NCBI GenBank assembly: GCA_051294375.1
Contig: CM119265.1
Coordinates: 12,950,124 to 13,014,123 of the forward strand
DNA length: 64,000 nucleotides
Origin: Paraspadella gotoi
Taxonomy: Eukaryota; Animalia; Chaetognatha
Direction: 5' to 3'
Under the pieces are notes generated by a model. That model did not search any database. It was not told the origin of the DNA and saw nothing but the letters and a program-made list of their open reading frames with translations. Positions 1 through 64,000 of the stretch are shown here, one piece after another. Every line of letters begins with the position of its first letter. Within the stretch, counting starts at the first letter, position 1. The translations under genes and the position numbers were made by a program.

Positions 1-126
1 TTATTAAACAAATTACATAAAAACAATTTTAAATAGATATAAATTATTTAGATTTAAATTTGTATAAAATAAGTTAATAAATAAAAAGAAATAAACAAAT
101 ATTAAAAAAAATTTACTAATTGCTTT

Positions 127-440
127 ATGAAATTGGTACAACCAATATAAAAATTATCCATTCATTTAATAAATAAGCTATCTTACCCCTGACTTTGGAC
201 AGGCTTTGGTGGTTTAAGGCCTCCATCACTCTTACAAGATAATGACATAGCAGGTCCCTGCAAGCTTTCAATCAAGACTCTCTCACAGTCTCGTTTATTC
301 ACTCCCAGAGTACCTGGCTTTCCTATCAATGAAGTGGTATAATATTTCAAAGAATGTTTCAATTGTATGAAAAGACCACTCCCTTAAGTATTAGATCGGG
401 GAATACTTATTGTACTCCGCACTAGCATCAAAATACAAGG
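127..440 (+). repeat. Abundant dispersed repeat family with one fixed end ATGAAATTGGTACAACCAATAT
   Basis: Copies or fragments at about 127-440, 452-520, 1648-1672(-), 6310-6466(-), 12608-12630, 29101-29122(-), 29750-29795(-), 35437-35476(-), 55527-55550, 57150-57472(-), 59083-59268 and 60426-60570. All share the same terminus. Confidence 0.85.
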
Positions 441-746
441 AGCTGAATTTTATGAAATTGGTACAACCAATATAAAAATTATCCATTCATTTAATAAATA
501 AGCTATCTTGCCCCTGACCCCTGTAATAACTACAGTAGTTTGCTTTGTTCAATTTTAAAAATTTAGGTATCCTATAAAATGGTCCATACTTGTGCGCATG
601 CTAATTATAATGAATTAAAGTTTTTCGATCTGGTATAGGAGCAGTAAGCTTTTCTTAACAGACAGTACCATTGGGACACACTGTATTAAAATAATTATTT
701 AAAAATCATAACTAGTTTCCGGTATAAAATATTGAATAAAACTTAC

Positions 747-3700
747 CATGCGCTGTAGATTTTGGGCGTGCTGCTGCATTATAAGCTCAGCGTAGTAATG
801 GTTCCCCTGTTGCCTGTAATACTCGGCCCATGCCAAGCTGTAGTCAGGTTGGCCGCCCGCTCCGGTCGTGGCTCCAGCCTGGGCATTCATGGTGGCTGGA
901 AATAAAACGCATTATATATATATATATATAAATAAAAATAAAAAAAATAAAAAAAAAACCGAGAAAATTTGGACAAATTTTAAACTTGGTAAAAACCTGG
1001 TTCAGCTGGGTTCGAGGTTTGCTGTCCTCCCCATTGGCCATTGGCTTGTTGTCCACCCCATTGGCCATTTGTCTGTTGTCCTCCCCACTGTCCACTGTTA
1101 ATTTGGCCGGTCCCATTGGCGGCCGGTGCTCCCCACTGGCCACCAGGTGCGGCCGGGCCGGAGGCCTGCATGTTACCCCATCCGCCGGCCGCCGGCGCCG
1201 CCATCTGTCCGGACCCCTGGGCTCCCTGACCCTGAGGACTGCCCCACATTCCAGGCCCACCCATTCCACCTTGCGGACCTTGTTGACCGGCGCCTGTAAA
1301 GCAAACAATATTAAAGGGAAAAATGCCTGTAATCAAACAATATTAAAGGGAAAAAATTGAAGGCAAAATGCAAGGAGATTCTTACCTCCGCCCATGGGCG
1401 AGGTTGCCAACCCAATCTTCTCAGAAATCATTCTTTGGGCTGTTTGAATCTGATCCCCGTTCCCGCGAATGATGAACAATTTCTCAGAAGGGTTGGGCGG
1501 TGGAGCACGACTCAACTCCACGTGGGCGCCGGACATGTTCTTTATTTCTCGGATAGTCTCGCCGCCTGGGATTAATCCGTGATACAAAATTAAAAAACGA
1601 TTAAAGTTTGAAAATATTAAGACGAGGAATATAAAACAAACATAACATTATATTGGTTGTACCAATTTCATAATATTATTACCTTTCCCAATGACGAGGC
1701 CACACTTGTCGGCCGGGACGGGGAACTGCACTTCGTCTTGATAACCACCTGCACCGCCGTTGACTTGGCCAGCGCCGCCCATCCAGCCACCTCCTTGACC
1801 GCCGCCCCCTTGCCGTCCGCCGGGACCGCGCCCGCCGTCCCTGGCTTTGGCTTGGGCGATCAGGTCCTGAATGATGCTGGTTGCCATTTGTATCGAATCA
1901 GGAGTACCGCTAATTGTGCATAGACGCTCGGGGGAAGTTCCTGAGAGAGCATAGTGGGCAAGGATTACGAGTTTACATTTACTACTGTTGTAATTCGAGA
2001 CTAAACTAAATTTAAACACGAACCTTGATCATCCTGTTTAAACTGTATTCTCGCGTCGCTCTCTTGTTGGATCTTTTTGATCATATCTCCGTTTTTGCCG
2101 ATAACGACTCCGACGCATGCGCGAGGAACGGGAATATCGACGGCACCTTTTCCTCCGCCGACGTACGCTCCACCAGCGCCACCGCCGTAACCGCCACCGC
2201 CACCGCCACCGCCGCGCCAGTTCAAACCCCCACCATTGGCTTTATCGTCGTTAATTAACTCTTGAACCATGTCTTTGACACGCTGAAGAATGAATAAAAA
2301 TTGTTACGAGAAGTAAAACCATGGGAAAAAGAATCTCCACCTCCAAAATAACAAAAATTAATAATTCGGTGATTTATTTTACTGCCCGTTGGAAAAAGGC
2401 AGTTCAGACATCAGTATGTTGGACATAAACTCTCGTTGTAATCCGTCGATCTTATTTACCTTTTGTAGAAGTGTTTAAAAATAATAACAAACTGTATTGT
2501 TAGTAAACAAATATCGATTGTTTATATTTTTAAAAACTTTTACAAAAGGTAAATAAGATCGACGGATTACGAGAATTTATGTCCAACAGCTAATCAGTAT
2601 TCAATGAGTTAAGGGGTAGTGGGTAAACGCTCCAGTTCAGTTTAACCTCAGGTATCAGCGGACTACAGAAAGCTAAAAGCCGACTGGGGTCAATGGGTTC
2701 AGTAGCATTTAGCACTCAAAAATAATTGGTCAACGCTCTGCAACTAACATGTTGTAATAAAATCTTAAACCTTTCTGATTTTTTTGATGTAATAAAAATT
2801 GATTTACGTTTATAGTTTTCGGATAATTTGTTAAAACAAAAACTTGCCCTTTAATCAGCGACGTTCACAAAGATTTCAATCAACATTAATTATTAGACAA
2901 AGGATTACGGCTTGCCAATAGTATAGAGTCCCGAGATGGTAGAATCACAAAATTATAGGTTTTTCAACAAAAATTGAAATAGAGTTCTTGGTAATAAAAT
3001 TAATAAGAAAAGAATTGAAAAAAAGGTAATCTCGTTTTGTTTTTGCGCTCTAAAGAAAAATATTTATGTAGTTCTTGTTTCTAAAATGACATGTAAAATA
3101 AAAAAAAACATCTATTTTACTAGTTTACTCGTTAACTAGTTTTTCTAGTTATGGTAATTAAGTCTCATCATCATTTTCCGTATGAGCATTTCGATAGTGA
3201 TCTAGTTAAAAACAAACGACACTTGGATAGAATATTATAGCACCAAAAGGTATTGCTAGTTAAAATTACAACTAGCCTAACTTAATATTTGAATTCACAT
3301 AATTTCAACAACAAATAATAAAAATATTTCCGAAATGCAATATAAAACCACGAGAGAAATTTACCAAAATTGTCATATCTTAGTATTTTAGATTATATAA
3401 AATATGTAGTCGGGCTTTGCATAGGTTCACCCCATCTATAAGCATGACACCTTCAGTCGTGACCCGGTGGCTCATTGAGAAAAGCCATCAGCTCATGACA
3501 GGGTAGGTACCGGGTTGGGATTGAACCCGGTACCTACCCTGCGGGAAGCGTGAGGACGGCCGTAAACCGCCTTGGGGGCGTGAAAAACCCTCAAGCCTGG
3601 TTCTAAGCCCAAGACCTGTTCCATGGCTGTTAGAGGGGTTAAAGAAGTTGCGGATAATCATCTTCAGCCCACTTAGCACTTTATCCACATATATCTTTAA

Positions 3701-5078
3701 ACATTCAATAAATATAAAACCAAATCACGATTAAAGTCATAAGATTTAAGTAATTACAAGTTTTCAGGGGTTAACATTAGTGACAACAACAATAACAATA
3801 CCTGGCATTTCTGAGGATCTCCAGATATCCTTAACGGCTTTGGCTGGGTTGACGCAACGTTGGAATCTTGCACCATGACCATTTTAACGCCTTCCCGTTC
3901 TTGCAATTGTTTGATGGTTTCTCCTCCCTTTCCAATCACGAGGCCAACTTTGTTTCCAGGGACAAGGATCTCGACGGTGGCGGCGGCACCAGTACTTGCG
4001 CCACCACCGCCGCCGGTGCTTCCTCCACCACCACCGCCAGGAATACCCGCGACACCGCTACCCATGCTTGCCATGCCGGCGTTGGTCTTTTCATTAATAA
4101 CTTCTTGCAAAAGCTGTTTGGCTTTTGCAACAGCCTCCGGAGAACCGGTTAGGGTACACTGGCGTTCAGGGCCAGTGCTTACTTGATTAATCTGAATCTT
4201 GCAACCAGATGTGGCTTGCAGTTTGGTTATCTGCTCACCACCCTTTCCTATGATTAGGCCAACCATCCGGTCAGGAACCTTATAATCCTCGGTAATCATG
4301 CCAGTTGGCGCACCGGCAGGTCGGTCGCCACCACCAACAGCCGGGTTATTCATTTGAAGAGCAGCAGCCAACTCCCGAGCCCTAAAATAAAACCATTATT
4401 ATAAAGGGCTATTGTCGTACAATTTGTTAAAAAACACAAACATAACATAACGAAACGCGCCAAAATATGCAAAAAAATAATTTTATATAGTAAAAGAACT
4501 ATATAATGTAGTATAAAAATAATTTTATACAGTAACAACTATATAATGTAGTATAATGCTCCAGGGTTAAGAGATAAGAAGCAAGAGGTAAGAGTAACTG
4601 GAGGGAGAGCGAGTGAATGACAGCTTATGCCTTATTCAATACGTAGCAATTTATCAAAAATAAAAAAAATGATCCGAGCCTTAAACTTACTTTTGCTGAG
4701 CAATAAGGAGGTGAGGGGGTTGACCTATATAAGAAAAGAAAATCAAGGTTACGCATTGCGTTTTTATAGATAATTTAAAATAAAAAAAAAACAAAAAATC
4801 AGAGCTCTGTAACACATCAATAATGCGTCAGTTCAAAGTGAAGAAAATTTTGAAATCATCATGTACTATTAACTAATAAGTAATAAAAGGTATCGATTAC
4901 AAGATGCTAATATCTTACCCATGTCCGCAACGCCGTTCATATTTTCTTCGGATGGGGGGCGCTTTAGGCCTCGATTAGGGGGTTGAGAGCCCTCGTCTTG
5001 AGAGAAGTAAGGAGGTTGGAGCAGCGTCGACGAAGACGAAATTGACGATGCAGAGTTCAAAGTTATTTTGGCCGCGAT
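747..5078 (-). CDS. FUBP1: Far-upstream element-binding protein / KHSRP / Drosophila PSI-like KH-domain RNA-binding protein (multi-exon; 3' end runs off the window, first coding exon not resolved)
   Basis: Four type-I KH domains with GxxG loops ([47 protein letters not shown]|GGETI), an N-terminal IAAKI motif, Gly/Gln-rich linkers and a C-terminal [16 protein letters not shown] repeat. GT-AG exons at approximately 4918-5078, 4691-4724, 3801-4382, 2022-2283, 1683-1941, 1386-1567, 997-1294 and 747-896. The paralogue symbol is approximate. Confidence 0.93.
2417..2588. mobile_element. Short palindromic MITE-like element in FUBP intron
   Basis: Long imperfect inverted repeat: tgttggacataaa...gtaatccgtcgatcttatttaccttttgta / tacaaaaggtaaataagatcgacggattac...tttatgtccaaca. 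Confidence 0.7.
3405..3689 (+). mobile_element. GC-rich TGTAG...CCACA solo-LTR-like element carrying a twister-like ribozyme
   Basis: 285-bp GC-rich island in an AT-rich intron, with TG...CA termini and multiple hairpins, including an 18-bp perfect stem at 3499-3541. Confidence 0.6.
3541..3619 (+). ncRNA. Type-P5 twister-ribozyme-like motif
   Basis: GCGGG aa G[C]GT GA GGA CGGCCG T^AA ACC GC CTTGGGGG..CCCTCAAG CCTGG TTCTAAGC CCAAG a CCTGT. All stems and both pseudoknots can be drawn, with some G-U pairs and one P4 mismatch. Confidence 0.7.
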
Positions 5079-6559
5079 CTAAACACCAAATTACTTTAGC
5101 TTACTTTATATTTTCTTTTCCTTTCATGCTATAGTTTCAGTTTTTAACCTCTTTAATCAACAAAAAAAAACTAAACCAAATGACTAGAAAATAATCCTGT
5201 AAATGGAAAGAATACAGAAATACAGAAAATTACTTTTCTTTAAAGAAAAACTTAATAAAAAAATTATAAAATACGTCAATTATTACAACCAAATTATGTC
5301 TTCAGTTGAGAAAAATGTTATTAATAATATTGGCAGCAAGGAAACCAACGTGTATGGTTTTTAACTTTTAATCTAGGCAAAAGCCAACATACAATCTTGG
5401 CCGGCGTCTCTGGAAACGGGACAGGAACGTTGGGCCGGCCTAGGAAATCATTTAACGAAAAAAAAAGGGCAGCCATTTCGATTTGCAGCCTATTGGCAGC
5501 CTGCCACGATGGCCGAGTGCTGCAGCCAACGAACTACGCACATAGCATCAATCTTTTTACATACCTTTGAGTTTAAACGAGAGGTTTGTAGGAACAAGGA
5601 CTAACAATGAAGGAATTATATTCGATGTTAATGCAAGAATTATAGATGAAGCGAAAAATAAGAAAAATTAATAGGAAAATTCAGAAGCCGCTGGATGGCT
5701 TATTTTCCCCACGAGCCACGTTTCTTCTCTCTGCCTGTCGAGAGACTGAAGGGAGTGAACAACGAATAGAAGAGAGAAATCCGCAGACAAAGCGCTGCAG
5801 CGACGAGGTTGAAACCTGCAGGCGAAGCGTCCAAAGCGCCTCGTCTTACAGGAAGAGGAAGAGTAAAACAAAATGTTCTTTGCCCAGAGAGGGAGCGTAG
5901 AAAAATAAAGACAGCAACGAATTGCGAAATGAACAACAGAATGTAAGGTTTATATGAACTACTTATGTGGATTTAAATAATTTCCATACTCAAACAATTT
6001 AAAATGTTGATAGTAACAGTGTTGAAATATTCTTAAATAAATATTTGTCACTATATGAGCAAATTTATTTTATTTTTCCTCATTTATGATTGTGAGATTG
6101 ATCAGATTAATTAGAAGCTTAGCTGACACAAACCGTAATATTAAATAAATTTACTTCCACTAAAAAAATCCCTTATGTTATGAAAACCCTTACATGAAAT
6201 TTTCAAAACTTATTAGAAATAAGAGTAGTCCAAGATTTTGAAATGTTCCCCCTGTTAGTGTAAATATATAAAAACTCAATTTGCATTGAATAATACAATA
6301 AAAAAAACCGACGCTGCTGATTGAAAGCTTGTAGAGACCTGCTACGTCATTATCTTATAAGAGTGATGAAGGCCCTAAACCACCAAAGCCTGTCCAAAGT
6401 CAGGGGCAAGATAGCTTATTTATTAAATGAATGGATAATTTTTATATTGGTTGTACCAATTTTATGACATGGACGACCATAATTAGCAAACGCTAGTTTT
6501 TTATACATTGATATTCATAAGAAGTGAAATCCTAGTAGGCGAAAGTAAAATATTACCAT

Positions 6560-7185
6560 TACAGAAGGCTTCATATTATAAAATTAGTTACCCCTTTTTT
6601 GTGACCAGAACACGTTCCGAGAGAACTACTGGACCAAATTTATTGAAATTTAGTATGAGGGATCCCTATGTGAATACAAATAGATCTATCGAGGCGAATT
6701 TCAACATTTGACCCCTGAGCCGAGATATGGGGCCCCGGAGGGGTCACCCTTAGTGGCTAAAGAAGATCAAAAATTGTTTTCAAATTTTAAAGACGTTTAT
6801 TTGCATAGACGTTTACTTTTAGTTTACCTTAATTTTTAGCTTCATGAACATCAGCAGTTCAAGTCAGTTTTGAAATAATTTGGGCAAATTGGAAGTAAAA
6901 TGATGAATCATGCATCTTCAAACTATGCTTAATGATTGAAAATTTAATTAATTTTAGTTCTAAAATATTTTTCAAAAAATGAAATTTTTTTATTTTTTTT
7001 GGCCCCCCCGGGGGTCCACCCCAGGGCCCTGTATCTCTTGTCAGGGGTTGAATATTAAAATTCGCCTCGATAATTCCATTTATATCTTCATTAGGACTAA
7101 ATGCAAAATTTCATGAAATTCGATCAGGTAGTTTAGTAGGAACAGAAAAAAGGGATACCTCATTTTATAATATGAAGCCTTCTGT
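6560..7185. mobile_element. TIR-bounded non-autonomous DNA transposon (MITE)
   Basis: Terminal inverted repeats tacagaaggcttcatattataaaat / attttataatatgaagccttctgta, plus internal inverted sub-repeats. Confidence 0.7.
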
Positions 7186-10100
7186 ATATTCTATATACAG
7201 CATTGATAGACCATTATTTAGGCTTTCTTATTATGTGAAATTTATATTGACTTCAATCAGGAAAATGTACGCCGCCAGTACTCACGAAGCGACTATATAT
7301 TCTAGAAGTAACTTTTCTGCCGGTCGATCGGTCGTTATGTCGGTGTGTCCTACTTAAGTGTTTATAACGCGGGTAAAACTTCATCAGTTAAGTTCATATT
7401 TGGGAAGTAGGAGTAAGTAAGACCTGTAATGAGCATATGTATAATACTTGTGCCGTCACATGATCACCTCAAAAAGCGATCTGGTATCACGAAATTCAAT
7501 GCGGCATAATTCATGAAGAATCATTTTAGTTAATACTTGACAGACTACTAAGGTATTAGAAAATGCTTCGTGCATATGTTTCATACTTGTGTACAATGTG
7601 TAGTATCGTACCCACAGAATTACAGTCATGTGATCAGAGAATAAAAGCAGCATGTTTTGTTTAATATTTGGTTGATTTGCTTATAACTTAATATAGAAGT
7701 TATATACTATTAGATGCTTCTTGTGCATACGTTTCACATTTGTATAGTCACGTAATCATAGAAAAAATATCCACGAAAGACAGTCACAGCGGTGTAACGC
7801 CTTGAACTTGCCGGTTTTTGTTTTCTAATTTTTTTTGTTAGGCAAAAGATTTAATTTATAAAAGTTAATAAAAAATCAAATATAAAAACTTATCTTATTT
7901 AGATACTTAAGGCATGATAAAGATCTCTTTGGTGTTATTCACGTCTGGACACGTGATATAAAATCTGATACATTAAATTGAGGTTTCTTAGTTCAGCTGT
8001 GAAATCCGTAGAGTTATAAAAATAAAAAACGGCAAAATTACGGTGTAGAATATATCCAGATTATCATTTAAAATACCTTTTATAAAATTAAAATGGGTGG
8101 GGGTTCAAAACTTTAGTCGAAGTCTATTAGAAAAAGAATTTGTTTAAAAAAGTTTACTTTAGTGCTTTTAATGTTGCTATAAATATAAAAATATTATTAT
8201 ATAACGATAAAATTTTTTTAAATCAATCTTAAATTTTTAATTATTTTTAATTATTTTTGACAGAACACAAAAAGGCAAATATAACTATTAATTTTAAAAA
8301 TTCTTACGTTTTCTTGGTCAAAATTTAATAAAGGAATAAAATTATCGAAAGATGTTGATGATGATGATTATTAACGTTTTTTATTTTTTTTCACCCACAT
8401 ATATTCAAAATATCAAAAAGTGAAGACAACTTTTTGCAAGCGACCTAAATCTGATTTTAAAAATAAAAAAATCTAAAAAAATTATTTAGCCTTTCCTCAC
8501 TATAAATATTAAAAAAATTAATATATGGAGTTTTGAGTAATGTTAAGAATTTTTTTTTCATTCTTATTTTTAGAAAAAAATTTAAAATTTTAGATTGAGC
8601 GGGTGCTCAATTCAAATTTCGTACCCACTTTACTGAGATCATCATGTAACTACATAAGTATTAAGTGTATGCACAAGCACGTTATAGTTCTTCAATCATC
8701 ATACGTCTGTAACGAATTACATGAAAAAAGAGTAAAATGTAGTATGTAAAATGTAGTCGAGAGACTTCTAGAGCTGTTCCGCGAGTACTCGCGGCACTAC
8801 TTTATAGATATTATACATGTGCAAGGTATTTAGAAAAAATCGGAAAAATTTAATTTAATTCAATTATCTCAGAATTATAAGTTTACTGGGAATTGTTGAA
8901 AAAAATTTTTTTTCTGAAAACAAACATACGATAAAGCAAAAATAACTGTTTTAGAAAATCACAACTGACTGATGGAAACCGGTAACCATAACAGGAGATG
9001 TAGGCTCTGACACTGTATTCTTGACATGATAATCGTTACTCAAAGAAAAGAAAGTACCAAAAAAAGTGCTATCAACGCAAAGAACAAGAAAATCAGAAAT
9101 TCAACAGGATCCAACGACAGAAATTGCATACTAAATGGCGACAAGGCAAGAAATTTGACAATGGCAGGGAATTACGATGTCAATCATAAACAGCACGAAA
9201 AAACGTTTAAAATTTTAAATAGGCAATTAACAAAAAAAACCATTTAATCTCAAATCATAAAAATTAAAGTTTAACCAAAAATCTAAGATAAACAGTTATG
9301 CAAACGATATTAATGAAACGTAACAGTTATTGCAGTGAAATTTTTGTCAATAATTTGAAAAGCTATAAAACGTATAATTTAATTTAGTTGACCTGAAAAA
9401 AAATCAACAAATAGACACAAAACTGTAAAATGCAGTTTAACACCAACAGAATCATTAATTTTGTTCCTATTTTACGAGTATCATCAATGATAACGAATAT
9501 TAACAATCCAAAGGAAATAATGAAATGCGAAATAAGAGAAGAATTGAAGAAGAGCAGTTCAATCAAATGCAAAGGAATTTAAACAAGATGAAATCACTTT
9601 AGTTAATCGCGCAATCGTAAAGTCAAAAACAATCAAAATATATCCCATCCCAATGCAAAAAAGTTATATTTTTGTCAATCAATTGATTATTGAGAATTAC
9701 GCAATATCATCAATAAAACTTATATATTAAACCTTGAACGTCGCTGATTCAGAGCCTTTTTTTGAATAAGTTGAAATTAAGCATTTTATTTTAAATCAGT
9801 TAATACCAAAAAAAAAAAACGCAATAAAAAACGTTTGTATTTTTTATTTTCTGAGTTTATATTTCATTTTGATTTCTGACCTGCTTAGCCCTTGCCACTG
9901 GGTCGATAGCGTCGAGATTTGAGGATATATCTGAAGAAGAAAAGTCAGACATTTTCACTGGTTTCGAACAAACTGGAATAATTTTCCAACGATCCGTACG
10001 AAATGAATGAAACGAAGTAGTTTTTTTTTCAAAAACCTAAGAAAAAAGAAACAAATAATTCATATCACAGACACAATTAGTTGAATTAATTATTGAATAA

Positions 10101-10509
10101 CATCTTTTGTAAACAATTCATATTAAGGTTAGTAAAAATCAGACATTGGAAACGTGGGATTACTTAGTTTCCGAACGCGTGCTTATCTTGGCGGAAGAAT
10201 ACACTGAAGGGGAAGCAGCTTAGCAACGCGACGCTTGAAAAAAATGAGAAAAAATTTAAGACCGACAAACTTTAATGAATTTACTGCATAATTTCAGGTC
10301 TCTTGATTAATTCAAGAACAACAAACATGAGTAATAAAAACTAAATGGCCGCAGAAAAGATTACATAAAAACCGACATCCAAATTTTAATTTCTAGATGT
10401 CTCAATTGTCTCATAATAAATCAAGAGCCAGACCAAAAAAGTCATTTGAAGTATGTATTTTTAAACAAAATAACAATTAGTAATATATAACATGACATTT
10501 TTTTTTCAG

Positions 10510-13500
10510 ACATGTGCCTTTCTCGGTATTGGAAAGATTGGAGATGATACCGAAAAGAGGGAAGTATAAGTTATGGATGAAAAGCTCTTCCCGATTCCAG
10601 AGTAAATGATATTTATTATCCTAACTATAAGTATAAACCCTCTTAACCGTAAATACCTTTAACCCTAAACTACCCCTAAACCACACTTAACCCTTAACCA
10701 CTCTTAACCCCGGTAGGTGAAAGTAAAATTATGTCAAATATTTTGTAACACTGATAAAATGTTTGAGATAGTATTTGTATAAGCTTAAGATATTAAAATC
10801 AAAAGGGGCGGAGGTACAAAATTTTATTCTTGATATCTACTTTCAGGTAAAATATATATTTTTTTAAATCAATCTTAAATTATTTTTATGGATTCTGATA
10901 AAGCACAAAAAGTTAAAATGTAATTACAACTTTTAAAAATTCTTACGTTTTTTGCTCAAAATTAAGAAAAACTTATAAAATTATCGAAAGATAATGATGT
11001 TGATGAATTTTAACTGTTTTACTTATTTTTCTCCCACTTATAATCAAAATATGAAAAAAAATTATACTTTGTGTAGACAACTTTTTGCAAGCTACCTGAA
11101 TCTGATCTTAAAAATAAAAAAAATCATAAAATAAATTTTAGCCTTTCCTATCCATAAATATTAAAAAATTAATTACTAGGGTAAAGAGCCATATAGGTAT
11201 AGAGTCATATTAAATTTTTTTTGACTATCCTAATTTTAAAAAAAAATGTTTAAAATTTCGTTTGAACAGGTGCTCAATTAAAATTTTTGACCCAACTTAC
11301 CTTAATAGGCCACCCCCTACTTAAGACACTAATTTGATTTCCATGGACCAAAACTTTCTAAAATGGCACGAAGCACTCAGTCTCAGTCAGTGAAAGTAAA
11401 ATTTTGTCTAAAATAATTGAGAACAGAGAAAGAAAGAAGGACAGAAAGAAAGAGAGTGAAGATAAGTTCAGTCAGGCAAAGGTCAGCGACCTAAGACCTC
11501 AAGGAAGCCATTGTCCTCGTTTATCCATGTAGTGAAGGACCGGGTTCCACGCATCAGTCTTGACTAACGCGCCATCTCCCTGTCCAATACTGTACCGTCG
11601 AATCTCTAGTGCCTCGTATATCATATGCGAGTTTCTTTTTATTTTTCCCCAACTTTTTTTTAACAATGGAAGCGTTGGTAAAGTCAGGGATTTCAGGGAG
11701 CCTCACATCCACCATCGTTCAGTCAATCCCATTGGTTCCATCCACAGTCCTAACGACTCTGCGTTGGCAAAGCGAGACCGTCCTCGGATAACCGAGCCAG
11801 TTGCAGGCGGCACCACTGAGGGTCGGAAGGCACCACTGAGGGTCGGAAGCCAACATTGAGATGCCCCATCGCAATTGGCATTACAGGCAAACCCGGCTAT
11901 TACTTTATCCCCATTGTTTTTTTCAATAGCCTTGTGTTCATTTCATCTAGTTTTAAAGTTTCCAGATGTTTGACCAATGTAGACCGACTTATGATTTATC
12001 AGAACAAGGACATTGAAACTTATAAATGCCTTTTTTTAGTTCAAGGTCTGGCTTTGTACGGTTTTCATTGCAAAAGATGTCCTTGAGTTTAGCACCAGCT
12101 TTTGAAACAGCTCTTTCGTGAAAGTGCAATGTTGGGTATAAAGGGTAAGTGGCAAGAGTAAGGCCGAATGAGTGGCCGAATGACCCTCTTTTTGGTCTTA
12201 AGTCACTAACCTTAGTCTGACTGAACTTTTCTTCAATCTCTCTCTCTCTCTTCTTAATTATTTTGTTTTATTTTTTAATTTTTTTAAATTTTCCTAAGTC
12301 AAAATATATGTAATAAAAACAAATTGATTTTTGCCTTTAAACCGTATTTCTCCGTTTTAAAAATACATGTTTGTATTACAATTGTGCTGGTGTAAGCGAG
12401 GCACTTTTTATTTACTAGAATGACACTGAACTTTTAATTTTCAATTGTTCTGTTTAGGATGTCAAATTTACTCTCGCCGGAGGTAGTGGAGAATTTGAAT
12501 GAAGAGAGAGTTGCCTTGACACCAGGAATAAATGAACGGCACAATCAGTTCGATGAAGTGGTAAGGACGAGGGGGACAATCTTAAGAAGAATGGACGTCT
12601 CAAGAACTATGAAATCGGTACAACCAAAAATTATTTATTAATTCATGTATCCAAAAACTATTTTAAAAATTTTCTCTAACGGTTCTACTCTGATAAAATA
12701 TTTTCAATAAAACTTGAGCTGCAACTCTTAGTTTATTATTCTTTTTTATTATTTATTATTCTCTGTACTTTTTACTTGAGCGAGGTACACCACAACATAT
12801 TCGAGACTAGCGAATGCGTGACTGCGACAGTTTTTTTTAATAAAACTTTTGCTTACTTAAAAATCTAGGTTTAACATAAGAAAAAAATAGTTTCATAAAT
12901 TGGGCTTCCTGTTTTCAATCAGTTTTTACTAATAAATGTCGGATAACCAAGAAAAAAAATGTTTGCATTTATTTTGGATATTCGCAAGAGAAATCCAGTC
13001 ATTTATTTGGAATACCCAATAGAAAGGACTTAAGGAGTTGCTAATATAATAGTTTCTTAAATCTTAGATTGAATGATCCTATCTTGCCCCAAACTTTGGT
13101 CAAGCTTACAAGTTAAAGAAGCTGTTTGGTAATACCTTATGGCTAAAAATATCTGTATTTTTACTTAGAGTACGTGTTTTAAACGCTTATCGCCAAACCA
13201 ATCTTTGTGGATGACAAGTCCTCGACAGAGTGTCCTGCCAAGACTTCACGCATATGGGAATCAAAGACGTACATCTTCTGTAATGTCGGTTGGTGGGACC
13301 AGAACCGACATACGGTTAAGAATACCGTTCAAGCAACACATCGGAAATCTTGAATATATCAATCAGGTTCATTCTAGTCTATTTCTTAATCACTTTTCAC
13401 GTTTTAAAATCAAAACCGAATTCTTCACAACGAAAAGATTAAATGCTCAATAACACGTAGAATCTAGACATGATAAAATGAAACGCTTATCGATTCTAAA

Positions 13501-15452
13501 AATTATCATCTAGAAGACTATAAAAGAAGCCAATTTTCTTATATTCTCATATCGGAAGATGTGGAATGACGTCAATATTGTAAATCCTAAGTATCGTTTT
13601 AATTGGACCTCTTATCATACTTCAAAAAAGTATCAAAATGTCCCCCTTCTTTTTCAACATATTTGCCTTTTATTATTTTTACCAATTCTGACTGCCGCTT
13701 TCAAATTTATAAATCTGGTGGCTAATTTCTTCTCTTGAAATTAAAGTTCTTACTTGCATTTTCTTTTAAAATAAAAATTTTGCGATGGAAACCGCACTTT
13801 CATTTAAACCTGATAATTTTATGTCAACATCATTATAGAATGAAAAAAGAAAAATAGGACAAGGTCTTCAGACACAATGCTATCGGAATCGCTAAATTCG
13901 AAGTCTTTCATGTAACAGGAACAACAATCCTGTTTTTAAACTTTCCCGTTCATATCTATAGTAAAAAAGTGGTTTCAAGTTTCTTTTCCCTTGGCCTATT
14001 TGATAGGGTAGTGCGTGGTAATTTAGAACAATTTTGAAAGTAATCTAATTTTTCGCATAGTAAAGTTCTTTTTTAAAAAAAATCTCTGGTGATATATCTA
14101 AGAAAATGTCCCCGCTACAGGTTTATGTATTAATTTTCATCCTGCGGCCCCCTCATTTTTCTTAATCTTTTTAATTATAGTGTATTTTCTATTTCCTTTT
14201 CCAAATATTTTTATTTATATTATTTTTATATTAATTTTGTCTTAATTTTTTCTTATACTAATTTTTTTACCATATTTAGGCGTTAAATTCCATTCAAAAT
14301 CTTTTGTATTGCTAGAATTAGATTTTTTAACTTTAATATTATAATAATTTTTTCCGCCTAATTAATAAACAATTGTTGCTCACTCTTATTATTACTTAAT
14401 AAATTATCACTAACAATAATGGAAAGTCAAGTTGGTTAAATATTAAATGCAGAAAAAAAATTATAAAATATCTGTACAGAATTTTTAATTTCATTTTATA
14501 TGTCGGTGTTCCGAATTACCCCGCACTACCCTATTAACAATTTCATCAAATTCTATAAAACAAATAGGACAAGTTCTTTAGACAAAAAGCTATCGGAATC
14601 GCGCGTTTTTAAAATTTCTACCAGAATTTCTTACAGTCGCGTTTGAAAAGTGGGTAGTCAGATTCGAACTGAATTCTCTATGAGTAAAATGTTGAAATAT
14701 TTTTAAAGCCAAGCTAGCCGCCTATATCATCATAAAAATTCAAAGTGAGAATAAGCTTACAAAAAATTTTCCGAAACAGCCCACGATATGGAATGATATA
14801 CAGACAAATGAAGATCTCTCATGGGAAGTAGCAAAAGTTGCAGAAAAATTAACCCAAAAGTCGGTTAATTTGCTGACTTCGCCGTCGATAGGAAAACTTA
14901 GAAAAGCTAAGTAAGTGAAATTTAAAAATTACGTGCCTCCCTAGCAATAAAATCTATTAAGGTATGTATATTATCAAATATCCATAATCTTTGAAGGCTT
15001 CAGTCACTCAAACCGGTACAAGTTGACGGCCCGTCTATCGACCAGTGCGCCGGAATCATTGCAGAGAGCCACTATAATCCTCAAACGATGCTAGATCCAT
15101 TTGAAATGAGGCGAGATTTTTTCGCCTCTTTCAGCCCGCAAGAGTTAAGACATTGGCAAGACGCAGCCGCACATCTTGGGTCATCATCGAGACGGTCATC
15201 ACCTTTGCCACCAGCATCTAACCGTGGGGAAGGTAAGCCTGAAAATGAAAGTGCAAAGAAATGCAAAATGCGACTTGTCTAATGCGATATTTTAGATCCG
15301 CTGTTGGCTTTCACCAAAAACTACAATACAATGGGAAAAATTGACCACGAAAAGATTCAGGCTTTTCGGCAATATGCTGCTTCGCACAGGTAATACAATA
15401 AAAAAAACATTCATTTGTAACATCTCCCAGAAACAACAGGAATTGTCTCTAG
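10510..15452 (+). CDS. Unidentified multi-exon protein-coding gene (boundaries uncertain)
   Basis: Phase-compatible AG/GT exons at about 14710-14910 (KLAAYIIIKIQSENK...), 14997-15232 (LQSLKPVQVDGPSID...MLDPFEMRRDFF...), 15296-15389 (DPLLAFTKNYNTMGKIDHEKIQAFRQYAASH) and 15431-15452 (RNNRNCL*). Candidate upstream exons at 10510-10601 and 12458-12560 do not join cleanly in phase. No family recognised. Confidence 0.5.
11700..11902 (+). mobile_element. Degenerate copy of the 47-kb LTR-like element with a broken twister motif (11763-11854)
   Basis: Shares gcgttggcaaagcgagaccgtcct...cactgagggtcggaagcc...gagatgcccc...caggcaa.cccggct with the reverse complement of 47155-47408. It has an internal 20-nt tandem duplication and has lost the P4 3' strand. 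Confidence 0.75.
11921..12030 (-). pseudogene. Penelope-like element GIY-YIG endonuclease remnant
   Basis: The minus strand translates GIYKFQCPCSDKS/[frameshift]KSVYIGQTSGNFKTR*NEHKAIE, the GIY..CxC..YIGQT..R..EH pattern of PLE endonucleases. Confidence 0.8.
13200..13560 (+). pseudogene. Second highly degenerate Penelope-like GIY-YIG remnant
   Basis: ORF segment VGGTRTDIRLRIPFKQH resembles YxGxT...R...H. Downstream frameshifted RRL*/KEANFLI resembles the RxxxEAxxI motif. Confidence 0.4.
14004..14533. mobile_element. MITE with TIRs atagggtagtgcg...cgcactaccctat
   Basis: About 27-bp TIRs. The same terminus recurs at about 62351. Confidence 0.7.
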
Positions 15453-16160
15453 GTAAAAAAATCGCATCAAATAGGACCATTTCCATAGTCATTTTACTTA
15501 AATAATGACGATATCCTAAACGTTGTGGCAGTACTATTTTAAAGCTGCCTTTCCGCTATCCGTCCTCAGTCTCAACAGTGCGTCCAGGGATCTATCCCTG
15601 GGTATTACCCATTTGTCCATCATATACTTAATCAATATTTACTACCACTTTTATAACTAGTGAAGCACAGTATAACATTGAAGTATTTAAATATTTATAA
15701 ATGCATAGGCAATAAAAATATTTTTTGTAAAAATTTTATTTTTTAAGACCGGATTCAGATAGCCCATAAAAAGTTGTCTTCACAAAGTATAATGCGTTTT
15801 TCAATATATCGATGATAAGTGGGTCAAATAAGGGAAAAACCCTTAAAAATCATCATCATCATCAACATACCATAATTTTTATAGTTTTTACTAATTTTAA
15901 CCAATAAAACATAAAAATTTTGAATTCTTGTAATAATATTTTTTATTTATTTTTTCCAAGCTCTACCCGAATTCGTTTTTAAAAATTCTGAATTTGAAAT
16001 ATAAAATTTTTATGATTTATAGTAATACGATAAACTTTAAATGCTTCTATGTTATTAACTATACATAAAATCTTAATTTTTTTTTTAATTTCGTTATCCC
16101 ACAGGGATGCTTTAACGTTATTTATATGACAGATCTCGTAGTATCCAAGTTATGATTTAA

Positions 16161-16228
16161 ATGAGACAGGACGTCGGGACCAGTTTAATCATGCCAGTGA
16201 TAGGTGGTCACTGAGGGCCCGCACTCCA
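16161..16228 (+). ncRNA. Degenerate type-P5 twister-like motif (24.5-kb subfamily)
   Basis: ATGA GA CAG GAC..GTT T^AA TCAT GC CAGTGAT aggtg GTCACTG AGGG CCCGCACT. P2 ATGA/TCAT is compensatory relative to ATGT/ACAT at 24.5 kb; L4 and P5 are decayed. The element's 5' end (TGTGGCAG) lies at 15524, separated by another insertion. Confidence 0.55.
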
Positions 16229-16897
16229 CGCCCCGGGTATCACTATTACTATTACTATAAATACATTGTATTTTATTATACTGTTCCTCAAACAATATGA
16301 GCAAAATATTTTTTTAATCGATAATCATTCTATCTCATGTCTAAATATCCTTGTGAATATACCGCCACACTTGTTTGTTTACACTCAAATAAATTTTTTG
16401 TTCCTGAGAGATCCACTCTAACAGGCAATCCCACCGTTCCCATAATGATATGGTAACCTATACCTGTATTCAAAACACATAACTCAAAAACTTAATTCGT
16501 AGATCATCCCCAGTCGGAAACGTATCAGCAACAAGAGAACGGACAAGACTAAACGAACCATTAAACCAGAATTCAAACATAAAATTAACCAAGGGTGAGT
16601 CACTGCTGATAAATCTAAAATATTTAAGAATTATCAAAGTTTGGCTTAAGATATACCGAGTAGTCCAACTTCAAAATTACGATAAAAAGTTATTAAATTC
16701 AGTAAATCGTTCTAGTTAAGGATACGAAACTGGCTTCGTTACGTGAAACAAAATAATAAGAACACGGTATTATGATTTTCAAACATACGTCAACATTTAA
16801 CAAGAAAAATAGCCATTAATAACGAATGAATTGAGCAGAACAACTGCGAAAAAACGAAAATTGTTTTGGGTAGTTTTTAAGTAATATTTTGAATTTT

Positions 16898-17454
16898 TTA
16901 AGAAGTTTCCTTCAGGGACTGGTCCTGGTGCAGGTCCTGATCGTTTGTTACTTCCTCGATAACGTCAGCCTCTGCCAGAACCGCTTCGTTCTCCTTCAAG
17001 TCTTTTTGTTGTTTCTTTTTTTCCACAGAAGCTTTCTTTTCGTTAAGATAAGCTGCGGGAGAATAGGTTAATGTGTTTAAAAACCTTTTTGAATCTAGTA
17101 TAACTGCGAAAAACCTTGACGCTGACCTTCCCAGTTACTTTTAAGCTCCGGAACGAATCTCTCGAATTCCATCTCTTCCATCGCCTGGAAAATGTCCTGC
17201 GCGCTGAGAGTCTTTCGCTTCCCACGTAGAGCGAAGTTGTTCGCGCATGAGGTCGCGTAGAGGACAAACACGGAGGCCGCTTTCGAAATCGCTTGCCGCG
17301 CCTCTTTAGAGACACTGATGTTTTCTGGAAGCTGCGAACAGGTCCAGTGGAAATAATTTTTTTAACCATTGCAATGAGTTAATATTACCGAGTCCTTGAT
17401 TATCCGAGATATTACTGTGAGGGGAAGATTAAGATCCTCGGGTCTTTCAGCCAT
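16898..17454 (-). CDS. POLE3: DNA polymerase epsilon subunit 3 / CHRAC17 (histone-fold)
   Basis: Three exons give [22 protein letters not shown]|[64 protein letters not shown], the classic POLE3 histone fold. Confidence 0.95.
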
Positions 17455-17548
17455 TTTTATCCTTTTTGGCTTTAGAATACCAAAATTCTAAGATACGAAG
17501 CAATGGAAAAAAAAAATTAGGTTGGGTCACATAAAACTTAACAAAATG

Positions 17549-19238
17549 TCATGAAATTTCGTCTTCTTCCTCTTCCTCTTCCTCTTCGCGCAATTGGCTA
17601 TTGTTCGATAAAGCAAGATTAAGAGGAGTAAGGTCGATATTTTTCGCTGACGGCGACCCTTCGCCTGAAAGGTGATATTTGGAGACCACATCAAAGTTGG
17701 CGTCGACGTTTCCAGTTTCGAAGTCACCCAAGTCAAGTTCGAAGGATGTCATTTCGGATGGGGGAGAGCCTATTTTTGTCACTCCGCTTGCTCGGAACCC
17801 GCCAGTCATGCTCGTCAAGTGGCTGAGATCACGGGTGTAAGTTGGGGCGGGATCGACTGGCGGTTGAACAACGGGCGAAATATCTGCAGTAAATATAATT
17901 TAATAAACAGAATGGCCGAAGTAGACTTGCAATTAAATAAATGTTCAACTTAAAGGATTGCCTGGTTTTCGTAGAACCCAGTAAATAAATGTATTCATTA
18001 TACTGAAGGTAAAGAAAAAAATCTTAAATTTAAAAGCATAAGGATCGTCGCAATCGCATAAGAAAAATCTGGATTGACGACAAATTTTGATACTAAAAAA
18101 ATAAAATTTGAGAAAAGAAAATTAATTTATAAACAGAAAGAAAAAATACATTTTGCGATTGTCAATTAAAAAAATAATAAAGTACTGAGGAAAATTTAAG
18201 TTACAGTTTCTGAAAAAAAAAGTTTTTTTTTGTCATTGTCAATTATCATTATTAAATAAACTGATCAGCAGACGCAGCCCCTGAAAAAAAAATTTGAGAA
18301 AAGAAAATTAATTTATAAACAGAAAGAAAAAATATATTTTGCGATTGTCAATTAAAAAAAAATAAAATACCGAAGAAAATTAAAGTTACAGTTTCTGAAA
18401 AAAAAATTTCATTGTCAATTGTCAATAAAAACGCAGAGAGAGAGAGAAAAAAAAATCAAAAGGCAGCAGCAGAAGCAGCAGGAGAAAGAGAGAAAAAGAA
18501 TAGCCCCTGCAGAGCCAGCTGCAGACTCATTTTTTTTCCATGAATCAGTGACTAGGAAAAGAGAGAGAGAGAGAAAGAAATATAAAAATAAAAGAGAAAT
18601 TTTTTTTGTTTTGATAAAACAAACAAAACATTTTTAATAACTGTCCTGACTCAATTTTAAGGACATCGATGATGAGAAGCTGTAAATAAATTTTCAGCTT
18701 CATACACACAAATTTAATCATAAAAAAGGCGATCTATAATTTGGAACGCCGACGACGACAACGACGACGACGACGCCTACGCCACTTACGCCCAAAAGCG
18801 TTACTAGATCGTCGCAATCGATTAACTACCCATGATCCGACGCCAGACAGCAAACCGGATATACTAAAAAATATACTATTCGATATACTACGTAATTACG
18901 TATTTTAATGTCTAGCAAATTAAAGGCAAAGTAAAAATATTTTTTTCAAATGAGACCTTGCATAAAAAATCTACAAATATTAGTCAAATTTATAAGCATC
19001 CCGGTACCTAAATTTATTTCATCTTTGGAATATACTTCTTCTCTGGCTCGCCGCATCAAGCTGAGAATAGTGAGTTCTTCAACCTGGAGATAAAAAAATT
19101 ATGTATACACTCAAGTAAAACTGCAAAAACTTTACATACCTTAAGTCGATTAAGTTGGTCGTTTATACGTGAACGAAACGTAAGGAGCAACTTTTCTTCT
19201 TCTTTCAGCGTAAGCAGTTGATCCGTTTTGCTCCCCAT
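17549..19238 (-). CDS. SNAPC5: snRNA-activating protein complex subunit 5 (SNAP19)
   Basis: MGSKTDQLLTLKEEEKLLLTFRSRINDQLNRLK|VEELTILSL matches the SNAPC5 N-terminal coil (DQLNRLKVEEL). The last exon ends in an acidic EEEEEEEEDEIS tail. Confidence 0.88.
18032..18825 (+). repeat. About 800-bp dispersed repeat with GA and GAC microsatellites
   Basis: Near-collinear second copy at about 58118-58940. Fragments at 29438-29500 and 63880-64000(-). Confidence 0.85.
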
Positions 19239-19595
19239 TTTAATAACTGAAGGGGAGAAGATAACTGAACAAGTCAGTGAAGAATTTTACTATCATCATT
19301 TTGATCGAAAAGGAAAATCTTATACTTCAATAAATAAGCAAGATAAACAAAGATCTTAAAATTTGCTCATTTGTTTATTCAATACGTAGTCATAGATCGG
19401 TTGAAGCCTTAACGCAATCCGATCCGAGCAAGAGCTCGTTGTGTCTTCATAAACGCAGTGCGATTGAAATCAGCAAAAACAGATCAAATTGAGATGTTTT
19501 TTTCGGGAGGTTCTATTTTTTACTTTCTGATGACCCCTTAACAGAAAACAGAAAACCAAAAAAACTAGTAATGAATGATTGAAAACCACGGAAAA

Positions 19596-20211
19596 ATGGT
19601 AAGTCCTTAATATACATTTTATAATCCAAAGAAAAAAACTTTTTAACAACGCCACTCAGAACCTGGTAGACTAAAAAAATATTTTAATAAAATGTTTGAG
19701 CATTTAAAAATGGCGACTAATAAAAACTAGAATATGAGGAAATGAAATAAAAATACCCTGTTCTATTTTCAGGGCTACATTCGGCTAAAAATCGTTGCAT
19801 CTAGTCTACTGCTAAATTACTATTTGGTTTGGGTCTTCGTCTTGGTATGGTTCCCATGACACGAACTTAGTAAAACACAGAGCTTAATTTTATGTTTCAA
19901 CTTTTTTCAGCCCACTGTACATCCGACCTCGCCGATCCACTCATACTTTTTCGATCGTTACTACGCATTAATGATTCCTTTCATTTTGACAACCCTTTGT
20001 ATCTGCACAATATGTAAGTTTTTAATTACTTGCAGATTTTATTTCAACTAAAAATGTTTTGTGAGCTTAACTTTTTCGCATTTTAGGCACGTATTTCGTG
20101 TGGGGAATCTTCAAATACTTGAATGGAAGAAAACAACGGAAAATAGAAAGAGCTCGGGCGTTGGCGTTAATTAAGTCAGAACCACGGACGAAAATGGAAG
20201 AAGCTTCTTGA
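19596..20211 (+). CDS. DPM2: Dolichol-phosphate mannosyltransferase regulatory subunit 2
   Basis: Exons ATG|GYIRLKIVASSLLLNYYLVWVFVL|PTVHPTSPIHSYFFDRYYALMIPFILTTLCICTI|CTYFVWGIFKYLNGRKQRK... give two TM helices with the DPM2 YYxxWVxxLP...IHxYF..R.YA..IP signature. Not present in the ORF track. Confidence 0.88.
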
Positions 20212-20441
20212 AAATAAATGACAGTATTTTTCCAGCATTAGATTGTTATTAAGATTGTTATCTATCAATAACGTGGCTCATTGAATACAAACTAAGTTTG
20301 TTATAACCTTCAAATTTAAGAAGAATTGAAAATCTGACAGTGAAACTTATTTGATAAAACAAAATGGCAAAATAAAATTCTTAAATAGGGAAAATGGGAC
20401 AAAAATGCCGATAAAACTCAAGAAATGGAATGAAGAAAGAA

Positions 20442-23368
20442 TTAAACGATTGCATACTGGTTGTACAGAAGTTCTCTGACTCGGTAATAGTCCTGACCAA
20501 TCATTCCTTCCATGGTGACTCTTCCTGCCGAATTCCGCTTGACTGCAATGACCCCGTTAACGATCAAAACGCCTCCTGAAAATTCGGCTTGAAACCCCGC
20601 CTTTACGAGATGTAGCTTAAAATCACTTAGTTTTGGTTCATTGACGAAAATGGTTTTGTGACCTGGGATTAAATAAAAAAAATTAAAATAGCAGCTAGCT
20701 GATTTACACGTTATTGTAACTAGATGTGATAGAACCAACCTAAGGACCTCGTTAGCGGAACCAGCGTCGGGACTTTATCAGCCACGGAAGAAGCTGAAAG
20801 GTCGAGATCTACTGACATTCCCCTCTGTTCTTTTTTCGTCGTCGGAGTCTTTCGTGCTCCAGAAATAATTTCATCCTCCTCGTCGTCGTCGTCGTCGTCA
20901 TGCTGGGCAATTCGAGAATCGTCGTAAAGCGATCGCTCCTCCCTGAGGATACCTTCCACCCATGCGATCTCGGCGTCCTTGGCTTTAGCGAACACCAGCG
21001 AGCTAAATAGCGAATCCTTGAGTTTCACTTGATAAATGTGACTTTCCGTAGTCGCGTCTACGTTTTCGAAAAGTTTTGGAGTAAGGATCTTTCCTTGAAC
21101 GATGCCCTGGGTGCGGCAATAATCGGCGAGAGAATTTGTCGCTTCAGACGTTCCATGAACAAGAATTAATTGACGCGGGCGCATCTGGGAGATAATGCGT
21201 TTAACGGATTCTCCATCAGATCTGCCTTCGAAGTCGATGAAAACCACATTCGCAAGAATCTCAAGCGTTTTGTTATTCATAAGACATTTGGTTGGGACGT
21301 CGGTCAAGTCCCCCGCGTCACCTTCTTCGGCAATTTCAGCACCTTCCTTGCCGATCGAAGGGAGGTGGGTAGAGTCATCCCCGGCACCAATCGCTAACGT
21401 AGGTGCATCGAGAATTCTAAAGTCCTCTTCCCTGATGACCTGGCCATAATCGTCCCACTTGATCTTATCCTCGCGCAGAGGATACATTGGGTAACACTTT
21501 TTGGCTTGTTTGAAAAAACCGCCCTTCGATTTGGAGTCCAAGCCGTACATAAGATCGTGCCGGGGAATTGATGCAACCTTCGCGGAGGCGTCACTGGCGG
21601 AGACACCTAAGAAACGAGCGTCGGCAATGTTGGCACCTCGGACGCCTTCCGTTCCAATCGCTTCCATCTCGTCGTCGCTGTCGTCGCTCGATGACTCCGC
21701 TTGTTCCATCGCTTCCTCCTCCATTCTCTTCTTTCCTTCCGCTTCTTTCTCCTTCTCTTTTTTTTTAAAGGCTTCCAACTCCGAGCCTTCCAGCCTCACG
21801 CGACGGTGCACGATGAGCGAGACTTTCCGCAGCATGGGATTCTCTATCAACTTTCTCGTTAACGTACCCGGCGAAGACCGGGAAGTAAGAATTATGGAGT
21901 TTCTCGGCGATTGGCACCATTCCATGAAAAGTTCTCTCGAGAAGCCGCATTCGAGGTCGGCGACGGAGGCTAGCACTACTTTGGGACTCGACACTCGAGC
22001 AAGCTCTTGAAGCGAGTGGCAGAGTTGGAGATGCTTGAAGTGAAAGGGGTTTGCGTGGTGATCTTCAAATGCGCGCAGGATTTTGTCGCTCATCCACTCG
22101 ACTTGCGACTTAGCGAATTCCACCACGTTATATGAAACGTTGTTGAGAAGTGCCAGGGAGAACTTCGAAAGGCCAGATTCCTGACTTCGCCACAACTGGT
22201 CCAGAAGCTGCGCCAGTTCCAACACACGACCCGCGGTGTCTACTGCGACGAGAACATTTCCGCTGTTACGCAGCGTCGTAAGAATGTTTGTCATTAATTG
22301 CTCGTCCCTGACACGGCGCCGCGTCTGTTGGTACGTGGCGTTAAAGGCGTCGGTGATGAGAAGCGCCGGCCGGCTGATTCCTTCCAAAACGCAACCATTG
22401 AGATGACGCTCTTTTTTGTGGTTATAGTCCACTGCGTAAACGATGTCCTCCTCGCCGTCTTTCATAATCTTCCAGATTGTACCGCCTGTTAATAAACACC
22501 AATTCAACAAAGAAATGGTTAACAATAGTCGGTGTCGATATTCAAATCATATTAACCAGCTCACCGATCATATGTCCGGCCGGAAGTGGGGTAATGGTAA
22601 GGCCATGGCCTTTACCCTTGAGGCCAACATTTTGCGAGTATTTAAGCTGAACGATCTTGTCGAAGGCCGCATCAACGTCGTCCAAAGTGAAGACATCGAA
22701 CTCTTCGTTATTCTTGTGCGACTGGTACAGATCATACATGAACATCTGTCCCATCTTGTATACGGGAATGGTGGCGTAGATTGGACAGTTTAGGCCGCAT
22801 TTGCCCACCATGTACGGCAATGCACCGAGGTGAAGATGATCGGGGTACGAAAGAAGGACCGCGTCGATAGATTTCACGTATTTCTTCAGTTCGTCGATGT
22901 GACGCATGTCGAAAAACTCGTTCCACCCGCAGTCGAGTAAAAATCGAAATTCGTCTACCTGCATGAATCAAATAGGTACATAAGCCTAAGAAAAATAAAA
23001 CTACTACTTTTTTCTATATTTTTTATGGTTGGGAAGGAGTGAAAGCTTTATTAAAAAAGGGACTACAATTAATGTTTCTACTAATGATAACCTTGTGGGG
23101 TATTGAAGGCGTGAAGAAATAGAGGGAAAAATAATGGTATATTTCGCGAAAAGTAGAAACGAGAGAATGTATCGCTAGACAAAATATACTGAGGGGCAGG
23201 AGGAGGAAAGAAGAAGAAGAGGAAGAGGAGAATTGGACGGCAGGCCAAATCCTCCTCTGATAACTAATAACTTTTAAAATAAAAATGTCTAAATACCTGT
23301 AGTAAATAACATAGCGGCGATTCGTCTTCAACTCCCGAAATGGCCTGGAGTTTAATGATTGACGTCAT
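20442..23368 (-). CDS. CPSF2: Cleavage and polyadenylation specificity factor subunit 2 (CPSF100)
   Basis: [24 protein letters not shown]|[12 protein letters not shown]..., [40 protein letters not shown], and C-terminal [15 protein letters not shown]. Confidence 0.97.
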
Positions 23369-23633
23369 TTTGGGTACTATAAGTAAGGATGATTTCGAAA
23401 AGCAGGGAGAGTTCGAAACCCTGCACAAGCAGCTTCACAAAACGCGGAACGAAAATCGTGCCGAGAAACTATTTAAAAATAACCCTGTAATATGACTGAT
23501 CAATATTTAACAAAATTACCTATATTAAATTAAAAAGATAAATACATAACATTTAACCGACAAGGGCCTCTTTGCAGAAATTTGTTTACAGTTTACTGGA
23601 ATAGATATATAGTAATTTCTTTCTTGTAAATCG

Positions 23634-26600
23634 CTATGATCCAAATTCAATAGTGTCTTCCCCGATTCTTTTGTAAGTGTAATTTCCTTTTCCATCCATG
23701 TATAGAAAGAACTCGTGATAGTTCCACAGCGACTTCCGATGTGATACTGTAAACAACGTAATCCCGACCTGAATGGAAAAAAAAGTTATGTGATCTTTAC
23801 CACTCGTGTTTTGGTTAAATCTATATCTCTCTCTCTAAATTTAGTGTTGTGGTAGCACGACTTAAAGCTGTCTCACTGCTGTCCGTCCTCAGCCTCGTCT
23901 CAATGGCTGAGCAGAAGGGTAGAGTGATGAAAAGATTGAGCGATTGAACATTATTTTTTTACTGCCTATGGACATGTAATCAATGAATTTAAAATCCTTT
24001 AAAATTTTTTTAAAGCATAACAGTATAGTAAATTCAATTATTTATGTAGTAATATCCTTCTAAAATCATACAATTTTAAAATATTTTTATTTTATTTTAA
24101 AGAACAGATTTGGATTCGCCATTTTTCACCTTTCCCCCCCCCCATTTTAAATGTTGAAGACGACATAATTTTTAATAACATGTTTTATATTTTTGATTTA
24201 ACTTTTTATGAAGAATCTGAATCTTTATAAAAAGTTTTACTATTTTATAAGGATATTACTATAAATATATTGTATTTTACTATTCTGTTCCCGAGACTAT
24301 AATAACACCCACGCTTACAATTGCTTAAAGTATGAATATCACGCCTATGCCCTACTTCTCTGGTAATGCTCTAGATTCACCCACTCGCCCACTCTCAGGA
24401 TTGAGGCCCCTGGGGAGAAGTCTGGTGGGAGGATCCTGTGGCAGCACAACTTAAAGCTGCCTCACTGTTGTACGTCCTCAGCCTCGTCTCAATTGCTGAG
24501 CAGGCTAAATCCTAAAGAGTCCTGGGTTAAATCCTCGGATATCCCAGTTCTGGCTTAAATGTGACGGAGCCGGTTTAAACATGCCAGTGACCGGAGGCAG
24601 TCACTGAGGGTCCGCAGCCCCTATGCCAGTTGGTGAGATACCCTGCGCCCCGTATATCTTCCCGTTGCCATAGTATCTTCTTTCTTGCCACTTAAGAATC
24701 GTGAAGACGAAAGAGAAAATATGTCGAAATGGAAAACTGGGCGTTACCTCTTTGCAATAAGCGTACATATAACCCTCAACGTCAACGGAAACTGCCGAGG
24801 TACATTCGTCGAGAATTGCGAACTGGGGTTTGTGATAAAAAAGGCGAGCCATGGCAATACGTTGCTTCTCTCCTGTTGCAAAACATTTGATTTTAAATGA
24901 AATATCACAATTTTATAAATGAAATAAAACTAAAGGCTACAATCAAGAAAGAAAAGACTTACCTCCAGAAAGAACGTCCATCCAATCACGCTCAGTGTCC
25001 CACCCAGTAATGTCTTCTCTGTCCAATAGGTACCTAAGTTGCACTTTATCCAACAAATCCGCCAGGTCCGCGTCGCAAAGTCCCTTCGACATCACGTCGT
25101 TGACGGAGTCAGGATAAATAACCTGATCTCGCAAAGTGCCGATAGGCATGTACGGTCGTTGTGGAATGTAGAAAAGTTTCTTCTTGTCCGGTTTTGTCAG
25201 CCTACAAAAGTTTTTATGTAGTTATATCCTGGGCTTACTAGGTCAGGTGATAATCATAATGATTTGGCGGTATTTTAATCACAGGGGGAAAAATGAGCAG
25301 GAAGACACAAAAAATTATAACTAACCTTCCGCCAAATAATGGCCATAATTCTCCAAGAATCCTAAACAGTGAGCTCTTCCCACAGCCATTAGGACCACAG
25401 ATAATGACGTTGTGTCCCGAAGTGACTTCAAAATTCATTGATTTGACTAGCATATCGCCGTTTGGCGTGACCAGAGGCACACCTTCGAATCGGATAACGT
25501 GATCACGATGGAGGATTTTTCCGGATCCAGGAATTAGCGGCGAAATCTGATACGCGATTAAGGAAATGAAAAATAACTTACTGGATAATGAAAAGAGCAT
25601 TTTTTATTTGTAAAATAAATTCTTCCTGGTCGGTGATTTTTTTTCTGCTTCTTATGAGCACAAATGTAAAAAAAAAATTTCCGAAAAAAAGACCGATGGT
25701 TTTTCGAATATTACACAACCACCCTTAACCTTAACCAGTAACAACCTCTAACCCTAACTACCCCTAACCTAAACCACCCTTAACCTTAACCAACCTTAAC
25801 CTTGACTAACCCTTGACCTTAACGACCCCTAACCTTGAATAACCCTAAACTTAACCAGACTTTACTTTTTTTTCCCTGTAGTATCAAACCACAGTAATGA
25901 TATATGGGAATAGAAAAATAACCGATCGGCTCGGTTCCTGTCGTCGAAAGTAAAATGGTGTATTTTATTGAAACAAACCATTTGGAAAGTATTCTTCCTA
26001 TCGCCACCAGCGTGGTTCTCTAACTCGCGAGCTGTTGCGGTCATTGTCCTTTCGTATTTCCCCCGATTTAAGTCGTTGAGAACGTCCACAAGTGAGCTGA
26101 CTCGAGCCGTGTAACTGGGAAGAGTTTGTTGTGACATATGATGTGACAAATGCAAATTGTTTTAATTATTGCTACTTCGTACTAACCCAGCAAGCTTGGT
26201 CATTTCACGACCAGCCAAAACTAATCTCCCGATGGCTTCGGCAAGTCGAATCAACATACGACCGCTGAGGTAATATTCTTCCAACCTTGTGGACAATTGT
26301 AGCAAAATCAAATAATGATAAGATGTAATTAATAAATTATAAATAAATATTTAATAATATAATATAATATTTAACTCGCCTTTCTTTGTGCGTCTTGTCA
26401 AAATGCTTTCCGCTGTAGGCAAGAAAAGGTCGAGAAACGACAAAAAAACCAACTACAGTTGCTAAGTATTTCGCAACTATGTTGTCCACCATTCCCATTG
26501 AGAATTTGAAAGTAATAACGTCACGAAGATGATCTACTAGTCGTTTAAACACCTGCATCAGGGTTATGTGCTCCCTTTTGTTACCTGCAACAGAATCATA

Positions 26601-28118
26601 AAATTATATGCATACTTATCGAAAACGTTTATGCAAAAGCATAATTGGGGAATCCGGATGCCCAATGCATAAAAATGATTCAATTTATTTTATAACCATT
26701 AATTGGGATACTGGGTATAAGAGCATAGTGAAAGTTACGTAGGAAAATTCTAAAAGTCAATTATGAACAACATACCATCAGTGAAAAAAAAATCCATTTC
26801 ATGTTTTTTTAATTTTCGTAGTAGGCTATATTTATATTATATATATATAATAATATAATATATCCTTATGAAATCGAAAAATTTCAAAAAATATTTTTTT
26901 TAAATTTTGATTGCAGATTTGAGTTATATTTCTTTATATCAACTGTTCATGACGAATCCAAATCTGCAAAAAAATCTTACAAAAAACTATTTTGAAATTT
27001 TAATACTTATTGGATTAGTACTATGTATAAATATGGCCTACTGCGGAAATTGTATAAAATTTATAATACATTTTTTTATATATAAATGTTCTTTAGTATA
27101 ATGTTGTTCGTTCCTTCCTTTTAGAATTTTATTAAAGTTAAATTTAGAATTTTTACTACGTTTTACTGGGTATACCTTGATAAAAAGCGATTTCCTCACT
27201 ATTGGTGATGACCCTTGAATTAATGAAGCGAAATTCGCCTTCATGCTGTTGCTCCAGCATGGTCATTCTCGCTAGAGGGCGACGGAGGTGGGTAAGCAGA
27301 AAACCGGACAGCGCCAAATAACCCAACATGAGCACAGGACCCTGTGCGCCAATCGTTCCCGTCAGCTTGTAGACATAAAGTGCCACGTCCAACAGAGGCT
27401 TAGACAGGTTTGTATACAGGTCAGAAACTGAGTTGCAAAACTTTTCCACGTCTTGTGTTAAAAGTTGATCGGGATTGGCAATGCGGCTATCCATGTTGCT
27501 CATCTTGTAAAACGTAAAGCCCTGCATATACTTGGCATAAAGATGTTCCGAGAGTTTGGCGCGAAACCGAAGTTTCATCTCGTTAAGCCCAATTTTAAGG
27601 ACGTTGTTGACGAGAGCGACGACGGGCATCGACATGAAGTACTTTATCACTCGCGAACGAAACAGTGTCAAATTTTGTTCCACGATGGCGCTTTCGATGT
27701 TCGTTGTCGACTGAGGGATAAAATTATTTTTGTTGTCCTCGATATAAAACTGACTTTTTAAAAATATTTTTTAAACCTGTATCATCCAAATGTCACAATA
27801 AGTTCGGGCCATCAAGGATGCGGCAACTAAAAGAAGGTAGGCAGTCTCCTTTGAAAAAGGTGATGAAATCAAGACTTTGAGGATGGCGATTATTTGTTGT
27901 AGAAATTTCGAGTCGACGGCAGCTTTATCCTTTGACCTGCCGCCAACGACGCCGTCCACATCCTTGGCCAGAAAGACGCCAGTGTCCCGAGTCTTTCTGC
28001 GTTGGATTCCATAGGCTTTCAACCAAGCGTAACCCAGGGCCACGCCTCCGCACGCTGCTAATGCAGGCGCCTTGTATTTGTCAGCAAAAACAGCAAGTTT
28101 GCTTATTGAGGGCGCCAT
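23634..28118 (-). CDS. ABCD3: Peroxisomal ABC half-transporter PMP70
   Basis: MAPSISK start, [38 protein letters not shown] (EAA loop), Walker [41 protein letters not shown], and C-terminus TVSHRKSLW...TIEFGS*. Confidence 0.96.
23848..24672 (+). mobile_element. Disrupted LTR-internal-LTR element (partial 5' LTR at 23848, intact 3' LTR 24437-24672) carrying a twister motif
   Basis: 23848-23915 duplicates the start of 24437-24503. Termini are TGTGG...GCCATA; flanks GTGT/GTAT form a near 4-bp TSD. The internal part 24340-24436 shares motifs (acgcctatgccc, ctctcagg.ttgagg, gatcc|TGTGG) with the 47-kb internal region. Confidence 0.7.
24550..24629 (+). ncRNA. Type-P5 twister-ribozyme-like motif
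   Basis: CTGGC ttaa ATGT GA CGG AGCCGGTT T^AA ACAT GC CAGTGAC..GTCACTG AGGG TCCGCAGC CCCT at GCCAG. P5, P2, P3, P4, T1 (CGG/CCG) and T2 (GC/GC) are all Watson-Crick; the first conserved L4 A is replaced by C. Confidence 0.82.
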
Positions 28119-28471
28119 AGCAAAAACTGCGCGAAAGCTAAATGCCCCGGCGCTGAAAAATAAAAACAAAATAAAAAAATGGGTACCATATCACGAAAGT
28201 TAAAAAACTAAACGACAATAACTAAAATGACAGATAGCCTCCGTTCAGACTACTCTGCACATTGCAGTGAAGAAAAAATTTACAATATGGGGCAACAATT
28301 TAAGAATTTAAAAATGACGAACGATAAAGACAGGGTGTTGTGATTAACAAAAGCAGTAAAATTCTCAGTTCGTTGTTTTTATTTGTTTCTGATAGTACAA
28401 GAAATAAATTTAAATTCTTAAAAAATACGAAAGTACATTGTGAGAATATAAAAAATTCATTTCGTTTAAAT

Positions 28472-31400
28472 TTATATTCTTGGCAAACAGAACTCATCAA
28501 AATTGATTATCCTGTACTCCTGCTCAACTTCGGGCAAGTCTCGATGAAGAAGTCTTTTTTTCAGTTGGACTGGCAATGGTAAATTGTAGACGACCCGAGG
28601 TAATTCGCGACCATAGGTACCGCGCAGCCAATTAGAAACAATCGTAGCCAGGGTGGGCGGACGACTTCCACTTTCCATAAGTTCTTGCCTGAAGTCCTAA
28701 AAAAAGTCATGAAATATAATTAAAAGCGTTATTTATTCGCTAATATCCAAAGAGTAAAACCTGTATGAAAACCAACGCACCTTATCCTTTATCAAGGCTT
28801 CTGGCGGATTTTCGATAATCCACTCTTGTTCACTCTTATCATGTAGGGGATAGCCACTCTCAATTAAAAGTCGAGCTACCTCGAAATGTCCTCGGTGACA
28901 TGCAACGTAAAGTGGCGTATGTGGAGAGGAATAGAGGTATTGCACGTTATTGTAGCCGCTCTCCATCTGTTCCGTGCCGCGTGAGGGTACGTTGAGAGGG
29001 AACGCTTGAAATCTTAGCAATTGTACAAGAACTTTTAGATGTCCGCGGCAACAGGAGTACCTGAGGGATTTTAAAGGTGGATCAAGAATTACATATTTCC
29101 ATTCTGGTTGTACCAATTTCATATTATTAATATTAGTAGTTTCCAAAGAATTACCAGATAGGCGTCACGGCATAACTGTTTCGTACAGAAGGATCAGCGC
29201 CATTATCCAAAAGACAAGAAACCATGTCAATTTGACCGTGATAAGCAGCGTAATGGATGGCGCGATCTGCGTCTTTGTCAGCATTATCAATCAAATGGCG
29301 ATTAAGCGGCGCCAGCATCAATACCGCTGGCGTGTTCTGGCGAAACGCAGCGATCCCGAGAGGCGAATTTTTGTCCAGGGTAAGGCAGCATGGATCTGCT
29401 CCTAATAGAAGAGGGGTAATGCATCGAAAAAAATATTAAAAGCATAAGGATTGTCGCAATAGCATAGCAAAAATCTGGACCCATAACAAACTTTGATACT
29501 CAAAAACTAAGTTTTATATATAACTTGGTGTAATATACATAACAAATTTAAAAAATTGGTTACTTTTACTTTCGCCGACCGGGGTTAGGGTGGTTAATAG
29601 TGATTTAGGGTTCTTTTAGGGTTAAGAGGGTTTAAGGTAATATTTTTTTTTTAAATAAATATTTTTAAATGATTTTTCAAAAGCCGCCATAACCGCGGTC
29701 GGCGAAAGTAAAATATAGCCAAGTCGTAGCGTGAGCTTTGAGTTTGATTTATTAAATGAATGAATAATTTTAATATTGGTTGTACCAATTTCATACAATG
29801 ATTTGAAAGAAAGTGTAACAATTTTAAAACATTTAAAATAAAAAATTAAATGTACAAAATATTAATTTATATTAATATAAAATTACATTAAATTAAAACA
29901 ATTGAATACAATAATCAGAGGGAGAAGGAGAAGGAGAGAGAGAGAAAGAGCAAGAGGGAGAAAGAGGGAGAAAGAGAGACGAGTAACTTTCAGCTCCAGT
30001 CGCTGCAGAGCTCAACTCGTTTTTGGACGAATTAGTGACGTAGAGACTGAGAAAAAGAGTATGTTAGCTGAGCACGAACATGAGATGGCTAGAGTCTTTA
30101 AGAGTGTGAGAGTAAAATGTGAAATCTGTGGACTCGAGCTCGATAGATCCAATCGAGCTATTATAGCTCGATTGGATCTATCTAGCGCTAGGCACATGCG
30201 ACGACAGCATTAAGAGGCAGTCCCTCGTAGGACGAATGCCTGTAAAATCAAGTCAAGAAAAAGAGAAATAATTATAAAGAAAGAACTACGTACTAATTTT
30301 TATTCAAAATGTTCTAGCTAATATCTATAACGTAGCTAAATTTTTTACGCCGACAATGACGTTTATTGGGACCATCGTCCCAAAATCGATAAAAAAAAAA
30401 CAGACGTAAGACGAAAAATATTTACCTTTTTCAAGCAGCTTGGCTACAACCCCATTAAGATTACACCAGCAAGCAGAATGAAGTGCAGTATAGTGGTCAT
30501 CTGTTCGACCAAGCATGACGTCAAGGGCGTCGTTTTCAAGGAATAGATTACATGCTACGGGGACTCCATCATTACGAGTGAATACATTGATCGCATCCAT
30601 TAGCGCCGTCTCACCATAGTCGTTGCGTATATTGGGATTTGCGCCCCACTTAAGTAGCAACCTTGAAATTGCATAAATATGTACATAAAAATATAGAAAA
30701 AATTTACCACAATAAACTTGCATTTAAGTGCGTCGGTCATATAACTTTGCGAAAAACATACAAAATACAAATATTGGGTGTACTCCATTATTTAGAAATA
30801 GGGGTATCATACTATGAAGTATATTGAGAATCATTACTGTACTGGGGATACTAGTTGTTCATTATATCCTAGTTACAATAAAAAAAATTATAGACCCAAG
30901 TCTTTGAGAATTGTACCCCATTTTTGCTTGAAGTTTGGTTAAATCACCAAAATTTTATAATTATTAAAACCTTTTTAACAATCAAAAGTATGCTCATTTT
31001 CATTTTAAATATTCATTTCCAAAAGTTTTTTTATAAAAAAGTATTTTAAAACTAAAAAAATATTCAAATTGGCATTTTAAAATAATTAGTATTTGAGCAA
31101 AAATAAGAAAAATTTTAAAATTTGAGATTTTATCAAATCTTCATATCTTGTAACGGTTACTGAAAGCAAATAAGATATCAAGCTTCTCCTTCCAAATAAC
31201 CTTAAGACTACCAAGTACCAAAATTCATTAAAAATGTATTTCATAGAATTTACTTAATTGCTCACACTTCTGATATCTTATACCATATTTTATACCAAAT
31301 GTGCAAAACTATCTTGTGAGAAGACCAAAATCTAGATTTTCTATCAAAAAATCTAGATTTTTTGACAGAAAGCTAGAAAACTAATCGTTTTTGGCGAATC

Positions 31401-34400
31401 CCGGCCATCTAAACCATTTCAATATATTTTCCATGGCATGGTGACAATTTGCCATTAGAAAACACGTAGAGAATTTTGCTTTTAGGAAATAAAAATCTGT
31501 AGCCAAGACATTTGCGGTTTCTAAGTAAAAATTTTATACAATTCAATTATGATTTTCCTTTGTAATGAGTGAAGAAAGATGAAAGTCAAATTCAAGTTCC
31601 TCAATCAGAAATAAAGAGAAATTAAGCTTTTGAAATTTATATCTCTTCTAATGAAAGGTAGTCATAATTTTATACCTTATAACTTTAGCTTGGTTAATAT
31701 GTCATTCTTTGCATAGTGCTTTCCATAGATATCCATATTTGGCTAAATTTTACTTTCGCCGACCCTGGTTTTGGCGGCTTTTGAAAAACTATTTAAAGAT
31801 ATGTATTTTTTTTTAAATTTTAAAAAATATTACCTAATTACCCTAAACCCTCTGAACCATAATTATTAGGGCGTTTAAAAATAACAAAATATAACAAATC
31901 GAATAAGGTACATAGCTATTTTAGTGTAATTAAGTCTGTAGAATTTGTTGATAACCATTTTTTTATAAAGTTTCATCTTTTTTGTCGGAAATGGCGATTT
32001 TTGTAGCATATAAGGTACTACTCAAATGGAACAAACATTGTAGAGTATAAAAAACTCCAATTATTAAAATTTTATAAAAGCCATATTTAGCTTACATATT
32101 ATGAAAATAAAGACCCATATAAATATTTGGGTAAGTTTATTTACAAATTTTATATTTTATTAACTGTTTTTTAATTATATTTATTAATAAATAATAATAA
32201 AAAATAGGCAAAAATTTTTTTAAAAAATTTTTAAATTTTTATAACCGGATTTGAATTCCTTACAAAAAGTTGATATAAGAAAATATAATCCATTTTAACA
32301 AATTCTTTCATTAAGTAGGTAAAAAATATTAAAAATTATTTTTTTATTTAATTTTTTAATTTTTGGATTAAAATTTGAGGCAAAATGGTTTTTGTTTTAC
32401 AACGAATTTTTTTATTTTTCATAGAAAAAAACGGACATGTTTTGGCTTTAGTTGCAAGCCTTCTTCAGCGTTAAACAATTAAAATTATAGTTTTTCTGAA
32501 TTTTGATCAACTTTTAATCAACTTTGATATAATTTTGATATAAAAATTATTTTTTCTTATATCAACTTTTTGCAAGGAATACAAATCCAGGAATAATTTT
32601 TTTTAATTTTTTTTTTAATTTTAAATTAATTTTTATTCATAATTATTAATAAACATAATTAACTTTTTATAAAATATAAAATTTAAAAATAAACTTACCA
32701 AAATATTTTTATAAGTCTTTATTTTTATATTTCAAAAGCTCATATTAATTTTATAAAATTTTAATAATTTAATTTATCATAACTTATAATGGTTTTGCTA
32801 TTTTATTACAATTTTATATATATTAAAAATCGTCATTTTTGACAAGAAAGATAAAATCATACAAAAAATGGTCATCACCATCGAATTCTACAGACTAGTT
32901 TACCCTAAAATAGCTATGTACCTTATTCGATTTGTTATATTTGTTATATTTTATTATTTTTAAATGCCCTACTAACTACTAAGGCGTAGTAAAATTCCTA
33001 AGTTTAACTTTAATTAAAATTCTAAAAGTGAGGAATGAACAACATTATACTTATAAACATTTATGTATAAAAAAAATTTCTAATAAATTTTATAATTTAT
33101 ACTAGTACTAAACCAATAAATGTTAAAATTTCAAAACAGTTTTTTCTAAGATTTTTTGACAGATTTGGATTCGTCATAAAAAGTTGATAAAAAGAAAGAA
33201 AACTCTTTTTGAAAAATTCCTTCATTAAATAGGTCAAAAATTAGAAAAAGCTTTATTTTAAGCTGAAAATTAACTTTTTATATATTAAATATAGTTTTTT
33301 AAATTTTTTAACTCACTTAATGAAAGAATTTTTAAAAATGATTTATATTTTCTTTTGACGAGGAATTCAAATCTGCAATCAAAATTAAGAAAAGCCTATT
33401 TTGAAATTTTTCGATTTTATAAGGAGAGTACTATATATAAATATAGCCTACTGCGAAAATTAAAAAACAAAATTAATTTTTTTTACAAACTAATGTTCAC
33501 TGATGGTATGTTGTTCATAATTGACTTTTAGAATTTTTGTATGTAACTTTCACTACGCCTTACTAACTATCCCTAACCCTAAACCACCCCTAAACTACCC
33601 TTAACTAGTGGTAGCCGACCAAATTCAAATTTTAATAGAAACAGCATTAAACTAATCCATTATTGGTATTAGTTATTGTGTTAAAATATTTTTTGCAAAA
33701 AAGTCCCGAACCATGAGTAATTTGTTAATTAAAATTATTTTATTGCTATATAATGTCCAAAAATTTTTTTGGATATTTGAAATTTTTTAAATTGATTCTG
33801 ATAGAACTCAAAAAGTTAACTAAAAATATAATTACAACTTTTTAAAATGTTGATGTTTTATTATTTTATCCATTTTTCTCAGAAATGTATGAAGTTTCAT
33901 TTGGGAAAGTTCACAAATTAAACTTCTGACCCACCCCTTTGACAAAGTTTGGCTTCAAACCATCTTTTTCCCTTTACAGTTACAGCAAAAAAAAACAAAC
34001 AAAAAAACAAAAAAACCTAAATGATATAATAATTATTCATAAAAAACGTGAATATCTTGTCTAAAGATTTCTCTTTTCAAAAAGTAAAAATCTTTACACG
34101 TTTTTGCACAGACGGACAGACAGAGATGTACATCATTTTTTTTTTTGCATAATTTATATAATTCTGTGTTCTGACATGATATAAGTGATTTATAGAGTCG
34201 GGATCTGCTGATAAGCAATTCAGACTAAAAAGAAAAATAAAGCGAGCTCTAGGGACAAGAGGCTTTCGGAATCTCATAATTTGAAGTCCCATTTATAATG
34301 CTAGCATACCGTAATCCCGTTTGTAATTTTAAAAAAGTGAAATTTCCCTTTCATTTCTAAACTAAAAACGAGGTTAGAAAATTCTCTGGAGATGAGTAAT

Positions 34401-36974
34401 TTATTTCTCCTGCCTTGTTTGATAATAAAATCTTTATCAAATGCCAGAAGAAAATATTAACGAGTTCTTGAGATGCAAAGCTGTCGGAATCGTAAATTTT
34501 ATTTTAAGCGATATTTTTGCCTAACTAACGGCTTTAATAGCCTAATTAGAATATTTTTAGACTTATGTAGAGTTTGAAAATACTTTTTTATGAAAATATC
34601 TTTTGGAAATATATATCTAGAATGAAAATAAAAATACCATTTGACTGTTATAATTTTCAAAGACGTCCATATTTTTTTAAATTGTAACTAGGACAGTAAA
34701 CAACCAGAATCCCCAGTACAGTAATAATTCTCCATATACTCCATAGTATGACCCCCCTTAGTTAGCAAACTACTAATTTTATTTTCAAACATTGATCAGT
34801 CTGTTCAATTAATATAAATTTCATGATAAGTACCTGATCATGTGAGCATAAACATCGTTTTCGGAGGATATGGTTGCTTGTGCCAAAAAATGAAGTAGCT
34901 GCGTCAAGAGGATTCATTGAAATTATTTTTTAAATAACTTGCTTATTAAAACGTGACCGTAATTCTGAGTGTTCACGTGACTACACAATTATGAAACATT
35001 CACAAGAAGCATTTACCGATACATTATCAGTCTGCTGATTCTGTAATTATGAATTATGCCGCATTGAATTTCTGGTCATATGATTACTTTTTTTGGGTCA
35101 TTATGTGACTGCACAACTGCTAAATTTGACCTGTTCACCAAAAAAAAAACCTTTATAAAGTAATCAATACTCAAAATATACAAACAAAAAAAATATTAAA
35201 TGCATGGTGGACTAAAATCCGCCAACCGTTCATCAGCGGCCATTGGTGCCAGAGGCAAGTCATTCGCCTCCCAACCCAAAGGTCCGGGGTTCTTGCCCGG
35301 TGGTCGCCTAGCAGTTAAGAGGGGCGGGGCGCTTAACCCGCCTATAACACGGTGTTACAGCCTGATCCGAAGCTCAGGGACTGCTTATATTGAACGGTTC
35401 TGTCACTAACACATAACAATAATTACTGTCTCTTCAAATGAATGGATAATTTTTATATTGGTTGTACCAATTTCATAGTATACTCACTACTCACTACTAA
35501 ATATATCGCATTCGCAATCTTAAGACTTACCGTGTCATTATTTTCTGCCTTGTGATTCGGATCGGCACCGAAAAATAATAAAAGCTTAATCAATTCGAGA
35601 TCCTGTTCCGTCAAAGCTAAATTGAGAGCCGCTTCCCTCCCCCACCCAACGGAGTTGGGATCAGCACCATCGACTAAGAGGCGTTCAACAAGGGCAGGCC
35701 CTGCAGGCAATCCGCGTAACAAAGGGTAAGTGAACTCTTCGTGTGGCCCGTCGGGAACATTAAGTGGAGCCGAAACGGGCGCCCGCAAAAGAGTTTCGAT
35801 CATTTCTGCGTCCCTATTTCGTGCCACAAGTCGATGCCACTCATCCAACTCTTCTAATTTTCGCTTTCGTTCGGGGAAGACGTATTTGTCGCGAGTCCAC
35901 GAGCTCTCGCGTATCGACTCGAGGAGGAGTTCGATTGCTTGGGACAAAGGCAAGATGTGCCAGTCAAAAGGTGCATTGGCGCCCCCGTCTGAAGAAAAGG
36001 CAAAGGTCTTGAGGTCGGCACCGGCGTCGACCAGGGACTGGAGGCAGAGAATTCTCCGGTACATAATAGCGACGTGGACGGGTTGAAGACCGCAGGCGCT
36101 TGTTTTGTTGCTGACGTCGGCGCCATTGGTAATCAACTTATCGACGAGACGGTGGTACCCCAGCATCGACGCAATGTGAAGAGGATACGTGCTCGCCATT
36201 AGGTTCATCATTTTCGGGTTATTCAATAACGACTCAAACTGCCCCATTGTTTGACACCGGCGAGCGGAGTCGAGAAGAAGTTTTACACCGTCTTCCTTCC
36301 TGAAATTGGTAGGACGAGACATATTTTAAGAACTTGATGAACTTTTTGTTTGTAAAGAGCTTGAGACACTTTTACAAAGCTATTACCAAAAAAATATATC
36401 TCACCTGCATCTACAGACTCTAATTGGGCCTAATGGTCCGATATCCTTCACTTTCAAAGAGAGAAGGAAAGCTCGAATGAGATCGTCGCTCTGCTGCTCG
36501 CTCTGTACGCTGCTAGGCGGCGAAGGTTGGTCCGTTTCCATGGCATCTGTTGAACTGGTCAAGAAGCAGTATATAACGATTTGCATTCACGTTGCGCGTG
36601 AGCTGTATCTGTTTGTGATATCGCTATCATCGATGATATAAAATCGAGAAAACAAATCACCTTACAGTTCCAGCGGTTCGGGGGTAAATTCTTTCTCTCC
36701 ATCCCAAGCTACCAGGATAAAATCCGGCTAAAGTGTCTATTTCAAAGCCAACTTCATAAAATTGCCAGCAGGAACAGGTAATGCTACTGCTGGTACCATA
36801 AGGTATCCGTCCATGAGAAATGCCGTAACTAGTCTCACCATTGGAGATGGCGCTAAGAAGAAATCGATGATTAGCAAATTGAGAGTTTTCAATAAGTTTT
36901 GACTCAACGGCTTCCAGGTCGCCAGTGACTAACGCCTCGAAAAAAGAAGATTCTTCTTCGACGGAGATGGTCAT
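28472..36974 (-). CDS. Ankyrin repeat and SOCS box-containing protein (ASB family)
   Basis: Multiple ankyrin repeats (YPLHIASMLGYHRLVDKLITNGADV, GETALMDA, TALHSACWCN, TPLYVACHRGHFEVARLLIESG) and a terminal SOCS box PPTLATIVSNWLR...NLPLPVQLKKRL. Exon structure is only partly resolved. Confidence 0.85.
29565..29713. mobile_element. Helentron/DINE-like non-autonomous element with telomere-like tract
   Basis: Inverted ends ttttactttcgccgaccg / cggtcggcgaaagtaaaa enclose degenerate (TTAGGG)-like repeats. Related ends occur at about 10625-10730, 31748, 37126/38460, 44930, 51465-51560 and 54790. The superfamily assignment is an inference. Confidence 0.6.
30801..34757. mobile_element. Nested transposon cluster inside an outer TIR element (ASB intron)
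   Basis: Outer TIRs of about 80 bp (30801-30880 / 34681-34757). Inner palindromic element 31867-32971 (TAGGGC..GCCCTA), element 32980-33562 (TAAGGCGTAG..CTACGCCTTA; flanks CTAACTAC/CTAACTAT), and 33607-33955, which is repeated at about 60576-61178. Confidence 0.75.
32430..32472 (-). ncRNA. Minimal type I hammerhead-like motif (degenerate)
   Basis: Minus strand AACG CTGAAGA A GGCTT gcaacta AAGCC AAAAC ATGT C CGTT. Stem I, stem II and palindromic stem III are present, but catalytic G12 is A. Confidence 0.55.
35204..35437 (+). mobile_element. tRNA-Gly-derived SINE-like element fused to a twister-like ribozyme
   Basis: 73-nt tRNA-like head at 35236-35308 (acceptor GCGGCCA/TGGTCGC, T-stem CCGGG/CCCGG, TCGCCTCCCA anticodon region), followed 2 nt later by a twister motif. 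Second copy at 57526-57759(-). Confidence 0.8.
35311..35384 (+). ncRNA. Type-P5 twister-ribozyme-like motif
   Basis: GCAGT taa G[A]GG GG CGG GGCGCT T^AA CCC GC CTATAACA cgg TGTTACAG CCTGA TCCGAAGC TCAGG g ACTGC. The conserved GA is GG in this copy. Confidence 0.8.
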
Positions 36975-38558
36975 ATTTCTGGTTTACTGAAAAATAAAAA
37001 GTTCAAAAAAGTTCAAAAAGGGCAATTTTTGTCAAGCACATGAAAAAAGCAATCGAATTTATTTAAATCTAATTTTTTTGAAAAAATTGATCAGCCGTGC
37101 CCCATCGGAAGAAATGAAGGCTAAATTTTACTTTCGCCGTTCGCGGTTATGGCAGCTTTTGAAAAACAATTTAAAAATAGTTATTTTTTTTTTTAAATTT
37201 TTAAAAAATTACCTAATTACGACACGATGCAAGTTAACGTGGCGGAGACTATGCAGAAATAAAAAAAATTCAGTGACTATAAATCGTGCTTTTGATGTTG
37301 TTTTTTTAGATAAATACAAAATATTTTAATGAAAAATCTTATATAATATGAAAGATATGACTAAATACAGGACAAGGACCAAAAAATAAATATTTTTTTA
37401 TATCTTTTATTGTTATAACAAGAAAAAAAATTAAGGTTTGGACTTCTCATGCTGTAATTTGTCCCCTACCTTCAATTAAGTAGTTCAAATTTTTTTTAAA
37501 TAATATTTTAATTTTTATAAATAATAAAAAATAAAAAACTAGTTTATTTTTTAAAAATAATACTTTAAACTAAAAATTTATTTTTTTTTAGTTTAATATT
37601 TTATAGTTTACACAGATCTATTTACAGCTTATAAAAAACCATTAAAAATATTTAATTTTTTTTTTTAATCAGTTAATAAAAATGTTTTTTTATCCCTGAA
37701 AGTAAATTTATTTTTTGAATTTTAAATAGTATGACTGAAAAAAATTATTTCATTTTATGTATGAATGAAGAAATAAAAGTTGGGGCAAACATGAACATAG
37801 TTAATATTAAAAATCAATTCACGTGAAAAAACCAAATAATAAATTTGAATCAATCCAAATTGCTTAAAGTTTTAAAGCCTCTGTATCAAATTTTTATCTC
37901 CGTTAAGTTTTTAATAAATCCAACTTATTCTTTATCTCTCTCTTTCCTTTATATCTATCTTGCTCATTATTTTTCTTTCTTTCATTAAAGATCCTCCTTC
38001 CACGCATAAAACATGTATAATTTTATAAATACATGCAGACAGTAAGATCTTGGTCTCAGCTACAATTTGGTGTATAATTATAATCATTTATAATATTTTT
38101 ATTTATTTGGTTTATATAGTTTAACTGACAAATCAAGCAGTATAAAATTTTATCACAGATTTTTACCAACTCAAATTTACTTTTTATTGCCTTTTTATTC
38201 ATTTTTTTTGGTAGATATGTGAGGGTTATGGTGAAAATAAAAGTTTGGTAAAACCAAACGCGTGGGGTATTATTAATAAAAAGCTTTAAATTTGGTTCAC
38301 AGATAAAAAAATATGCTAAAAATTTGCATAGGTAGGTTTCGTCACGTTAACTTTCATCGTGTCTTACTCTAACTCTAAACCCTTTTAACCCTAACCCACC
38401 CTTAAATCATTCTTAACCTTAACTACTCCCTAACCCCGGTCGGCGAAAGTAAAAGTAACCCATATCGGGCCAAATTGCACTAAACAATTATAAATTAACA
38501 CTGATTGTGATAATTACTTGTGAAATCATAGTTATTATTATTATTTTAAGAAAAAAAT

Positions 38559-40940
38559 TCAGTCAGACGCGAAAAAATCTTTTAAATGCCGTAACTGGTG
38601 CCTCATTATTCCTATTTCTTGCTTAAGAATCGGCGGTAACGGAGCTTCCATCAGCTCTTTTACGTAAGTTTTCAGTCCTGAAGAACGTCGCTCCTCAAAT
38701 GGCCAGGAGAGAATGAACATACAAGCAAATTCCGCGGCCCCAATTGCTTGGACCGACTCCGAGGCTGCACCACAATCTGGGGTGTCGCAACGGTTTTCTG
38801 TGGGCGCAGATGAGCGTCCAAATTTCGAACGGAGAGAAGGATCAATACGTTTAGCTACTACATCGTATACTGGCAAGGATTTTATGGAGGAAATTAAATC
38901 CGAAAGAAGGCAGTTATCCTAAAATTGAAATTGAAGAGCCAGTAACTTTTAAATCATTTCAATTCTAATTTTTATGGAATTTATAGATTTTACTTGCTTA
39001 GTTAGTAAGGAAAGCAAAAATTTAATAGGTCTACCGACAAGCGATTACTCCGATAATCGTACCAGGGGAGTTATCCCGTGAATACTTCGTGCATCTCCAC
39101 AAGAATACCCGCTTCTAGTAGTTAATAAATGGAAATCGTCGTCGACTTTCTCGAAAAGTCTCATAACAACGTCGACTGCCTCTTCAAAGACAGGCGGCCC
39201 TATTATTTCTGTTTCTAACGATGAAATATCCAAATCCCGGATAAATTGTTCGACGACCGAACGAATTTCCTGAGGCGCATTCACGCTGAAATATTCGGAA
39301 GCTTTAAAGAAGAGATGAGACTCGGGAGCAATGATAGAATCCAGGCGCTGCACCAAAAAAAAGCCGCGGCTACGCCCAGTTGTTACGTCCACTTCTAACA
39401 TGGCTTCCCATAGTAACGAGAGGGGTACCCAATGAGGGGGGTACTTGAACCTAGCGGTGTCCAGAATCAGAACCATGTCTCGGCCGAAATGATATCCGCC
39501 AACTGGTGAAAAGTGTCCACTCCCGGTTTGTGAAAGAATTCGCCGCGAGTAAGAGCAAACCACAAAAGCATCGTCACGGCGGCACAATTCTTGTAATAGG
39601 TCACGGAATTTACAAATATCATTTTCCAACACATTATCGGGTCGTATCGTTTGGACCTTAAGGCCGTTGCATGCTGCCAGACAGGAAAACTCCTCCATCG
39701 TAATACCATCGGTAGCGATTTTAGTTAAAGGCACGCAGCAATCCAGCATATTCTCGTGGTACCACCTCCATGGACCCTTCCAAACACGCCCGGGATCAAC
39801 GGCTAAAATCAAAGAACGAAGAAAAAGGACTAACTCGTAAGTGAATTCTTGCAAAAGCTTTCCAATCTTAAGAAGAACTGCAAAATTCTCACCCAATGCG
39901 TTAAGCGTCATAACCAGCGTGGTCAGGCCACAAAAGGCCGGCTCGTCTTGAGTCCTAAACTGGGCGGCCAGAGGAAAGTAACAATTCATGAACCCATCAT
40001 TCAATGCTTCAGCGAAAAGCTTCTTGCCTTCTACAGACCCAAACGCAATACATGTTTTGGGGAGAGTCCGTCTAGAAAACAAATTAATTAATTAAAGTTC
40101 GGCGATCCTAGATTTTTTTACATTCGAGAGGCTAATAAGAACAGGAAAAGAAAAGAAAAGAAAAGAAAAGAAAAGAAAAGAAAAGTAAGAAAAGCAAACA
40201 ATATCGGATCTGCCCACGATCATTATCGGTAATTAATAAATAATTTTATTTTTACTTTTTCCTTCCGAAAAATTATCCTCCTCCATTCCATTTTGTTCCT
40301 CTTACTTTAATTCATTAAGAAAAACCTTGCTCTTCGTTTTCCCAAAGACCTCTGGAGCGTATTAATCTCCAGGAATGCCTAAAGTTTAAAGCGTGAAATT
40401 GGGATGGAAAACGGAAGAAAAAACAGAAAAAAAGTTTTAAAAAAATTAACATGCAATAAACTGGGCATCTAATAAATGCTGCAGATTCTGGCAATCTAAG
40501 AAATTGATAAAAGACCAATTATTAAGATATATCTTAATAATTGGTCTTTTGCTATGCACATTAAATATTTAAGAGTAATTTAACTTTTTACCAATTAAAA
40601 ATTTAATTGATAGAGAATTACAAAATTGCAGAATTATAAATATTCAAAATGTAAGGAAGGCAGACCGATAAATAGACTGAAAGACCAACCAAAAACTGAC
40701 TCATTGCGTTGCTCTAAGAGTATTCGCGGCGCAACTAAAAACTATTTAATGCAATATCCAGGTACATTTTTAAACAATTTAAATTTAAGAACCTTACCGA
40801 TAAAATTGTCGAACACTTTCACCATCGGAGCTTTTTGGTTGAATTGCATCGTCCACTCGTGACTTGCTTTCACCGCACTGAGGTTTTCCGCCACAACAAT
40901 CAACTTCTGTAACACATTTGCTTCTACTCATTACAGACAT
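38559..40940 (-). CDS. pcs-1: Phytochelatin synthase (glutathione gamma-glutamylcysteinyltransferase)
   Basis: Exon 1 ([22 protein letters not shown]...QFYR) splices to [23 protein letters not shown]. Catalytic triad motifs [14 protein letters not shown] and [13 protein letters not shown] are present, plus [16 protein letters not shown]. Last exon 38559 to about 38918. Confidence 0.95.
40145..40185. repeat. (AAAAG)n microsatellite
   Basis: About 8 perfect units in PCS intron 1. Confidence 0.9.
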
Positions 40941-41500
40941 TTTTGAATGATTAAAAGAAAGAGCCGAAACGAAATAGTTGTTGCAATTTTGTGGGCGGAA
41001 AGCCAGAGACGAGGCATAGTTTTCATAAAAATATAAGCTCCTGTGCAAAATCTTCATACCTCAGAGATCATCTTGCAAGAGTACCTTTTTAATATCAAAT
41101 CAGGATAAAAAAAATATAGACAAGATTACAGATGCAGATTACAGGTGTTGGAATTTTCAAAATTAAAATGAGTGTACTAGAGAGAATATGATCTCTCTGT
41201 TTGACAATATGAAGAATTAAACTTTAAAAAAATGAAGTTTTATATTCTGTAGCAGAGGATCTAGATCTTCAGAAACAATCGTACGAATCATAAAATGTAT
41301 TCCTCGATCTGAGATGCAATTGAGCCACGTCGAAGGTTTGCTTATATTGATATCCTGGTATTGAATGAAAAAGGAAGAAATTTAATTACTGAAGTGACCG
41401 AGAGGAGAGAGGGTCTACATGTCTCTCTGTGATTATGGATACTGGATAGCCCCACACTTAGTGTGCCCAGTGGGTCTGGAAGATTTTTCCGTCAGTTGAT

Positions 41501-41574
41501 TTGCTTTCCGGAACTACGGATCCGGCGGTAGGCTTGCTACCGGTGGTTTAACCGGCCCGTCACTCTTTTTGCAA
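41501..41574 (-). ncRNA. Type-P5 twister-ribozyme-like motif
   Basis: Minus strand TTGC aaaaa G[A]GT GA CGG GCCGGT T^AA ACC AC CGGTAG caagc CTACCG CCGGA TCCGTAGT TCCGG aaa GCAA. T2 is AC/GT (compensatory vs GC/GC). It lies in a GC-rich island at about 41390-41580. Confidence 0.82.
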
Positions 41575-43837
41575 GGACTGTTTTTTTTTCTGGAAAGAAA
41601 AAGAAAACAACATGAATGAGGAATTGAGGATATACGGTCTTCCAAAGCGGCATCAACAATCAAAATATAAATTATATACTTTAAACATTAAATACCTTGA
41701 TTCTCTATTCGAATTTGATTTTGTTCATTATTCATTATTCCTTTCATTCTCGCGAACACATAAAATTGTTGTCCACTTAAAAAATGAAAAAAAAAACAAA
41801 AAAAAAACAAAGACAGAATTATACCGTCAAGCAAGATTGATGTTTTGTTTGTATAATTGCCGACAATACCGCTTGACTTTCTTTCCCTCAATATGGTTTG
41901 GGACCCGGTCGAGCGTTTCGTCTTAACTTTAGAGCCGAATTGTCTGATAGAAAAAAAAATAACATTTCTTCGGCGGGAAGAGTATTGACGCCGCGAAGCT
42001 TGTCATAATGATTGGACTGGGAAGAACAATTCCCTTGAATGTAAACACTTTTTCCAGCGCCTTTCTGTCTGTAAAGTCCGGACGATCATCTACAACTCAG
42101 ATGCTCTTTTATATCGGAGATATTGACGTTAGTCTCCTCTCTTTCGCGATCATACGAGATTCTGGTTTGAAACGGGACTCTTCTCCAAAATAAGACGTTT
42201 AAACAGTTTATTCGTGGACGCTGCCGTGGACTTTTCCTCTACCTTTCGGTGCACATTTCGTGGATTTGATTATTTACTTGTTTGATTATTATTAGATTAT
42301 AGTTTGCTTATTATTGATTGTATTGTATGAATTTATATATGCTTTGATTATTTTATTAAGGTACTAAATATAGACGGGAATCACGTAACTTTCAAGAATA
42401 AGCATTTAAAATAAACATTTGCGGCGCCATTGGTCTCGGGGTCTTCAGTCCGTTTGAGGCTCTACGTCTTCTTCCGTCTACCCCCCCCCCGGGTCCTGGA
42501 GGGGTTTCTTCAGCTGGTACATCTACGGCCGGGAATCCGTCTTCAAATGGCGTGACGAACCGAAGTCGACCGTCTACCCCCCCCCGGTCCTGGAGGGGTT
42601 TCTTCATGTCGCTCTCCAACGAGGCAATGCAAACCTCATGACAAACTTTTCCTAATTAGACCGACATTACCTCCGTCTTTGAATTTCATTTTTTAAACAT
42701 ACAATCGTTCGATATTCAAATTTATCAGAATGTGTTAAATTGTTGTCTCTTTTTCCGTTCAGAAAAAATCATAATGATTTCTTACATTTTAAATGCGTTC
42801 CCTTTATTATTTTTTTTCTGAAAAGAGAAAGACGGACAAAATATTGTTTTAAATAATAATAAAAACAAAAATAGTCTTTTTCGAATTCTCTGTCGATGTT
42901 CAGTACCAGTTTTAATTTTCTAAAATACTATTTTCCACGCTACTTATAGTCTGTCCTAAAACGCCCCCGAAAATATTCTCCTCCACCCCGGCGAGATACT
43001 TCGGTAGTCCAGAGATGTTTCAAAGCCATGTTTTGCCATTCATACAATACACAAAACTATATCAAAATCATCATTTAAACATTCAATAAAGTTACAAAAA
43101 TAAATACCGATTCAGAAAACCAATGAATAATATTCATTGAATATACTCTAAAAATACTTAATTTCGACAAAAGAAATAAATCTGAAGCACAACTTACGAC
43201 GATCACGAATGCAGAAAAGATCATGAACAGTAAATCCTTATGACGACGGATATCACGATTCGCAAATATTTGGATCTTAATAAAGCCTAAAATCAAATAA
43301 ATAATCGAAATCGTTATCATGCAAAATCACAGAATGACAAGAAACATCCATATCAAATGATGAACGAATACTTTTTGTATACATGTTGATATTTTTGTTT
43401 AATGTTTATATTCCTTCAACCACATATAACGAAATGTAGAAATCAGGTTAATTCAGGGAATTACCTACATAGCATTGTTAGATGGTAACCAGGTCCGCTT
43501 TATAACGTCATGATTTCGAAACATGGGAATTGCGGCGGCCTTCTGGGTTGAATTTCCCATATTTGCGAATCTACTTCGGTTAAAGAAAAAAACCAGTGGA
43601 TATATGGCCACTGACTTACTTCCGTCCCTAACACTCTTCCTGTATTTAAATAGAATTTCTGCCTCTACTTTTTAATATGCGCCACCAATTAAATGTATAT
43701 TCTGTATATAGTTTTTTGAAAAAACATTTAAAATGCATTTTAAATTCATTGATGGACGAAAACGATTGAGTATTAGCGGCAGTATGATTGTTTACAAACT
43801 TTTTTTCTAGAGAATGTTTTAAAACTCAACGTTCGAA

Positions 43838-46800
43838 ATGGCAAAACTCAGTGAAAAACTGATTCTTGAAAAAGCGGGGCCATCAGGAGTCACGTCATGT
43901 GGGGAAGTGATCAATCTCGATCTGTCGTCAATGCAGATTAAGGTACTGCTGAATAATTTGATTACATTATTTTGTTCCTTTCTTCAAAGTTAGCCTTTAC
44001 GACAATTACCAGGACATTGACGCTTCTTTGTTCAACCAACTGGTCAAGATCGAAGACTTGAATCTTTCCAACAACAGAATTCGGGAGTTTCCAAATGGCG
44101 TCATTCTACCATCTTTAGAAAAACTCGACCTTAGTGACAACACTATTGCTTCCGTCAATTTTCTCAAAAACTTTCCAAAATTAAAGAATATCGTTTTGAC
44201 CGCCAACCCCATTGAAGAAGCGGAGAAGTATTTGGCAGTTTATCTGCTGCCTAAGGTAATTGAGATGTCAGTTAAGTTTAATTCAGTCGAGTCTTGCCTC
44301 TGGATTACTACCCGTTTGATATTTAACTATTATTAGATTATTAAAAACTTTTAGAATTTTTTGTGTAATAATTTTTTATCTCGCCAGACGGGCCTAGGCC
44401 AGTCTTGGGCGTGATTAATGTTTACTCTTAATAGTGACGTCCTTGTCACGCTTTTTTACAATTAGATATTGTAAAAGTTTGCAATTAGATATTTATTAGA
44501 AATTTAGATATGGCTTCTCAGCATCAACATCTTTTAAATTGACATGTTTCATTGTGATACAACTATTTATCTCAATTCTTTTATTTATATTAATTAAATA
44601 AATTTAATTCATTCATTATATTAATTTCATTTATTCAATTCAATTCATTTTATTTCGTTTTATTCATTCATTGCATTTTTTATACGTTTTCCTTTCAATG
44701 ATTCCTTATCATCGCATCAATAATTCGTTATCATCGCATCAATAATTCGTTATCATCGCATCAATAATTCATTATCATCGCATCAATCATTCGTTATCAC
44801 CCCATAAATCATTCGTAATCATCGCATCAATAATTCTTTTTGTTTTGTTTAAATACTGAGCGATTGATCATTGGGATGTTAAGATTTTTTCATTATTTTT
44901 ATAATAATAATAATAAGCGCAAAAAATCCCAGTCAGCGAAAGTAAAATTTTACCCCAATTTCCTTCCCTAGTTAAAAAGCATCGAGGGATTGGACATAAT
45001 GGAGGTTCGAAAAAAGTTAAATGATGTTGAGGCGCGCGTTAACGATGAGATTCATGCAACATGGGCCAGCAACTTCGAGGAGGCTTACGAAGAGGAAGAA
45101 GAACTCATTGAGTCGGACATTGATATTATGTACTCAAACTTCGTCAAGATCATCAAAAAGACCATTATTTTACCAAAAAGCGAGGAGAAGTTTTTACGAG
45201 TAAGTTATTCACATTAACCAAGTTATAAACTATTGGTTTTTATTTATTTAACATAAATTGATAATAAAAAGAGAGCGGCACGAATCGATACAAATCAGTG
45301 AAATTAAAGACCTCGGACAATGGATATTGTTATAATTATATTATGGTCTGTTAGTGCTATTTAACTATGCATACGCACATTTAATTAATGTCTTTTTAAT
45401 ATTAAAGCTAAGGCAATCTTCGTTTTAGTTATACGACGAAATAACTCAAATCCAATCAACGAAGTTTTTCGAGAAGTTTCGTAACGAGACAGAGTTAGTG
45501 AACCGGAAGAAAAGACGCGTGGAGAAAGACAAGGCGAACGAAATTGCCGACTCGGGTGTAAAGAGGGGTGCCCAAACGAAAAAAGAGAAACGGAAACTAC
45601 GTACGTAGGAAAATCGTTTATTAATCTGATGAGAAATTGAGCATATTTGCTTTTTCTTTCTTAGAAAACGCGGCTCTGCTCTCCTGCTCCGACTACGAAC
45701 CAGTCCATTTCCTCAGGTGCCACTCATTCAACAACGACCCCGCTGACTCAAAAACAAAGATATGGCGTTGCGCCTTTCAACCAAAGCACAAAAACGGGGG
45801 CGTCTCCAACGGTGGTTCTGATGGACCCAGGTCTGTCTATTCTTAAGACTTGCTCTAGTCTTTTGCAAGCTATTCAATATGCATTTACTATATAAACTTT
45901 GCAGGATTGTAGCAACTTGTGGTGGAGATTCCATTTGTCTCATTGATTGTTCAACCGGAAAAGGTAATGCGATTTTATATTGGATACTGCTCTAGTAATA
46001 CAAAGTAGTTTCCTATACCATCAAATACTTATGACATGATATTATCATATTTAAAGGAAAAAAAAATTGTTACAAATATTTTTTTTTTTAACAAATTAAA
46101 CTTTCTCTTTGGATTCAAGGCGCAATGAAAAGAAGGTCGAAACACAATGATATATAATATATACAGGGGTGGGACCATATATCGAGACAAAATTTAAAAA
46201 TTCCTAACGCTAAAACTGTTAATGATTTTCGAAATCTGAATAAAGATTCAAATTATGCTCTATCTTAGCTTTTATCCGATATATTAATCGTTATAAAATT
46301 CTTTGATATAATGCTTATTTTGATGAAGCAAAGGCAACTTCTCTGTTTTCTCCGCGCGGTTTGGAAGAAAAACTTAAGACTACTTAATGTTTAATCCCAT
46401 TCTAAAAACAGGCCAGATAAAATTATTAATGAAAATGCTCATTTATAGTATAAGAATACTTTTAGCATAGTATACATTACATTTTTGTCAAAAAAATACT
46501 GAGGTAAGTAAGGTTCAGGTAAGTTACTATTATAGTCCAATTTTAATTAAAACTGACCTTTATTTAAAAATTTAATAATGATATTGTCTGATATGTAAAT
46601 TTATCATGTCAGATTTCAGAATGCATGATAAAAGGGTCAAGTCAGCAAAAAATACATGAAGTATTTGACGATTTAAGCTTATTCCTTAAAATCTTTTTAA
46701 AATTTTGTTTTACTTACCCTATAGAAGTTTAAATAAGTTTCATTTGGATGGTTATAAAAATCTGAAATTAAAAGAAATTAAAGAGAATTTACATACCACT

Positions 46801-49800
46801 ATTAAGGGGTGAACTTAAGTAATATTTTGCCTGATTAACTGAGCAAAGTGTTACTGAAATTGCCTAGGTAAAGAAATGATTTTTCTTAATTAAGATAAGC
46901 AATTTCTAAATCAAAATATTTTGCTTATATTTATTTTTAAAGATAAATAAAACAATATATTTTCTTTTGTTTTAATTTCGTTCTCAACTATATTTTAAAT
47001 TTGTTTATTACTATATTTTTAAGCCCATAAATACTTTTCCCAGATGGCATGAAATATGAGTATCAGCATTAAGTATGTAAACTACTTGGCTACTACCAGA
47101 CCCAGAACCAATAAAATTATTAAAGAAGATTAATTCATTGATAAATAATTATACTATTGCAACAGCCGGGTTGCCTGTGATGCCCATTGGGATGGGGGCA
47201 TCTCACTGTTGGCTTTGGGGCTTCCGACCCTCAGTGACGCCTCCAGTCACTGGCGCCGGTTACCCTAGGACGGTCTCGCTTTGCCAACGCAGAGGGAAGT
47301 CGTTAGGACTGGATGGAACACTACGCCTGGGATGGTGTGTTCCCCCTCTGAGCCAATGGATTTGGCTGATCGATGGTGGACGTGAGGCGGTGTAAATATA
47401 CCGCCACAGGATCTCCGGGCCAAGACATCACTCAGGTTCCTCAAGCCTGAGAGGTGTCTGACAAGACTGTTACCATAGTGGGAGAGAGAGAGCGCGAGTT
47501 GTGGGGGCATAGGCGTTTGTCGTAGCGTACCCCAGGGGCATAGGCGATTTGTTCGTAGGCGTACCCTGAGAAGGTTGCGTGTTCGATAGTAGGGCTCAGC
47601 ACTTATGGCAACAGCCGAGTTGCCTGTGATCCTCATTGGGATGGGGCATCTCACTGTTGGCTTTGGGGGCTTCCGACCCTCAGTGACGCCTCCAGTCACT
47701 GGCGCTGTTACCCTAGGACGGTCTCGCTTTGCCAACGCAGAGGGAAGTCGTTAGGACTGGATGGAACACTACGCCTGGAATGGTGTGTTCCCCCTCTGAG
47801 CCTATGGATTTGGCTGATCGATGGTGGACGTGAGGTGGTGTGAATATACCGCCACAATACTTAAAAATGTATAAATTTTCGTTTGAGCATGTACTCATAA
47901 ATTTTTGACTCGCCCCATTGTGTGGGACTACCCCTACTAGTACTTTGATCTCCAAGAGATTAAAAGACATTTCATTCTCCAGTTATGAAGAAGTACAAAC
48001 ACGCCAAGGAAGATTTTTATTGTGTCTCCTGGACGACTTTGTCCGTTCCCAATCCAGAAGACGAAAGGAGAGAAAAAATCAACATCCTCGCTGCCGCGGG
48101 CCAGCAGGCAATTATTTATCTTCAATCCTTGATTTACCCAGATTGCAGCAAACCGATAATGTCAATACAATGCTTGCCAAAAACCAATTACTAAGTAATT
48201 GAGTACAATTCTCTAGGGGGACATTAAACTGCTTCAACCGGATCAACTTCTTTGCTACGCTCAAATGAAAGGCCACAAGAAGCACGTAAACTGTTTGCTC
48301 TTCCACCCCCACAATCCTTCCCACCTCTTCTCTGGCGCCAACGACAAAACTGTTATGTTGTGGGACATCGGAATTCCCGTGCTTCCGACGTTTAAAACGA
48401 AGTTCAAAGCGTTGATCAGTTTTCGAGTTCCTGTTTCTGGTCCTTGCGACGTTCTCAATTTGCACTTTCATGACGACAGGTAAAGCATGATCTGGGCAAA
48501 GTGGAAATCTTCAATGAGCAAAAACAGAAGGCAACGCATCAAAGACTGGCGTACTAACTTATTTTTGCTCTACATTAATACCGATTGATGCTAAGGAGCA
48601 CATTTCAAGTGTCACATGAGTTGCTCTGACCGAGGCAATCCACATGGTTTCCATCAGGCACAACTGTTTTCTAATTCTTTAGTTTATTCTATTTGTTTGG
48701 TCGTAGGTACATCGTTGCGTCCACGGAGAGCCATTGCATTATCTGGGATTCGTCAGATGCCGAAACCTGCCGCAAAAGTGTTGGAAAGTCGGCCACGAAA
48801 ACAACGAAAACCCCGAGAAACAGAAAGCATCTCCTCGAACTTGAGCTTCCGTTCATGCACACAACTTCAAGTGTTATGGACGGTTTAGTGGGTAATTGCT
48901 TTACGTAGTTACTTATTGCGGAGTTCCTGTTCAAAATATCCTTAACTATCGAATTATTTATAATTTTGATAACTCTTGCTTACTAAATATTTTTAACTAA
49001 CCTTCCTTTCTTCCTACCCCGTGTCCGTTCGCGAGTGACACCAAAAAAATATTTTCTATACTTTAAATATTTAATAAATATAATTCATAAGTATATCATT
49101 AGTTGGAGAACTACTGGACGTTTTTTATGTACGAGTTTCATTTTGTGTTTAATTCATTTACTATTCTTTGTTTAATTTTTTATCTAACACAGTAAAATTG
49201 GCGAAAAAAGACCATTTTAAGCGTGTTCTTGATTGAATTTTAAAAAAAAATTTTCATCATAAGAAATTCTTATTAATGGTCTAATCAACGGAGTATATGA
49301 ATTATCGTAATGTTGAGTAACTTTTGAGTAATTATTTTTTATTTTTTTAATTTTAAATCTTAAGTTTTTTTTATACAATTTGTCCAATTAAAAAAAAATG
49401 CTGTCCCGAGCATATTCTTGACTGTTTTAAATAATTATTTCATATCTTAAGGATTCCCAGATAATTTTTAATTTAATGGTATAAATGAATTTTACTAATT
49501 TTAATTAATTAATAAGTAATTAATTTTTTTTAAGGATTCAGTTTTTTACTGAAGATGAAATTGGATGACTATTAAAGAAAGGTTGTTTTAATAAGTTAAC
49601 ACAAAATTTTTAATTCTTAATGAAAATTAAAATTATAAACGGTCCAGTACTTTGCTATAGAATAAAAAAAAAAATTTAAAAAATATTCATCAAATGAGAA
49701 ATGGTACGCATTTTTTTTTTGGTGTCACTCGCGAACGGACACGGGGTAGTCTCAGGAACCAAGTACGTACTACATTGATTTAATTTTTCTTTGCAGGCTT

Positions 49801-50506
49801 ATCTAGCAACCTTGTTGCGACGAAATATGTGCAAGACGGATTGATATCATTTTGGAATTTGGATGAGGCAATAGAAAAGAACAAAGAAGAAGAGCGAGCG
49901 TGTGTCGATGCGGTGACACAAGTTAAATGGTTTGTATCCCAGTTCTGAAAGCACTTTCCGCGTTTCCTTCCAAGAGTTGGGAACATTTGAAGCAAAATAC
50001 AAAGATTTATTATTATTTTTATTAATATTGCGCCAATTTCTTAAGGTCGGATACGGATCAACTATATATCAATTTAAATGCCAGCGCCGACGGCGGAATG
50101 CTGCTTGCCGGTGACGACACAGGATCTATCTGGCTCTACAACCTTCGGGGCATGACGCCTTGGGGCGGAAAGGACGAACCCGATTCAGGAAAACTTTATC
50201 AACCTTCGAGAATTATAGAGTGGCCGGAGATTCAAATCAAATCTAATGACATGGGGGATTTGAAAGATCCGCAGGTATTTTACCATTAATTTAATATATT
50301 CCCCCGAGGTTTTTTCAAATTGCTGTGGCGGATTTCCTATGCGGAAATAAAATTCCTACGAAATCTGAAAATGAATTTTAATTACCTTTTTTTAGGCAAA
50401 AAAAGTTATTATTAATCACTTGGCGATCAGTGATGACGAGCAATTCATAGTCGCTTGCACGGATAACAACATTGTTTGCATATGGAAGCAATGCGGAGAA
50501 GAATAG
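43838..50506 (+). CDS. LRWD1: Leucine-rich repeat and WD repeat-containing protein 1 (ORCA)
   Basis: N-terminal LRRs (INLDLSSMQIK, LNLSNNRIREFP, LDLSDNTI), then EPVHFLRCHSFNNDPAD...IWRCAFQP, ATCGGDSICLIDC, ILAAAG, GHKKHVNCLLFHP...LFSGANDKTVMLWDIG, and ending VACTDNNIVCIWK. Confidence 0.93.
44705..44835. repeat. 22-bp minisatellite (TTATCATCGCATCAATAATTCG)x~6
   Basis: Tandem units visible directly. A degenerate inverted relative lies at about 55900-55975. Confidence 0.85.
47208..47288 (-). ncRNA. Type-P5 twister-like motif (downstream LTR)
   Basis: GTTGGC aaa GCGA GA CCG TCCTAGGG T^AA CCGGC GC CAGTGAC..GTCACTG AGGG TCGGAAGC CCC aaa GCCAAC. T1 is CCG/CGG; P2 is imperfect. Confidence 0.72.
47656..47736 (-). 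ncRNA. Type-P5 twister-like motif (upstream LTR)
   Basis: Same layout as 47208-47288 but with P2 5' strand CAGC (two mismatches to GCGA). Confidence 0.68.
49017..49746. mobile_element. Tc1/mariner-type MITE
   Basis: TIRs of about 33 bp (CCCCGTGTCCGTTCGCGAGTGACACCAAAAAAA) flanked by TA on both sides. Confidence 0.88.
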
Positions 50507-51904
50507 GGAAAAAAATTATTTTAGATTAATTTATTAGTTTTAGAAATGTTCAATTTTGATTATTCAATATTTAAAGTTCCATAAAAAGCAGCAAAATTTT
50601 TTTGTCAAAATTCGAATTAGCCTAAGTTGTCCCTTCGTTATTAAGCTGACTTTTCTACCGGAGCGCAGTATGTTACATCTCCTAATCTCCCGATATGCAT
50701 TCTGGTCGATGTAGTTCAAATAGATTTTCCTCCTAACCGTTTTATAAATTTTCGAATTTTGAATGCATTGAATTTTGCAATATTTATGGTTCTGCCATAT
50801 ATACAAAGCGTGAGAACAAAGACGCAGTATATAAGCCTTTAACCCTTACCACTTTTTTCAATTTTGCATGCACATTTTTTTTTCATTATGATCATTATCT
50901 TCATTCATTCCCTTCTGAGCAATTGAACTGTTGGTCGCCATTTATTTATAAAAGCCCTTTTCTTAATTGAATTATACCTTTCTATACTGCTCTGGAATTC
51001 ATTCGTATTCAATATATGTTCATATATTAAATCATAGATAAATGTTGTCTCCACTCGTTGTTGAACCAGTCATTTTTGTTGCGAAAATAAAATAGACTTC
51101 CCCTTTTTCGTAAAGTTAAAAGCATAATTTCAATTAGAAAATTGAGGAAATACGTAATTTGTTGCTTGTACATGACAAGTTCAAGACTGCTTGAGGCAAA
51201 TTGTTAAACTATTGCCATATCTAAAGACTTAAGGGCGTTGTCTTGGGTTAAAATTGGTGTTAGAATTGCTAGGGGCGAACGATGTAGAATCAATAAAATT
51301 AGTTTTTCCCAAAGCCAAACCTATTTTTAACTAGTTCACTAGGCTGCTACCTTTACTACCTTAACCTTACCTTTTGTAGAGCAGCAATTCTTTTATTCAA
51401 AAATAAGCAAGTTTTACGACACCCAAATTTAATGGACAACTTCAAGAAACAATTACTTTCAAATTACTTTCGCCGACCGGTGTTTTAGAATCTTTTAAAA
51501 TTTTTTTAACTAATTACATTACCCCTAAACCCCCCCAACCCCGGTCGGCGAAAGTAAAATTAAGCCATTTTTTTCCTGTTACACAGACCACAAACTGGCA
51601 TTTTTATGATGATCGGTTAAAATGAAGTCAAAAATATTCTTTTTTTTCGTCTCTATTGAACTAAGTACGTACATCATTAGGAAGAAAAATGCAATAATCG
51701 TTCAAGATACATGACGGATATTTTCAATTTTGAGATTTTTTTTAAAGGATAAAATTTAAATCTGCATTTACTGTTGGAATGAAAGCGAGTCAATGAGTGC
51801 AAGCATGCTTGCCTGAACGTAAATTCAACAAGATGCAAAAATTATGATCAAGGCGATATACGTGTTGTGATTTATCAATTTCCGCAATATATTCGACAAA
51901 TCTG

Positions 51905-54900
51905 CTAATGTGTAATAAACTCCCGATGAGTGAAACCTTCTTCGGCAAGTCTGTTCAGCATTGGCCTGAAAAATAAAACAAAAATTAATACTGATTCTGA
52001 ATCTTAATAGACTTACCAGAATTTACCGGTAAATATGTTGCGCCATTGGTACCACCATTCCCTTGTCCTGAATCTCTCCGGTGAGCACCATCTTGGCAGC
52101 TATAGCGCATGGATAGCCAACAGTTTTAGCCATAGCAGAATATCCCCCTTCGTGGTCATCGCCTGAAAAAATACTGCTCTATCTTTTTTTTTCCCAAGAA
52201 TCAATTCACGAATAATAACGAGTAAAAAATATAGGCGAGAAATTAAATACTATTTAATATACAGTTAAATTACTCAGTTACAAACCGTAGCAAACAAAAT
52301 CGAGATGCTTAATTTCCTCCTTTTTGTCGGGCCATTCAACGTGAACGTCGTGGCGCATGATAATGATGTCCCTTTCTCCCTCGTCGTAGTTGAGCCTTCG
52401 CGCCAGAAACGAAGAAAGGCTGTCAAGTGGAGTCCCCTGCTTCTCAATCGGTTCACTGTCAACTAGTCCAAGGTCTTCCACCACCTGAAATACAAGGATA
52501 GCAAGTTGCACTTCAATCCCAAATAATAAATTATAATATAGTACTTAGAAGTAGCTACATAATAACTCCGACTAGTGTACCTTCAGCCGGTCAACGTTTC
52601 CTCCCAGGCGATCCAACAAAGCATCCTTGAGGTTTTCCACAATAATGTCGGGCGGCTTTCCAACAAGATGGCACATGAACTGTTTCCATGTAATCTCGGG
52701 CCCGTTTGGATGTAGTAGGGGGTGAGGTTGAGCGTCAATAAGACCCAGTTGCTGCAGGCCCATTATCGCATTGGCATAACCCTTATATCTGCAAAATATT
52801 TGTACAGAGCTCAAAGCAATGCTTTTCAGAATGCAAATTTATTTATTTATTACCTGAGAGTTCCTCGTATGATCGTGTCAGCGTTCTGTATTCCATATTC
52901 TTCTCCATAAGGAATAGAATTTCGATTCGGAAAACCTTCCAGATTAAAACCCGGCAAGAAATCCATAGATTGGCCACATTCCATAACGGCTCCTCCCCCA
53001 GGAATATCTATGATCTGTTATACAACAAAGATGAGGATTTTATACCAAATAATGAAATATACCTATTAAATCAAATGTGTTTTTAAAAATATATAAAGGA
53101 TTCATATTAGAAAATGCTCTTTCGTTTTTTTGAACCGAGAATCGGTTCCGATCAAACTACTAGACCGACATTGATAAAATTTTGCATGAACTAACTATAG
53201 GCCAATAGAAATGTGACTATCGGGGAGATTTTTAAAATTTGACCTACGACCCGAGATATGGGCCCCAAAGAGGCGAGCTGAGGTGGGAAAAAAACGGACA
53301 ATTTTTTTGCAAATTTTTAATCCCGAACAGTTTTTATTTGTCCAGAAAAGTAAATCTATTATTGTGAAAAAATAATTTTTGCCCGATTTCCAGGATCAAG
53401 AACAAATTGAACATAGGAGGTTTATGCCAGCTTTGGTGAGGAGAGCAAATGTTCAAAACAAGTTTGAGCAAACAATGTCGGATCTCTGCCCACGATCATT
53501 AGCGGTAATTAATTAATTAATTAATACAAACTACCCCGTGTCCGTTCGCGAGTGACACCAAAAAAATCTTTACTATACTTTATATATTTCATATATAATA
53601 TAATATATATATATATATTTCATTTCGTGTTTAATTCAATCCCTATACTTTGTATAATTTTTTATCCAAAACAGTAAAATTAGCGAAAAAATAACATTTT
53701 AAGCATGTTCTTGATTGCATTAAACAAAAATTTTATAATATATAAATTATATCATAAGAAATCCCTATTAATGGTCTAATGAATGGTGTAACGGAATTAA
53801 AGTAATGTTTAGAAATTTTTGAGTAATGATTTTTTATTTATTTTTTTCTTTGTAAATCTTAAGTTTTCTTTGTATAATTCATCCAATTAAAAAAAATGCT
53901 GTCCTGACCATGTTTTTTATTGTCTTGAATAATTATTTTGTATTGTAAGGATTCCCAGTTAATGCTTCATTTAATGGTGTAAATGAACTTCAATTATTTT
54001 AAGTAATTAATTCATAATGATTTTCTTTTTTTTTAATTCTGAAGATTAAATTGGATGACCATTAAGTAAAGGTTATTTTACCTAAGTAAATATAAAATTA
54101 ATTTTATGAAATTAAAATATAATAAACGTTCAGTAAAAATAAGAGAATAATGAGAGAATAAAATTTAAAAATATTCATCCAATGAGGAATGGTAAGCATT
54201 TTTTTTTTTTGGCACTCGCGAACGGACACGGGGTATATAAACTAAAATAATAATTTGATTGGGTAACTTTACTATTCGACGTCCGTAACCAACCTTAGGT
54301 ACCTTTGTTAATCAATTTAATTTGTTTTCCCTCTCGCGTCGAGACTCACTTTGCGCAATAATATTAATTTTTTTTTGTTCAGTAATACAAATTTTATAAT
54401 TTTATAATAAATAATAATTGTTTTAAATTTATTTTAATTGCTATTTTTATGTTTGAGGTAGAAAATGATTTGTCTGTTTACGTACGAGTTTTATAAATAA
54501 ACTAATTTCGGACATGTTTCAGCTTCAATGTAAGCCTTCATCAGAACAAAAACGAATTGATTTGCGAAACAAATATTTTCACAGACTTTCTCTCTCTCTT
54601 CAAACTTCTAAGTCTGTAAAAATATATTTTTTAAAAAATCAATTCTTTTTGCGCTGATTGAGGTTTAAATTGAAGCCGAAACATATCCGAAATATGTTTC
54701 TTAACTCGTTATATTTAAACAAACAGGGAAAGGAAAAACAATATCAGTCGCTCATAAGAAGCGAAAAAAAATAACCGACCGCAAAATCCCGGTCGGCGAA
54801 TGTAAAAATAAGCCATTTGATTAATAAATAATTAATTTGATCCGAAATGTTTTTAGCTCTTTTCATCACTGACCAGTGACCAGTGACCACGACAAAAGCA

Positions 54901-57900
54901 ACGACGACGATGGCGACGACGACAATTATGCCGATAACGATTGACTTGATTTATTGATTGACTAATAAATAAATTGATTGATTGATTGAATAATTAATTG
55001 ATTATTTTTTTAAAAAATACTAATTAAATTTTTTTAAAAATTTTTAACAAAATTATTCATCGCGAATTTCCTTTCGTTTCGTTGTGTTTGAATTAGTAGT
55101 AGAAGTTTGAATTTGTTTATGTACCAATAAAATCGTTGTTGTAAACAAATTCAAACTTCTTCTACTAACAAAATTATTATATTAGTTATAAAAATCCAAA
55201 TTATAAGCATATTTATTAAATGTCTATCATTATCTATCAAGCATAAGCTTAAATTTGAGATCTCTCACAACTTTTTATGATTTTTCATTATCGAATTATT
55301 TATAAAAATTATAATTTTTTATTTATTATTATTTATTTATTTATTAATTAGTACTTCTGAACGAATTATTTTTTAAAAATATGGATACAAATATGCTCTC
55401 AAAATGCAGTTCTACTTATTAGGCCTCGTTAATTAATAATAATTAAATTATAAAAAATTTATTATTAAAAGTTAATTCATTATATTTATTAATATATTTT
55501 ATATTATATATCAAATATTGAATGAAATGAAATTGGTACAACCAATATAATATAATATAATAATGAAATTTTTTAAAAATTTTATTAAATAATAAAAATA
55601 TAATTAGTATTAAATGCTGGATATGAGTTTGAATTAAAGCAATTAGCTAATATAATTACCCGTTATTTTATTTTAGATTAAGTTTTAATTAAGCATATAT
55701 TAAAAAAAATAAAATTAATAATTTTTTAAAATGTCGTTTTAATGCTTAATAAGTAGAATGCATTTTGAGAACATATTTGTACCTATATTTTTAAAAAGTA
55801 ATCCAATTTTAAATACTAATTAATTTTTTAATATCAAAAATTATAATTTTTATTAATAATTCAATAACAAAAATTTGCAGAAAGTTGGTGATGATAACCA
55901 AATGATGGATGCGATGAAAGTCATTCATTGATGCGATGATAGTCATTTATTGACGCGATGAGTCATTCATCGTAAATAAAAAACAAATGTGTTTGAGTGA
56001 GAGAGAGTCAATTAATTATTTTATTAATTAATACATCTTGCATTTACATTTAATATAAAAAGAAAAAGAAGCATAATCAATTAGTGAAACAGGTTTTTTG
56101 TTTTTTCTCTTTAAACTAATTTCCACTCAGACGATTCCATCGAAATTTAATTTCCAGCTCAATCACAGACTTTCCTACCCACATACAAATTTTTAATTCA
56201 ATCGCCCCATATACTCATCAGTAATTGGCGTTAAAAGTTAAGGGGGGGACGAACAAACGGACAGACATCGTTTTTTTTGGCATATTTTATCATTATTTGA
56301 TGTTCTGATTTAAGTCACTTACCGACAAGCTTTTGGGATGGGACATAAGGACCGACAAAGTGAATTATAGAGCCGAGATGTGCTGTGAGATGTCTTTGTC
56401 TAACTTAGACTAAGATTTAATTTGATGTATTGTTCACCTCATTATGTACTTAATTTCAAACAAAAGCATTTTTGATTTTAACACAACAAAAACGTAAAAT
56501 ATTAAATATTTTTATTTTGAACCCTTTATTATTAAATTTAGACCGAATTTTATTCTCATAATTAGCAGAAAAATCTATGATTAATGTAACGAATTTCATG
56601 ATAATATAATAAATATTTTCAGATTAATTGGACGACCAACGTTCTTTCCTCGAATAATTTACCTCACCATTTCTTAAATATCTCGCAGGTGACATCGTAT
56701 TGAGAAGAACGCCTCGAGGAGACCACGAAAATTTGTATCGAAGAGGATTTTCTAGTTTTGAAAAATGTACAAAAACCATTAAAAATTTTCAGATGACATT
56801 TTTGATTGCACCGGCATATGCCTTTGTGTTCTGCTCGTATGTATTGGTAAAGAAACAACAATCGGCGAGTTCAAGATGTTGGCGTTGCGCCGCAGTATCA
56901 CCCTTTTATGGACGGTGGACACATTTCCCGATAAGTATGTATCTACCCAAATCTAAAATATATGGTTGTTCACTAATCTTTAAAGCTTTAACTAAAATAA
57001 GCAAATATGTCTTGAAATATGCCGCACTGACTTTCTGATAACATGCCTTGTTACAGAAGTATAAAGCATATAAACAAAAATTACTTACTGATTCGTTACC
57101 CCGTGAGCCAGAAAGGATGGCACTAATAAAAGCGCTCCCATTCCTCTATGTATTAGATCCTTGTATTTTGATGCTAGTGCGGAGTACATATAGTATTCTC
57201 CGATCTAATACTTCAGGGAGTGGTCTTTTCATACAATTGAAACATTCTTTGAAATATTATACCACTTCATTGATAAGGAAGCCAGGTTCACTGGGAGTGA
57301 ATAAACAAGTCTGTGACAGAGGCTTGATTAAAAGCTTGCAGAAACCCGTTATGTTATTATCTTGCAAGTGTGATGGAGGCCTTAAACCACCAAAGCCTGT
57401 CCAAAGTCAGGGACAAGATAGCTTATTTATTAAATGGAAGGATAATTTTTCTATTGGTTGTACCAATTTCATACATTCAATTAGTTAAAAAAATCATTGA
57501 TGTTTTATATGTATCAAATGACATATTGAAGAGACAGTAATTATTGTTATGTGTTAGTGACAGAACCGTTCAATATAAGCAGTCCCTGAGCTTTGGATCA
57601 GGCTGTAACACCATGTTACAGGCAGGTTAAGCGCCCCGTCCCTCTTAACTGCAAGGCGACCACCGGGCGAGAACCCCGGACCTTTGGGTTGGGAGGCGAA
57701 TGACTTGCCTCCGGCATCAATGGCCGCTGACGAACGGTTGGTGGATTTTAGTCCACCATAATATGATAAATTCAATTTTATGAAGTAGTTTCTAATTTTT
57801 ACTTTGAGCCATCCGTTTAGACTCTCGGGGTACCAGTCTGCCAAGTATTAACAAAAATTAATGAGTTCTTTATAAATTATGCCGATTGGATTTCTGATCA

Positions 57901-60900
57901 TTTGATCGCGTTTTTATGATGCATTTTTGAATATTACAATTATTATAGTACCTTTCTATTAAATATAAACGCAATTGATGAATATTATTTCTGAATCTTT
58001 AATAAAAAAATTTTGTACTCGATAATCATACTATCTCGCATAAAATTATTATTGTTATTTGACTAAAATCAATTTTTTGTTATCAATCTGATAAGCCGAT
58101 CCGACTAAAAAAATCTTAAAAGCATAAGGATCGTCGCAATAGCATAAGAAAAATCTGGATTGACGACAAATTTTAATACTAAAAAAAAAAAAAAAAAATT
58201 TGAGAAAAGAAAATTAAATTATAAACGAAGAAAAATTCTATTTTGCGATTGTCAATAAAAAAAAATAATAAAGTACGGAAGAAAATTCGAGTTACAGTTT
58301 CTGAAAAATAGCAAAATGGTAACATGCACGAATACGATGCCTAATTTTACGAGTTCAATCCTATTTAAATTTTTTTTTTAAATAAAAACGCAGAGAGAGA
58401 GAGAGAGAAAAAAAAGAAATCAAAAGGCAGCAGCAGAAGCAGCAGAAGCAGCAGGAGAAAAGAGAGAAAAAGAATAAACCCCTGCAAAGCCAGCTGCAGG
58501 CTCGTTTTTTTCCCCTATGATTATGAATCAGTGACTAGGGAAAAAAGAGAGGGAGAGAGACATGTAATTAAAAGAGAAAAGAGAGAGAGAAAGAAATATG
58601 AAAAAAGAGAAAAAATTTGTTTTGATAAAACGTAAACAAAACATATTTAATAACTGTCCAGACTCAATTTTAAGCACATCGATGATGAGAAGCTGTATAT
58701 AAATTTTCAGCTTCATACACCCAAATTTAATCATAAAAAAGGCGATCTATAATTTGGAACGCCGACGACAACAACGACGCCACTTATGGGCAAAAGCGAT
58801 ACAATATCGTCGCAAACGCTTAGCGATTGCGACGATAAAAATATAAGAAAAAGCGATCTATCATTTAGAACACCGACGACGACACCGACGCCATTTATTG
58901 GGACGATCGTAACAAAATCGTCGCGCAAGCGATTGCGAATTAAAAGATGAAGCGATTGGTCCAAATCCTATTAAAATCGAGCAAAGCGTTCAAAAGTTAT
59001 AGGACGTCAGTTGATTGGTACTAAAAATCTGATAAAAGCAGTTGAGTGATTACTTACCCAAAGTTACTTTCAAAGCTTTTTCATGAAATTGGTACAACCA
59101 ATATAAAAATTATCCATTCATTTAATAAATAAGCTATCTTGCCCCTGACTTTGGACAGGCTTTGGTGGTTTAAGGCCTCCATCACTCTTACAAGATAATG
59201 ACATAGCAGGTCCCTGCAAGCTTTCAATCAAGACTCTCTCACAGTCTCGTTTATTCACTCCTAGAGTGATATTTTAGTTTTTTCTGTATGGCATCTCATG
59301 TTGAAACAGACTAATATAAACTCACAATTATATTAAAAATAAATTACTTAATTTTTGTGATTATTATTTCGTTTCGTTGGTGTATTTGATATTAGAAGAC
59401 GTTTGAAAGTTTATACAACAATTTTAACAGTTGGTTAAACTAACCTAAATCAATCTTGAATCGATTTCACTCAATTCATTCACTTGACTTTGTTCACTCT
59501 GATTTTCGTTCACTTCCGGTCGTATTTGTCTGCTCACTACTCGAATCTTTACCAAACTTGAAGAAAATTAATTTTCTTTTTTTTTCTTCTGTTTTTTAGG
59601 GCTGTCTCCAAGGGTGTAGGAGAGGCTGTGACTGCTGTCCAGTCTGCCCTAGCCCCCCTTGAAATAAAAATCGTTGTATGAACTTTCAAACGTCTTTTAT
59701 TATTAATTTTTGTAATTTTAATACAATTTTTCAAATTTTTTTAAAAAATACTATATTTACTATTATTATTTAACAAAATTTTTTATTATAGAAAAGTAAA
59801 GCAAATTTATTGCCAACCCTTTCATATGTTTAATTCCATTATGATTTTGTCAATTCTACAGGGTAGTGAATCAAAACTTAGAATAGTATTTACCATCAGT
59901 TTTTATAGGCAAAAAGTTATTGCATGTCTTTTTATAATACACTAAAATAATCACTGCTTTTTTTCTTTCTGATACAGGTTTTTTTTTCCTCATGCAACTA
60001 CAATACGCTGCGCTACTAAAAAGATTGTAACATTGGTTGTATTTGCTCTGCGCCGGTTTAAAGCTTAAAACTACTAATAAATATTTTAATGTTCCCTAGC
60101 AGTATGTTATATTATAAAGAAGGCTATTAAGAATAAGAATAACTACTATGTTAAGTCGGGAAAGCGTGCGCTCAAGCTCGAGTCGATTAAAGGAAAATTT
60201 TAAAGTGAACAAATGAAAAACTCCATTTAGAAATATTTACTGGCACATCTTATTTTTTCTATCTTATGGCCATGAAACTGCCACAGTTTAACAAGACCTA
60301 TTTTAAACTTAATTAATAAAAATAATTTAAGATGCTATAAATTTTCTTTTCTTAAGTTATCAGACAAAAAAAAATACTTCCTTATATTATAGCTACTATG
60401 CAAAAATCCATTGCTGCAGTCTATTATGAAATTGGTACAACCAATATAAAAATTATCCATCCATTTAATAAATAAGCAATCTTGTCCCTGACTTTGGACA
60501 GGCTTTGGTGGTTTAAGGCCTCCATCACACTTGCAAGATAATAACATCAAGGGTTTCTGCAAGCTTTTTATTAGCGGTAGCCAACCAAATTCAAATTTTA
60601 ATGGGAACAGCATTAAACTAATCCATTATTGGTATTAATTATTGTATTAAAATATTTTTTTGCAAAAATGTTCCGAACCATGAGTAATTCGCTATTTAAT
60701 ATTATTATATTGCTAAATAATGTCAACATTTTTTTGTGGATATTTTAAGTTTTTTTAATTGATTCTGATAGAGCTTAAAAAGTTAACCAAAAAATATAAT
60801 TACAACTTTTTAAAATTTTGATGTTTTATTACTAAAAATTAGTAAAAACTGCTAAAATCATCGGATGATGATGATGATGATTTTTTAAGGTTTTTCTCAA

Positions 60901-62265
60901 TTTAAACCCACTTATCATCAAAATATTGAAAAAAGAATTATACTTTGTGTAGATAACTTTTTATAAGCTATTTGAATCTGCTTTTAAAAATAAAAAATTC
61001 AAAAAAAAATTTTTGACATTCGCTATCTATAAATAAATATTAAAAAATTAATTACTAATGCTTCTTGCCATTTTAGAAAATTTTGCTCCATTGAAAGTTT
61101 TCTCAGAAATGTATGAAGTTTCATTTGGAAATGTTCCCAAATCAAACTTCTGACTCATCCCATTGACGAAGTTTGGCTCTATTTTAATCAAACCAATCTC
61201 ACAGACTTGTTTATTCACTCCCAGTGCTTATATTGTTCTGAGATTCCATTTCGTGACATGTATAAAGAGTCAATACTCTTGGGGTTATTATGCATGGCTG
61301 TAACAAAGGGCATTATTATATACAGCGGGAAAAAAAAAATTTCAGCTGAACCAACATTTTAATTTTTGACTAAATGATTTTTGGGCTTGATAATATCCAC
61401 ATCTAATTCTCCTAAGCTGTGCTAAGTAGGGCGTTTTAAATGGGGAGACTCATATGACTTTCAACCAAAATATCAATGGCGTAGGATAAACTGTCTACGA
61501 GCAGTGGCTCAATCTTTCAGAAGCGTTTATGAAGAGCAGCTTTTGGGTGCTGTGGCTAGAGTGGTTTTTGCAGCAGTGCTTGTCGCATTGCATTAATAGT
61601 TAGAACTAGGTCTGGTTAAGTATCTTCAATTAAATTTTTTTCTTTAAATGCACCCGATACGTCACAAAATAAAAAAAGTGATATGGATTTTCTATGTTTT
61701 GAATCACTACCCTATATATTGTAAGCATCAGTCAGAAAAAGAAGTGTCATCAAAGCTAACCTTTGGAAATCATTTTTTCCCAATTCAGCTTTGAGACTGC
61801 CTGAACCAATTCAAATTTTTCTTGCACAAATCTATAGCTCTTTAAAAGCGCTATACTTTTCATATAAATTTTCTTAAAATTATTAAAGTCTAAAGTTAAT
61901 AAGTGGCTACTTTTTTTTTGCGCAGCAGTATAAAAATACGGCAACAAGTGGTGCATTAAAATAATACCCGAGTCTTCCGGCGCGGGAAGGCCTCCGCAGT
62001 AAGAAATGAACTTAGTAATTTTTCCTGCATTGCTTTTGACAGCATCGAAACAATCCATGGCAATCAAGTGGTCAATGCCTGGATCAACTCCAACCTAATA
62101 TTTTTTTATATCAGCATAGTGTAAGCTACTTACGACATAAATATATTAAGGAAAACAAACATTAACCTCGTTCATGCAAGTTATATCAGCCGCCAAAGCT
62201 GCTCGGTGAAGTTTTCGCAGTTCGTCAGAAGTATATGACGCTGTAACCATGTTTGTCTGTTTTTG
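51905..62265 (-). CDS. AASS: Alpha-aminoadipic semialdehyde synthase, saccharopine dehydrogenase domain (5' part lies beyond the window)
   Basis: NMVTASY..., MNE|[17 protein letters not shown]...[12 protein letters not shown]|[18 protein letters not shown] (exon about 56663-56751), [17 protein letters not shown]|[33 protein letters not shown]. Confidence 0.95.
53534..54233. mobile_element. Tc1/mariner-type MITE, second copy
   Basis: Same TIRs and TA flanks as 49017-49746, with collinear internal sequence. Confidence 0.88.
54506..54548 (-). ncRNA. Minimal type I hammerhead-like motif
   Basis: Minus strand CTGATGA A GGCTT acattg AAGCT GAAAC ATGT C. The core is intact and stem III is palindromic, but stem I is poorly paired. 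An inverted degenerate partner lies at 54650-54692(+). Confidence 0.6.
57526..57759 (-). mobile_element. Second copy of the tRNA-Gly head + twister element
   Basis: Collinear reverse complement of 35204-35437. Confidence 0.8.
57579..57652 (-). ncRNA. Type-P5 twister-ribozyme-like motif
   Basis: GCAGT taa G[A]GG GA CGG GGCGCT T^AA CCT GC CTGTAACA tgg TGTTACAG CCTGA TCCAAAGC TCAGG g ACTGC. GA is intact; there is one T1 mismatch (CCA vs CGG). Confidence 0.8.
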
Positions 62266-64000
62266 TAAGAATTTTTTTAGGAAATCACTGAATAAGTAAA
62301 TTACCAAACAAAGAAAAGGCCGTAAAACTTGATACTTTTACTAATTATTGATAGGGTAGTGCGGGGTATTTCGGAACACTAATTAGGGCAGTCTGGTGAT
62401 TTTTTATTTTTATTAAGAAAATTTGTTTTCACATGCTGTCATGTAGCAGACATCGTTAGCTTTCATATGATACCTCACATGATGCATTAAAATTATTTTA
62501 TGATAACATTATGACATTAAAAAAAATTGTGCTAATTTTTTTCTGCCAGGCCTCGTAGACACAGCTAAATCTTAAAATTTAAAAATCTGATTATACAGTC
62601 TTTTAGCCCTATGTCAGTAGTTTTGAAATCAGGGGGAACAAAGTTTGAACTCCTAAATTATCATATTTAAATCATATGTTTTTTAAGGTTCCTACAATAA
62701 TTTTTTTGTTTTTCCACAAAATGATAATCATTTTACTTAGTAATTATATAAAAATTTGAGGTATGACACAATGAAAAATAACGTGGCAAAACTGTCTCGT
62801 GCTGATTTTGTCCCTTTAAAATTGTTTCTGAGCTAAATTAATTGATTATCACTTTTAGTAATATGTGCGATATACACTACTGGGCATTACTGTGTCTGAC
62901 CATAACCCTTGACCATTAACAAAAAAGCTAACTTGATCAAAAATAGTAAAAAAGATGAAGCAATATAGCTCGAAACGCTTACAAAATTTTAAACCATTGC
63001 TTTTATAAATACAAAAAAAATATTAATATTATTAAAACAAAACTTTAACTATAACTTAATAGTTAACCAAGAGCAAGATGAATATTTTTTACCCATCATT
63101 TCCTCAATTTATATGAATCATTTGTTTGTAATTAGTCAATCTAAATAACAATATGACAAATTCATTTTCAGTTTTTTTTATGAATGGGAAGTTTTCTCTG
63201 CTTACTCTCCTTGTATCTAATTATCTAATATTTTCGAGGGATTTTTAAAAACCTTATATAATTGCTATATTTTTTACTTTTTTTCAATTCTTTCAAACAA
63301 AAACAACATCATAAAAATATTTTAAATTAATAAAAAAAAATTGATCGAATGATTTTGAAAAAAAATATTTTGAAACTTTAGAATAATGGATTTCGAGTTA
63401 GGAAAAAAAATTTACAATTCTAAAAAAATCAGCCTCTAACCTTTTAATTTTTCTAAAGGCTGATTTTTTAAAATTTTATTAAAATTGATCTTTATTAACA
63501 ACTTGAAATTAAATTTTTTTTGCGAAGATGTCAGTCATTAAATAGATGGCTTATCCCATCTTTTAATAATCAAGCGCAATGAATAATCACACCATCAACT
63601 GTATCATTTTTTTTTTACCAGAAGAATTAAAGTAAAGCAGAAGGGAGTAATGCAGTTGTTATGAAGTTCCAACCTATCACATAACAAATTTTTTAAAAGT
63701 AATTTGTCACTAAAGAAGTCTTGCAAAAGAAATCATACTTAATTACTTATGCTGTATAAAAACTGACTGGGTAAAAAACCGAATCATCTTTACAAAAACA
63801 AGTTTGAGCAAACAATGTCGGATCCGCCTACGATAATTAATTAATCGATTAATTTTAATAATTATAATTTATATTCAGCTTATCATTGATGTCCTTAAAA
63901 TTGAGTCAGGACAGTTATTAAATGTTTTGTTTACATTTTATCAAAACAAACAAATATCCTCTATTTTATTTTATGTCTCATTCTCTCTCTCTTTCTGTAT

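Follow-up and report, generated by a model that had tools for sequence, protein, structure and literature searches.

Roth et al. are said to have described the type-P5 twister ribozyme (Rfam RF02684, clan CL00120) in 2014. The ribozyme is treated in sections of PMC5408937, which, together with parts of PMC11662667, present helix P1 as dispensable in known twisters. Hammerheads with a short palindromic helix III, according to passages of PMC4209133 and PMC6765202, cleave as dimers. An initial annotation of the 64-kb stretch of DNA analyzed here (the window) had nominated nine stretches as type-P5 twisters from unrelated element families, with P1 as an ordinary helix. All nine are present in the window. 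We parsed each copy helix by helix, scoring P5, P2, T1, T2, P4 and the GA, U^AA and L4 letters. Seven of the nine have the type-P5 order with both pseudoknots, while those at 11763 and 16161 are decayed relics: in the former a duplication overwrote T2' and P4', and in the latter T1' carries an 8-nt insertion, L4 and T2 are broken and P5 is absent. Every pair of P5, P2, T1, T2 and P4 and all GA, U^AA and L4 letters are intact at 24550 and 41501. The other nominated copies carry a single P4 mismatch (3541), a GA-to-GG change (35311), a single T1 mismatch (57579) or mismatches in P2 (47208 and 47656). The list had overlooked a sixth family, F, with five copies; the window thus holds 14 twister-P5-like motifs in six families, A to F (Table 1). 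Beyond these, four further ribozyme-less family F 3'-end fragments have ends near 1671 (+), 29122 (+), 29794 (+) and 55527 (-), and no independent family of twisters emerged from X10 or X11.

Table 1. Elements and motifs in the 64-kb window, in order of position.
Position	Strand	Feature	Motif	Palindrome	Predicted cut after
124..518	-	Family F partial tandem, period 325 nt	179-241, intact	AGGCCT	U216
3541..3619	+	Family A twister-P5-like motif, near intact		CGGCCG	U3563
6318..6465	+	Family F, 5'-truncated	6351-6413, one T1 mismatch	broken	
11429..12263	-	Decayed Penelope-like element remnant, C-terminal GIY-YIG endonuclease			
11701..11901	+	Family B element, 5'-truncated	11763-11854, decayed		
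16142..16228	+	Family C relic	T1' insertion, L4/T2 broken		
24300..24675	+	Family C element, box A/box B-like motifs upstream of ribozyme; 5' limit approximate			
24550..24629	+	Family C twister-P5-like motif, intact		AGCCGGTT	U24576
35204..35437	+	Family D element, one full unit; tRNA-like head 35236-35308	35311-35384	GGCGCT	U35334
35436..35477	+	Family F 3'-end fragment without ribozyme, one of five short fragments			
41501..41574	-	Family E twister-P5-like motif, intact		GCCGGT	U41550
47155..47856	-	Family B partial tandem, ~1.6 units, period 448 nt	47656-47736 and 47208-47288	TCCTAGGG	U47710 and U47262
57158..57473	+	Family F, almost one whole unit	57358-57420, intact		U57383
57526..57760	-	Family D element, one full unit (~238 nt); tRNA-like head 57655-57727	57579-57652		U57629
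59083..59267	-	Family F, 5'-truncated	59135-59197, intact		U59172
60425..60571	-	Family F, 5'-truncated	60478-60540, core intact		U60515

Most of the families are indeed unrelated, with the exception of B (11763, 47208 and 47656) and C (16161 and 24550), which have homologous bodies (z 13.8, 0 of 200 shuffles) and are, by this sequence comparison, one lineage; they form the sole related pair among the 15 family pairs. As to genomic surroundings, the family A motif is flanked by exons of a KH-domain (FUBP-like) gene encoded on the opposite strand, the 5'-truncated family B element is an insertion within the endonuclease domain of the decayed Penelope-like element, and the longer family C element lies antisense in the 979-nt last intron of an ABCD3-like gene. 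Phytochelatin synthase matches had about 55% identity, with annelid, mollusc and cnidarian proteins among them.

The P5-order descriptor used to search the window was composed after the motifs had been seen and was controlled with 40 local dinucleotide shuffles. It gave 6 matches at zero mismatches compared with a shuffle mean of 0.075 (maximum 1), and 10 at one mismatch compared with 1.9 (maximum 4), with no excess at two mismatches (25 matches; shuffle mean, 15.3; maximum, 28). At these settings it recovered two, five and six of the nine nominated copies, respectively. A looser descriptor, with 109 matches at one mismatch in A/T-rich DNA, was discarded. A covariance model built only from the 3541, 35311, 57579 and 41501 copies (three families: A, D and E) recovered held-out copies with E-values, to be read as rough, of 2.5e-8 to 1.1e-6 for the five family F copies and 7.6e-5 for 24550. 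The 47208 and 47656 copies were weak matches (E of 0.19 and 0.35), and 11763 and 16161 were not detected by this model. Among the four model sequences, pairing is kept in 93 of 98 cells, and 15 of the 25 pairs are changed on both sides, a level reached in 0 of 500 shuffles, in a count that spans three families and uses a structure drawn from the same four sequences. Across families, T1 occurs as CGG/CCG, CCG/CGG, TGG/CCA and GGA/TCT and T2 as GC/GC and AC/GT. Stems P2 and P4 are present (P2 imperfectly in family B), the termini lie in P5, both pseudoknots covary, and GA in L1, U^AA and the U..A.G of L4 are retained outside the relics and the GA-to-GG change already mentioned. The type-P5 order with covarying pseudoknots held up under the two-sided pair changes and the cross-family recovery. 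What did not hold is agreement with the known twister consensus at library level: an Rfam scan of the window gave no match at the gathering score of 37.6 bits, a score reached by 15 of 17 phage loci tested compared with a best of 25.8 bits in the window. At E<=10, Rfam returned four Twister-P5 matches (25.6 to 25.8 bits), all on family F, and a single twister-P1 match (20.8 bits) on 24550. The window model gave phage P5 loci low scores, of 21.6 bits at most, and three alignments with them were out of register; those scores are not counted as support. On this modeling, the window motifs are very probably type-P5 twister-like, twister-type ribozymes with predicted self-cleavage at U^A.

The most informative feature of the motifs is their palindromic P1. 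In place of an ordinary helix there is a palindrome of 6 to 8 nt, too short for a stable hairpin: within one molecule it could form at most 1 to 2 bp with a 4-nt loop, at a positive free energy (+2.7 to +6.0 kcal/mol, compared with -8.3 to -11.0 kcal/mol for the self-duplex). The segment is fully self-complementary in 11 of the 14 copies, and each of the six families has at least one such copy. The two central pairs of the segment, which are impossible in a hairpin, are Watson-Crick in six of six family representatives, with four kinds of center (GGCC, CTAG, CCGG and GCGC). Between the homologous families B and C the palindromes differ at 6 of 8 letters, both being self-complementary, and two-sided T1 changes accompany the palindrome changes. 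For the 11 fully self-complementary copies, a nested strand-swapped dimer was 11.7 to 15.1 kcal/mol below two monomers, pseudoknots not being scored. The P1 segment in phage P5 twister matches is a 15- to 26-nt hairpin in 25 of 26, and a palindromic segment was found in 0 of 26 distinct phage matches and in 0 of 13 and 0 of 8 chance matches of equal spacing. The permutation product for the palindromes, 3e-6, overstates independence because the families share ribozyme ancestry. The full palindrome is missing in three copies (11763, 16161 and 6351-6413), all with other lesions, although 11763 represents a distinct subfamily, ~78% like 47208. Pattern scans for the short-P1 variant gave only chance matches without P4 (8 metagenome loci and 24 viral loci), and the one phage match with a 6-nt segment (L026, L032) consists of type-P1 twisters arranged in tandem.

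The repeats that carry the motifs (the carriers) are non-coding. Their 3' ends are fixed, their flanks are A/T-rich and varied, and their units, of 238 nt (D), 325 nt (F) and 448 nt (B), are joined head to tail. A 781-nt stretch with one F and one D copy was covered by 21,226 and 29,279 contig pieces in two DNA runs, bearing out the proposal of very many copies genome-wide; each family probably has thousands. At one 3' end, 154 contigs depart F into unlike A/T-rich flanks, and 141 and 53 do so at the 3' end of D. The joints 57473 -> 57158 (F) and 57761 -> 57524 (D) step back one unit, and head-to-tail joints are also present in DNA. These fixed ends, diverse flanks and unit joints agree with the proposed radiation of mobile non-coding elements. 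Most window copies are single, with only two partial tandems (families B and F), and circular folds of the units were barely better than shuffles (z, -1.6 to -2.8). The elements end 85 to 105 nt 3' of the predicted cut site and not at it; the template therefore crossed the cut site intact. No hammerhead was found in the window by Rfam or a simple core pattern. Contigs of families C, D and F, which as contigs do not reveal RNA ends, strand or circles, were found in a spliced RNA run, whose RNA nature was shown by splicing, the record not listing it as RNA. RNA/DNA depth ratios were 0.085 (F), 0.077 (D) and 0.029 (C), with 0.005 to 0.027 for three other repeat bins; summed contig depth gives no copy number, and we draw no conclusion on expression from these ratios. 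In the spliced RNA run, one unique intron bin was without cover.

The best explanation as a whole, which we favor with somewhat better than even confidence, is that these P5-twister repeats spread as retrozymes, their palindromic P1 leading to strand-swapped dimers through which tandem transcripts are cut to monomers. Taken separately, a retrozyme-like cycle of the carriers is likely on the architecture described above, and dependence of the ribozymes on a dimer is suggested, somewhat less firmly, by the folding energies and the palindromes. Because the first helix has shrunk to a 6- to 8-base palindrome, cutting is likely only in paired copies. Two motifs of a tandem transcript would swap strands, their palindromes forming one shared 6- to 8-bp helix, and each active site would combine one copy's GA/T1' strand with its partner's U^AA/P2/P4 strand. 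Cutting at both sites would release unit-length RNA, to be circularized by a host ligase, and a lone motif, in a circle or a dispersed intronic copy, would cut poorly. A Penelope-type reverse transcriptase might then initiate at one fixed position inside the element and copy less than a round, a single round or more. Like non-autonomous Penelope-like elements, the carriers have 5' truncation, partial tandems, a fixed 3' end and A/T-rich targets without clear duplication. The Penelope-like remnant, which has an inverted copy of its own 3' end at 12194-12263, has no sequence in common with the carriers in a comparison within the window, and a search with its last 46 residues gave no match.

An unlikely alternative is that the motifs are active monomeric mini-twisters, each copy cleaving alone with a 1- to 2-bp stem and 4-nt loop, the elements still being retrozyme-like and the palindrome reflecting compact loop folding or a minor role. 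Because P1 is dispensable in known twisters, such a monomer may suffice: parts of PMC5408937 report P1-less twisters cleaving near the wild-type rate, parts of PMC11662667 report tolerated P1 imperfections, and 6 to 8 nt is long enough to span the helix end. This would, however, leave unexplained the Watson-Crick central pairs across four centers, including those of B and C, and the short hairpin is unfavorable in all intact copies. Thousands of efficient intronic monomers would also be expected to cut host pre-mRNAs.

It is improbable that the carriers are instead linear, SINE-like elements with a tRNA-derived Pol III promoter and target-primed reverse transcription but no circular stage, the ribozyme merely trimming rare tandem read-through, as portions of PMC6765202 provide precedent for in schistosome Sm-alpha repeats. 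Both family D copies have a tRNA-shaped head (relaxed ARAGORN, 2 of 12 matches at score 85), C has box A/box B-like motifs, families B, C and D contain no T4 runs, and the D 5' end is fixed (69 and 83 contigs). That 5' end, however, lies 33 nt ahead of the tRNA-like head and exactly one unit from the 3' end, which places the cloverleaf, reached at a relaxed score only, 33 nt inside the element. Family F lacks box B and contains three T4 runs, the B and F partial tandems exceed one unit, and neither a poly(A) tail nor a target duplication was found at six inspected element ends. No sigma-70 promoter was found at family D, as expected. The SINE-like reading is compatible with dimer gating and only partly exclusive of it.

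That the ribozymes are fossils, active in ancestral elements but now carried inertly by repeats that multiply as DNA, whether satellite-like or by DNA-transposon capture, is highly improbable. The lesions (at least one in 8 of 14 copies) and low Rfam scores would fit, but family majority letters restore pairs, including both imperfect pairs of the 57579 copy, and two family F subfamilies that differ outside a 39-nt core vary within it only at a bulged base. Reverse transcription would account for 3' ends that are fixed while 5' truncation varies, and the carriers have no terminal inverted repeats. That structured repeats resemble the twister consensus by chance, a reading which the after-the-fact descriptor and the lack of a match at the Rfam gathering score might encourage, has a negligible probability. 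It is already largely refuted by the cross-family recovery (E as low as 2.5e-8), by the independent matches of Rfam Twister-P5 to family F and by pseudoknot covariation.

Returning to the dimer-dependent retrozyme reading, the window motifs share with the type-P5 twister RF02684 the order P5-P2'-GA-T1'-P1-U^AA-P2-T2-(P3)-P4-L4-P4'-P5', both pseudoknots, the conserved G, U^A and the L4 letters. They differ in having a palindrome in place of the phage P1 hairpin, a P2 that commonly has 3 bp and a bulge, T1 and T2 sequences other than the usual GGG/CCC and GC/GC, and a setting in high-copy animal repeats as opposed to phage intergenic DNA. A twister at the 5' end of an animal coding LINE likewise has a weak or absent P1 in an animal retroelement, but it is type-P1, with a target duplication forming P1, whereas the window twisters have P5 order and lie inside non-coding units without target duplication. 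The Sm-alpha repeats resemble families D and C in placing a tRNA-like Pol III promoter before the ribozyme within the unit, as sections of PMC6765202 describe, but carry a hammerhead, and family F has no tRNA-like head. The literature search found no paper describing palindromic-P1 twister repeats.

Animal non-LTR retrozymes (PMC7229834; bioRxiv 10.64898/2026.07.22.740005) match the carriers in their non-coding units (~150 to 400 nt) with one ribozyme each, head-to-tail joints, very many copies and absence of LTR/PBS. They have type I hammerheads instead of twisters, and the window copies are mostly dispersed single or partial units; D, F and B all show head-to-tail units, that of B exceeding the 170- to 400-nt range. 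If the proposed cycle is right, retrozymes extend beyond hammerheads and current Rfam models overlook a ribozyme class with possibly thousands of copies per genome. The cycle would also bear on RNA processing in hammerhead-less Penelope-like clades such as Naiads (PMC8557442), and a small ribozyme that works only as two copies, with palindromes that can be exchanged, would be useful as a part. Penelope-like elements, newts and axolotl have dimeric minimal hammerheads of type I (PMC4209133; PMC7229834), in which the helix immediately 5' of the cleavage site is likewise reduced to a short palindrome and two motifs in tandem could share a helix. Dimer activity has been demonstrated for those hammerheads and is predicted for the window twisters. 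The match would be convergent because the ribozyme class is unrelated. We give about even weight to the view that a natural obligate-dimer twister defines a second, twister-based animal retrozyme lineage, convergent on the minimal-hammerhead palindrome switch, in which tandem transcripts would be cut, circles and thousands of dispersed intronic copies would be spared, and the separate palindrome of each family would limit cross-pairing between families. Two unrelated ribozyme classes would then have arrived at one dimer switch, an argument for the switch being a life-cycle requirement: to cut multimers while sparing circles and host introns.

The initial annotation nominated nine stretches of the window as type-P5 twister motifs, and all nine lie at the coordinates that it gave. 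Helix-by-helix parsing upheld seven of them, two as perfect copies and five with lesions, and reduced the other two to relics. Adding five copies of a further family, F, brings the census to 14 motifs in six families. At the Rfam gathering score the window has zero matches; at a relaxed E-value there are four matches to Twister-P5, all in family F (whose fifth copy was found besides), and 24550 weakly matches twister-P1. A descriptor of the P5 order, composed after the motifs had been seen, gave 6 matches with no mismatch versus 0.075 in 40 shuffles, 10 versus 1.9 with one mismatch, and no excess over shuffles with two. We also searched the window with a cross-family model trained on families A, D and E only (four sequences), which recovered 5/5 F copies and family C (E 2.5e-8 to 7.6e-5) and found family B weakly; relics 11763 and 16161 were not recovered. 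In this small training set, from which the structure itself was drawn, pairing holds in 93 of 98 cells, and both sides have changed in 15 of 25 pairs, in agreement with the proposal that pairings are kept while primary sequences differ. The families had been called unrelated, which holds for the bodies outside the ribozyme in 14 of 15 family pairs, the exception being the homologous B and C. These data indicate that the type-P5 twister-like feature is real, with ribozyme activity and dependence on a dimer predicted from sequence.

Features of the window, with motifs listed by start, state from helix-by-helix parsing, and, on the first line of each family, the family's P1 segment as read outside the relics
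Feature	Position	Strand	State	P1 segment
Family A motif	3541	+	one or two lesions	CGGCCG
Family B motif	11763	+	relic	TCCTAGGG
Family B motif	47208	-	one or two lesions	
Family B motif	47656	-	one or two lesions	
Family C motif	16161	+	relic	AGCCGGTT
Family C motif	24550	+	perfect	
Family D motif	35311	+	one or two lesions	GGCGCT
Family D motif	57579	-	one or two lesions	
Family E motif	41501	-	perfect	GCCGGT
Family F motifs (five)				AGGCCT
Perfect 18-bp hairpin immediately upstream of family A motif	3499-3541			
Family C variant (replacement at 24388-24394)	24323-24461			
Adjoining F and D 3' ends	57473-57529, 35436			
Decayed Penelope-like element, C-terminal GIY-YIG endonuclease	11429-12263	-		
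ABCD3-like/CPSF2 RNA contig	22300-24874	-		
C/D-box snoRNA-like matches	4797-4866	-		
MITE-like long inverted-repeat elements	6560-7186, 31860-32978, 33016-33537, 49014-49749, 53531-54235, 55268-55887, 60659-61080			
Short repeats ending in hairpin and CGGTCGGCGAAAGTAAAA-like motif	6518, 10696, 29681, 38422, 44915, 51527, 54775			

The P5 twister fold calls for a closed hairpin between pseudoknot strand T1' and the predicted cleavage site, U^AA. The position of helix P1 in the P5 order first described is kept, but in place of a hairpin every family has a segment of just 6 or 8 nt, self-complementary about its centre in 6/6 families. All six have Watson-Crick matches at both central pairs, with four different centres among them, and the palindrome is kept in 11 of the 14 copies, the other three carrying further lesions. 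The segments of the homologous families B and C differ at 6 of 8 letters, with self-pairing kept in both. Folding the segment as a hairpin is calculated to cost 2.7-6.0 kcal/mol and pairing it as a self-duplex to gain 8.3-11.0 kcal/mol; for the nested part of a strand-swapped dimer, the calculated energy is 11.7-15.1 kcal/mol lower than that of two monomers (11 copies; pseudoknots unscored), an advantage to which the palindrome contributes ~9 kcal/mol in E and F. Scanning viral contigs yielded 26 distinct matches (36 loci); at P1, 25 of these form a stable hairpin of 15-26 nt and none of the 26 is palindromic, and 15 of 17 viral loci tested pass the Rfam Twister-P5 threshold. The 26th match was rejected as a short-P1 P5 twister, being a tandem of type-P1 twisters. 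Chance matches of the same spacing were palindromic in 0/13 and 0/8 cases. Two phage contigs, L026 and L032, carry back-to-back type-P1 twister motifs at ~90-240, the L026 pair being absent from the Rfam gathering-score list.

Within the window, families B and F form partial tandems with periods of 448 and 325 nt, and eleven F ends have a common 3' terminus with varied 5' truncation. A 781-nt stretch with one F and one D copy matched 21,226 and 29,279 contig pieces in two DNA runs from the same organism. In DNA run X1, a fixed 3' end followed by unlike A/T-rich flanks was seen in 154 contigs for F and 141 plus 53 for D; the D 5' end is also fixed in DNA-run contigs, one unit from the 3' end, and head-to-tail joints occur for both families. 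The 57579 copy has two imperfect pairs, at which the majority letters of other copies (40 of 60 rows listed) restore pairing. Depth summed across the ribozymes, which over-counts and is not a copy number, was ~36,000x (F), ~24,000x (D) and ~7,000x (C) relative to single-copy depth; with the density in the window, this suggests thousands of copies per family, and in that form the expectation of very many copies genome-wide can be retained.

Contigs of C, D and F are present (presence only) in sequencing run X9, which is RNA because one of its contigs is spliced over three GT-AG introns. One family C copy lies antisense inside a 979-nt intron. A tRNA-shaped head was detected in family D only at relaxed score, and family C has box A/B-like motifs; neither was found in family F. 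Circular folds of the units are weakly above shuffles, and six inspected element ends showed no target duplication. The 3' ends of F and D often adjoin, with a tail-to-tail arrangement in several of the DNA contigs and a side-by-side one at 35436, which suggests a shared target preference. The family C variant, a 55-letter replacement, occurs in one RNA contig (depth 897.5) in X9 and also in a further run, X10; it does not figure in the list for the DNA run compared.

The elements end 85-105 nt 3' of the predicted cut site, and copies span that site intact, some exceeding one unit, which argues for a circle or an uncut multimer as the template of reverse transcription. In the cycle that we consider most likely, a tandem would be transcribed by read-through or Pol III, and strand-swapped double cleavage would proceed via the shared palindromic helix. 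The cleaved unit would be ligated into a circle, protected from cleavage because it has a single motif, and a Penelope-type enzyme would copy this circle, starting at a fixed internal site. Hammerheads whose helix III is short and palindromic are established to work by this logic (PMC4209133, PMC6765202, PMC7229834, PMC7761336). Against this cycle speaks above all that known twisters can do without P1 (PMC5408937, PMC11662667), so monomers may cut. For the copying step of the dimer-and-circle cycle, internal initiation and A/T-rich targets are reported for a Penelope-like element (PMC11167929). The Penelope-like remnant in the window is disrupted by stops, frameshifts and the family B insertion, contains an inverted copy of its own 3' end, and has 14 relatives at E<=0.001, in some of which an RT domain precedes the endonuclease. 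It is evidence of such elements in the genome, not of their moving the repeats.

The window is animal DNA (34.5% G+C) in which genes with introns encode a KH-domain protein, CPSF2, an ABCD3-like transporter, ankyrin proteins and phytochelatin synthase. A single RNA contig of 7396 nt extends from the final ABCD3-like exons across ~250 nt into CPSF2, an operon-like arrangement, one contig being short of proof of one transcript. The snoRNA-like matches, near the KH-domain gene, are weak (SNORD37, 26.9 bits, E 0.57). Several MITE-like elements are present; the seven short repeats, some with telomere-like TAACCC runs, resemble Helentron-associated elements.

Perere-3 is an animal retroelement known to carry a type-P1 twister at its 5' end (PMC8501958), a high-throughput twister test covered type-P1 alone (PMC11662667), and a search for novel twister permutations found zero (PMC10085705). 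The word "twister" is absent from the accessible text of a 2026 animal retrozyme preprint (bioRxiv 10.64898/2026.07.22.740005) and of the Naiad paper, which reports Naiads without canonical hammerheads (PMC8557442); we found no paper pairing "twister" with "Naiad". The literature searched yielded no account of a palindromic-P1 P5 twister, of a twister that acts as a dimer, or of a retrozyme built on a twister. The carriers are similar in appearance to non-LTR retrozymes but lack the hammerhead by which those are defined. The motifs differ from RF02684, the Rfam Twister-P5 family, in the P1 hairpin and the gathering score, yet are twister-like.

Follow-up and report, generated by a model that had tools for sequence, protein, structure and literature searches.

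Why retroelements carry self-cleaving ribozymes, and how genomes bear many intronic copies of them, is the question raised by a 64-kb stretch of the Paraspadella gotoi genome (hereafter the window, 64,000 nt). An earlier note on this DNA had described twister ribozymes in which the linker between T1' and the cleavage motif U^AA is short, self-complementary and different in sequence from family to family, and had suggested that P1 forms in trans between two copies. We examined the window cores, the elements that carry them and their relatives in other genomes. Papers given by PMC or bioRxiv number are cited here for the portions of their text that were available.

Twister cores and their repeat families

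Thirteen type-P5 twister cores, collected as descriptor matches and as copies placed by hand, are present in the window and fall into six repeat families: A (5 copies), B (1), C (1), D (2), E (1) and F (3) (Table 1). A descriptor blind to the linker finds 10 cores in the window, versus 3 matches in 10 shuffled windows. All 13 cores follow the type-P5 order, P5'-P2'-GA-T1'-linker-U^AA-P2-T2-(P3)-P4/L4-P5, with U^AA retained in every core, GA in 12 of 13 and a P4 of 3–5 bp likewise in 12 of 13. T1 forms all three of its pairs in 11 of 13 copies and occurs in four sequence variants, and in families A and E, T2 reads AC/GT instead of GC/GC. A P5 helix of 4–9 bp is possible in all 13 cores, the short ones perhaps by chance, while P2 pairs, with a bulge, in all six aligned copies and is weak in the F copies. 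In families A, B, D and E, P2 sets a 3-nt strand against a 4-nt strand with one base bulged, and this bulge model pairs 18/18 cells. A C-like remnant at about 16.2 kb has lost its core and was left out of the count.

In Rfam, four of the five family-A cores match Twister-P5 (RF02684) below threshold, at about 26 bits (best 25.8) versus a cut-off of 37.6 (E 0.32–0.35); the remaining cores of the window are not among the Rfam matches, and no core reaches the gathering score. The Rfam model expects a longer P1. Assignment to the twister class rests on the covariation of T1 and T2, despite the Rfam scores under the cut-off; on this sequence basis, the cores appear to be type-P5 twisters, and self-cleavage at U^A is predicted. 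No hammerhead is found in the window by Rfam, the twister standing in its place. In one public run (X1), 25,056 contigs map to the A+D stretch and 473 to C, numbers that indicate high copy number without being a copy count.

Table 1. Positions of P1 linkers and carrier elements in the window
Feature	Position	Strand	Remarks
Type-P5 core, family C	24550..24629	+	P5, P2, T1, T2, P3 and P4 all pair; top descriptor score
P1 linker, family C, AGCCGGTT	24568..24575	+	8 nt, self-complementary with two G-U pairs; predicted cut between 24576 and 24577
P1 linker, family B, CGGCCG	3557..3562	+	antisense in intron of FUBP-like gene
P1 linker, family D, GGCGCT	35328..35333	+	copy with conserved GA changed to GG
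P1 linker, family D, GGCGCT	57630..57635	-	copy with one T1 mismatch
P1 linker, family E, GCCGGT	41551..41556	-	
P1 linker, F 5' LTR, TCCTAGGG	47711..47718	-	
P1 linker, F 3' LTR, TCCTAGGG	47263..47270	-	
P1 linker, decayed F-like copy, TCCTCGGA	11781..11788	+	centre not complementary; P4 disrupted by duplication
P1 linker, family A	217..222	-	in 325-nt unit; partial tandem copy precedes
P1 linker, family A, decayed copy	6370..6375	+	outer pair and T1 broken
P1 linker, family A	57377..57382	+	antisense in intron
P1 linker, family A, intact core	59173..59178	-	sense in intron
P1 linker, family A, intact core	60516..60521	-	sense, same intron as the 59173..59178 copy
Element F	47155..47856	-	two LTRs of about 254 nt, 448 nt apart; target duplication GTAT; antisense in intron of LRWD1-like gene
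Element C, 3' LTR-like repeat	24437..24672	+	TG...TA ends; B-box-like motif upstream of twister; loose ends
Element C, 5' LTR remnant	23848..23914	+	antisense in last intron of ABCD-type transporter gene; flanks match 3/4 as target duplication
Family D solo LTR	35203..35436	+	4-bp target duplication; B-box-like motif; GA changed to GG
Family D solo LTR	57527..57760	-	4-bp target duplication; sense in intron

Elements that carry the twisters

Element F consists of a 4-bp duplication, an LTR, a 194-nt spacer, a second LTR and again the 4-bp duplication, with a twister in each LTR. Element C is built alike, with a truncated first LTR, and both D copies are 234-nt solo LTRs. The target duplications agree at 4/4 letters in F and in both D copies and at 3/4 in C, and a B-box-like motif lies upstream of the ribozyme in families B, C and D. 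Compared by eye, the internal start of F agrees with the primer site of one fungal Helenus element at 9/12 letters; a purine-rich run before the 3' LTR is present in C and weak in F. No Pfam domain is detected in nine scanned ORFs of the C, D and F elements, and ARAGORN finds no tRNA. By this anatomy, families C, D and F look like TRIMs or solo LTRs. Family A has a fixed 3' end and ragged 5' ends, with one partial tandem of 325 nt, an arrangement that resembles Penelope-type insertion; no RT remnant of this family came to light in the window, either with a profile built from 151 RT C-termini or by protein search (best Naiad RT, E 0.16). Two cores lie on one transcript unit in F only: in C and in one A copy the first repeat is truncated and coreless, and the other copies are solo. 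Taken together, the twister repeats are likely high-copy, non-coding, non-autonomous retroelements.

Short fragments of the family-A 3' end with its terminal hairpin occur at 35436–35477, 29747–29799 and 55517–55550, one of them adjoining the D solo LTR at 35.2 kb. A long inverted repeat with a B-box-like loop stands just upstream of the family B twister (3499–3541), where a weak Rfam miRNA match is probably due to chance.

The P1 linker is self-complementary to its centre

The linker strings of the earlier note are all found where it had placed them, and its description of them is borne out and extended to six families and 13 cores. The sixth family, absent from that note, is family A, whose linker reads AGGCCT in four of its five copies and AGGCCC in one decayed copy. 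Between T1' and U^AA, the linker measures 6 or 8 nt in 13/13 cores, with no intermediate lengths, and it is self-complementary from end to end (G-U allowed) in 11 of 13, both exceptions being decayed copies with other damage. In every core the palindrome occupies the gap exactly, in the register of P1 and with no loop letters on either side.

Since a short hairpin of any kind resembles a palindrome in part, the test is the centre of the linker. There, the innermost P1 pair would link two adjacent bases, which is impossible in cis, and the next pair would close a loop of 2 nt. With one linker taken per family, both of these innermost pairs are Watson-Crick in 6/6 families. When letters are shuffled within linkers, 2 of 200,000 trials give two Watson-Crick inner pairs in every family, and 526 of 200,000 give a Watson-Crick innermost pair in every family; pooled shuffles with G-U allowed give 14 and 1,860, respectively. 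These counts overstate significance, since the families are related. The six copies of the 6-nt class from A, B, D and E align gap-free over 24 columns, and all three P1 pairs change on both sides, the innermost being C-G in three copies and G-C in the other three, with 36/36 cells paired. The covariation score of this alignment is reached by 0/500 shuffles, which is indicative for such a small set of related families. An automatic whole-core alignment was misregistered and was excluded from the results. The palindromes are centred on GGCC, CCGG, GCGC or CTAG in the window, to which relatives in metagenomes (described below) add ACGT and CATG.

The earlier note had held that a cis hairpin would need a loop of about 2 nt. 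This is not so: a stem of 1–2 bp under a 4-nt loop is possible, but its predicted folding energy is +2.7 to +6.0 kcal/mol, versus -8.3 to -11.0 kcal/mol for the self-duplex. The idea that the palindromes act as family-specific pairing 'barcodes' holds only in part: the self-duplex is best in every family, but A and B, as well as C and E, cross-pair nearly as well.

Variation within families C, A and D

Variation was read from contigs of four public runs mapped to the window cores, as per-position shares rather than haplotypes. In family C, A>T at 24568 accounts for 78–98% of depth and T>A at 24575 for 85–98% across the four runs. The majority form of the family therefore differs from the window copy at both ends of the outer P1 pair, the co-occurrence of the two changes being inferred from their shares. 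A minor G>A at 24569 replaces a G-U pair by A-U, and a T>C at 24575, at 1–10% of depth, would break the outer pair. The only change in the four central letters to reach 2% is a C>T at a CpG, and it does so in a single run. For families A and D, no P1 position appears among the best 40 of 69 variants by support in the four runs.

Control twisters and relatives in metagenomes

Linker-blind pattern scans of metagenome and viral sequences returned at least 281 loci, the metagenome part comprising at least 120, mostly chance matches. A core filter passed 29 matches. Seven low-GC matches were set aside as animal-type, and five without a P1 hairpin were dropped from the controls (linkers of 2, 3, 7, 9 and 16 nt, none a 6–8-nt palindrome); with locus L036 added by hand, this left 18 prokaryote or phage controls, three of whose linkers were added by further viral scans. 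No 6–8-nt linker occurs among the core-filter passers of the at least 120 metagenome loci listed. The 18 control linkers are hairpins of 15–25 nt with loops of 3–5 nt, and the loop is self-complementary in only one of them. A self-complementary centre thus distinguishes 6/6 window families from 1/18 controls (Fisher p 5e-5). In one viral contig (L276, GC 0.38), about 500 nt separate two P5 twisters; their P1 hairpins are AU-rich, and one of the hairpins is self-complementary to its centre.

Among the metagenome matches listed, nine loci (L026, L035, L039, L043, L078, L103, L111, L129 and L131) are low-GC repeats of the family-A design from about five lineages, probably from animal hosts. Their linkers measure 20–29 nt and hold no canonical P1 but one to three palindromes at its place. 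All nine have a palindrome of 6–10 nt, always GGCC-centred, one or two letters past T1', and in five of nine a perfect 8-mer palindrome centred on CTAG, ACGT or CATG abuts U^AA, the other four being one or two changes away. In shuffles, one palindrome of at least 6 nt arises somewhere in 24–34% and two in 3–6%. The linkers of these loci look like a duplicated palindrome-plus-UAA unit, and L026 has three palindrome-like stretches with the family-A hexamer inside the middle one.

In L129 (1–301), the palindromic P5 twister lies about 80 nt past the stop of a reverse transcriptase ORF. Relatives of protein P0121, to which this ORF is identical, carry a GIY-YIG domain at the N-terminus, a DKA motif and an RT at the C-terminus. 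As this combination is the Naiad signature of PMC8557442, the L129 ORF is read as Naiad-type.

Probable pairing between copies and its alternatives

For one repeated sequence to supply both strands of an inter-copy helix, it has to be palindromic. A transcript with two LTRs or with tandem copies would let the palindrome that precedes U^AA in one copy pair with its identical counterpart downstream of T1' in the next copy. Each ribozyme would then combine its 5' half with the 3' half of its partner, giving a nested 'double twister' whose P1, P2 and P5 helices would all be formed between copies. By analogy with dimeric hammerheads, cuts at both sites would release a unit-length RNA open to circularisation, and single units or circles would serve less well as substrates. 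The earlier proposal of P1 pairing in trans draws support from compensatory changes at pairs that a hairpin cannot make, from the control twisters and from palindromes at the same place in other genomes. That the copies pair with one another for some function is a conclusion we draw with considerable confidence; that cleavage benefits from this pairing is a weaker conclusion, towards which the evidence leans. We accordingly favour, with some reserve, the reading in which type-P5 twisters fold in high-copy repeats and a palindromic P1 likely forms between copies, making paired copies cut faster. Changes at both ends of the outer pair in family C, with few at the centre, and the two twisters on the transcript unit of F also speak for it. 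A stronger version, in which a widespread animal twister lineage has converged on the double-hammerhead design and cleaves efficiently only as a strand-swapped pair, leaving lone insertions largely intact, is offered tentatively, and we doubt it somewhat more than we believe it.

Folding models are indecisive on dimer dependence. Constrained folds of element F give -229.6 kcal/mol for the swapped form versus -225.3 kcal/mol for two separate cores, a gain of 4.3 kcal/mol that is within model error; the P1 duplex and the swapped P5 are both absent from the unconstrained fold (-250.5 kcal/mol), and two-molecule folds place the palindrome duplex in 3/6 cores. Against an explanation by pair cutting also stand the solo or truncated state of most window copies, the T>C variant of family C at 24575 and the 20–29-nt linkers with two palindromes in the metagenome loci. 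In hammerheads, stem III belongs to the core junction; the P1 of twisters, in contrast, is reported to be dispensable, and a palindromic P1 therefore does not by itself imply dimer dependence. Palindromic stem III hammerheads act as dimers (PMC6765202), and in the axolotl hammerhead, monomers cleave 6–22% in an hour and dimers much more (PMC7229834). For twisters, cutting without P1 is described as proceeding at almost the wild-type rate (PMC5408937) and as inefficient (PMC8501958); in a natural type-P1 library, to which a closed short linker is external, neither P1 length nor P1 stability tracked cleavage (PMC11662667), and none of these accounts describes a closed linker of 6–8 nt. The reports of a dispensable P1 (PMC5408937, PMC11662667) speak against the further proposal of the earlier note, that only two-LTR or multimeric transcripts would cleave.

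A different explanation is that monomers cut on their own and that the palindrome is kept, at a dispensable P1, as an RNA–RNA pairing signal of the retroelement, for dimer packaging, for template switching or as a sticky 3' end on the upstream cleavage product. It would account for the same covariation, it agrees with the reported dispensability of P1 (PMC5408937, PMC11662667), and Ty1 offers a parallel in needing self-complementary PAL1/PAL2 for RNA dimers and mobility (PMC6844567). As read from the sequence, the palindrome would fall at the 3' end of the upstream product. The metagenome loci bear on this explanation in two ways: their 20–29-nt two-palindrome linkers, like the three-palindrome ones, do not allow a simple swapped P1, and the form with two palindromes has slack for a monomer, which favours a pairing role apart from catalysis; yet the perfect 8-mer that abuts U^AA in five of the nine speaks against it, as does the exact filling of the gap, in P1 register, in all 13 window cores. 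LTR-like and Penelope-like elements are expected to differ in their copying routes, and the presence of the palindrome in both also argues against a signal of this kind. We regard this explanation as unlikely, although it deserves serious consideration.

The palindromes might instead be relics or minimal cis hairpins, in which the hairpin top was lost and the arms now abut, a stem of 1–2 bp and a 4-nt loop being enough. Deletion of a hairpin tip would yield a perfect palindrome of any sequence, the outer-pair changes of family C fit a cis stem equally well, and P1 is tolerant to change (PMC11662667). However, families A, B, D and E are gap-free at one 6-nt length with three fully compensated centres, so repeated deletions to the same length would be required, and neither the lack of intermediate lengths among the 13 cores, nor the lack of A or D P1 positions among the best 40 of 69 variants, nor the instability of the cis hairpins is in keeping with such an origin, which we consider improbable. 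That the palindromes are chance products, short GC-rich words being often palindromic and the families sharing ancestry, or DNA sites for a dimeric protein is very hard to credit in view of the shuffle counts and control twisters in the first case and, in the second, of six different centres, which argue against one sequence-specific protein.

Twister copies in host introns

Exons in the window belong to FUBP-like, CPSF2, ABCD-type, ankyrin, phytochelatin synthase, LRWD1-like and saccharopine dehydrogenase genes of a compact invertebrate genome; the best named relatives of CPSF2 are about 64–76% identical and come from several invertebrate phyla. Eight elements lie in introns, five antisense and three sense (p 0.73). 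A saccharopine dehydrogenase intron of about 5.2 kb (56790–61960, minus strand) holds four twister cores, three of them in sense orientation: one of these has a mismatch in T1, and the other two are intact A cores at a distance of 1,343 nt. The suggestion of the earlier note that solo intronic copies spare the host pre-mRNA has mixed support. Sense copies are tolerated, but it is not clear that their solo state is the cause, since the two intact A cores could pair with each other. The window also contains a phytochelatin synthase gene in an animal genome (39048–40091, minus strand; Pfam E 9e-83) and a tandem array with a 22-nt unit (44673–44848).

Relation to known ribozymes and retroelements

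Twister permutations have been described (PMC5408937 and PMC10085705). The window cores share the core order of the type-P5 twister (RF02684), with T1 and T2 co-varying between window families, and differ from it in a P1 that is a 6–8-nt palindrome rather than the 15–25-nt hairpin of the 18 prokaryote or phage linkers, in the 3-nt P2 strand facing a bulge in four families, and in an Rfam score that is below the cut-off or absent. The dimeric hammerheads of Penelope-like elements and of salamander satellites and retrozymes (PMC6765202, PMC7229834, PMC7761336) likewise have a short palindrome as core-adjacent helix within a tandem or terminal repeat, but they are an unrelated ribozyme class. Plant LTR retrozymes (PMC7761336) and Helenus TRIMs (PMC10886601) are likewise short non-coding two- or solo-LTR elements with 4-bp target duplications; a ribozyme in the LTR is common to the retrozymes and the window elements, and a B-box-like LTR motif to Helenus and the window elements. 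The window elements differ from plant retrozymes in their animal host and in carrying a twister instead of a type III hammerhead. The available text of the Helenus paper (PMC10886601) makes no mention of a twister, and a six-motif search of Helenus consensus sequences gave no twister core among the matches listed (26 of 42 for the commonest motif).

Among animal retroelements, the Perere-3/RTE elements of Schistosoma mansoni likewise carry a twister with a weak P1 (PMC8501958). These twisters are type-P1, lie at the 5' end of the element and gain P1 pairs from target-site letters, whereas those of the window are type-P5 and repeat-internal, with a closed palindromic linker. PMC7761336 refers to truncated twisters of RTE elements as unpublished findings. 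For Naiad Penelope-like elements, the available part of PMC8557442 reports no canonical hammerhead and leaves the twister unmentioned; L129 carries a related palindromic P5 twister.

A full-text search of the literature outside subscription journals returned neither a twister that is dimeric or has a palindromic P1 nor an LTR that carries a twister, and the available portions of PMC10085705, PMC8782182 and bioRxiv 2022.07.19.500677 likewise contain neither. Roth et al. 2014 or the Rfam seeds may already hold short-P1 eukaryotic P5 examples. Judged from sequence, the palindromic P1 is a real feature and marks a variant within the twister class; the proposed dimer mechanism is attractive.

That P1 is kept palindromic in several families points to selection for pairing between copies in a second ribozyme class, unrelated to the hammerhead. 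Since the P1 of twisters is reported to be dispensable, this case separates dimerisation as a catalytic switch from dimerisation as a replication signal, two roles that are confounded in hammerheads. Under strict dimer dependence, two-LTR TRIMs and the partial tandems of Naiads would be processed, and unit circles and lone insertions would stay largely intact. If the mechanism holds, these would be the first dimer-dependent twisters, would provide animals with LTR retrozymes and would supply Naiads with a ribozyme that they were thought to lack.

Follow-up and report, generated by a model that had tools for sequence, protein, structure and literature searches.

A twister-like ribozyme fold behind a tRNA-like unit in a dispersed chaetognath repeat, possibly the solo LTR of a Helenus-like TRIM

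Background

Animal Helenus elements have duplications of the target site (TSDs) that are 4 bp long, a tRNA-like unit within LTRs of ~120-323 bp, a gypsy-type PBS and frequent solo LTRs (PMC10886601). In the bivalve families the tRNA-like unit starts at LTR position 21-45, and no ribozyme is named in PMC10886601. Two wasp Helenus LTRs, Helenus-2_SyJa and Helenus-2_SyUm, with a TSD of 4 and a known internal part, have a hammerhead-like motif (read by eye) directly after the tRNA-like unit that is unmentioned in their source paper. In plant LTR retrozymes the LTR contains a ribozyme, the TSDs measure 4 bp and solo LTRs occur (Cervera et al. 2016, PMC4918200), and in the published accounts compared here ribozyme-bearing LTR retrozymes are confined to plants and to hammerheads.

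The window analysed here, a stretch of 64,000 nt from the chaetognath Paraspadella gotoi (GenBank assembly GCA_051294375.1, contig CM119265.1), has two copies of a 234-bp repeat, family A, in which a tRNA-like unit is followed by a twister fold. That this unit is the solo LTR of a Helenus-like TRIM working like a plant LTR retrozyme is the best explanation we can offer, with belief and doubt evenly balanced. The original prediction is supported in so far as the unit is mobile and non-coding, probably has a Pol III promoter inside it and contains the fold of a self-cleaving ribozyme; its placement of that unit among SINEs or tandem retrozymes fares less well.

Extent, ends and copies of the repeat

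Copy 1 (35203-35436, forward strand) and copy 2 (57527-57760, reverse strand) are 95.3% alike over 234 nt, as expected of the two copies foreseen, with the limits drawn beforehand, 35204..35437 and 57526-57759, shifted to these positions by the TSDs. Copy 1, the proposed solo LTR, has sharp ends and unrelated flanks, begins Y-A-T-G-G and ends TTCA. Flank comparison places TSDs of 4 bp at 35199-35202 and 35437-35440 (forward) around copy 1, and at 57761-57764 and 57523-57526 around copy 2. The offsets are identical in both window copies, whose flank pairs are the only two readable, and the earlier statement that no clear TSD is present has to be withdrawn. A control that covered 3x3 offsets puts the chance of the 4-bp duplications at 0.0017, although the scan itself took in 6x7 offsets, and the loose-end flank consensus agrees in all three DNA runs, with ATAT plus T before the element and A or C then TAT behind it. 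Copy 1 sits in a 5′-truncated fragment of another repeat, family B (35194-35477, forward, comprising 35194-35202 and 35437-35477), and its empty site is legible in other family B copies.

Logan contigs of the host sequencing runs, from which copy number and flanks were taken, point to at least hundreds of dispersed family A copies with fixed, sharp ends and flanks that are unrelated between copies. Most are 90-99% alike, 10 of the 14 minor C>T or G>A variants fall at CpG sites (P 4e-5), the mark of CpG-type decay, and a subfamily 82% alike covers nearly the same ends. The 3′ end is fixed at TTCA and has no tail, so the prediction that poly(A) is lacking holds; short 3′ fragments of family A are absent from the window, and the sense strand of the element has no T4 run. 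The 5′ terminus reads YA and then TG, and the 3′ terminus CA, a departure from the TG...CA termini of Helenus. Folding gives a 7-bp 5′ terminal hairpin upstream of the promoter-like part (35205-35224, forward), which taken alone is not more stable than shuffles (z -1.3). The inverted repeat expected to enclose the tRNA-like unit and the twister was located, with 9-bp arms at 35224-35232 and 35391-35399 (both forward), the right arm lying 37 bp short of the element end; a real terminal inverted repeat is absent.

Both window copies are single, and the 15 best-supported of 91 joints include no head-to-tail joint, which together with the sharp ends and unrelated flanks speaks against a tandem retrozyme monomer, one of the identities first proposed. 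Neither window copy is adjoined by a second LTR, an internal region, a PBS or a PPT, nor do any of these occur among the best 15 of 91 joints and 12 of 77 joint inserts, and a motif scan of the window found no clear remnant of RT, integrase or GIY-YIG.

The tRNA-like unit

The 73-nt unit at 35236-35308 (forward; 57655-57727 in copy 2) matches its advance description: the acceptor stem (7 bp) and the T stem (5 bp) are kept, while the anticodon stem has been disrupted and the T loop is shifted in register, so the cloverleaf is not that of a functional tRNA-Gly. One 6-bp stem (35251-35271) replaces the D and anticodon arms. The acceptor stem is intact in the majority of copies, a variant at 35304, present in 28-48% of depth, leaving the pairing unaffected, and the A at 35294, the A58-equivalent place, is common to most copies (93-99% of contig depth). 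An A-box-like stretch at ~35243-35255 deviates from the Helenus pattern TRGCY..YGG, and the B box (35288-35297) contains GGTTC. The unit is a likely internal Pol III promoter of the element.

The glycine identity assigned in the original prediction was recovered by ARAGORN at a relaxed cut-off of 85, as tRNA-Gly(CCC), along with a spurious AT-rich call at the same cut-off; at default settings ARAGORN called no tRNA, and an Rfam search found none at either family A copy. The label 'Gly' therefore derives from the anticodon position alone. A BLAST search of the unit against phages gave eight chance-level matches, none of them a tRNA. Nor is the unit a 'head', since 33 bp of the element precede it. 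This internal position, the absence of a tail and the 4-bp TSD make a SINE a poor fit. SINE2 membership in particular was considered and rejected: the 33 bp stand where a 5′ tRNA head would be, and a TTCA end with TSDs of 4 and 4 bp where an A-rich or tandem-repeat tail and variable TSDs would be.

The twister fold and its variant

A type-P5 twister fold begins 2 nt past the tRNA-like unit, at 35311-35384 (forward; 57579-57652 in copy 2), and is recognized by pairing, order and cross-family covariation. Its helices are P5 (35311-16/35379-84), P2 with one bulge (35319-22/35337-39), P3 (35342-49/35353-60) and P4 (35361-65/35374-78), joined by an L1-L4 pseudoknot (35325-27/35367-69) and an L2-L4 pseudoknot (35340-41/35372-73), with GA at 35323-24 and a predicted U^A cut at 35334/35335, 26 nt past the tRNA-like unit. 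The core (GA, U^AA, L2 dinucleotide, L4 loop) is in P5 order and matches the published domain table. The motif and cleavage site had both been predicted at these positions, and the pairing bears out the fold: a strict descriptor, tuned on these motifs, has 6 matches in the window against 0 in each of 40 shuffles, and a looser one 9 against a mean of 0.5 over 30 shuffles.

In copy 1 the A of GA is missing (35324) and P3 contains a mismatch (35344), while in copy 2 one L1-L4 pseudoknot pair is broken. At these defect sites the intact base is the majority of contig depth in all four runs (98.5-100% for the A of GA), and all the twister helices are intact in the majority of family A copies. The earlier view that the two copies carry different core defects thus stands, except that P2, 3 bp with one bulged base, is paired in 7/7 rows and needs no repair. 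Twister pairs, including the pseudoknots, persist between families with changes on both sides; as the MAFFT alignment misplaced the P4/L4 half, pseudoknot pairs were read by script instead. The same variant recurs in family B, whose longest copy (57150-57473, forward) has it at 57369-57411 and which has further twisters at 188-230 (reverse), 6362-6404 (forward), 59144-59186 (reverse) and 60487-60529 (reverse). It is also found in family C (41499-41574, reverse; P1 segment 41551-41556, self-complementary) and in L001, within a 974-nt unit with a terminal repeat.

The P1 segment (35328-35333, forward) is a mere 6 nt, self-complementary, and forms no hairpin of 2 bp or more inside one molecule: 1 bp plus a 4-nt loop comes to +5.6 kcal/mol, against -8.3 for the 6-bp duplex between two copies. 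P1 is self-complementary in 4/4 families of the variant, with changes on both sides, and two of the four, L001 and C, were found only after the idea of a self-complementary P1 had been formed, which speaks in its favor. This suggests cleavage as a dimer, with P1 as the predicted interface. Thermodynamic cofolding is blind to pseudoknots and is left out of the evidence; in it the P1 region was used by dimers of B and of L001, whereas A dimers favoured P3 and P5. The best-paired phage P5-like twisters whose P1 is 6 nt long show self-complementarity in 0/4 cases, so that a short P1 may also serve in a monomer, and twisters with no P1 do cleave, inefficiently (PMC8501958).

Even with E values of up to 10 allowed, Rfam reports no twister at either copy of family A, and families B and L001 match RF02684 weakly, at 24-26 bits against a gathering score of 37.6. 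The variant falls under the Rfam thresholds, and such ribozymes are therefore probably under-counted in animal genomes. Pattern scans elsewhere gave 13 matches in metagenomes, one with all pairings, and 0 in two scans of bacterial genomes. In viral contigs the first pattern had one match, by contig and position the same motif as the failing L003/L011/L012, and a stricter pattern 0; looser viral scans gave at least 211 loci with at least 146 cores, of which 7/146 were self-complementary, the chance rate.

Possible mode of multiplication and rival explanations

If the element is transcribed from its own promoter, the first 21-33 bp are not restored, so a second copy of the unit is needed downstream, a condition that LTR elements provide. 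On a complete LTR-internal-LTR copy, transcription by Pol III would begin from the tRNA-like promoter in the 5′ LTR, with an expected start at about 35224-35235, and then read through, the twisters of both LTRs would pair via their self-complementary P1 segments, and the cut corresponding to 35334/35335 would be made in each LTR. The product would be a unit-length RNA, probably circularized, in whose 3′ part the tRNA-like unit returns along with the hairpin upstream of it. Both LTRs would be rebuilt by reverse transcription and integration, with a gypsy-type integrase mobilizing the small non-coding TRIM, and LTR-LTR recombination would leave solo units like both window copies, later to decay by CpG-type changes. 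In favor of a TRIM are the TSD, the sharp ends, the internal tRNA-like unit, the mostly intact twister and the lack of a T4 run. Against it are the absence of a two-LTR copy, PBS and PPT among the joints and inserts inspected and beside the window copies, where solo LTRs would be expected to lack them, the YA-TG 5′ end (nearly all Helenus LTRs examined begin TGT, one TA), the lack of a real terminal inverted repeat and an A box off the Helenus pattern. Also against it, the same twister variant is present in family B, which is 5′-truncated like Penelope-like elements and has no constant TSD, so that it has its place in an element of a different kind as well. The fuller proposal, an animal LTR retrozyme in which a Pol III TRIM has a twister in place of the terminator behind its tRNA promoter and is cut only as a P1-paired dimer, is tentative and rather doubtful.

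The sharing of the twister with family B is also an attraction of a rival that we think unlikely though it deserves serious weight, a Pol III-driven SINE-like retrozyme, comparable to Sm-alpha with a twister, spread from rare tandem masters or circles by target-primed reverse transcription with a Penelope-like (Naiad-type) helper. Sm-alpha has the layout of a tRNA-derived promoter and then a ribozyme (PMC6765202, PMC4918200), in the hammerheads of Penelope-like elements stem III is palindromic and cleavage takes place in dimers, and L001 has the variant in a unit with a terminal repeat. Family B, into a fragment of which copy 1 is nested, has 5′ truncations, a partial tandem (124-518) and the TTCA end of family A, and Naiads are so described (PMC8557442); B is not itself established as a Naiad, since its reading-frame remnant matched no relative or repetitive proteins only. 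Against this rival, family A is sharp at the 5′ end and without short 3′ fragments in the window, whereas 7/12 window copies of B are <70 nt. Both copies of A have a TSD of 4 bp where that of B is not constant, the best-supported joints contain no head-to-tail one, and metazoan retrozyme TSDs are reported to be >4 bp (PMC7229834).

If the ribozyme were a passenger in a tRNA-twister cassette captured by a non-autonomous DNA-level element (Helentron-, Replitron- or MITE-like), and intact since the burst is young, the fixed ends would require no RNA step, and the similarity of most copies and their CpG decay would be accounted for. The terminal hairpin beside one 9-bp inverted-repeat arm presumably recalls Helentron ends, but the other arm is 37 bp from its end, and a TSD of 4 bp in the absence of terminal inverted repeats belongs neither to rolling-circle nor to TIR elements. 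The intactness of twister helices and acceptor stem in the majority of copies, the pairing-neutral nature of the 35304 variant and the existence of the 82%-alike subfamily with nearly the same ends also make a passenger role improbable. Phage theta ribozymes trim the 3′ trailers of tRNAs and are the model for a host tRNA or housekeeping RNA gene with a ribozyme-trimmed trailer. The 2-nt spacing of twister and tRNA-like unit and the intact acceptor and T stems would suit such a gene; the failure of ARAGORN at default and of Rfam to call it, the broken anticodon stem and displaced T loop, a cut 26 nt past the unit and the dispersal of the family with TSDs largely refute it, leaving it very improbable.

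Should the solo LTR explanation prove true, it would join tRNA-promoter TRIMs and ribozyme-bearing LTR retrozymes, so far described separately, and give a concrete, testable job to twister ribozymes, whose eukaryotic roles are barely known. On the fuller and more doubtful proposal, processing and circle formation would occur only with both LTRs on one transcript, and the hammerhead-like motif of wasp Helenus would mean that a ribozyme-for-terminator swap arose more than once. A dimeric twister would parallel the hammerheads that act as dimers in Penelope-like elements and in salamanders, and its self-complementary P1 a simple bench handle.

Comparison with known systems

With Helenus/TRIMp3 (Kojima 2024, PMC10886601) family A shares a non-functional tRNA-like unit in a short and, for family A, putative terminal repeat, the GGTTC B box, the 4-bp TSD of the animal members and the occurrence of solo units. 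It differs in having a twister after the tRNA-like unit where most animal Helenus LTRs examined have a T-run, in its YA-TG 5′ end, and in being known here without a two-LTR form, PBS or PPT. Plant LTR retrozymes are likewise non-coding, with 4-bp TSDs, solo LTRs and a ribozyme fold inside the LTR (as proposed here), but theirs are type III hammerheads with no tRNA-derived promoter, and their circles are shown whereas here they are only predicted.

Sm-alpha (PMC6765202, PMC7229834) has the same succession of tRNA-derived Pol III promoter and ribozyme, and amphibian and Penelope-like hammerheads (PMC6765202, PMC7229834) have a short helix and act as dimers, as predicted here. Sm-alpha and metazoan non-LTR retrozymes are, however, tandem, with hammerheads and longer TSDs, in contrast to the dispersed, single, fixed-ended units with a twister found here. 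In the type-P5 twister RF02684, P2, P4 and the two pseudoknots are ordered and paired as in family A, with GA and U^AA; the 6-nt self-complementary P1, the 3-bp bulged P2, the long P3 and the lack of an Rfam match for family A set the present variant apart. The T-variants of the Perere-3 LINE twister of Schistosoma (PMC8501958) are also reduced-P1 twisters in an animal retroelement, but they are of P1 type, stand at the 5′ end of a LINE that is coding, and take their P1 from the TSD, while the twister of family A is of P5 type and lies in the middle of a non-coding unit.

Ends and copies of family A

Family A, a 234-bp element in which a tRNA-like unit is followed by a twister fold, is real; its copies, numbering at least in the hundreds, are scattered and share fixed ends. 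The two copies originally noted were borne out, with their bounds now at 35203-35436 (+) and 57527-57760 (-) and with 11 differences between them (95.3% identity over the 234 nt compared). Logan contigs from four sequencing runs of organism A (three studies; one run may be the source of the window itself) were aligned to 35050-35650. Loose contig ends are concentrated at 35204 and 35436/35437 (125 and 267 contigs in the run X1), the flanks beyond are unrelated (agreement 0.40-0.45 among the rows listed, with 998 more), and summed depth in X1 is about 1e6 over the element versus 42-81 in the flanks; together these three observations establish the dispersal and the fixed ends. The depth ratio is not itself a copy number; with up to 31-fold overlap allowed for, it ranges from about 400-1,400 to 14,000-44,000 in the three DNA runs. 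Tandem arrays, which the original prediction had proposed seeking, did not appear: there is no head-to-tail joint among the best 15 of 91 joints in the Logan contigs, all 15 being at single-copy depth.

The earlier view that no clear target site duplication (TSD) is present has to be revised, as a scan of 6x7 end offsets found a 4-bp duplication in both copies solely at 35203/35436, with three-base duplications in both at two neighbouring offsets. A control in AT-rich DNA gave a chance of 0.0017 for such a 4-bp pair, the true chance being a few times greater because the control covered 3x3 offsets and the scan 6x7. Copy 1 is inserted in a truncated fragment of family B, a second carrier of the twister variant, and joining its flanks (nine bases on the left to those on the right) reconstructs what other B copies read, apart from a repeat of four bases; the flank consensus from the three DNA runs is consistent with the 4-bp duplication. 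The element has no tail, in keeping with the poly(A) lack noted before, and no T4 run on its sense strand, and neither PBS nor PPT was found beside either copy in the window.

The tRNA-like unit and the twister fold

Judged by its sequence, the unit at 35236-35308 resembles a tRNA without being a working one. The acceptor stem (7 bp) and T stem (5 bp) are retained as predicted, and the D and anticodon arms are poorly formed, being replaced by a 6-bp stem at 35251-35271. ARAGORN at default settings calls no tRNA on either copy; at a cut-off of 85 it reports tRNA-Gly(CCC) in both (85.5 for copy 2), a setting that also yields a spurious AT-rich call at 85.05. Rfam, with E up to 10, has neither a tRNA nor a twister match at either copy. 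Of the proposed tRNA-Gly head the tRNA likeness stands, the Gly origin being read from the anticodon position only.

The motif downstream, where a twister had been proposed, reads as a P5 permutation of that ribozyme. Its order of P5, linker, P2, GA, three pseudoknot bases, a 6-nt segment (P1, 35328..35333), U^AA, P2, two pseudoknot bases, P3, P4 and L4 agrees with the domain table in PMC8501958 (section 17), and every helix is able to pair. Changes between families fall on both sides of pairs in P2 and both pseudoknots. A strict descriptor, tuned on these motifs, matches the window six times and 40 shuffles not once; a looser one has nine matches, five defect-free, versus 16 (three defect-free) in 30 shuffles, and its match at 46853 looks like chance. 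Where the window copies are broken, most depth has the intact base, with A at 35324 (98.5-100%), G at 35344 and G at 35369 (87-97%). P2, one of the parts that the two-copy consensus had been said to restore, needs no repair, since its three pairs with one bulged base are paired in 7 of 7 rows. An A at 35294, completing a B box, has 93-99% of depth, and a variant at 35304 (28-48%) turns an acceptor-stem G-U into G-C. Among the minor variants of the C>T or G>A kind, 10 of 14 lie at CpG sites (P 4e-5), as for copies decaying after insertion.

Other carriers and genomic setting

Two further families in the window have the same twister variant. Family B comprises 12 copies of 23-322 nt, a partial tandem included, with frequent 5' truncation and a common, fixed 3' end bearing a small hairpin. 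Seven are short 3' fragments and five bear twisters, at 124-518 (-), 6318-6465 (+), 57150-57473 (+), 59080-59267 (-) and 60423-60571 (-); four of these score 25.6-25.8 bits against Rfam Twister-P5, below its cut-off of 37.6. No constant TSD was found among the 12, and a reading-frame remnant found no relative. This anatomy follows the pattern that PMC8557442 describes for Naiads and other Penelope-like elements. Family C is a single fully paired twister at 41499-41574 (-); it lacks an upstream tRNA-like unit and is followed after about 110 nt by TTCA. Only one of 13 metagenome matches, L001, passed every pairing check: its record (1-1097) contains a unit of 974 nt whose terminal repeat measures 123 nt and whose twister has a perfect palindromic P1 (24.2 bits against Twister-P5), and is possibly a circular RNA or retrozyme.

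The surroundings are AT-rich animal DNA with compact genes, among them CPSF2, ABCD3, LRR proteins, phytochelatin synthase (39045-40091, -; Pfam PF05023, E 9e-83) and ankyrin-repeat frames (35453-36325 and 28733-30723) that run antisense to copy 1. Several long inverted-repeat pairs (31739-32953, 54775-55887, 26921-33205, 7448-7753) and a repeat with terminal CGAAAGTAAAA, present in seven copies, are probably MITE-like elements; a piece resembling 7448-7593 precedes each of the two family A copies by 100-350 nt. A B-box-like motif within a long GC-rich hairpin in a KH-domain gene intron (3480-3600, -) may be a further tRNA-derived repeat, and minisatellites lie at 44673-44848 (22-nt period) and 25711-25872 (about 16-nt period).

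Possible dimer-assisted cleavage

Each of the four families has a self-complementary P1 segment (GGCGCU, AGGCCU, GCCGGU and CAAUUG), with duplex energies of -8.3, -9.1, -8.9 and -3.0 kcal/mol; one decayed family B copy has lost the outer pair. Two-sided changes occur at all three pair positions, and pairing holds in 95% of cells; the shuffle test on these pairs is inflated by relatedness. A random hexamer is self-complementary with a chance of 0.053; if a 2-bp P1 stem is assumed anyway, the inner pair alone is informative, at about 0.25 each. L001 and family C were found after the idea had been noted. Against it, none of the four best-paired phage twister-like motifs with 6-nt P1 (among 146 cores) is self-complementary; L215, L205 and L031 are such phage motifs, compatible with a P5 twister that has only 6 nt at P1 and no self-complementarity there. 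Cleavage, though inefficient, also persists in twisters that lack P1 (PMC8501958). Parallels exist in the palindromic stem III of Penelope hammerheads (PMC6765202 section 11) and in amphibian hammerheads acting as dimers (PMC6765202 section 11; PMC7229834). On balance we lean slightly towards predicting dimer-assisted cleavage of this twister variant.

Comparison with known elements

A transcript from an internal tRNA promoter would lose the upstream 21-33 bp unless a second copy of the unit lay downstream. Gypsy-type integration is recognised by a CA end and a TSD of a constant 4 bp. The unrestored 21-33 bp and the 4-bp TSD with its CA end together argue for an LTR. A Penelope or SINE nature for family A, which shares its twister variant with the Penelope/Naiad-like family B, is less likely, and carriage as DNA-level cargo is improbable. 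We give even odds to family A being a solo LTR from a Helenus-like TRIM that acts as a retrozyme.

Neither the literature searched, which took in few subscription papers and none of the original twister reports, nor passages of PMC5680766, PMC13725137 and PMC10085705 described a twister inside an LTR or TRIM, a tRNA-promoter element that carries a twister, or a twister acting as a dimer. As far as that literature goes, each part of family A has a precedent and the combination has none. Helenus elements (Kojima 2024, PMC10886601) are TRIMs whose LTR contains a tRNA-like unit; they have gypsy-type PBSs, many solo LTRs and, in animals, 4-bp TSDs, and most animal LTRs examined there have a T-run after the unit. 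In two wasp LTRs, Helenus-2_SyJa-LTR and Helenus-2_SyUm-LTR (277 bp, TSD 4; Data S1), the T-run is replaced, directly after the unit, by what by eye is a hammerhead-like motif of type III whose loops are complementary; the portions of the paper's text consulted name no ribozyme in Helenus. Five twister L4 motifs matched at four places in the portions of its supplement consulted, none in a twister context, although a match split by a line break or belonging to another variant could escape this search. We do not count family A as a Helenus member, since its 5' end reads YA-TG and no two-LTR form came to light. The solo-LTR reading draws on these Helenus features and on the precedent of plant LTR retrozymes, in which the LTR ribozyme defines the unit RNA (PMC4918200; PMC7761336).

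What the first reader, a model, noticed from the sequence alone, without database searches (positions are those of the whole stretch)
47151..47860. Twister-based LTR retrozyme candidate: LTR-internal-LTR element with a self-cleaving motif in each LTR
Seen: a 702-bp non-coding element in an LRWD1 intron. It has two direct repeats of about 253 bp around a 195-bp core, TGTGGC...GCCATA termini on the minus strand, an exact 4-bp TSD (ATAC), and a type-P5 twister-like motif in each repeat (U^A sites at 47710/47709 and 47262/47261). Known: plant LTR retrozymes have this layout (4-bp TSD, one hammerhead per LTR) and produce monomeric RNAs that circularise; animal retrozymes I know of use hammerheads in non-LTR tandem repeats. 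Inference: transcription and double self-cleavage would release a 448-nt monomer with 5'-OH and 2',3'-cyclic phosphate ends, which could be ligated into a circular RNA and mobilised by a Ty3/Gypsy-type integrase. I am not aware of a described animal LTR retrozyme built on twister. Caveats: P2 is imperfect in both copies, and no canonical TGG primer-binding site or strong polypurine tract is visible.
Basis: partly seen in the sequence, partly recalled or inferred. Interest (0 to 1): 0.95.

Follow-up and report, generated by a model that had tools for sequence, protein, structure and literature searches.

The report
Animal LTR retroelement with twister ribozymes
This is a slightly decayed copy of an abundant, protein-free jumping element in an invertebrate genome whose two end repeats each carry a conserved twister-type RNA fold that likely cuts itself, which would release a 448-base RNA predicted to circularise and to be copied by a helper retrotransposon, a design that my literature searches found only in plants and with a different ribozyme.

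Summary
Confirmed and strengthened. The 702-bp element (47155-47856) has two 95%-identical repeats, a 195-bp core and an exact 4-bp duplication.

Contigs of public DNA runs leave the element at the same two ends into unrelated flanks (97 and 76 contigs at one end, 51-72 per site at the other). The flank consensus is ATAT. So it is a true LTR-type element, probably with thousands of copies.

The family majority has a TGG primer-binding site 2 nt after the 5' LTR (tRNA-Trp-like) and a better P2.

The twister fold covaries between sister families in the window (7 of 23 pairs, including pseudoknot T1). Common variants avoid its core. P1 is a palindrome, suggesting that the two LTR copies pair to cut.

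Not shown: cleavage, transcription, a circle, or the helper. Rfam thresholds are not met and the monomer is not unusually structured.

I found no animal or twister LTR retrozyme in print. This scan noted similar palindromic twisters on other DNA, but in Penelope-like elements, not in a true LTR element.

The parts
47857..47860 (.). target-site duplication, 5' side of the element (ATAC on +)
   Evidence: flank consensus at this end in other copies begins ATAT
47604..47856 (-). 5' LTR, 253 bp, TG...TA ends (8-bp imperfect inverted ends)
   Evidence: both LTR ends fixed in other copies
47656..47736 (-). type-P5 twister-like motif of the 5' LTR (core 47666-47727; predicted cut between 47710 and 47709; private P2 change at 47706)
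47711..47718 (-). self-complementary 8-nt P1 segment, 5' LTR
47589..47601 (-). primer-binding site, 2 nt after the 5' LTR; point change at 47599 in this copy; the family majority starts TGG and resembles a tRNA-Trp site
   Evidence: table 3; by-eye comparison with Fig. S2 of PMC10886601
47409..47603 (-). non-coding core, 195 bp, with a 31-34-bp tandem unit and a CT microsatellite, both variable among copies
   Evidence: the one long ORF across the element has no Pfam match
47412..47416 (-). short purine run (weak polypurine tract) 3 nt before the 3' LTR; longer in the sister family
47155..47408 (-). 3' LTR, 254 bp
47386..47405 (-). 6-bp hairpin at the LTR 5' end, kept by two compensatory changes in the sister family
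47311..47355 (-). Pol III A-box-like (47344-47355) and B-box-like (47311-47319) motifs, one mismatch each; weak evidence
   Evidence: 32 of 1000 shuffles give such a pair; box consensus recalled
47208..47288 (-). type-P5 twister-like motif of the 3' LTR (core 47217-47279; predicted cut between 47262 and 47261; private 1-nt insertion in P2 near 47256)
47263..47270 (-). self-complementary 8-nt P1 segment, 3' LTR
47262..47709 (-). predicted 448-nt cleavage monomer (inferred, not observed)
47151..47154 (.). target-site duplication, 3' side of the element
23848..24672 (+). sister family B: interrupted 5' LTR from 23848, part of the core, full 3' LTR 24437-24672 with a twister whose P2 is perfect; flanks GTGT / GTAT
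11700..11905 (+). decayed A-type LTR with a damaged twister (copy C)
15524..16234 (+). decayed B-type LTR interrupted by another repeat, twister remnant 16161-16234 (copy D)

Best explanation
This is a non-coding miniature LTR retroelement (two LTRs, fixed ends, 4-bp target duplication, tRNA primer site in the family) with a conserved twister-type fold in each LTR that likely self-cleaves, which would cut a 448-nt unit RNA predicted to be ligated into a circle and reverse-transcribed and integrated by a presumed Gypsy-type helper. Shown: the anatomy, the many insertions with common ends, the primer site, the covarying fold. Inferred cycle: (1) Transcription starts in or before the 5' LTR and runs through the 3' LTR; the element has no poly(A) signal and no T4 run. 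(2) The two ribozyme copies probably pair through their palindromic P1 segments and cut at LTR position 147/148. [quoted passage not shown] (4) A tRNA primes at the primer site, reverse transcriptase runs across the junction, the purine run primes the plus strand, and integrase inserts the two-LTR DNA at ATAT-like sites. This particular copy is probably a dead end: its primer site and both P2 stems are damaged.
For: Fixed ends: 97 (X1) and 76 (X5, another study) contigs leave the element at 47408 into unrelated flanks (agreement 0.42-0.43, consensus begins ATAT). At the other LTR end the counts are 62 and 60 (X1) and 72 and 51 (X2). Primer site: 99.9-100% of laid depth differs from this copy at 47599 in X1, X2 and X9, giving TGG 2 nt after the LTR; 11 of 13 bases then match the tRNA-Trp site of Fig. 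S2 in PMC10886601 (rough chance 0.005). Fold: on 4 window copies 88% of cells pair and 7 of 23 pairs change on both sides; 0 of 500 shuffles reach this and slid controls give 0-1 such pairs. The middle T1 pair is swapped between families A and B, whose LTRs are only about 60-65% alike. A model from these four finds the held-out copy D (37.7 bits, E 7e-7). Of 13 common variant positions in the LTR, 0 fall in 56 core positions (P 0.036) and the 2 inside the motif are in the 7-nt P3 loop (P 0.011). Both pseudoknots and the GA and UAA residues are intact in both LTRs; P1 and P2 defects are tolerated in tested twisters (PMC11662667, PMC5113685). P1 is fully self-complementary in five repeat families of the window. 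The plant retrozyme model has the same logic (PMC4918200). 4-bp duplications go with Gypsy helpers in animal TRIMs (PMC10886601).
Against: No cleavage, transcript, circle or helper was observed. Rfam gives only 15.2 bits (twister-P1, threshold 67.2) for the 5' motif and 20.8 for family B. The circular monomer folds no better than shuffles (z -1.27, 56% paired), whereas retrozyme RNAs are described as over 70% paired. Pseudoknot-free folding supports P3 and P5 but not P2 and P4 (pair probabilities 0-0.16) in all three motifs, and the 3' motif of this copy has a strong competing rod. The family keeps a C-A mismatch at the first P2 pair. The covariation rests on four sequences, mostly on one A-versus-B contrast, and the structure was read from those sequences. 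The polypurine tract is short and one terminus is TA instead of CA. The variant-free stretch also extends over the last 62 bp of the LTR, so constraint is not limited to the ribozyme.
Confidence: 0.58

Rival explanations
1. The twister is active but no circle is the template. It trims the 5' end from read-through transcripts (as twisters do for RTE elements), or cuts only part of the RNA. The RNA that is reverse-transcribed is linear and keeps a short terminal redundancy, or reverse transcriptase jumps end to end.
For: Twisters define the 5' end of Perere-3 (PMC8501958). The monomer lacks the high pairing of known circles. A ribozyme that needs two copies could cut inefficiently.
Against: No AATAAA, ATTAAA or T4 lies in the element to end a transcript before the 3' ribozyme is complete. 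The 3' LTR holds a whole ribozyme, and a palindromic P1 makes most sense when both copies are on one RNA.
Confidence: 0.26
2. An ordinary TRIM whose LTR once took up a twister-bearing short repeat (as proposed for the tRNA parts of Helenus). The fold is now a passenger or a non-cleaving packaging or dimerisation signal.
For: Other twister-bearing repeats exist in the window; family F has a similar order of parts. A/B-box-like motifs precede the twister. Rfam scores are low. A palindromic stem could act as a dimer signal.
Against: The catalytic residues and both pseudoknots are kept while stems change in pairs between A and B, which share LTR ends, purine run and terminal hairpin and so diverged as LTR elements. 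Similarity of F to the A LTRs is not significant (88-227 of 300 shuffles score as high over the whole length).
Confidence: 0.11
3. A non-LTR (Penelope-type) retrozyme inserted as 1.56 tandem units of a 448-bp monomer, which only looks like an LTR element.
For: The layout is formally a partial tandem; animal retrozymes are of this kind; family E in the window looks like it.
Against: Both ends are fixed to the base in dozens of insertions, the duplication is 4 bp with a palindromic target consensus, the ends are inverted TG/TA, and a tRNA primer site follows the 5' repeat by 2 nt. Family B has the same ends.
Confidence: 0.03
4. A DNA transposon derivative moved by an integrase-like transposase, with an internal duplication.
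For: Short imperfect inverted ends and a 4-bp duplication (Ginger-type elements recalled; PMC2836005 seen only as a search listing).
Against: Long direct repeats, a primer site and a purine run at the expected places, and a strand-specific RNA fold all point to an RNA intermediate.
Confidence: 0.02

Closest known systems
Plant LTR retrozymes (Cervera, Urbina, de la Pena 2016, PMC4918200; passages read)
   Same: Non-coding LTR-core-LTR element, 4-bp target duplication, one small self-cleaving motif per LTR, primer site after the 5' LTR, cleavage removes the terminal redundancy, Gypsy helper inferred.
   Different: Animal host; type-P5 twister instead of type III hammerhead; smaller (253-bp LTR, 448-nt unit against 300-400 bp and 600-1000 nt); primer site Trp-like rather than Met; TG...TA ends; unit not highly paired; cleavage and circles shown in plants, untested here.
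Animal TRIMs with 4-bp duplications, including Helenus / TRIMp3 (Kojima 2024, PMC10886601; parts 1-4 of 6 and part of the supplement read) and biv-TRIM (PMC6934838, passages)
   Same: Size, layout, 4-bp duplication, tRNA 3'-end primer site (Trp is used by one wasp Helenus and a Gypsy element), short purine tract, possible Pol III boxes in the LTR.
   Different: No ribozyme is described for them in the parts I read; here the boxes are degenerate and no tRNA model matches.
Animal non-LTR retrozymes (PMC7761336 and bioRxiv 10.64898/2026.07.22.740005, passages; PMC7229834, listing only)
   Same: Animal host, unit of a few hundred nt between two ribozymes; dimer-dependent ribozymes occur there.
   Different: Type I hammerheads, tandem arrays, Penelope helper, and stated to lack LTRs, primer site and purine tract.
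Twister T-variants of Perere-3 / RTE elements (Liu et al. 2021, PMC8501958; passages)
   Same: Twister tied to a retroelement in an invertebrate.
   Different: Type-P1, single, at the 5' end of an autonomous non-LTR element; here type-P5 with P3, twice, inside LTRs.
Type-P5 twister ribozymes (Rfam RF02684; Roth et al. 2014 recalled, not read)
   Same: Order P5-P2'-GA-T1'-P1-UAA-P2-T2-P3-P4 loop with T1, AA, T2-P5', both pseudoknots intact.
   Different: Below Rfam thresholds; P1 has a 2-nt loop and is a palindrome; C-A mismatch at the first P2 pair in family A.

Membership tests
LTR retrozyme | Two direct LTRs around a short non-coding core | tested here: met
LTR retrozyme | 4-bp target-site duplication and fixed termini across copies | tested here: met
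   Exact duplication in this copy, 3 of 4 in family B; fixed ends in contigs. Duplications of other individual copies could not be paired up.
LTR retrozyme | Primer-binding site after the 5' LTR | tested here: met
   Family majority TGG at +3, Trp-like 11 of 13; damaged in this copy; the host's own tRNAs were not available
LTR retrozyme | Polypurine tract before the 3' LTR | tested here: inconclusive
   5 purines in A, 7 in B, ending 3 nt before the LTR; biv-TRIM has 7
LTR retrozyme | Hammerhead ribozyme in each LTR | tested here: not met
   No hammerhead match in Rfam scans; the motif is twister-type. So not a retrozyme in the literal definition; it is predicted to work like one.
LTR retrozyme | Self-cleavage and accumulation of a unit-length circular RNA | not testable with these tools
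   Only contigs were on hand; the circle junction has the same sequence as the genomic LTR
LTR retrozyme | Highly paired unit RNA (over 70%) | tested here: not met
   56% paired, z -1.27 on the twister strand (60 shuffles; this decayed copy only)
LTR retrozyme | End boxes shared with an autonomous Ty3/Gypsy element | not testable with these tools
   No genome held
Twister ribozyme, type P5 | Conserved core residues (U-AA, GA, P4 loop) and two pseudoknots | tested here: met
   core layout recalled and checked against Rfam consensus lines
Twister ribozyme, type P5 | Covarying stems and pseudoknot | tested here: met
   7 of 23 pairs, T1 included, on 4 copies; small sample
Twister ribozyme, type P5 | Rfam gathering score | tested here: not met
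   15.2 bits to twister-P1 (threshold 67.2), no listed Twister-P5 match for the A motifs
Twister ribozyme, type P5 | Cleavage at U-A | not testable with these tools
   needs an in vitro assay
TRIM | Under 1 kb, two LTRs, primer site, purine tract, target duplication, no coding capacity | tested here: met
   (purine tract weak)
Helenus / TRIMp3 | tRNA-derived sequence with Pol III A and B boxes in the LTR | tested here: inconclusive
   A/B pair at LTR positions 54/90 in the 3' LTR of A and 57/90 in B, 32 and 36 of 1000 shuffles; 2 of 14 strand tests hit. No tRNA match by ARAGORN or Rfam. Looked for after reading the paper.
Non-LTR (Penelope-type) retrozyme | Variable 5' ends, long duplications, no primer site | tested here: not met

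The most novel reading that the evidence does not exclude
Animals have evolved an LTR retrozyme independently of plants, using a twister that works as a dimer. The two LTR copies of one transcript lend each other the P1 strand, so only full-length RNAs are cut. The 448-nt product is circularised, and the circle replaces the first strand transfer of reverse transcription by a Gypsy-type helper. The module may come from a Pol III-driven twister repeat of the same genome.
Probability: 0.3. Interest if true: 0.9.

Novelty: new variant of a known kind. Interest (0 to 1): 0.76.

Why it matters
Reviews and a 2026 preprint divide retrozymes into plant LTR forms (type III hammerhead, Gypsy helper) and animal non-LTR forms (type I hammerhead, Penelope helper). 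An animal LTR form with a twister would show that the design 'ribozyme inside the LTR' arose more than once and does not depend on the ribozyme class. That supports the idea that the function selected is precise unit-length cutting for circularisation. It offers an animal system, probably with thousands of copies and at least two diverged families, in which to test whether a circular RNA can replace the terminal redundancy in LTR reverse transcription. It would also give twister ribozymes a further biological role, and a natural candidate for a two-copy twister.

Tried and rejected

RNA evidence: no RNA holder listed. Run X9, guessed as RNA, also covers intron flanks and was not used as evidence on expression. 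Contigs cannot show a circle here.

Pattern scans: 0 loci in viral contigs; 7 of 7 metagenome loci were chance matches, with no BLAST similarity to A or B and no twister context.

Small-share runs: X10 (biofilm metagenome) holds one contig spanning 47155-47469 with 19 differences and 10 gap letters; X11 and X13 hold 2 short contigs each. They were not used to name a habitat or host range. X10's deletions in the P3 loop are only noted.

Self-priming: the best match between the core start and the LTR is 7 nt, reached by 66 of 300 shuffles; the duplex energy is reached by 61 of 300. Rejected, and unnecessary once the family primer site was seen.

No empty-site or 448-nt go-back joint was among the joints shown (15 of 142, 15 of 61); this is uninformative. 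No tRNA was found by ARAGORN or Rfam in the LTRs or in family F. Homology of family F to the A LTRs is not significant. A P1-type reading of motif B offered by Rfam was rejected because its T1 does not pair.

A paper search for the primer-site motif gave 2 irrelevant papers. Summed depth was used only as an order of magnitude. The host could not be named: a quick tree on 30 of 120 CPSF2 hits puts it with six unnamed proteins. In one search the P1 slice for family E was off by one base; its palindrome was read from the printed sequence instead.
Full report
OBSERVATION. The element spans 47155-47856 (702 bp, 57% GC against 24% and 34% in the flanks). Its repeats are 253 and 254 bp with 243 identities, 9 mismatches and 3 gaps, around a 195-bp core. 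ATAC flanks both sides; the chance of that at local composition is about 0.009. On the minus strand the 5' repeat runs TGTGGC...GCCATA; the 3' repeat ends GCAATA in this copy. A descriptor for a type-P5 twister (layout recalled, checked against Rfam consensus lines) hits three sites in 64 kb: U 47710, U 47262 and U 24576, with 0 hits in 30 shuffles. The host gene is LRWD1-like and the twister strand is antisense to it. The host is an animal I could not name: its CPSF2 groups with six unnamed proteins, apart from the arthropods, molluscs, nemerteans, brachiopod, priapulid and deuterostomes sampled (quick tree, 30 of 120 hits).

IT IS A TRUE LTR-TYPE ELEMENT. No genome was held, so I laid contigs of public runs. 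In one search, 11,917 of 4,416,630 contigs of X1 and 9,097 of 7,042,937 of X2 were laid on the 1.2-kb stretch. Summed depth over the core is about 2,800-4,900 times that of the neighbouring exon; the tool warns that this is no copy number, so I read it only as 'probably thousands'. Contigs leave the element at the LTR 3' end in 62 and 60 cases (X1) and 72 and 51 (X2). They leave it at the LTR 5' end in 97 (X1) and 76 (X5, another study) cases. The flanks agree only 0.42-0.44 and so are different insertions; their consensus next to the element reads ATAT in five of the six rows and AAAT in one. The loose-end tables were cut to the best-supported rows. A sister element B (23848-24672) has the same TGTGG...CCATA ends, flanks GTGT/GTAT and a similar core end. 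Two further decayed LTRs (C, D) and a terminus fragment lie in the window.

At 47599, 503,040 of 503,375 depth units in X1 (63 contigs) and all in X2 and X9 differ from this copy. The family therefore has TGG two bases after the 5' LTR. By eye against the tRNA ends in Fig. S2 of PMC10886601, the best match is tRNA-Trp, 11 of 13 bases (rough chance 0.005); the host's tRNAs were not available. The P2 change at 47706 is absent from 98.7% of depth. The extra base near 47256 is absent from 50% (X1) and 71% (X5) of depth, and many more contigs break there. One C-A mismatch at the first P2 pair is shared by family A. The purine run before the 3' LTR stays short (5 in A, 7 in B).

THE TWISTER FOLD IS UNDER SELECTION. 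On four window copies, 88% of 92 cells pair and 7 of 23 pairs change on both sides; 0 of 500 shuffles reach this and slid controls give 0-1 such pairs. The 23 pairs include one that can form only between two copies. The middle pair of pseudoknot T1 is swapped between A and B; P2 and P5 also change in pairs. Limits: four sequences, mostly one contrast, and a structure read from them. A model built on them finds held-out copy D at 37.7 bits. In X1, 14 LTR positions vary at 4% or more; I dropped 47394, which is private to this copy. Of the other 13, none lies in the 56 core positions (P 0.036), and the two inside the motif lie in the 7-nt P3 loop (P 0.011). The last 62 bp of the LTR are also free of such substitutions. 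Tested twisters tolerate P1 and P2 defects but not pseudoknot or catalytic ones (PMC11662667, passages and one section part; PMC5113685, first half). Here both pseudoknots and the catalytic residues are intact.

AGAINST. Rfam scores are far below threshold (15.2 bits for A, 20.8 for B, both to twister-P1; nothing). Folding without pseudoknots predicts P3 and P5 but not P2 and P4, and the 3' motif of this copy has a competing rod at -37.4 kcal/mol. The circular monomer is 56% paired with z -1.27; the opposite strand gives 69% and z -2.5. Retrozyme RNAs are described as over 70% paired. Nothing here shows RNA.

A TWO-COPY RIBOZYME? P1 would be a hairpin with a 2-nt loop, but the 8-nt segment is fully self-complementary in A and in B, although 6 of its 8 bases differ (duplex -11.0 and -10.3 kcal/mol). 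Three other twister-like repeats in the window (E, F and one at 41.5 kb) have fully self-complementary 6-nt segments at the same place; decayed copy C has 6 of 8. This suggests pairing between two copies, as for minimal hammerheads (PMC7761336). P1 is dispensable in other twisters, so monomer cleavage is also possible. Earlier notes of this scan report the same architecture in Naiad elements of another genome. I had the idea before seeing them, and they are not independent support.

PROMOTER. The element has no AATAAA, ATTAAA or T4. An A-box/B-box-like pair lies upstream of the twister at matching places in A and B (32 and 36 of 1000 shuffles; 2 of 14 strand tests; consensus recalled). The 5' LTR of this copy has a private change in the A box (47803). 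No tRNA model matches. This is a lead towards a Helenus-like Pol III promoter, no more.

MECHANISM. Shown: anatomy, many insertions with common ends, primer site, conserved fold. Inferred: transcription through both LTRs, then cleavage at LTR position 147/148 in both, giving a 448-nt unit without terminal redundancy. Ligation to a circle would let tRNA-primed reverse transcription run across the junction and rebuild a full LTR; the plus strand would start at the purine run, and a Gypsy-type integrase would insert the DNA. This is the model proposed for plant retrozymes (PMC4918200). My odds: LTR/TRIM element 0.95; twister fold under selection 0.9; cleaving in intact copies about 0.8; circle as template, whole cycle 0.58.

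NOVELTY. Searches found no animal LTR retrozyme and no twister in an LTR. The passages read state that LTR retrozymes are primarily plant elements with type III hammerheads and that animal ones lack LTRs, primer site and purine tract. Twisters are tied to RTE elements. Tandem ribozyme pairs, twisters among them, occur in fungal viruses. The library lacks most subscription journals and Repbase reports. The twister lists of Roth et al. 2014 (not read) and the supplements of PMC11662667 and of the bioRxiv preprint were not seen and could hold an LTR-borne example. PMC12029980 was seen as an abstract only and PMC6934838 as passages.

VERDICT. A real, abundant TRIM-type element with a selected twister fold in each LTR. 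It is not a retrozyme by the literal hammerhead definition but is predicted to work like one. New variant of a known kind; interest 0.76.

Noticed in passing
window 124-518 (-), 6318-6465, 29747-29799, 35436-35477, 57155-57488, 59080-59267, 60424-60567: Family E: an AT-rich repeat with a fixed 3' end, variable 5' ends and a 325-bp unit (1.2 units at 124-518). It carries a minimal type-P5 twister with a 6-nt palindromic P1 (Rfam Twister-P5 25.6-25.8 bits in four copies, threshold 37.6). It looks like a non-LTR twister retrozyme.
   Followed up: partly
window 35204-35437 (+) and 57526-57759 (-): Family F: a 234-bp repeat, 95% alike in two copies, with a GC-rich head, then a type-P5 twister-like motif with P3 and a palindromic P1. 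One copy runs into the 3' tail of family E. The order of parts resembles the LTR of A, but similarity is not significant.
   Followed up: partly
window 41510-41565 (-): Single twister-like remnant with a palindromic 6-nt P1 (18.8 bits).
   Followed up: partly
window 23848-24672: Element B lies between two exons of an ABC-transporter gene on the minus strand (ABCD3-like, label recalled), so its twister strand is antisense to the host gene, as for element A.
   Followed up: partly
window 16352-16369 (-): Isolated 18-bp match to the 5' terminus of the A-type LTR.
   Followed up: no
window 47863-47909: The right flank begins with a piece of another repeat family (also at 11242-11291 and related copies).
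   Followed up: no
window 39045-40091 (-): Phytochelatin synthase gene (PF05023, E 9e-83) in an animal genome.
   Followed up: no
window 31860-32978, 33016-33537, 6560-7186, 55268-55887: Long imperfect inverted repeats (65-71% self-complementary), probably old fold-back or MITE-like DNA transposons.
   Followed up: no
window 47504-47570: The 31-34-bp tandem unit in the core varies in copy number among family members (several 'skips 34' joints).
   Followed up: no
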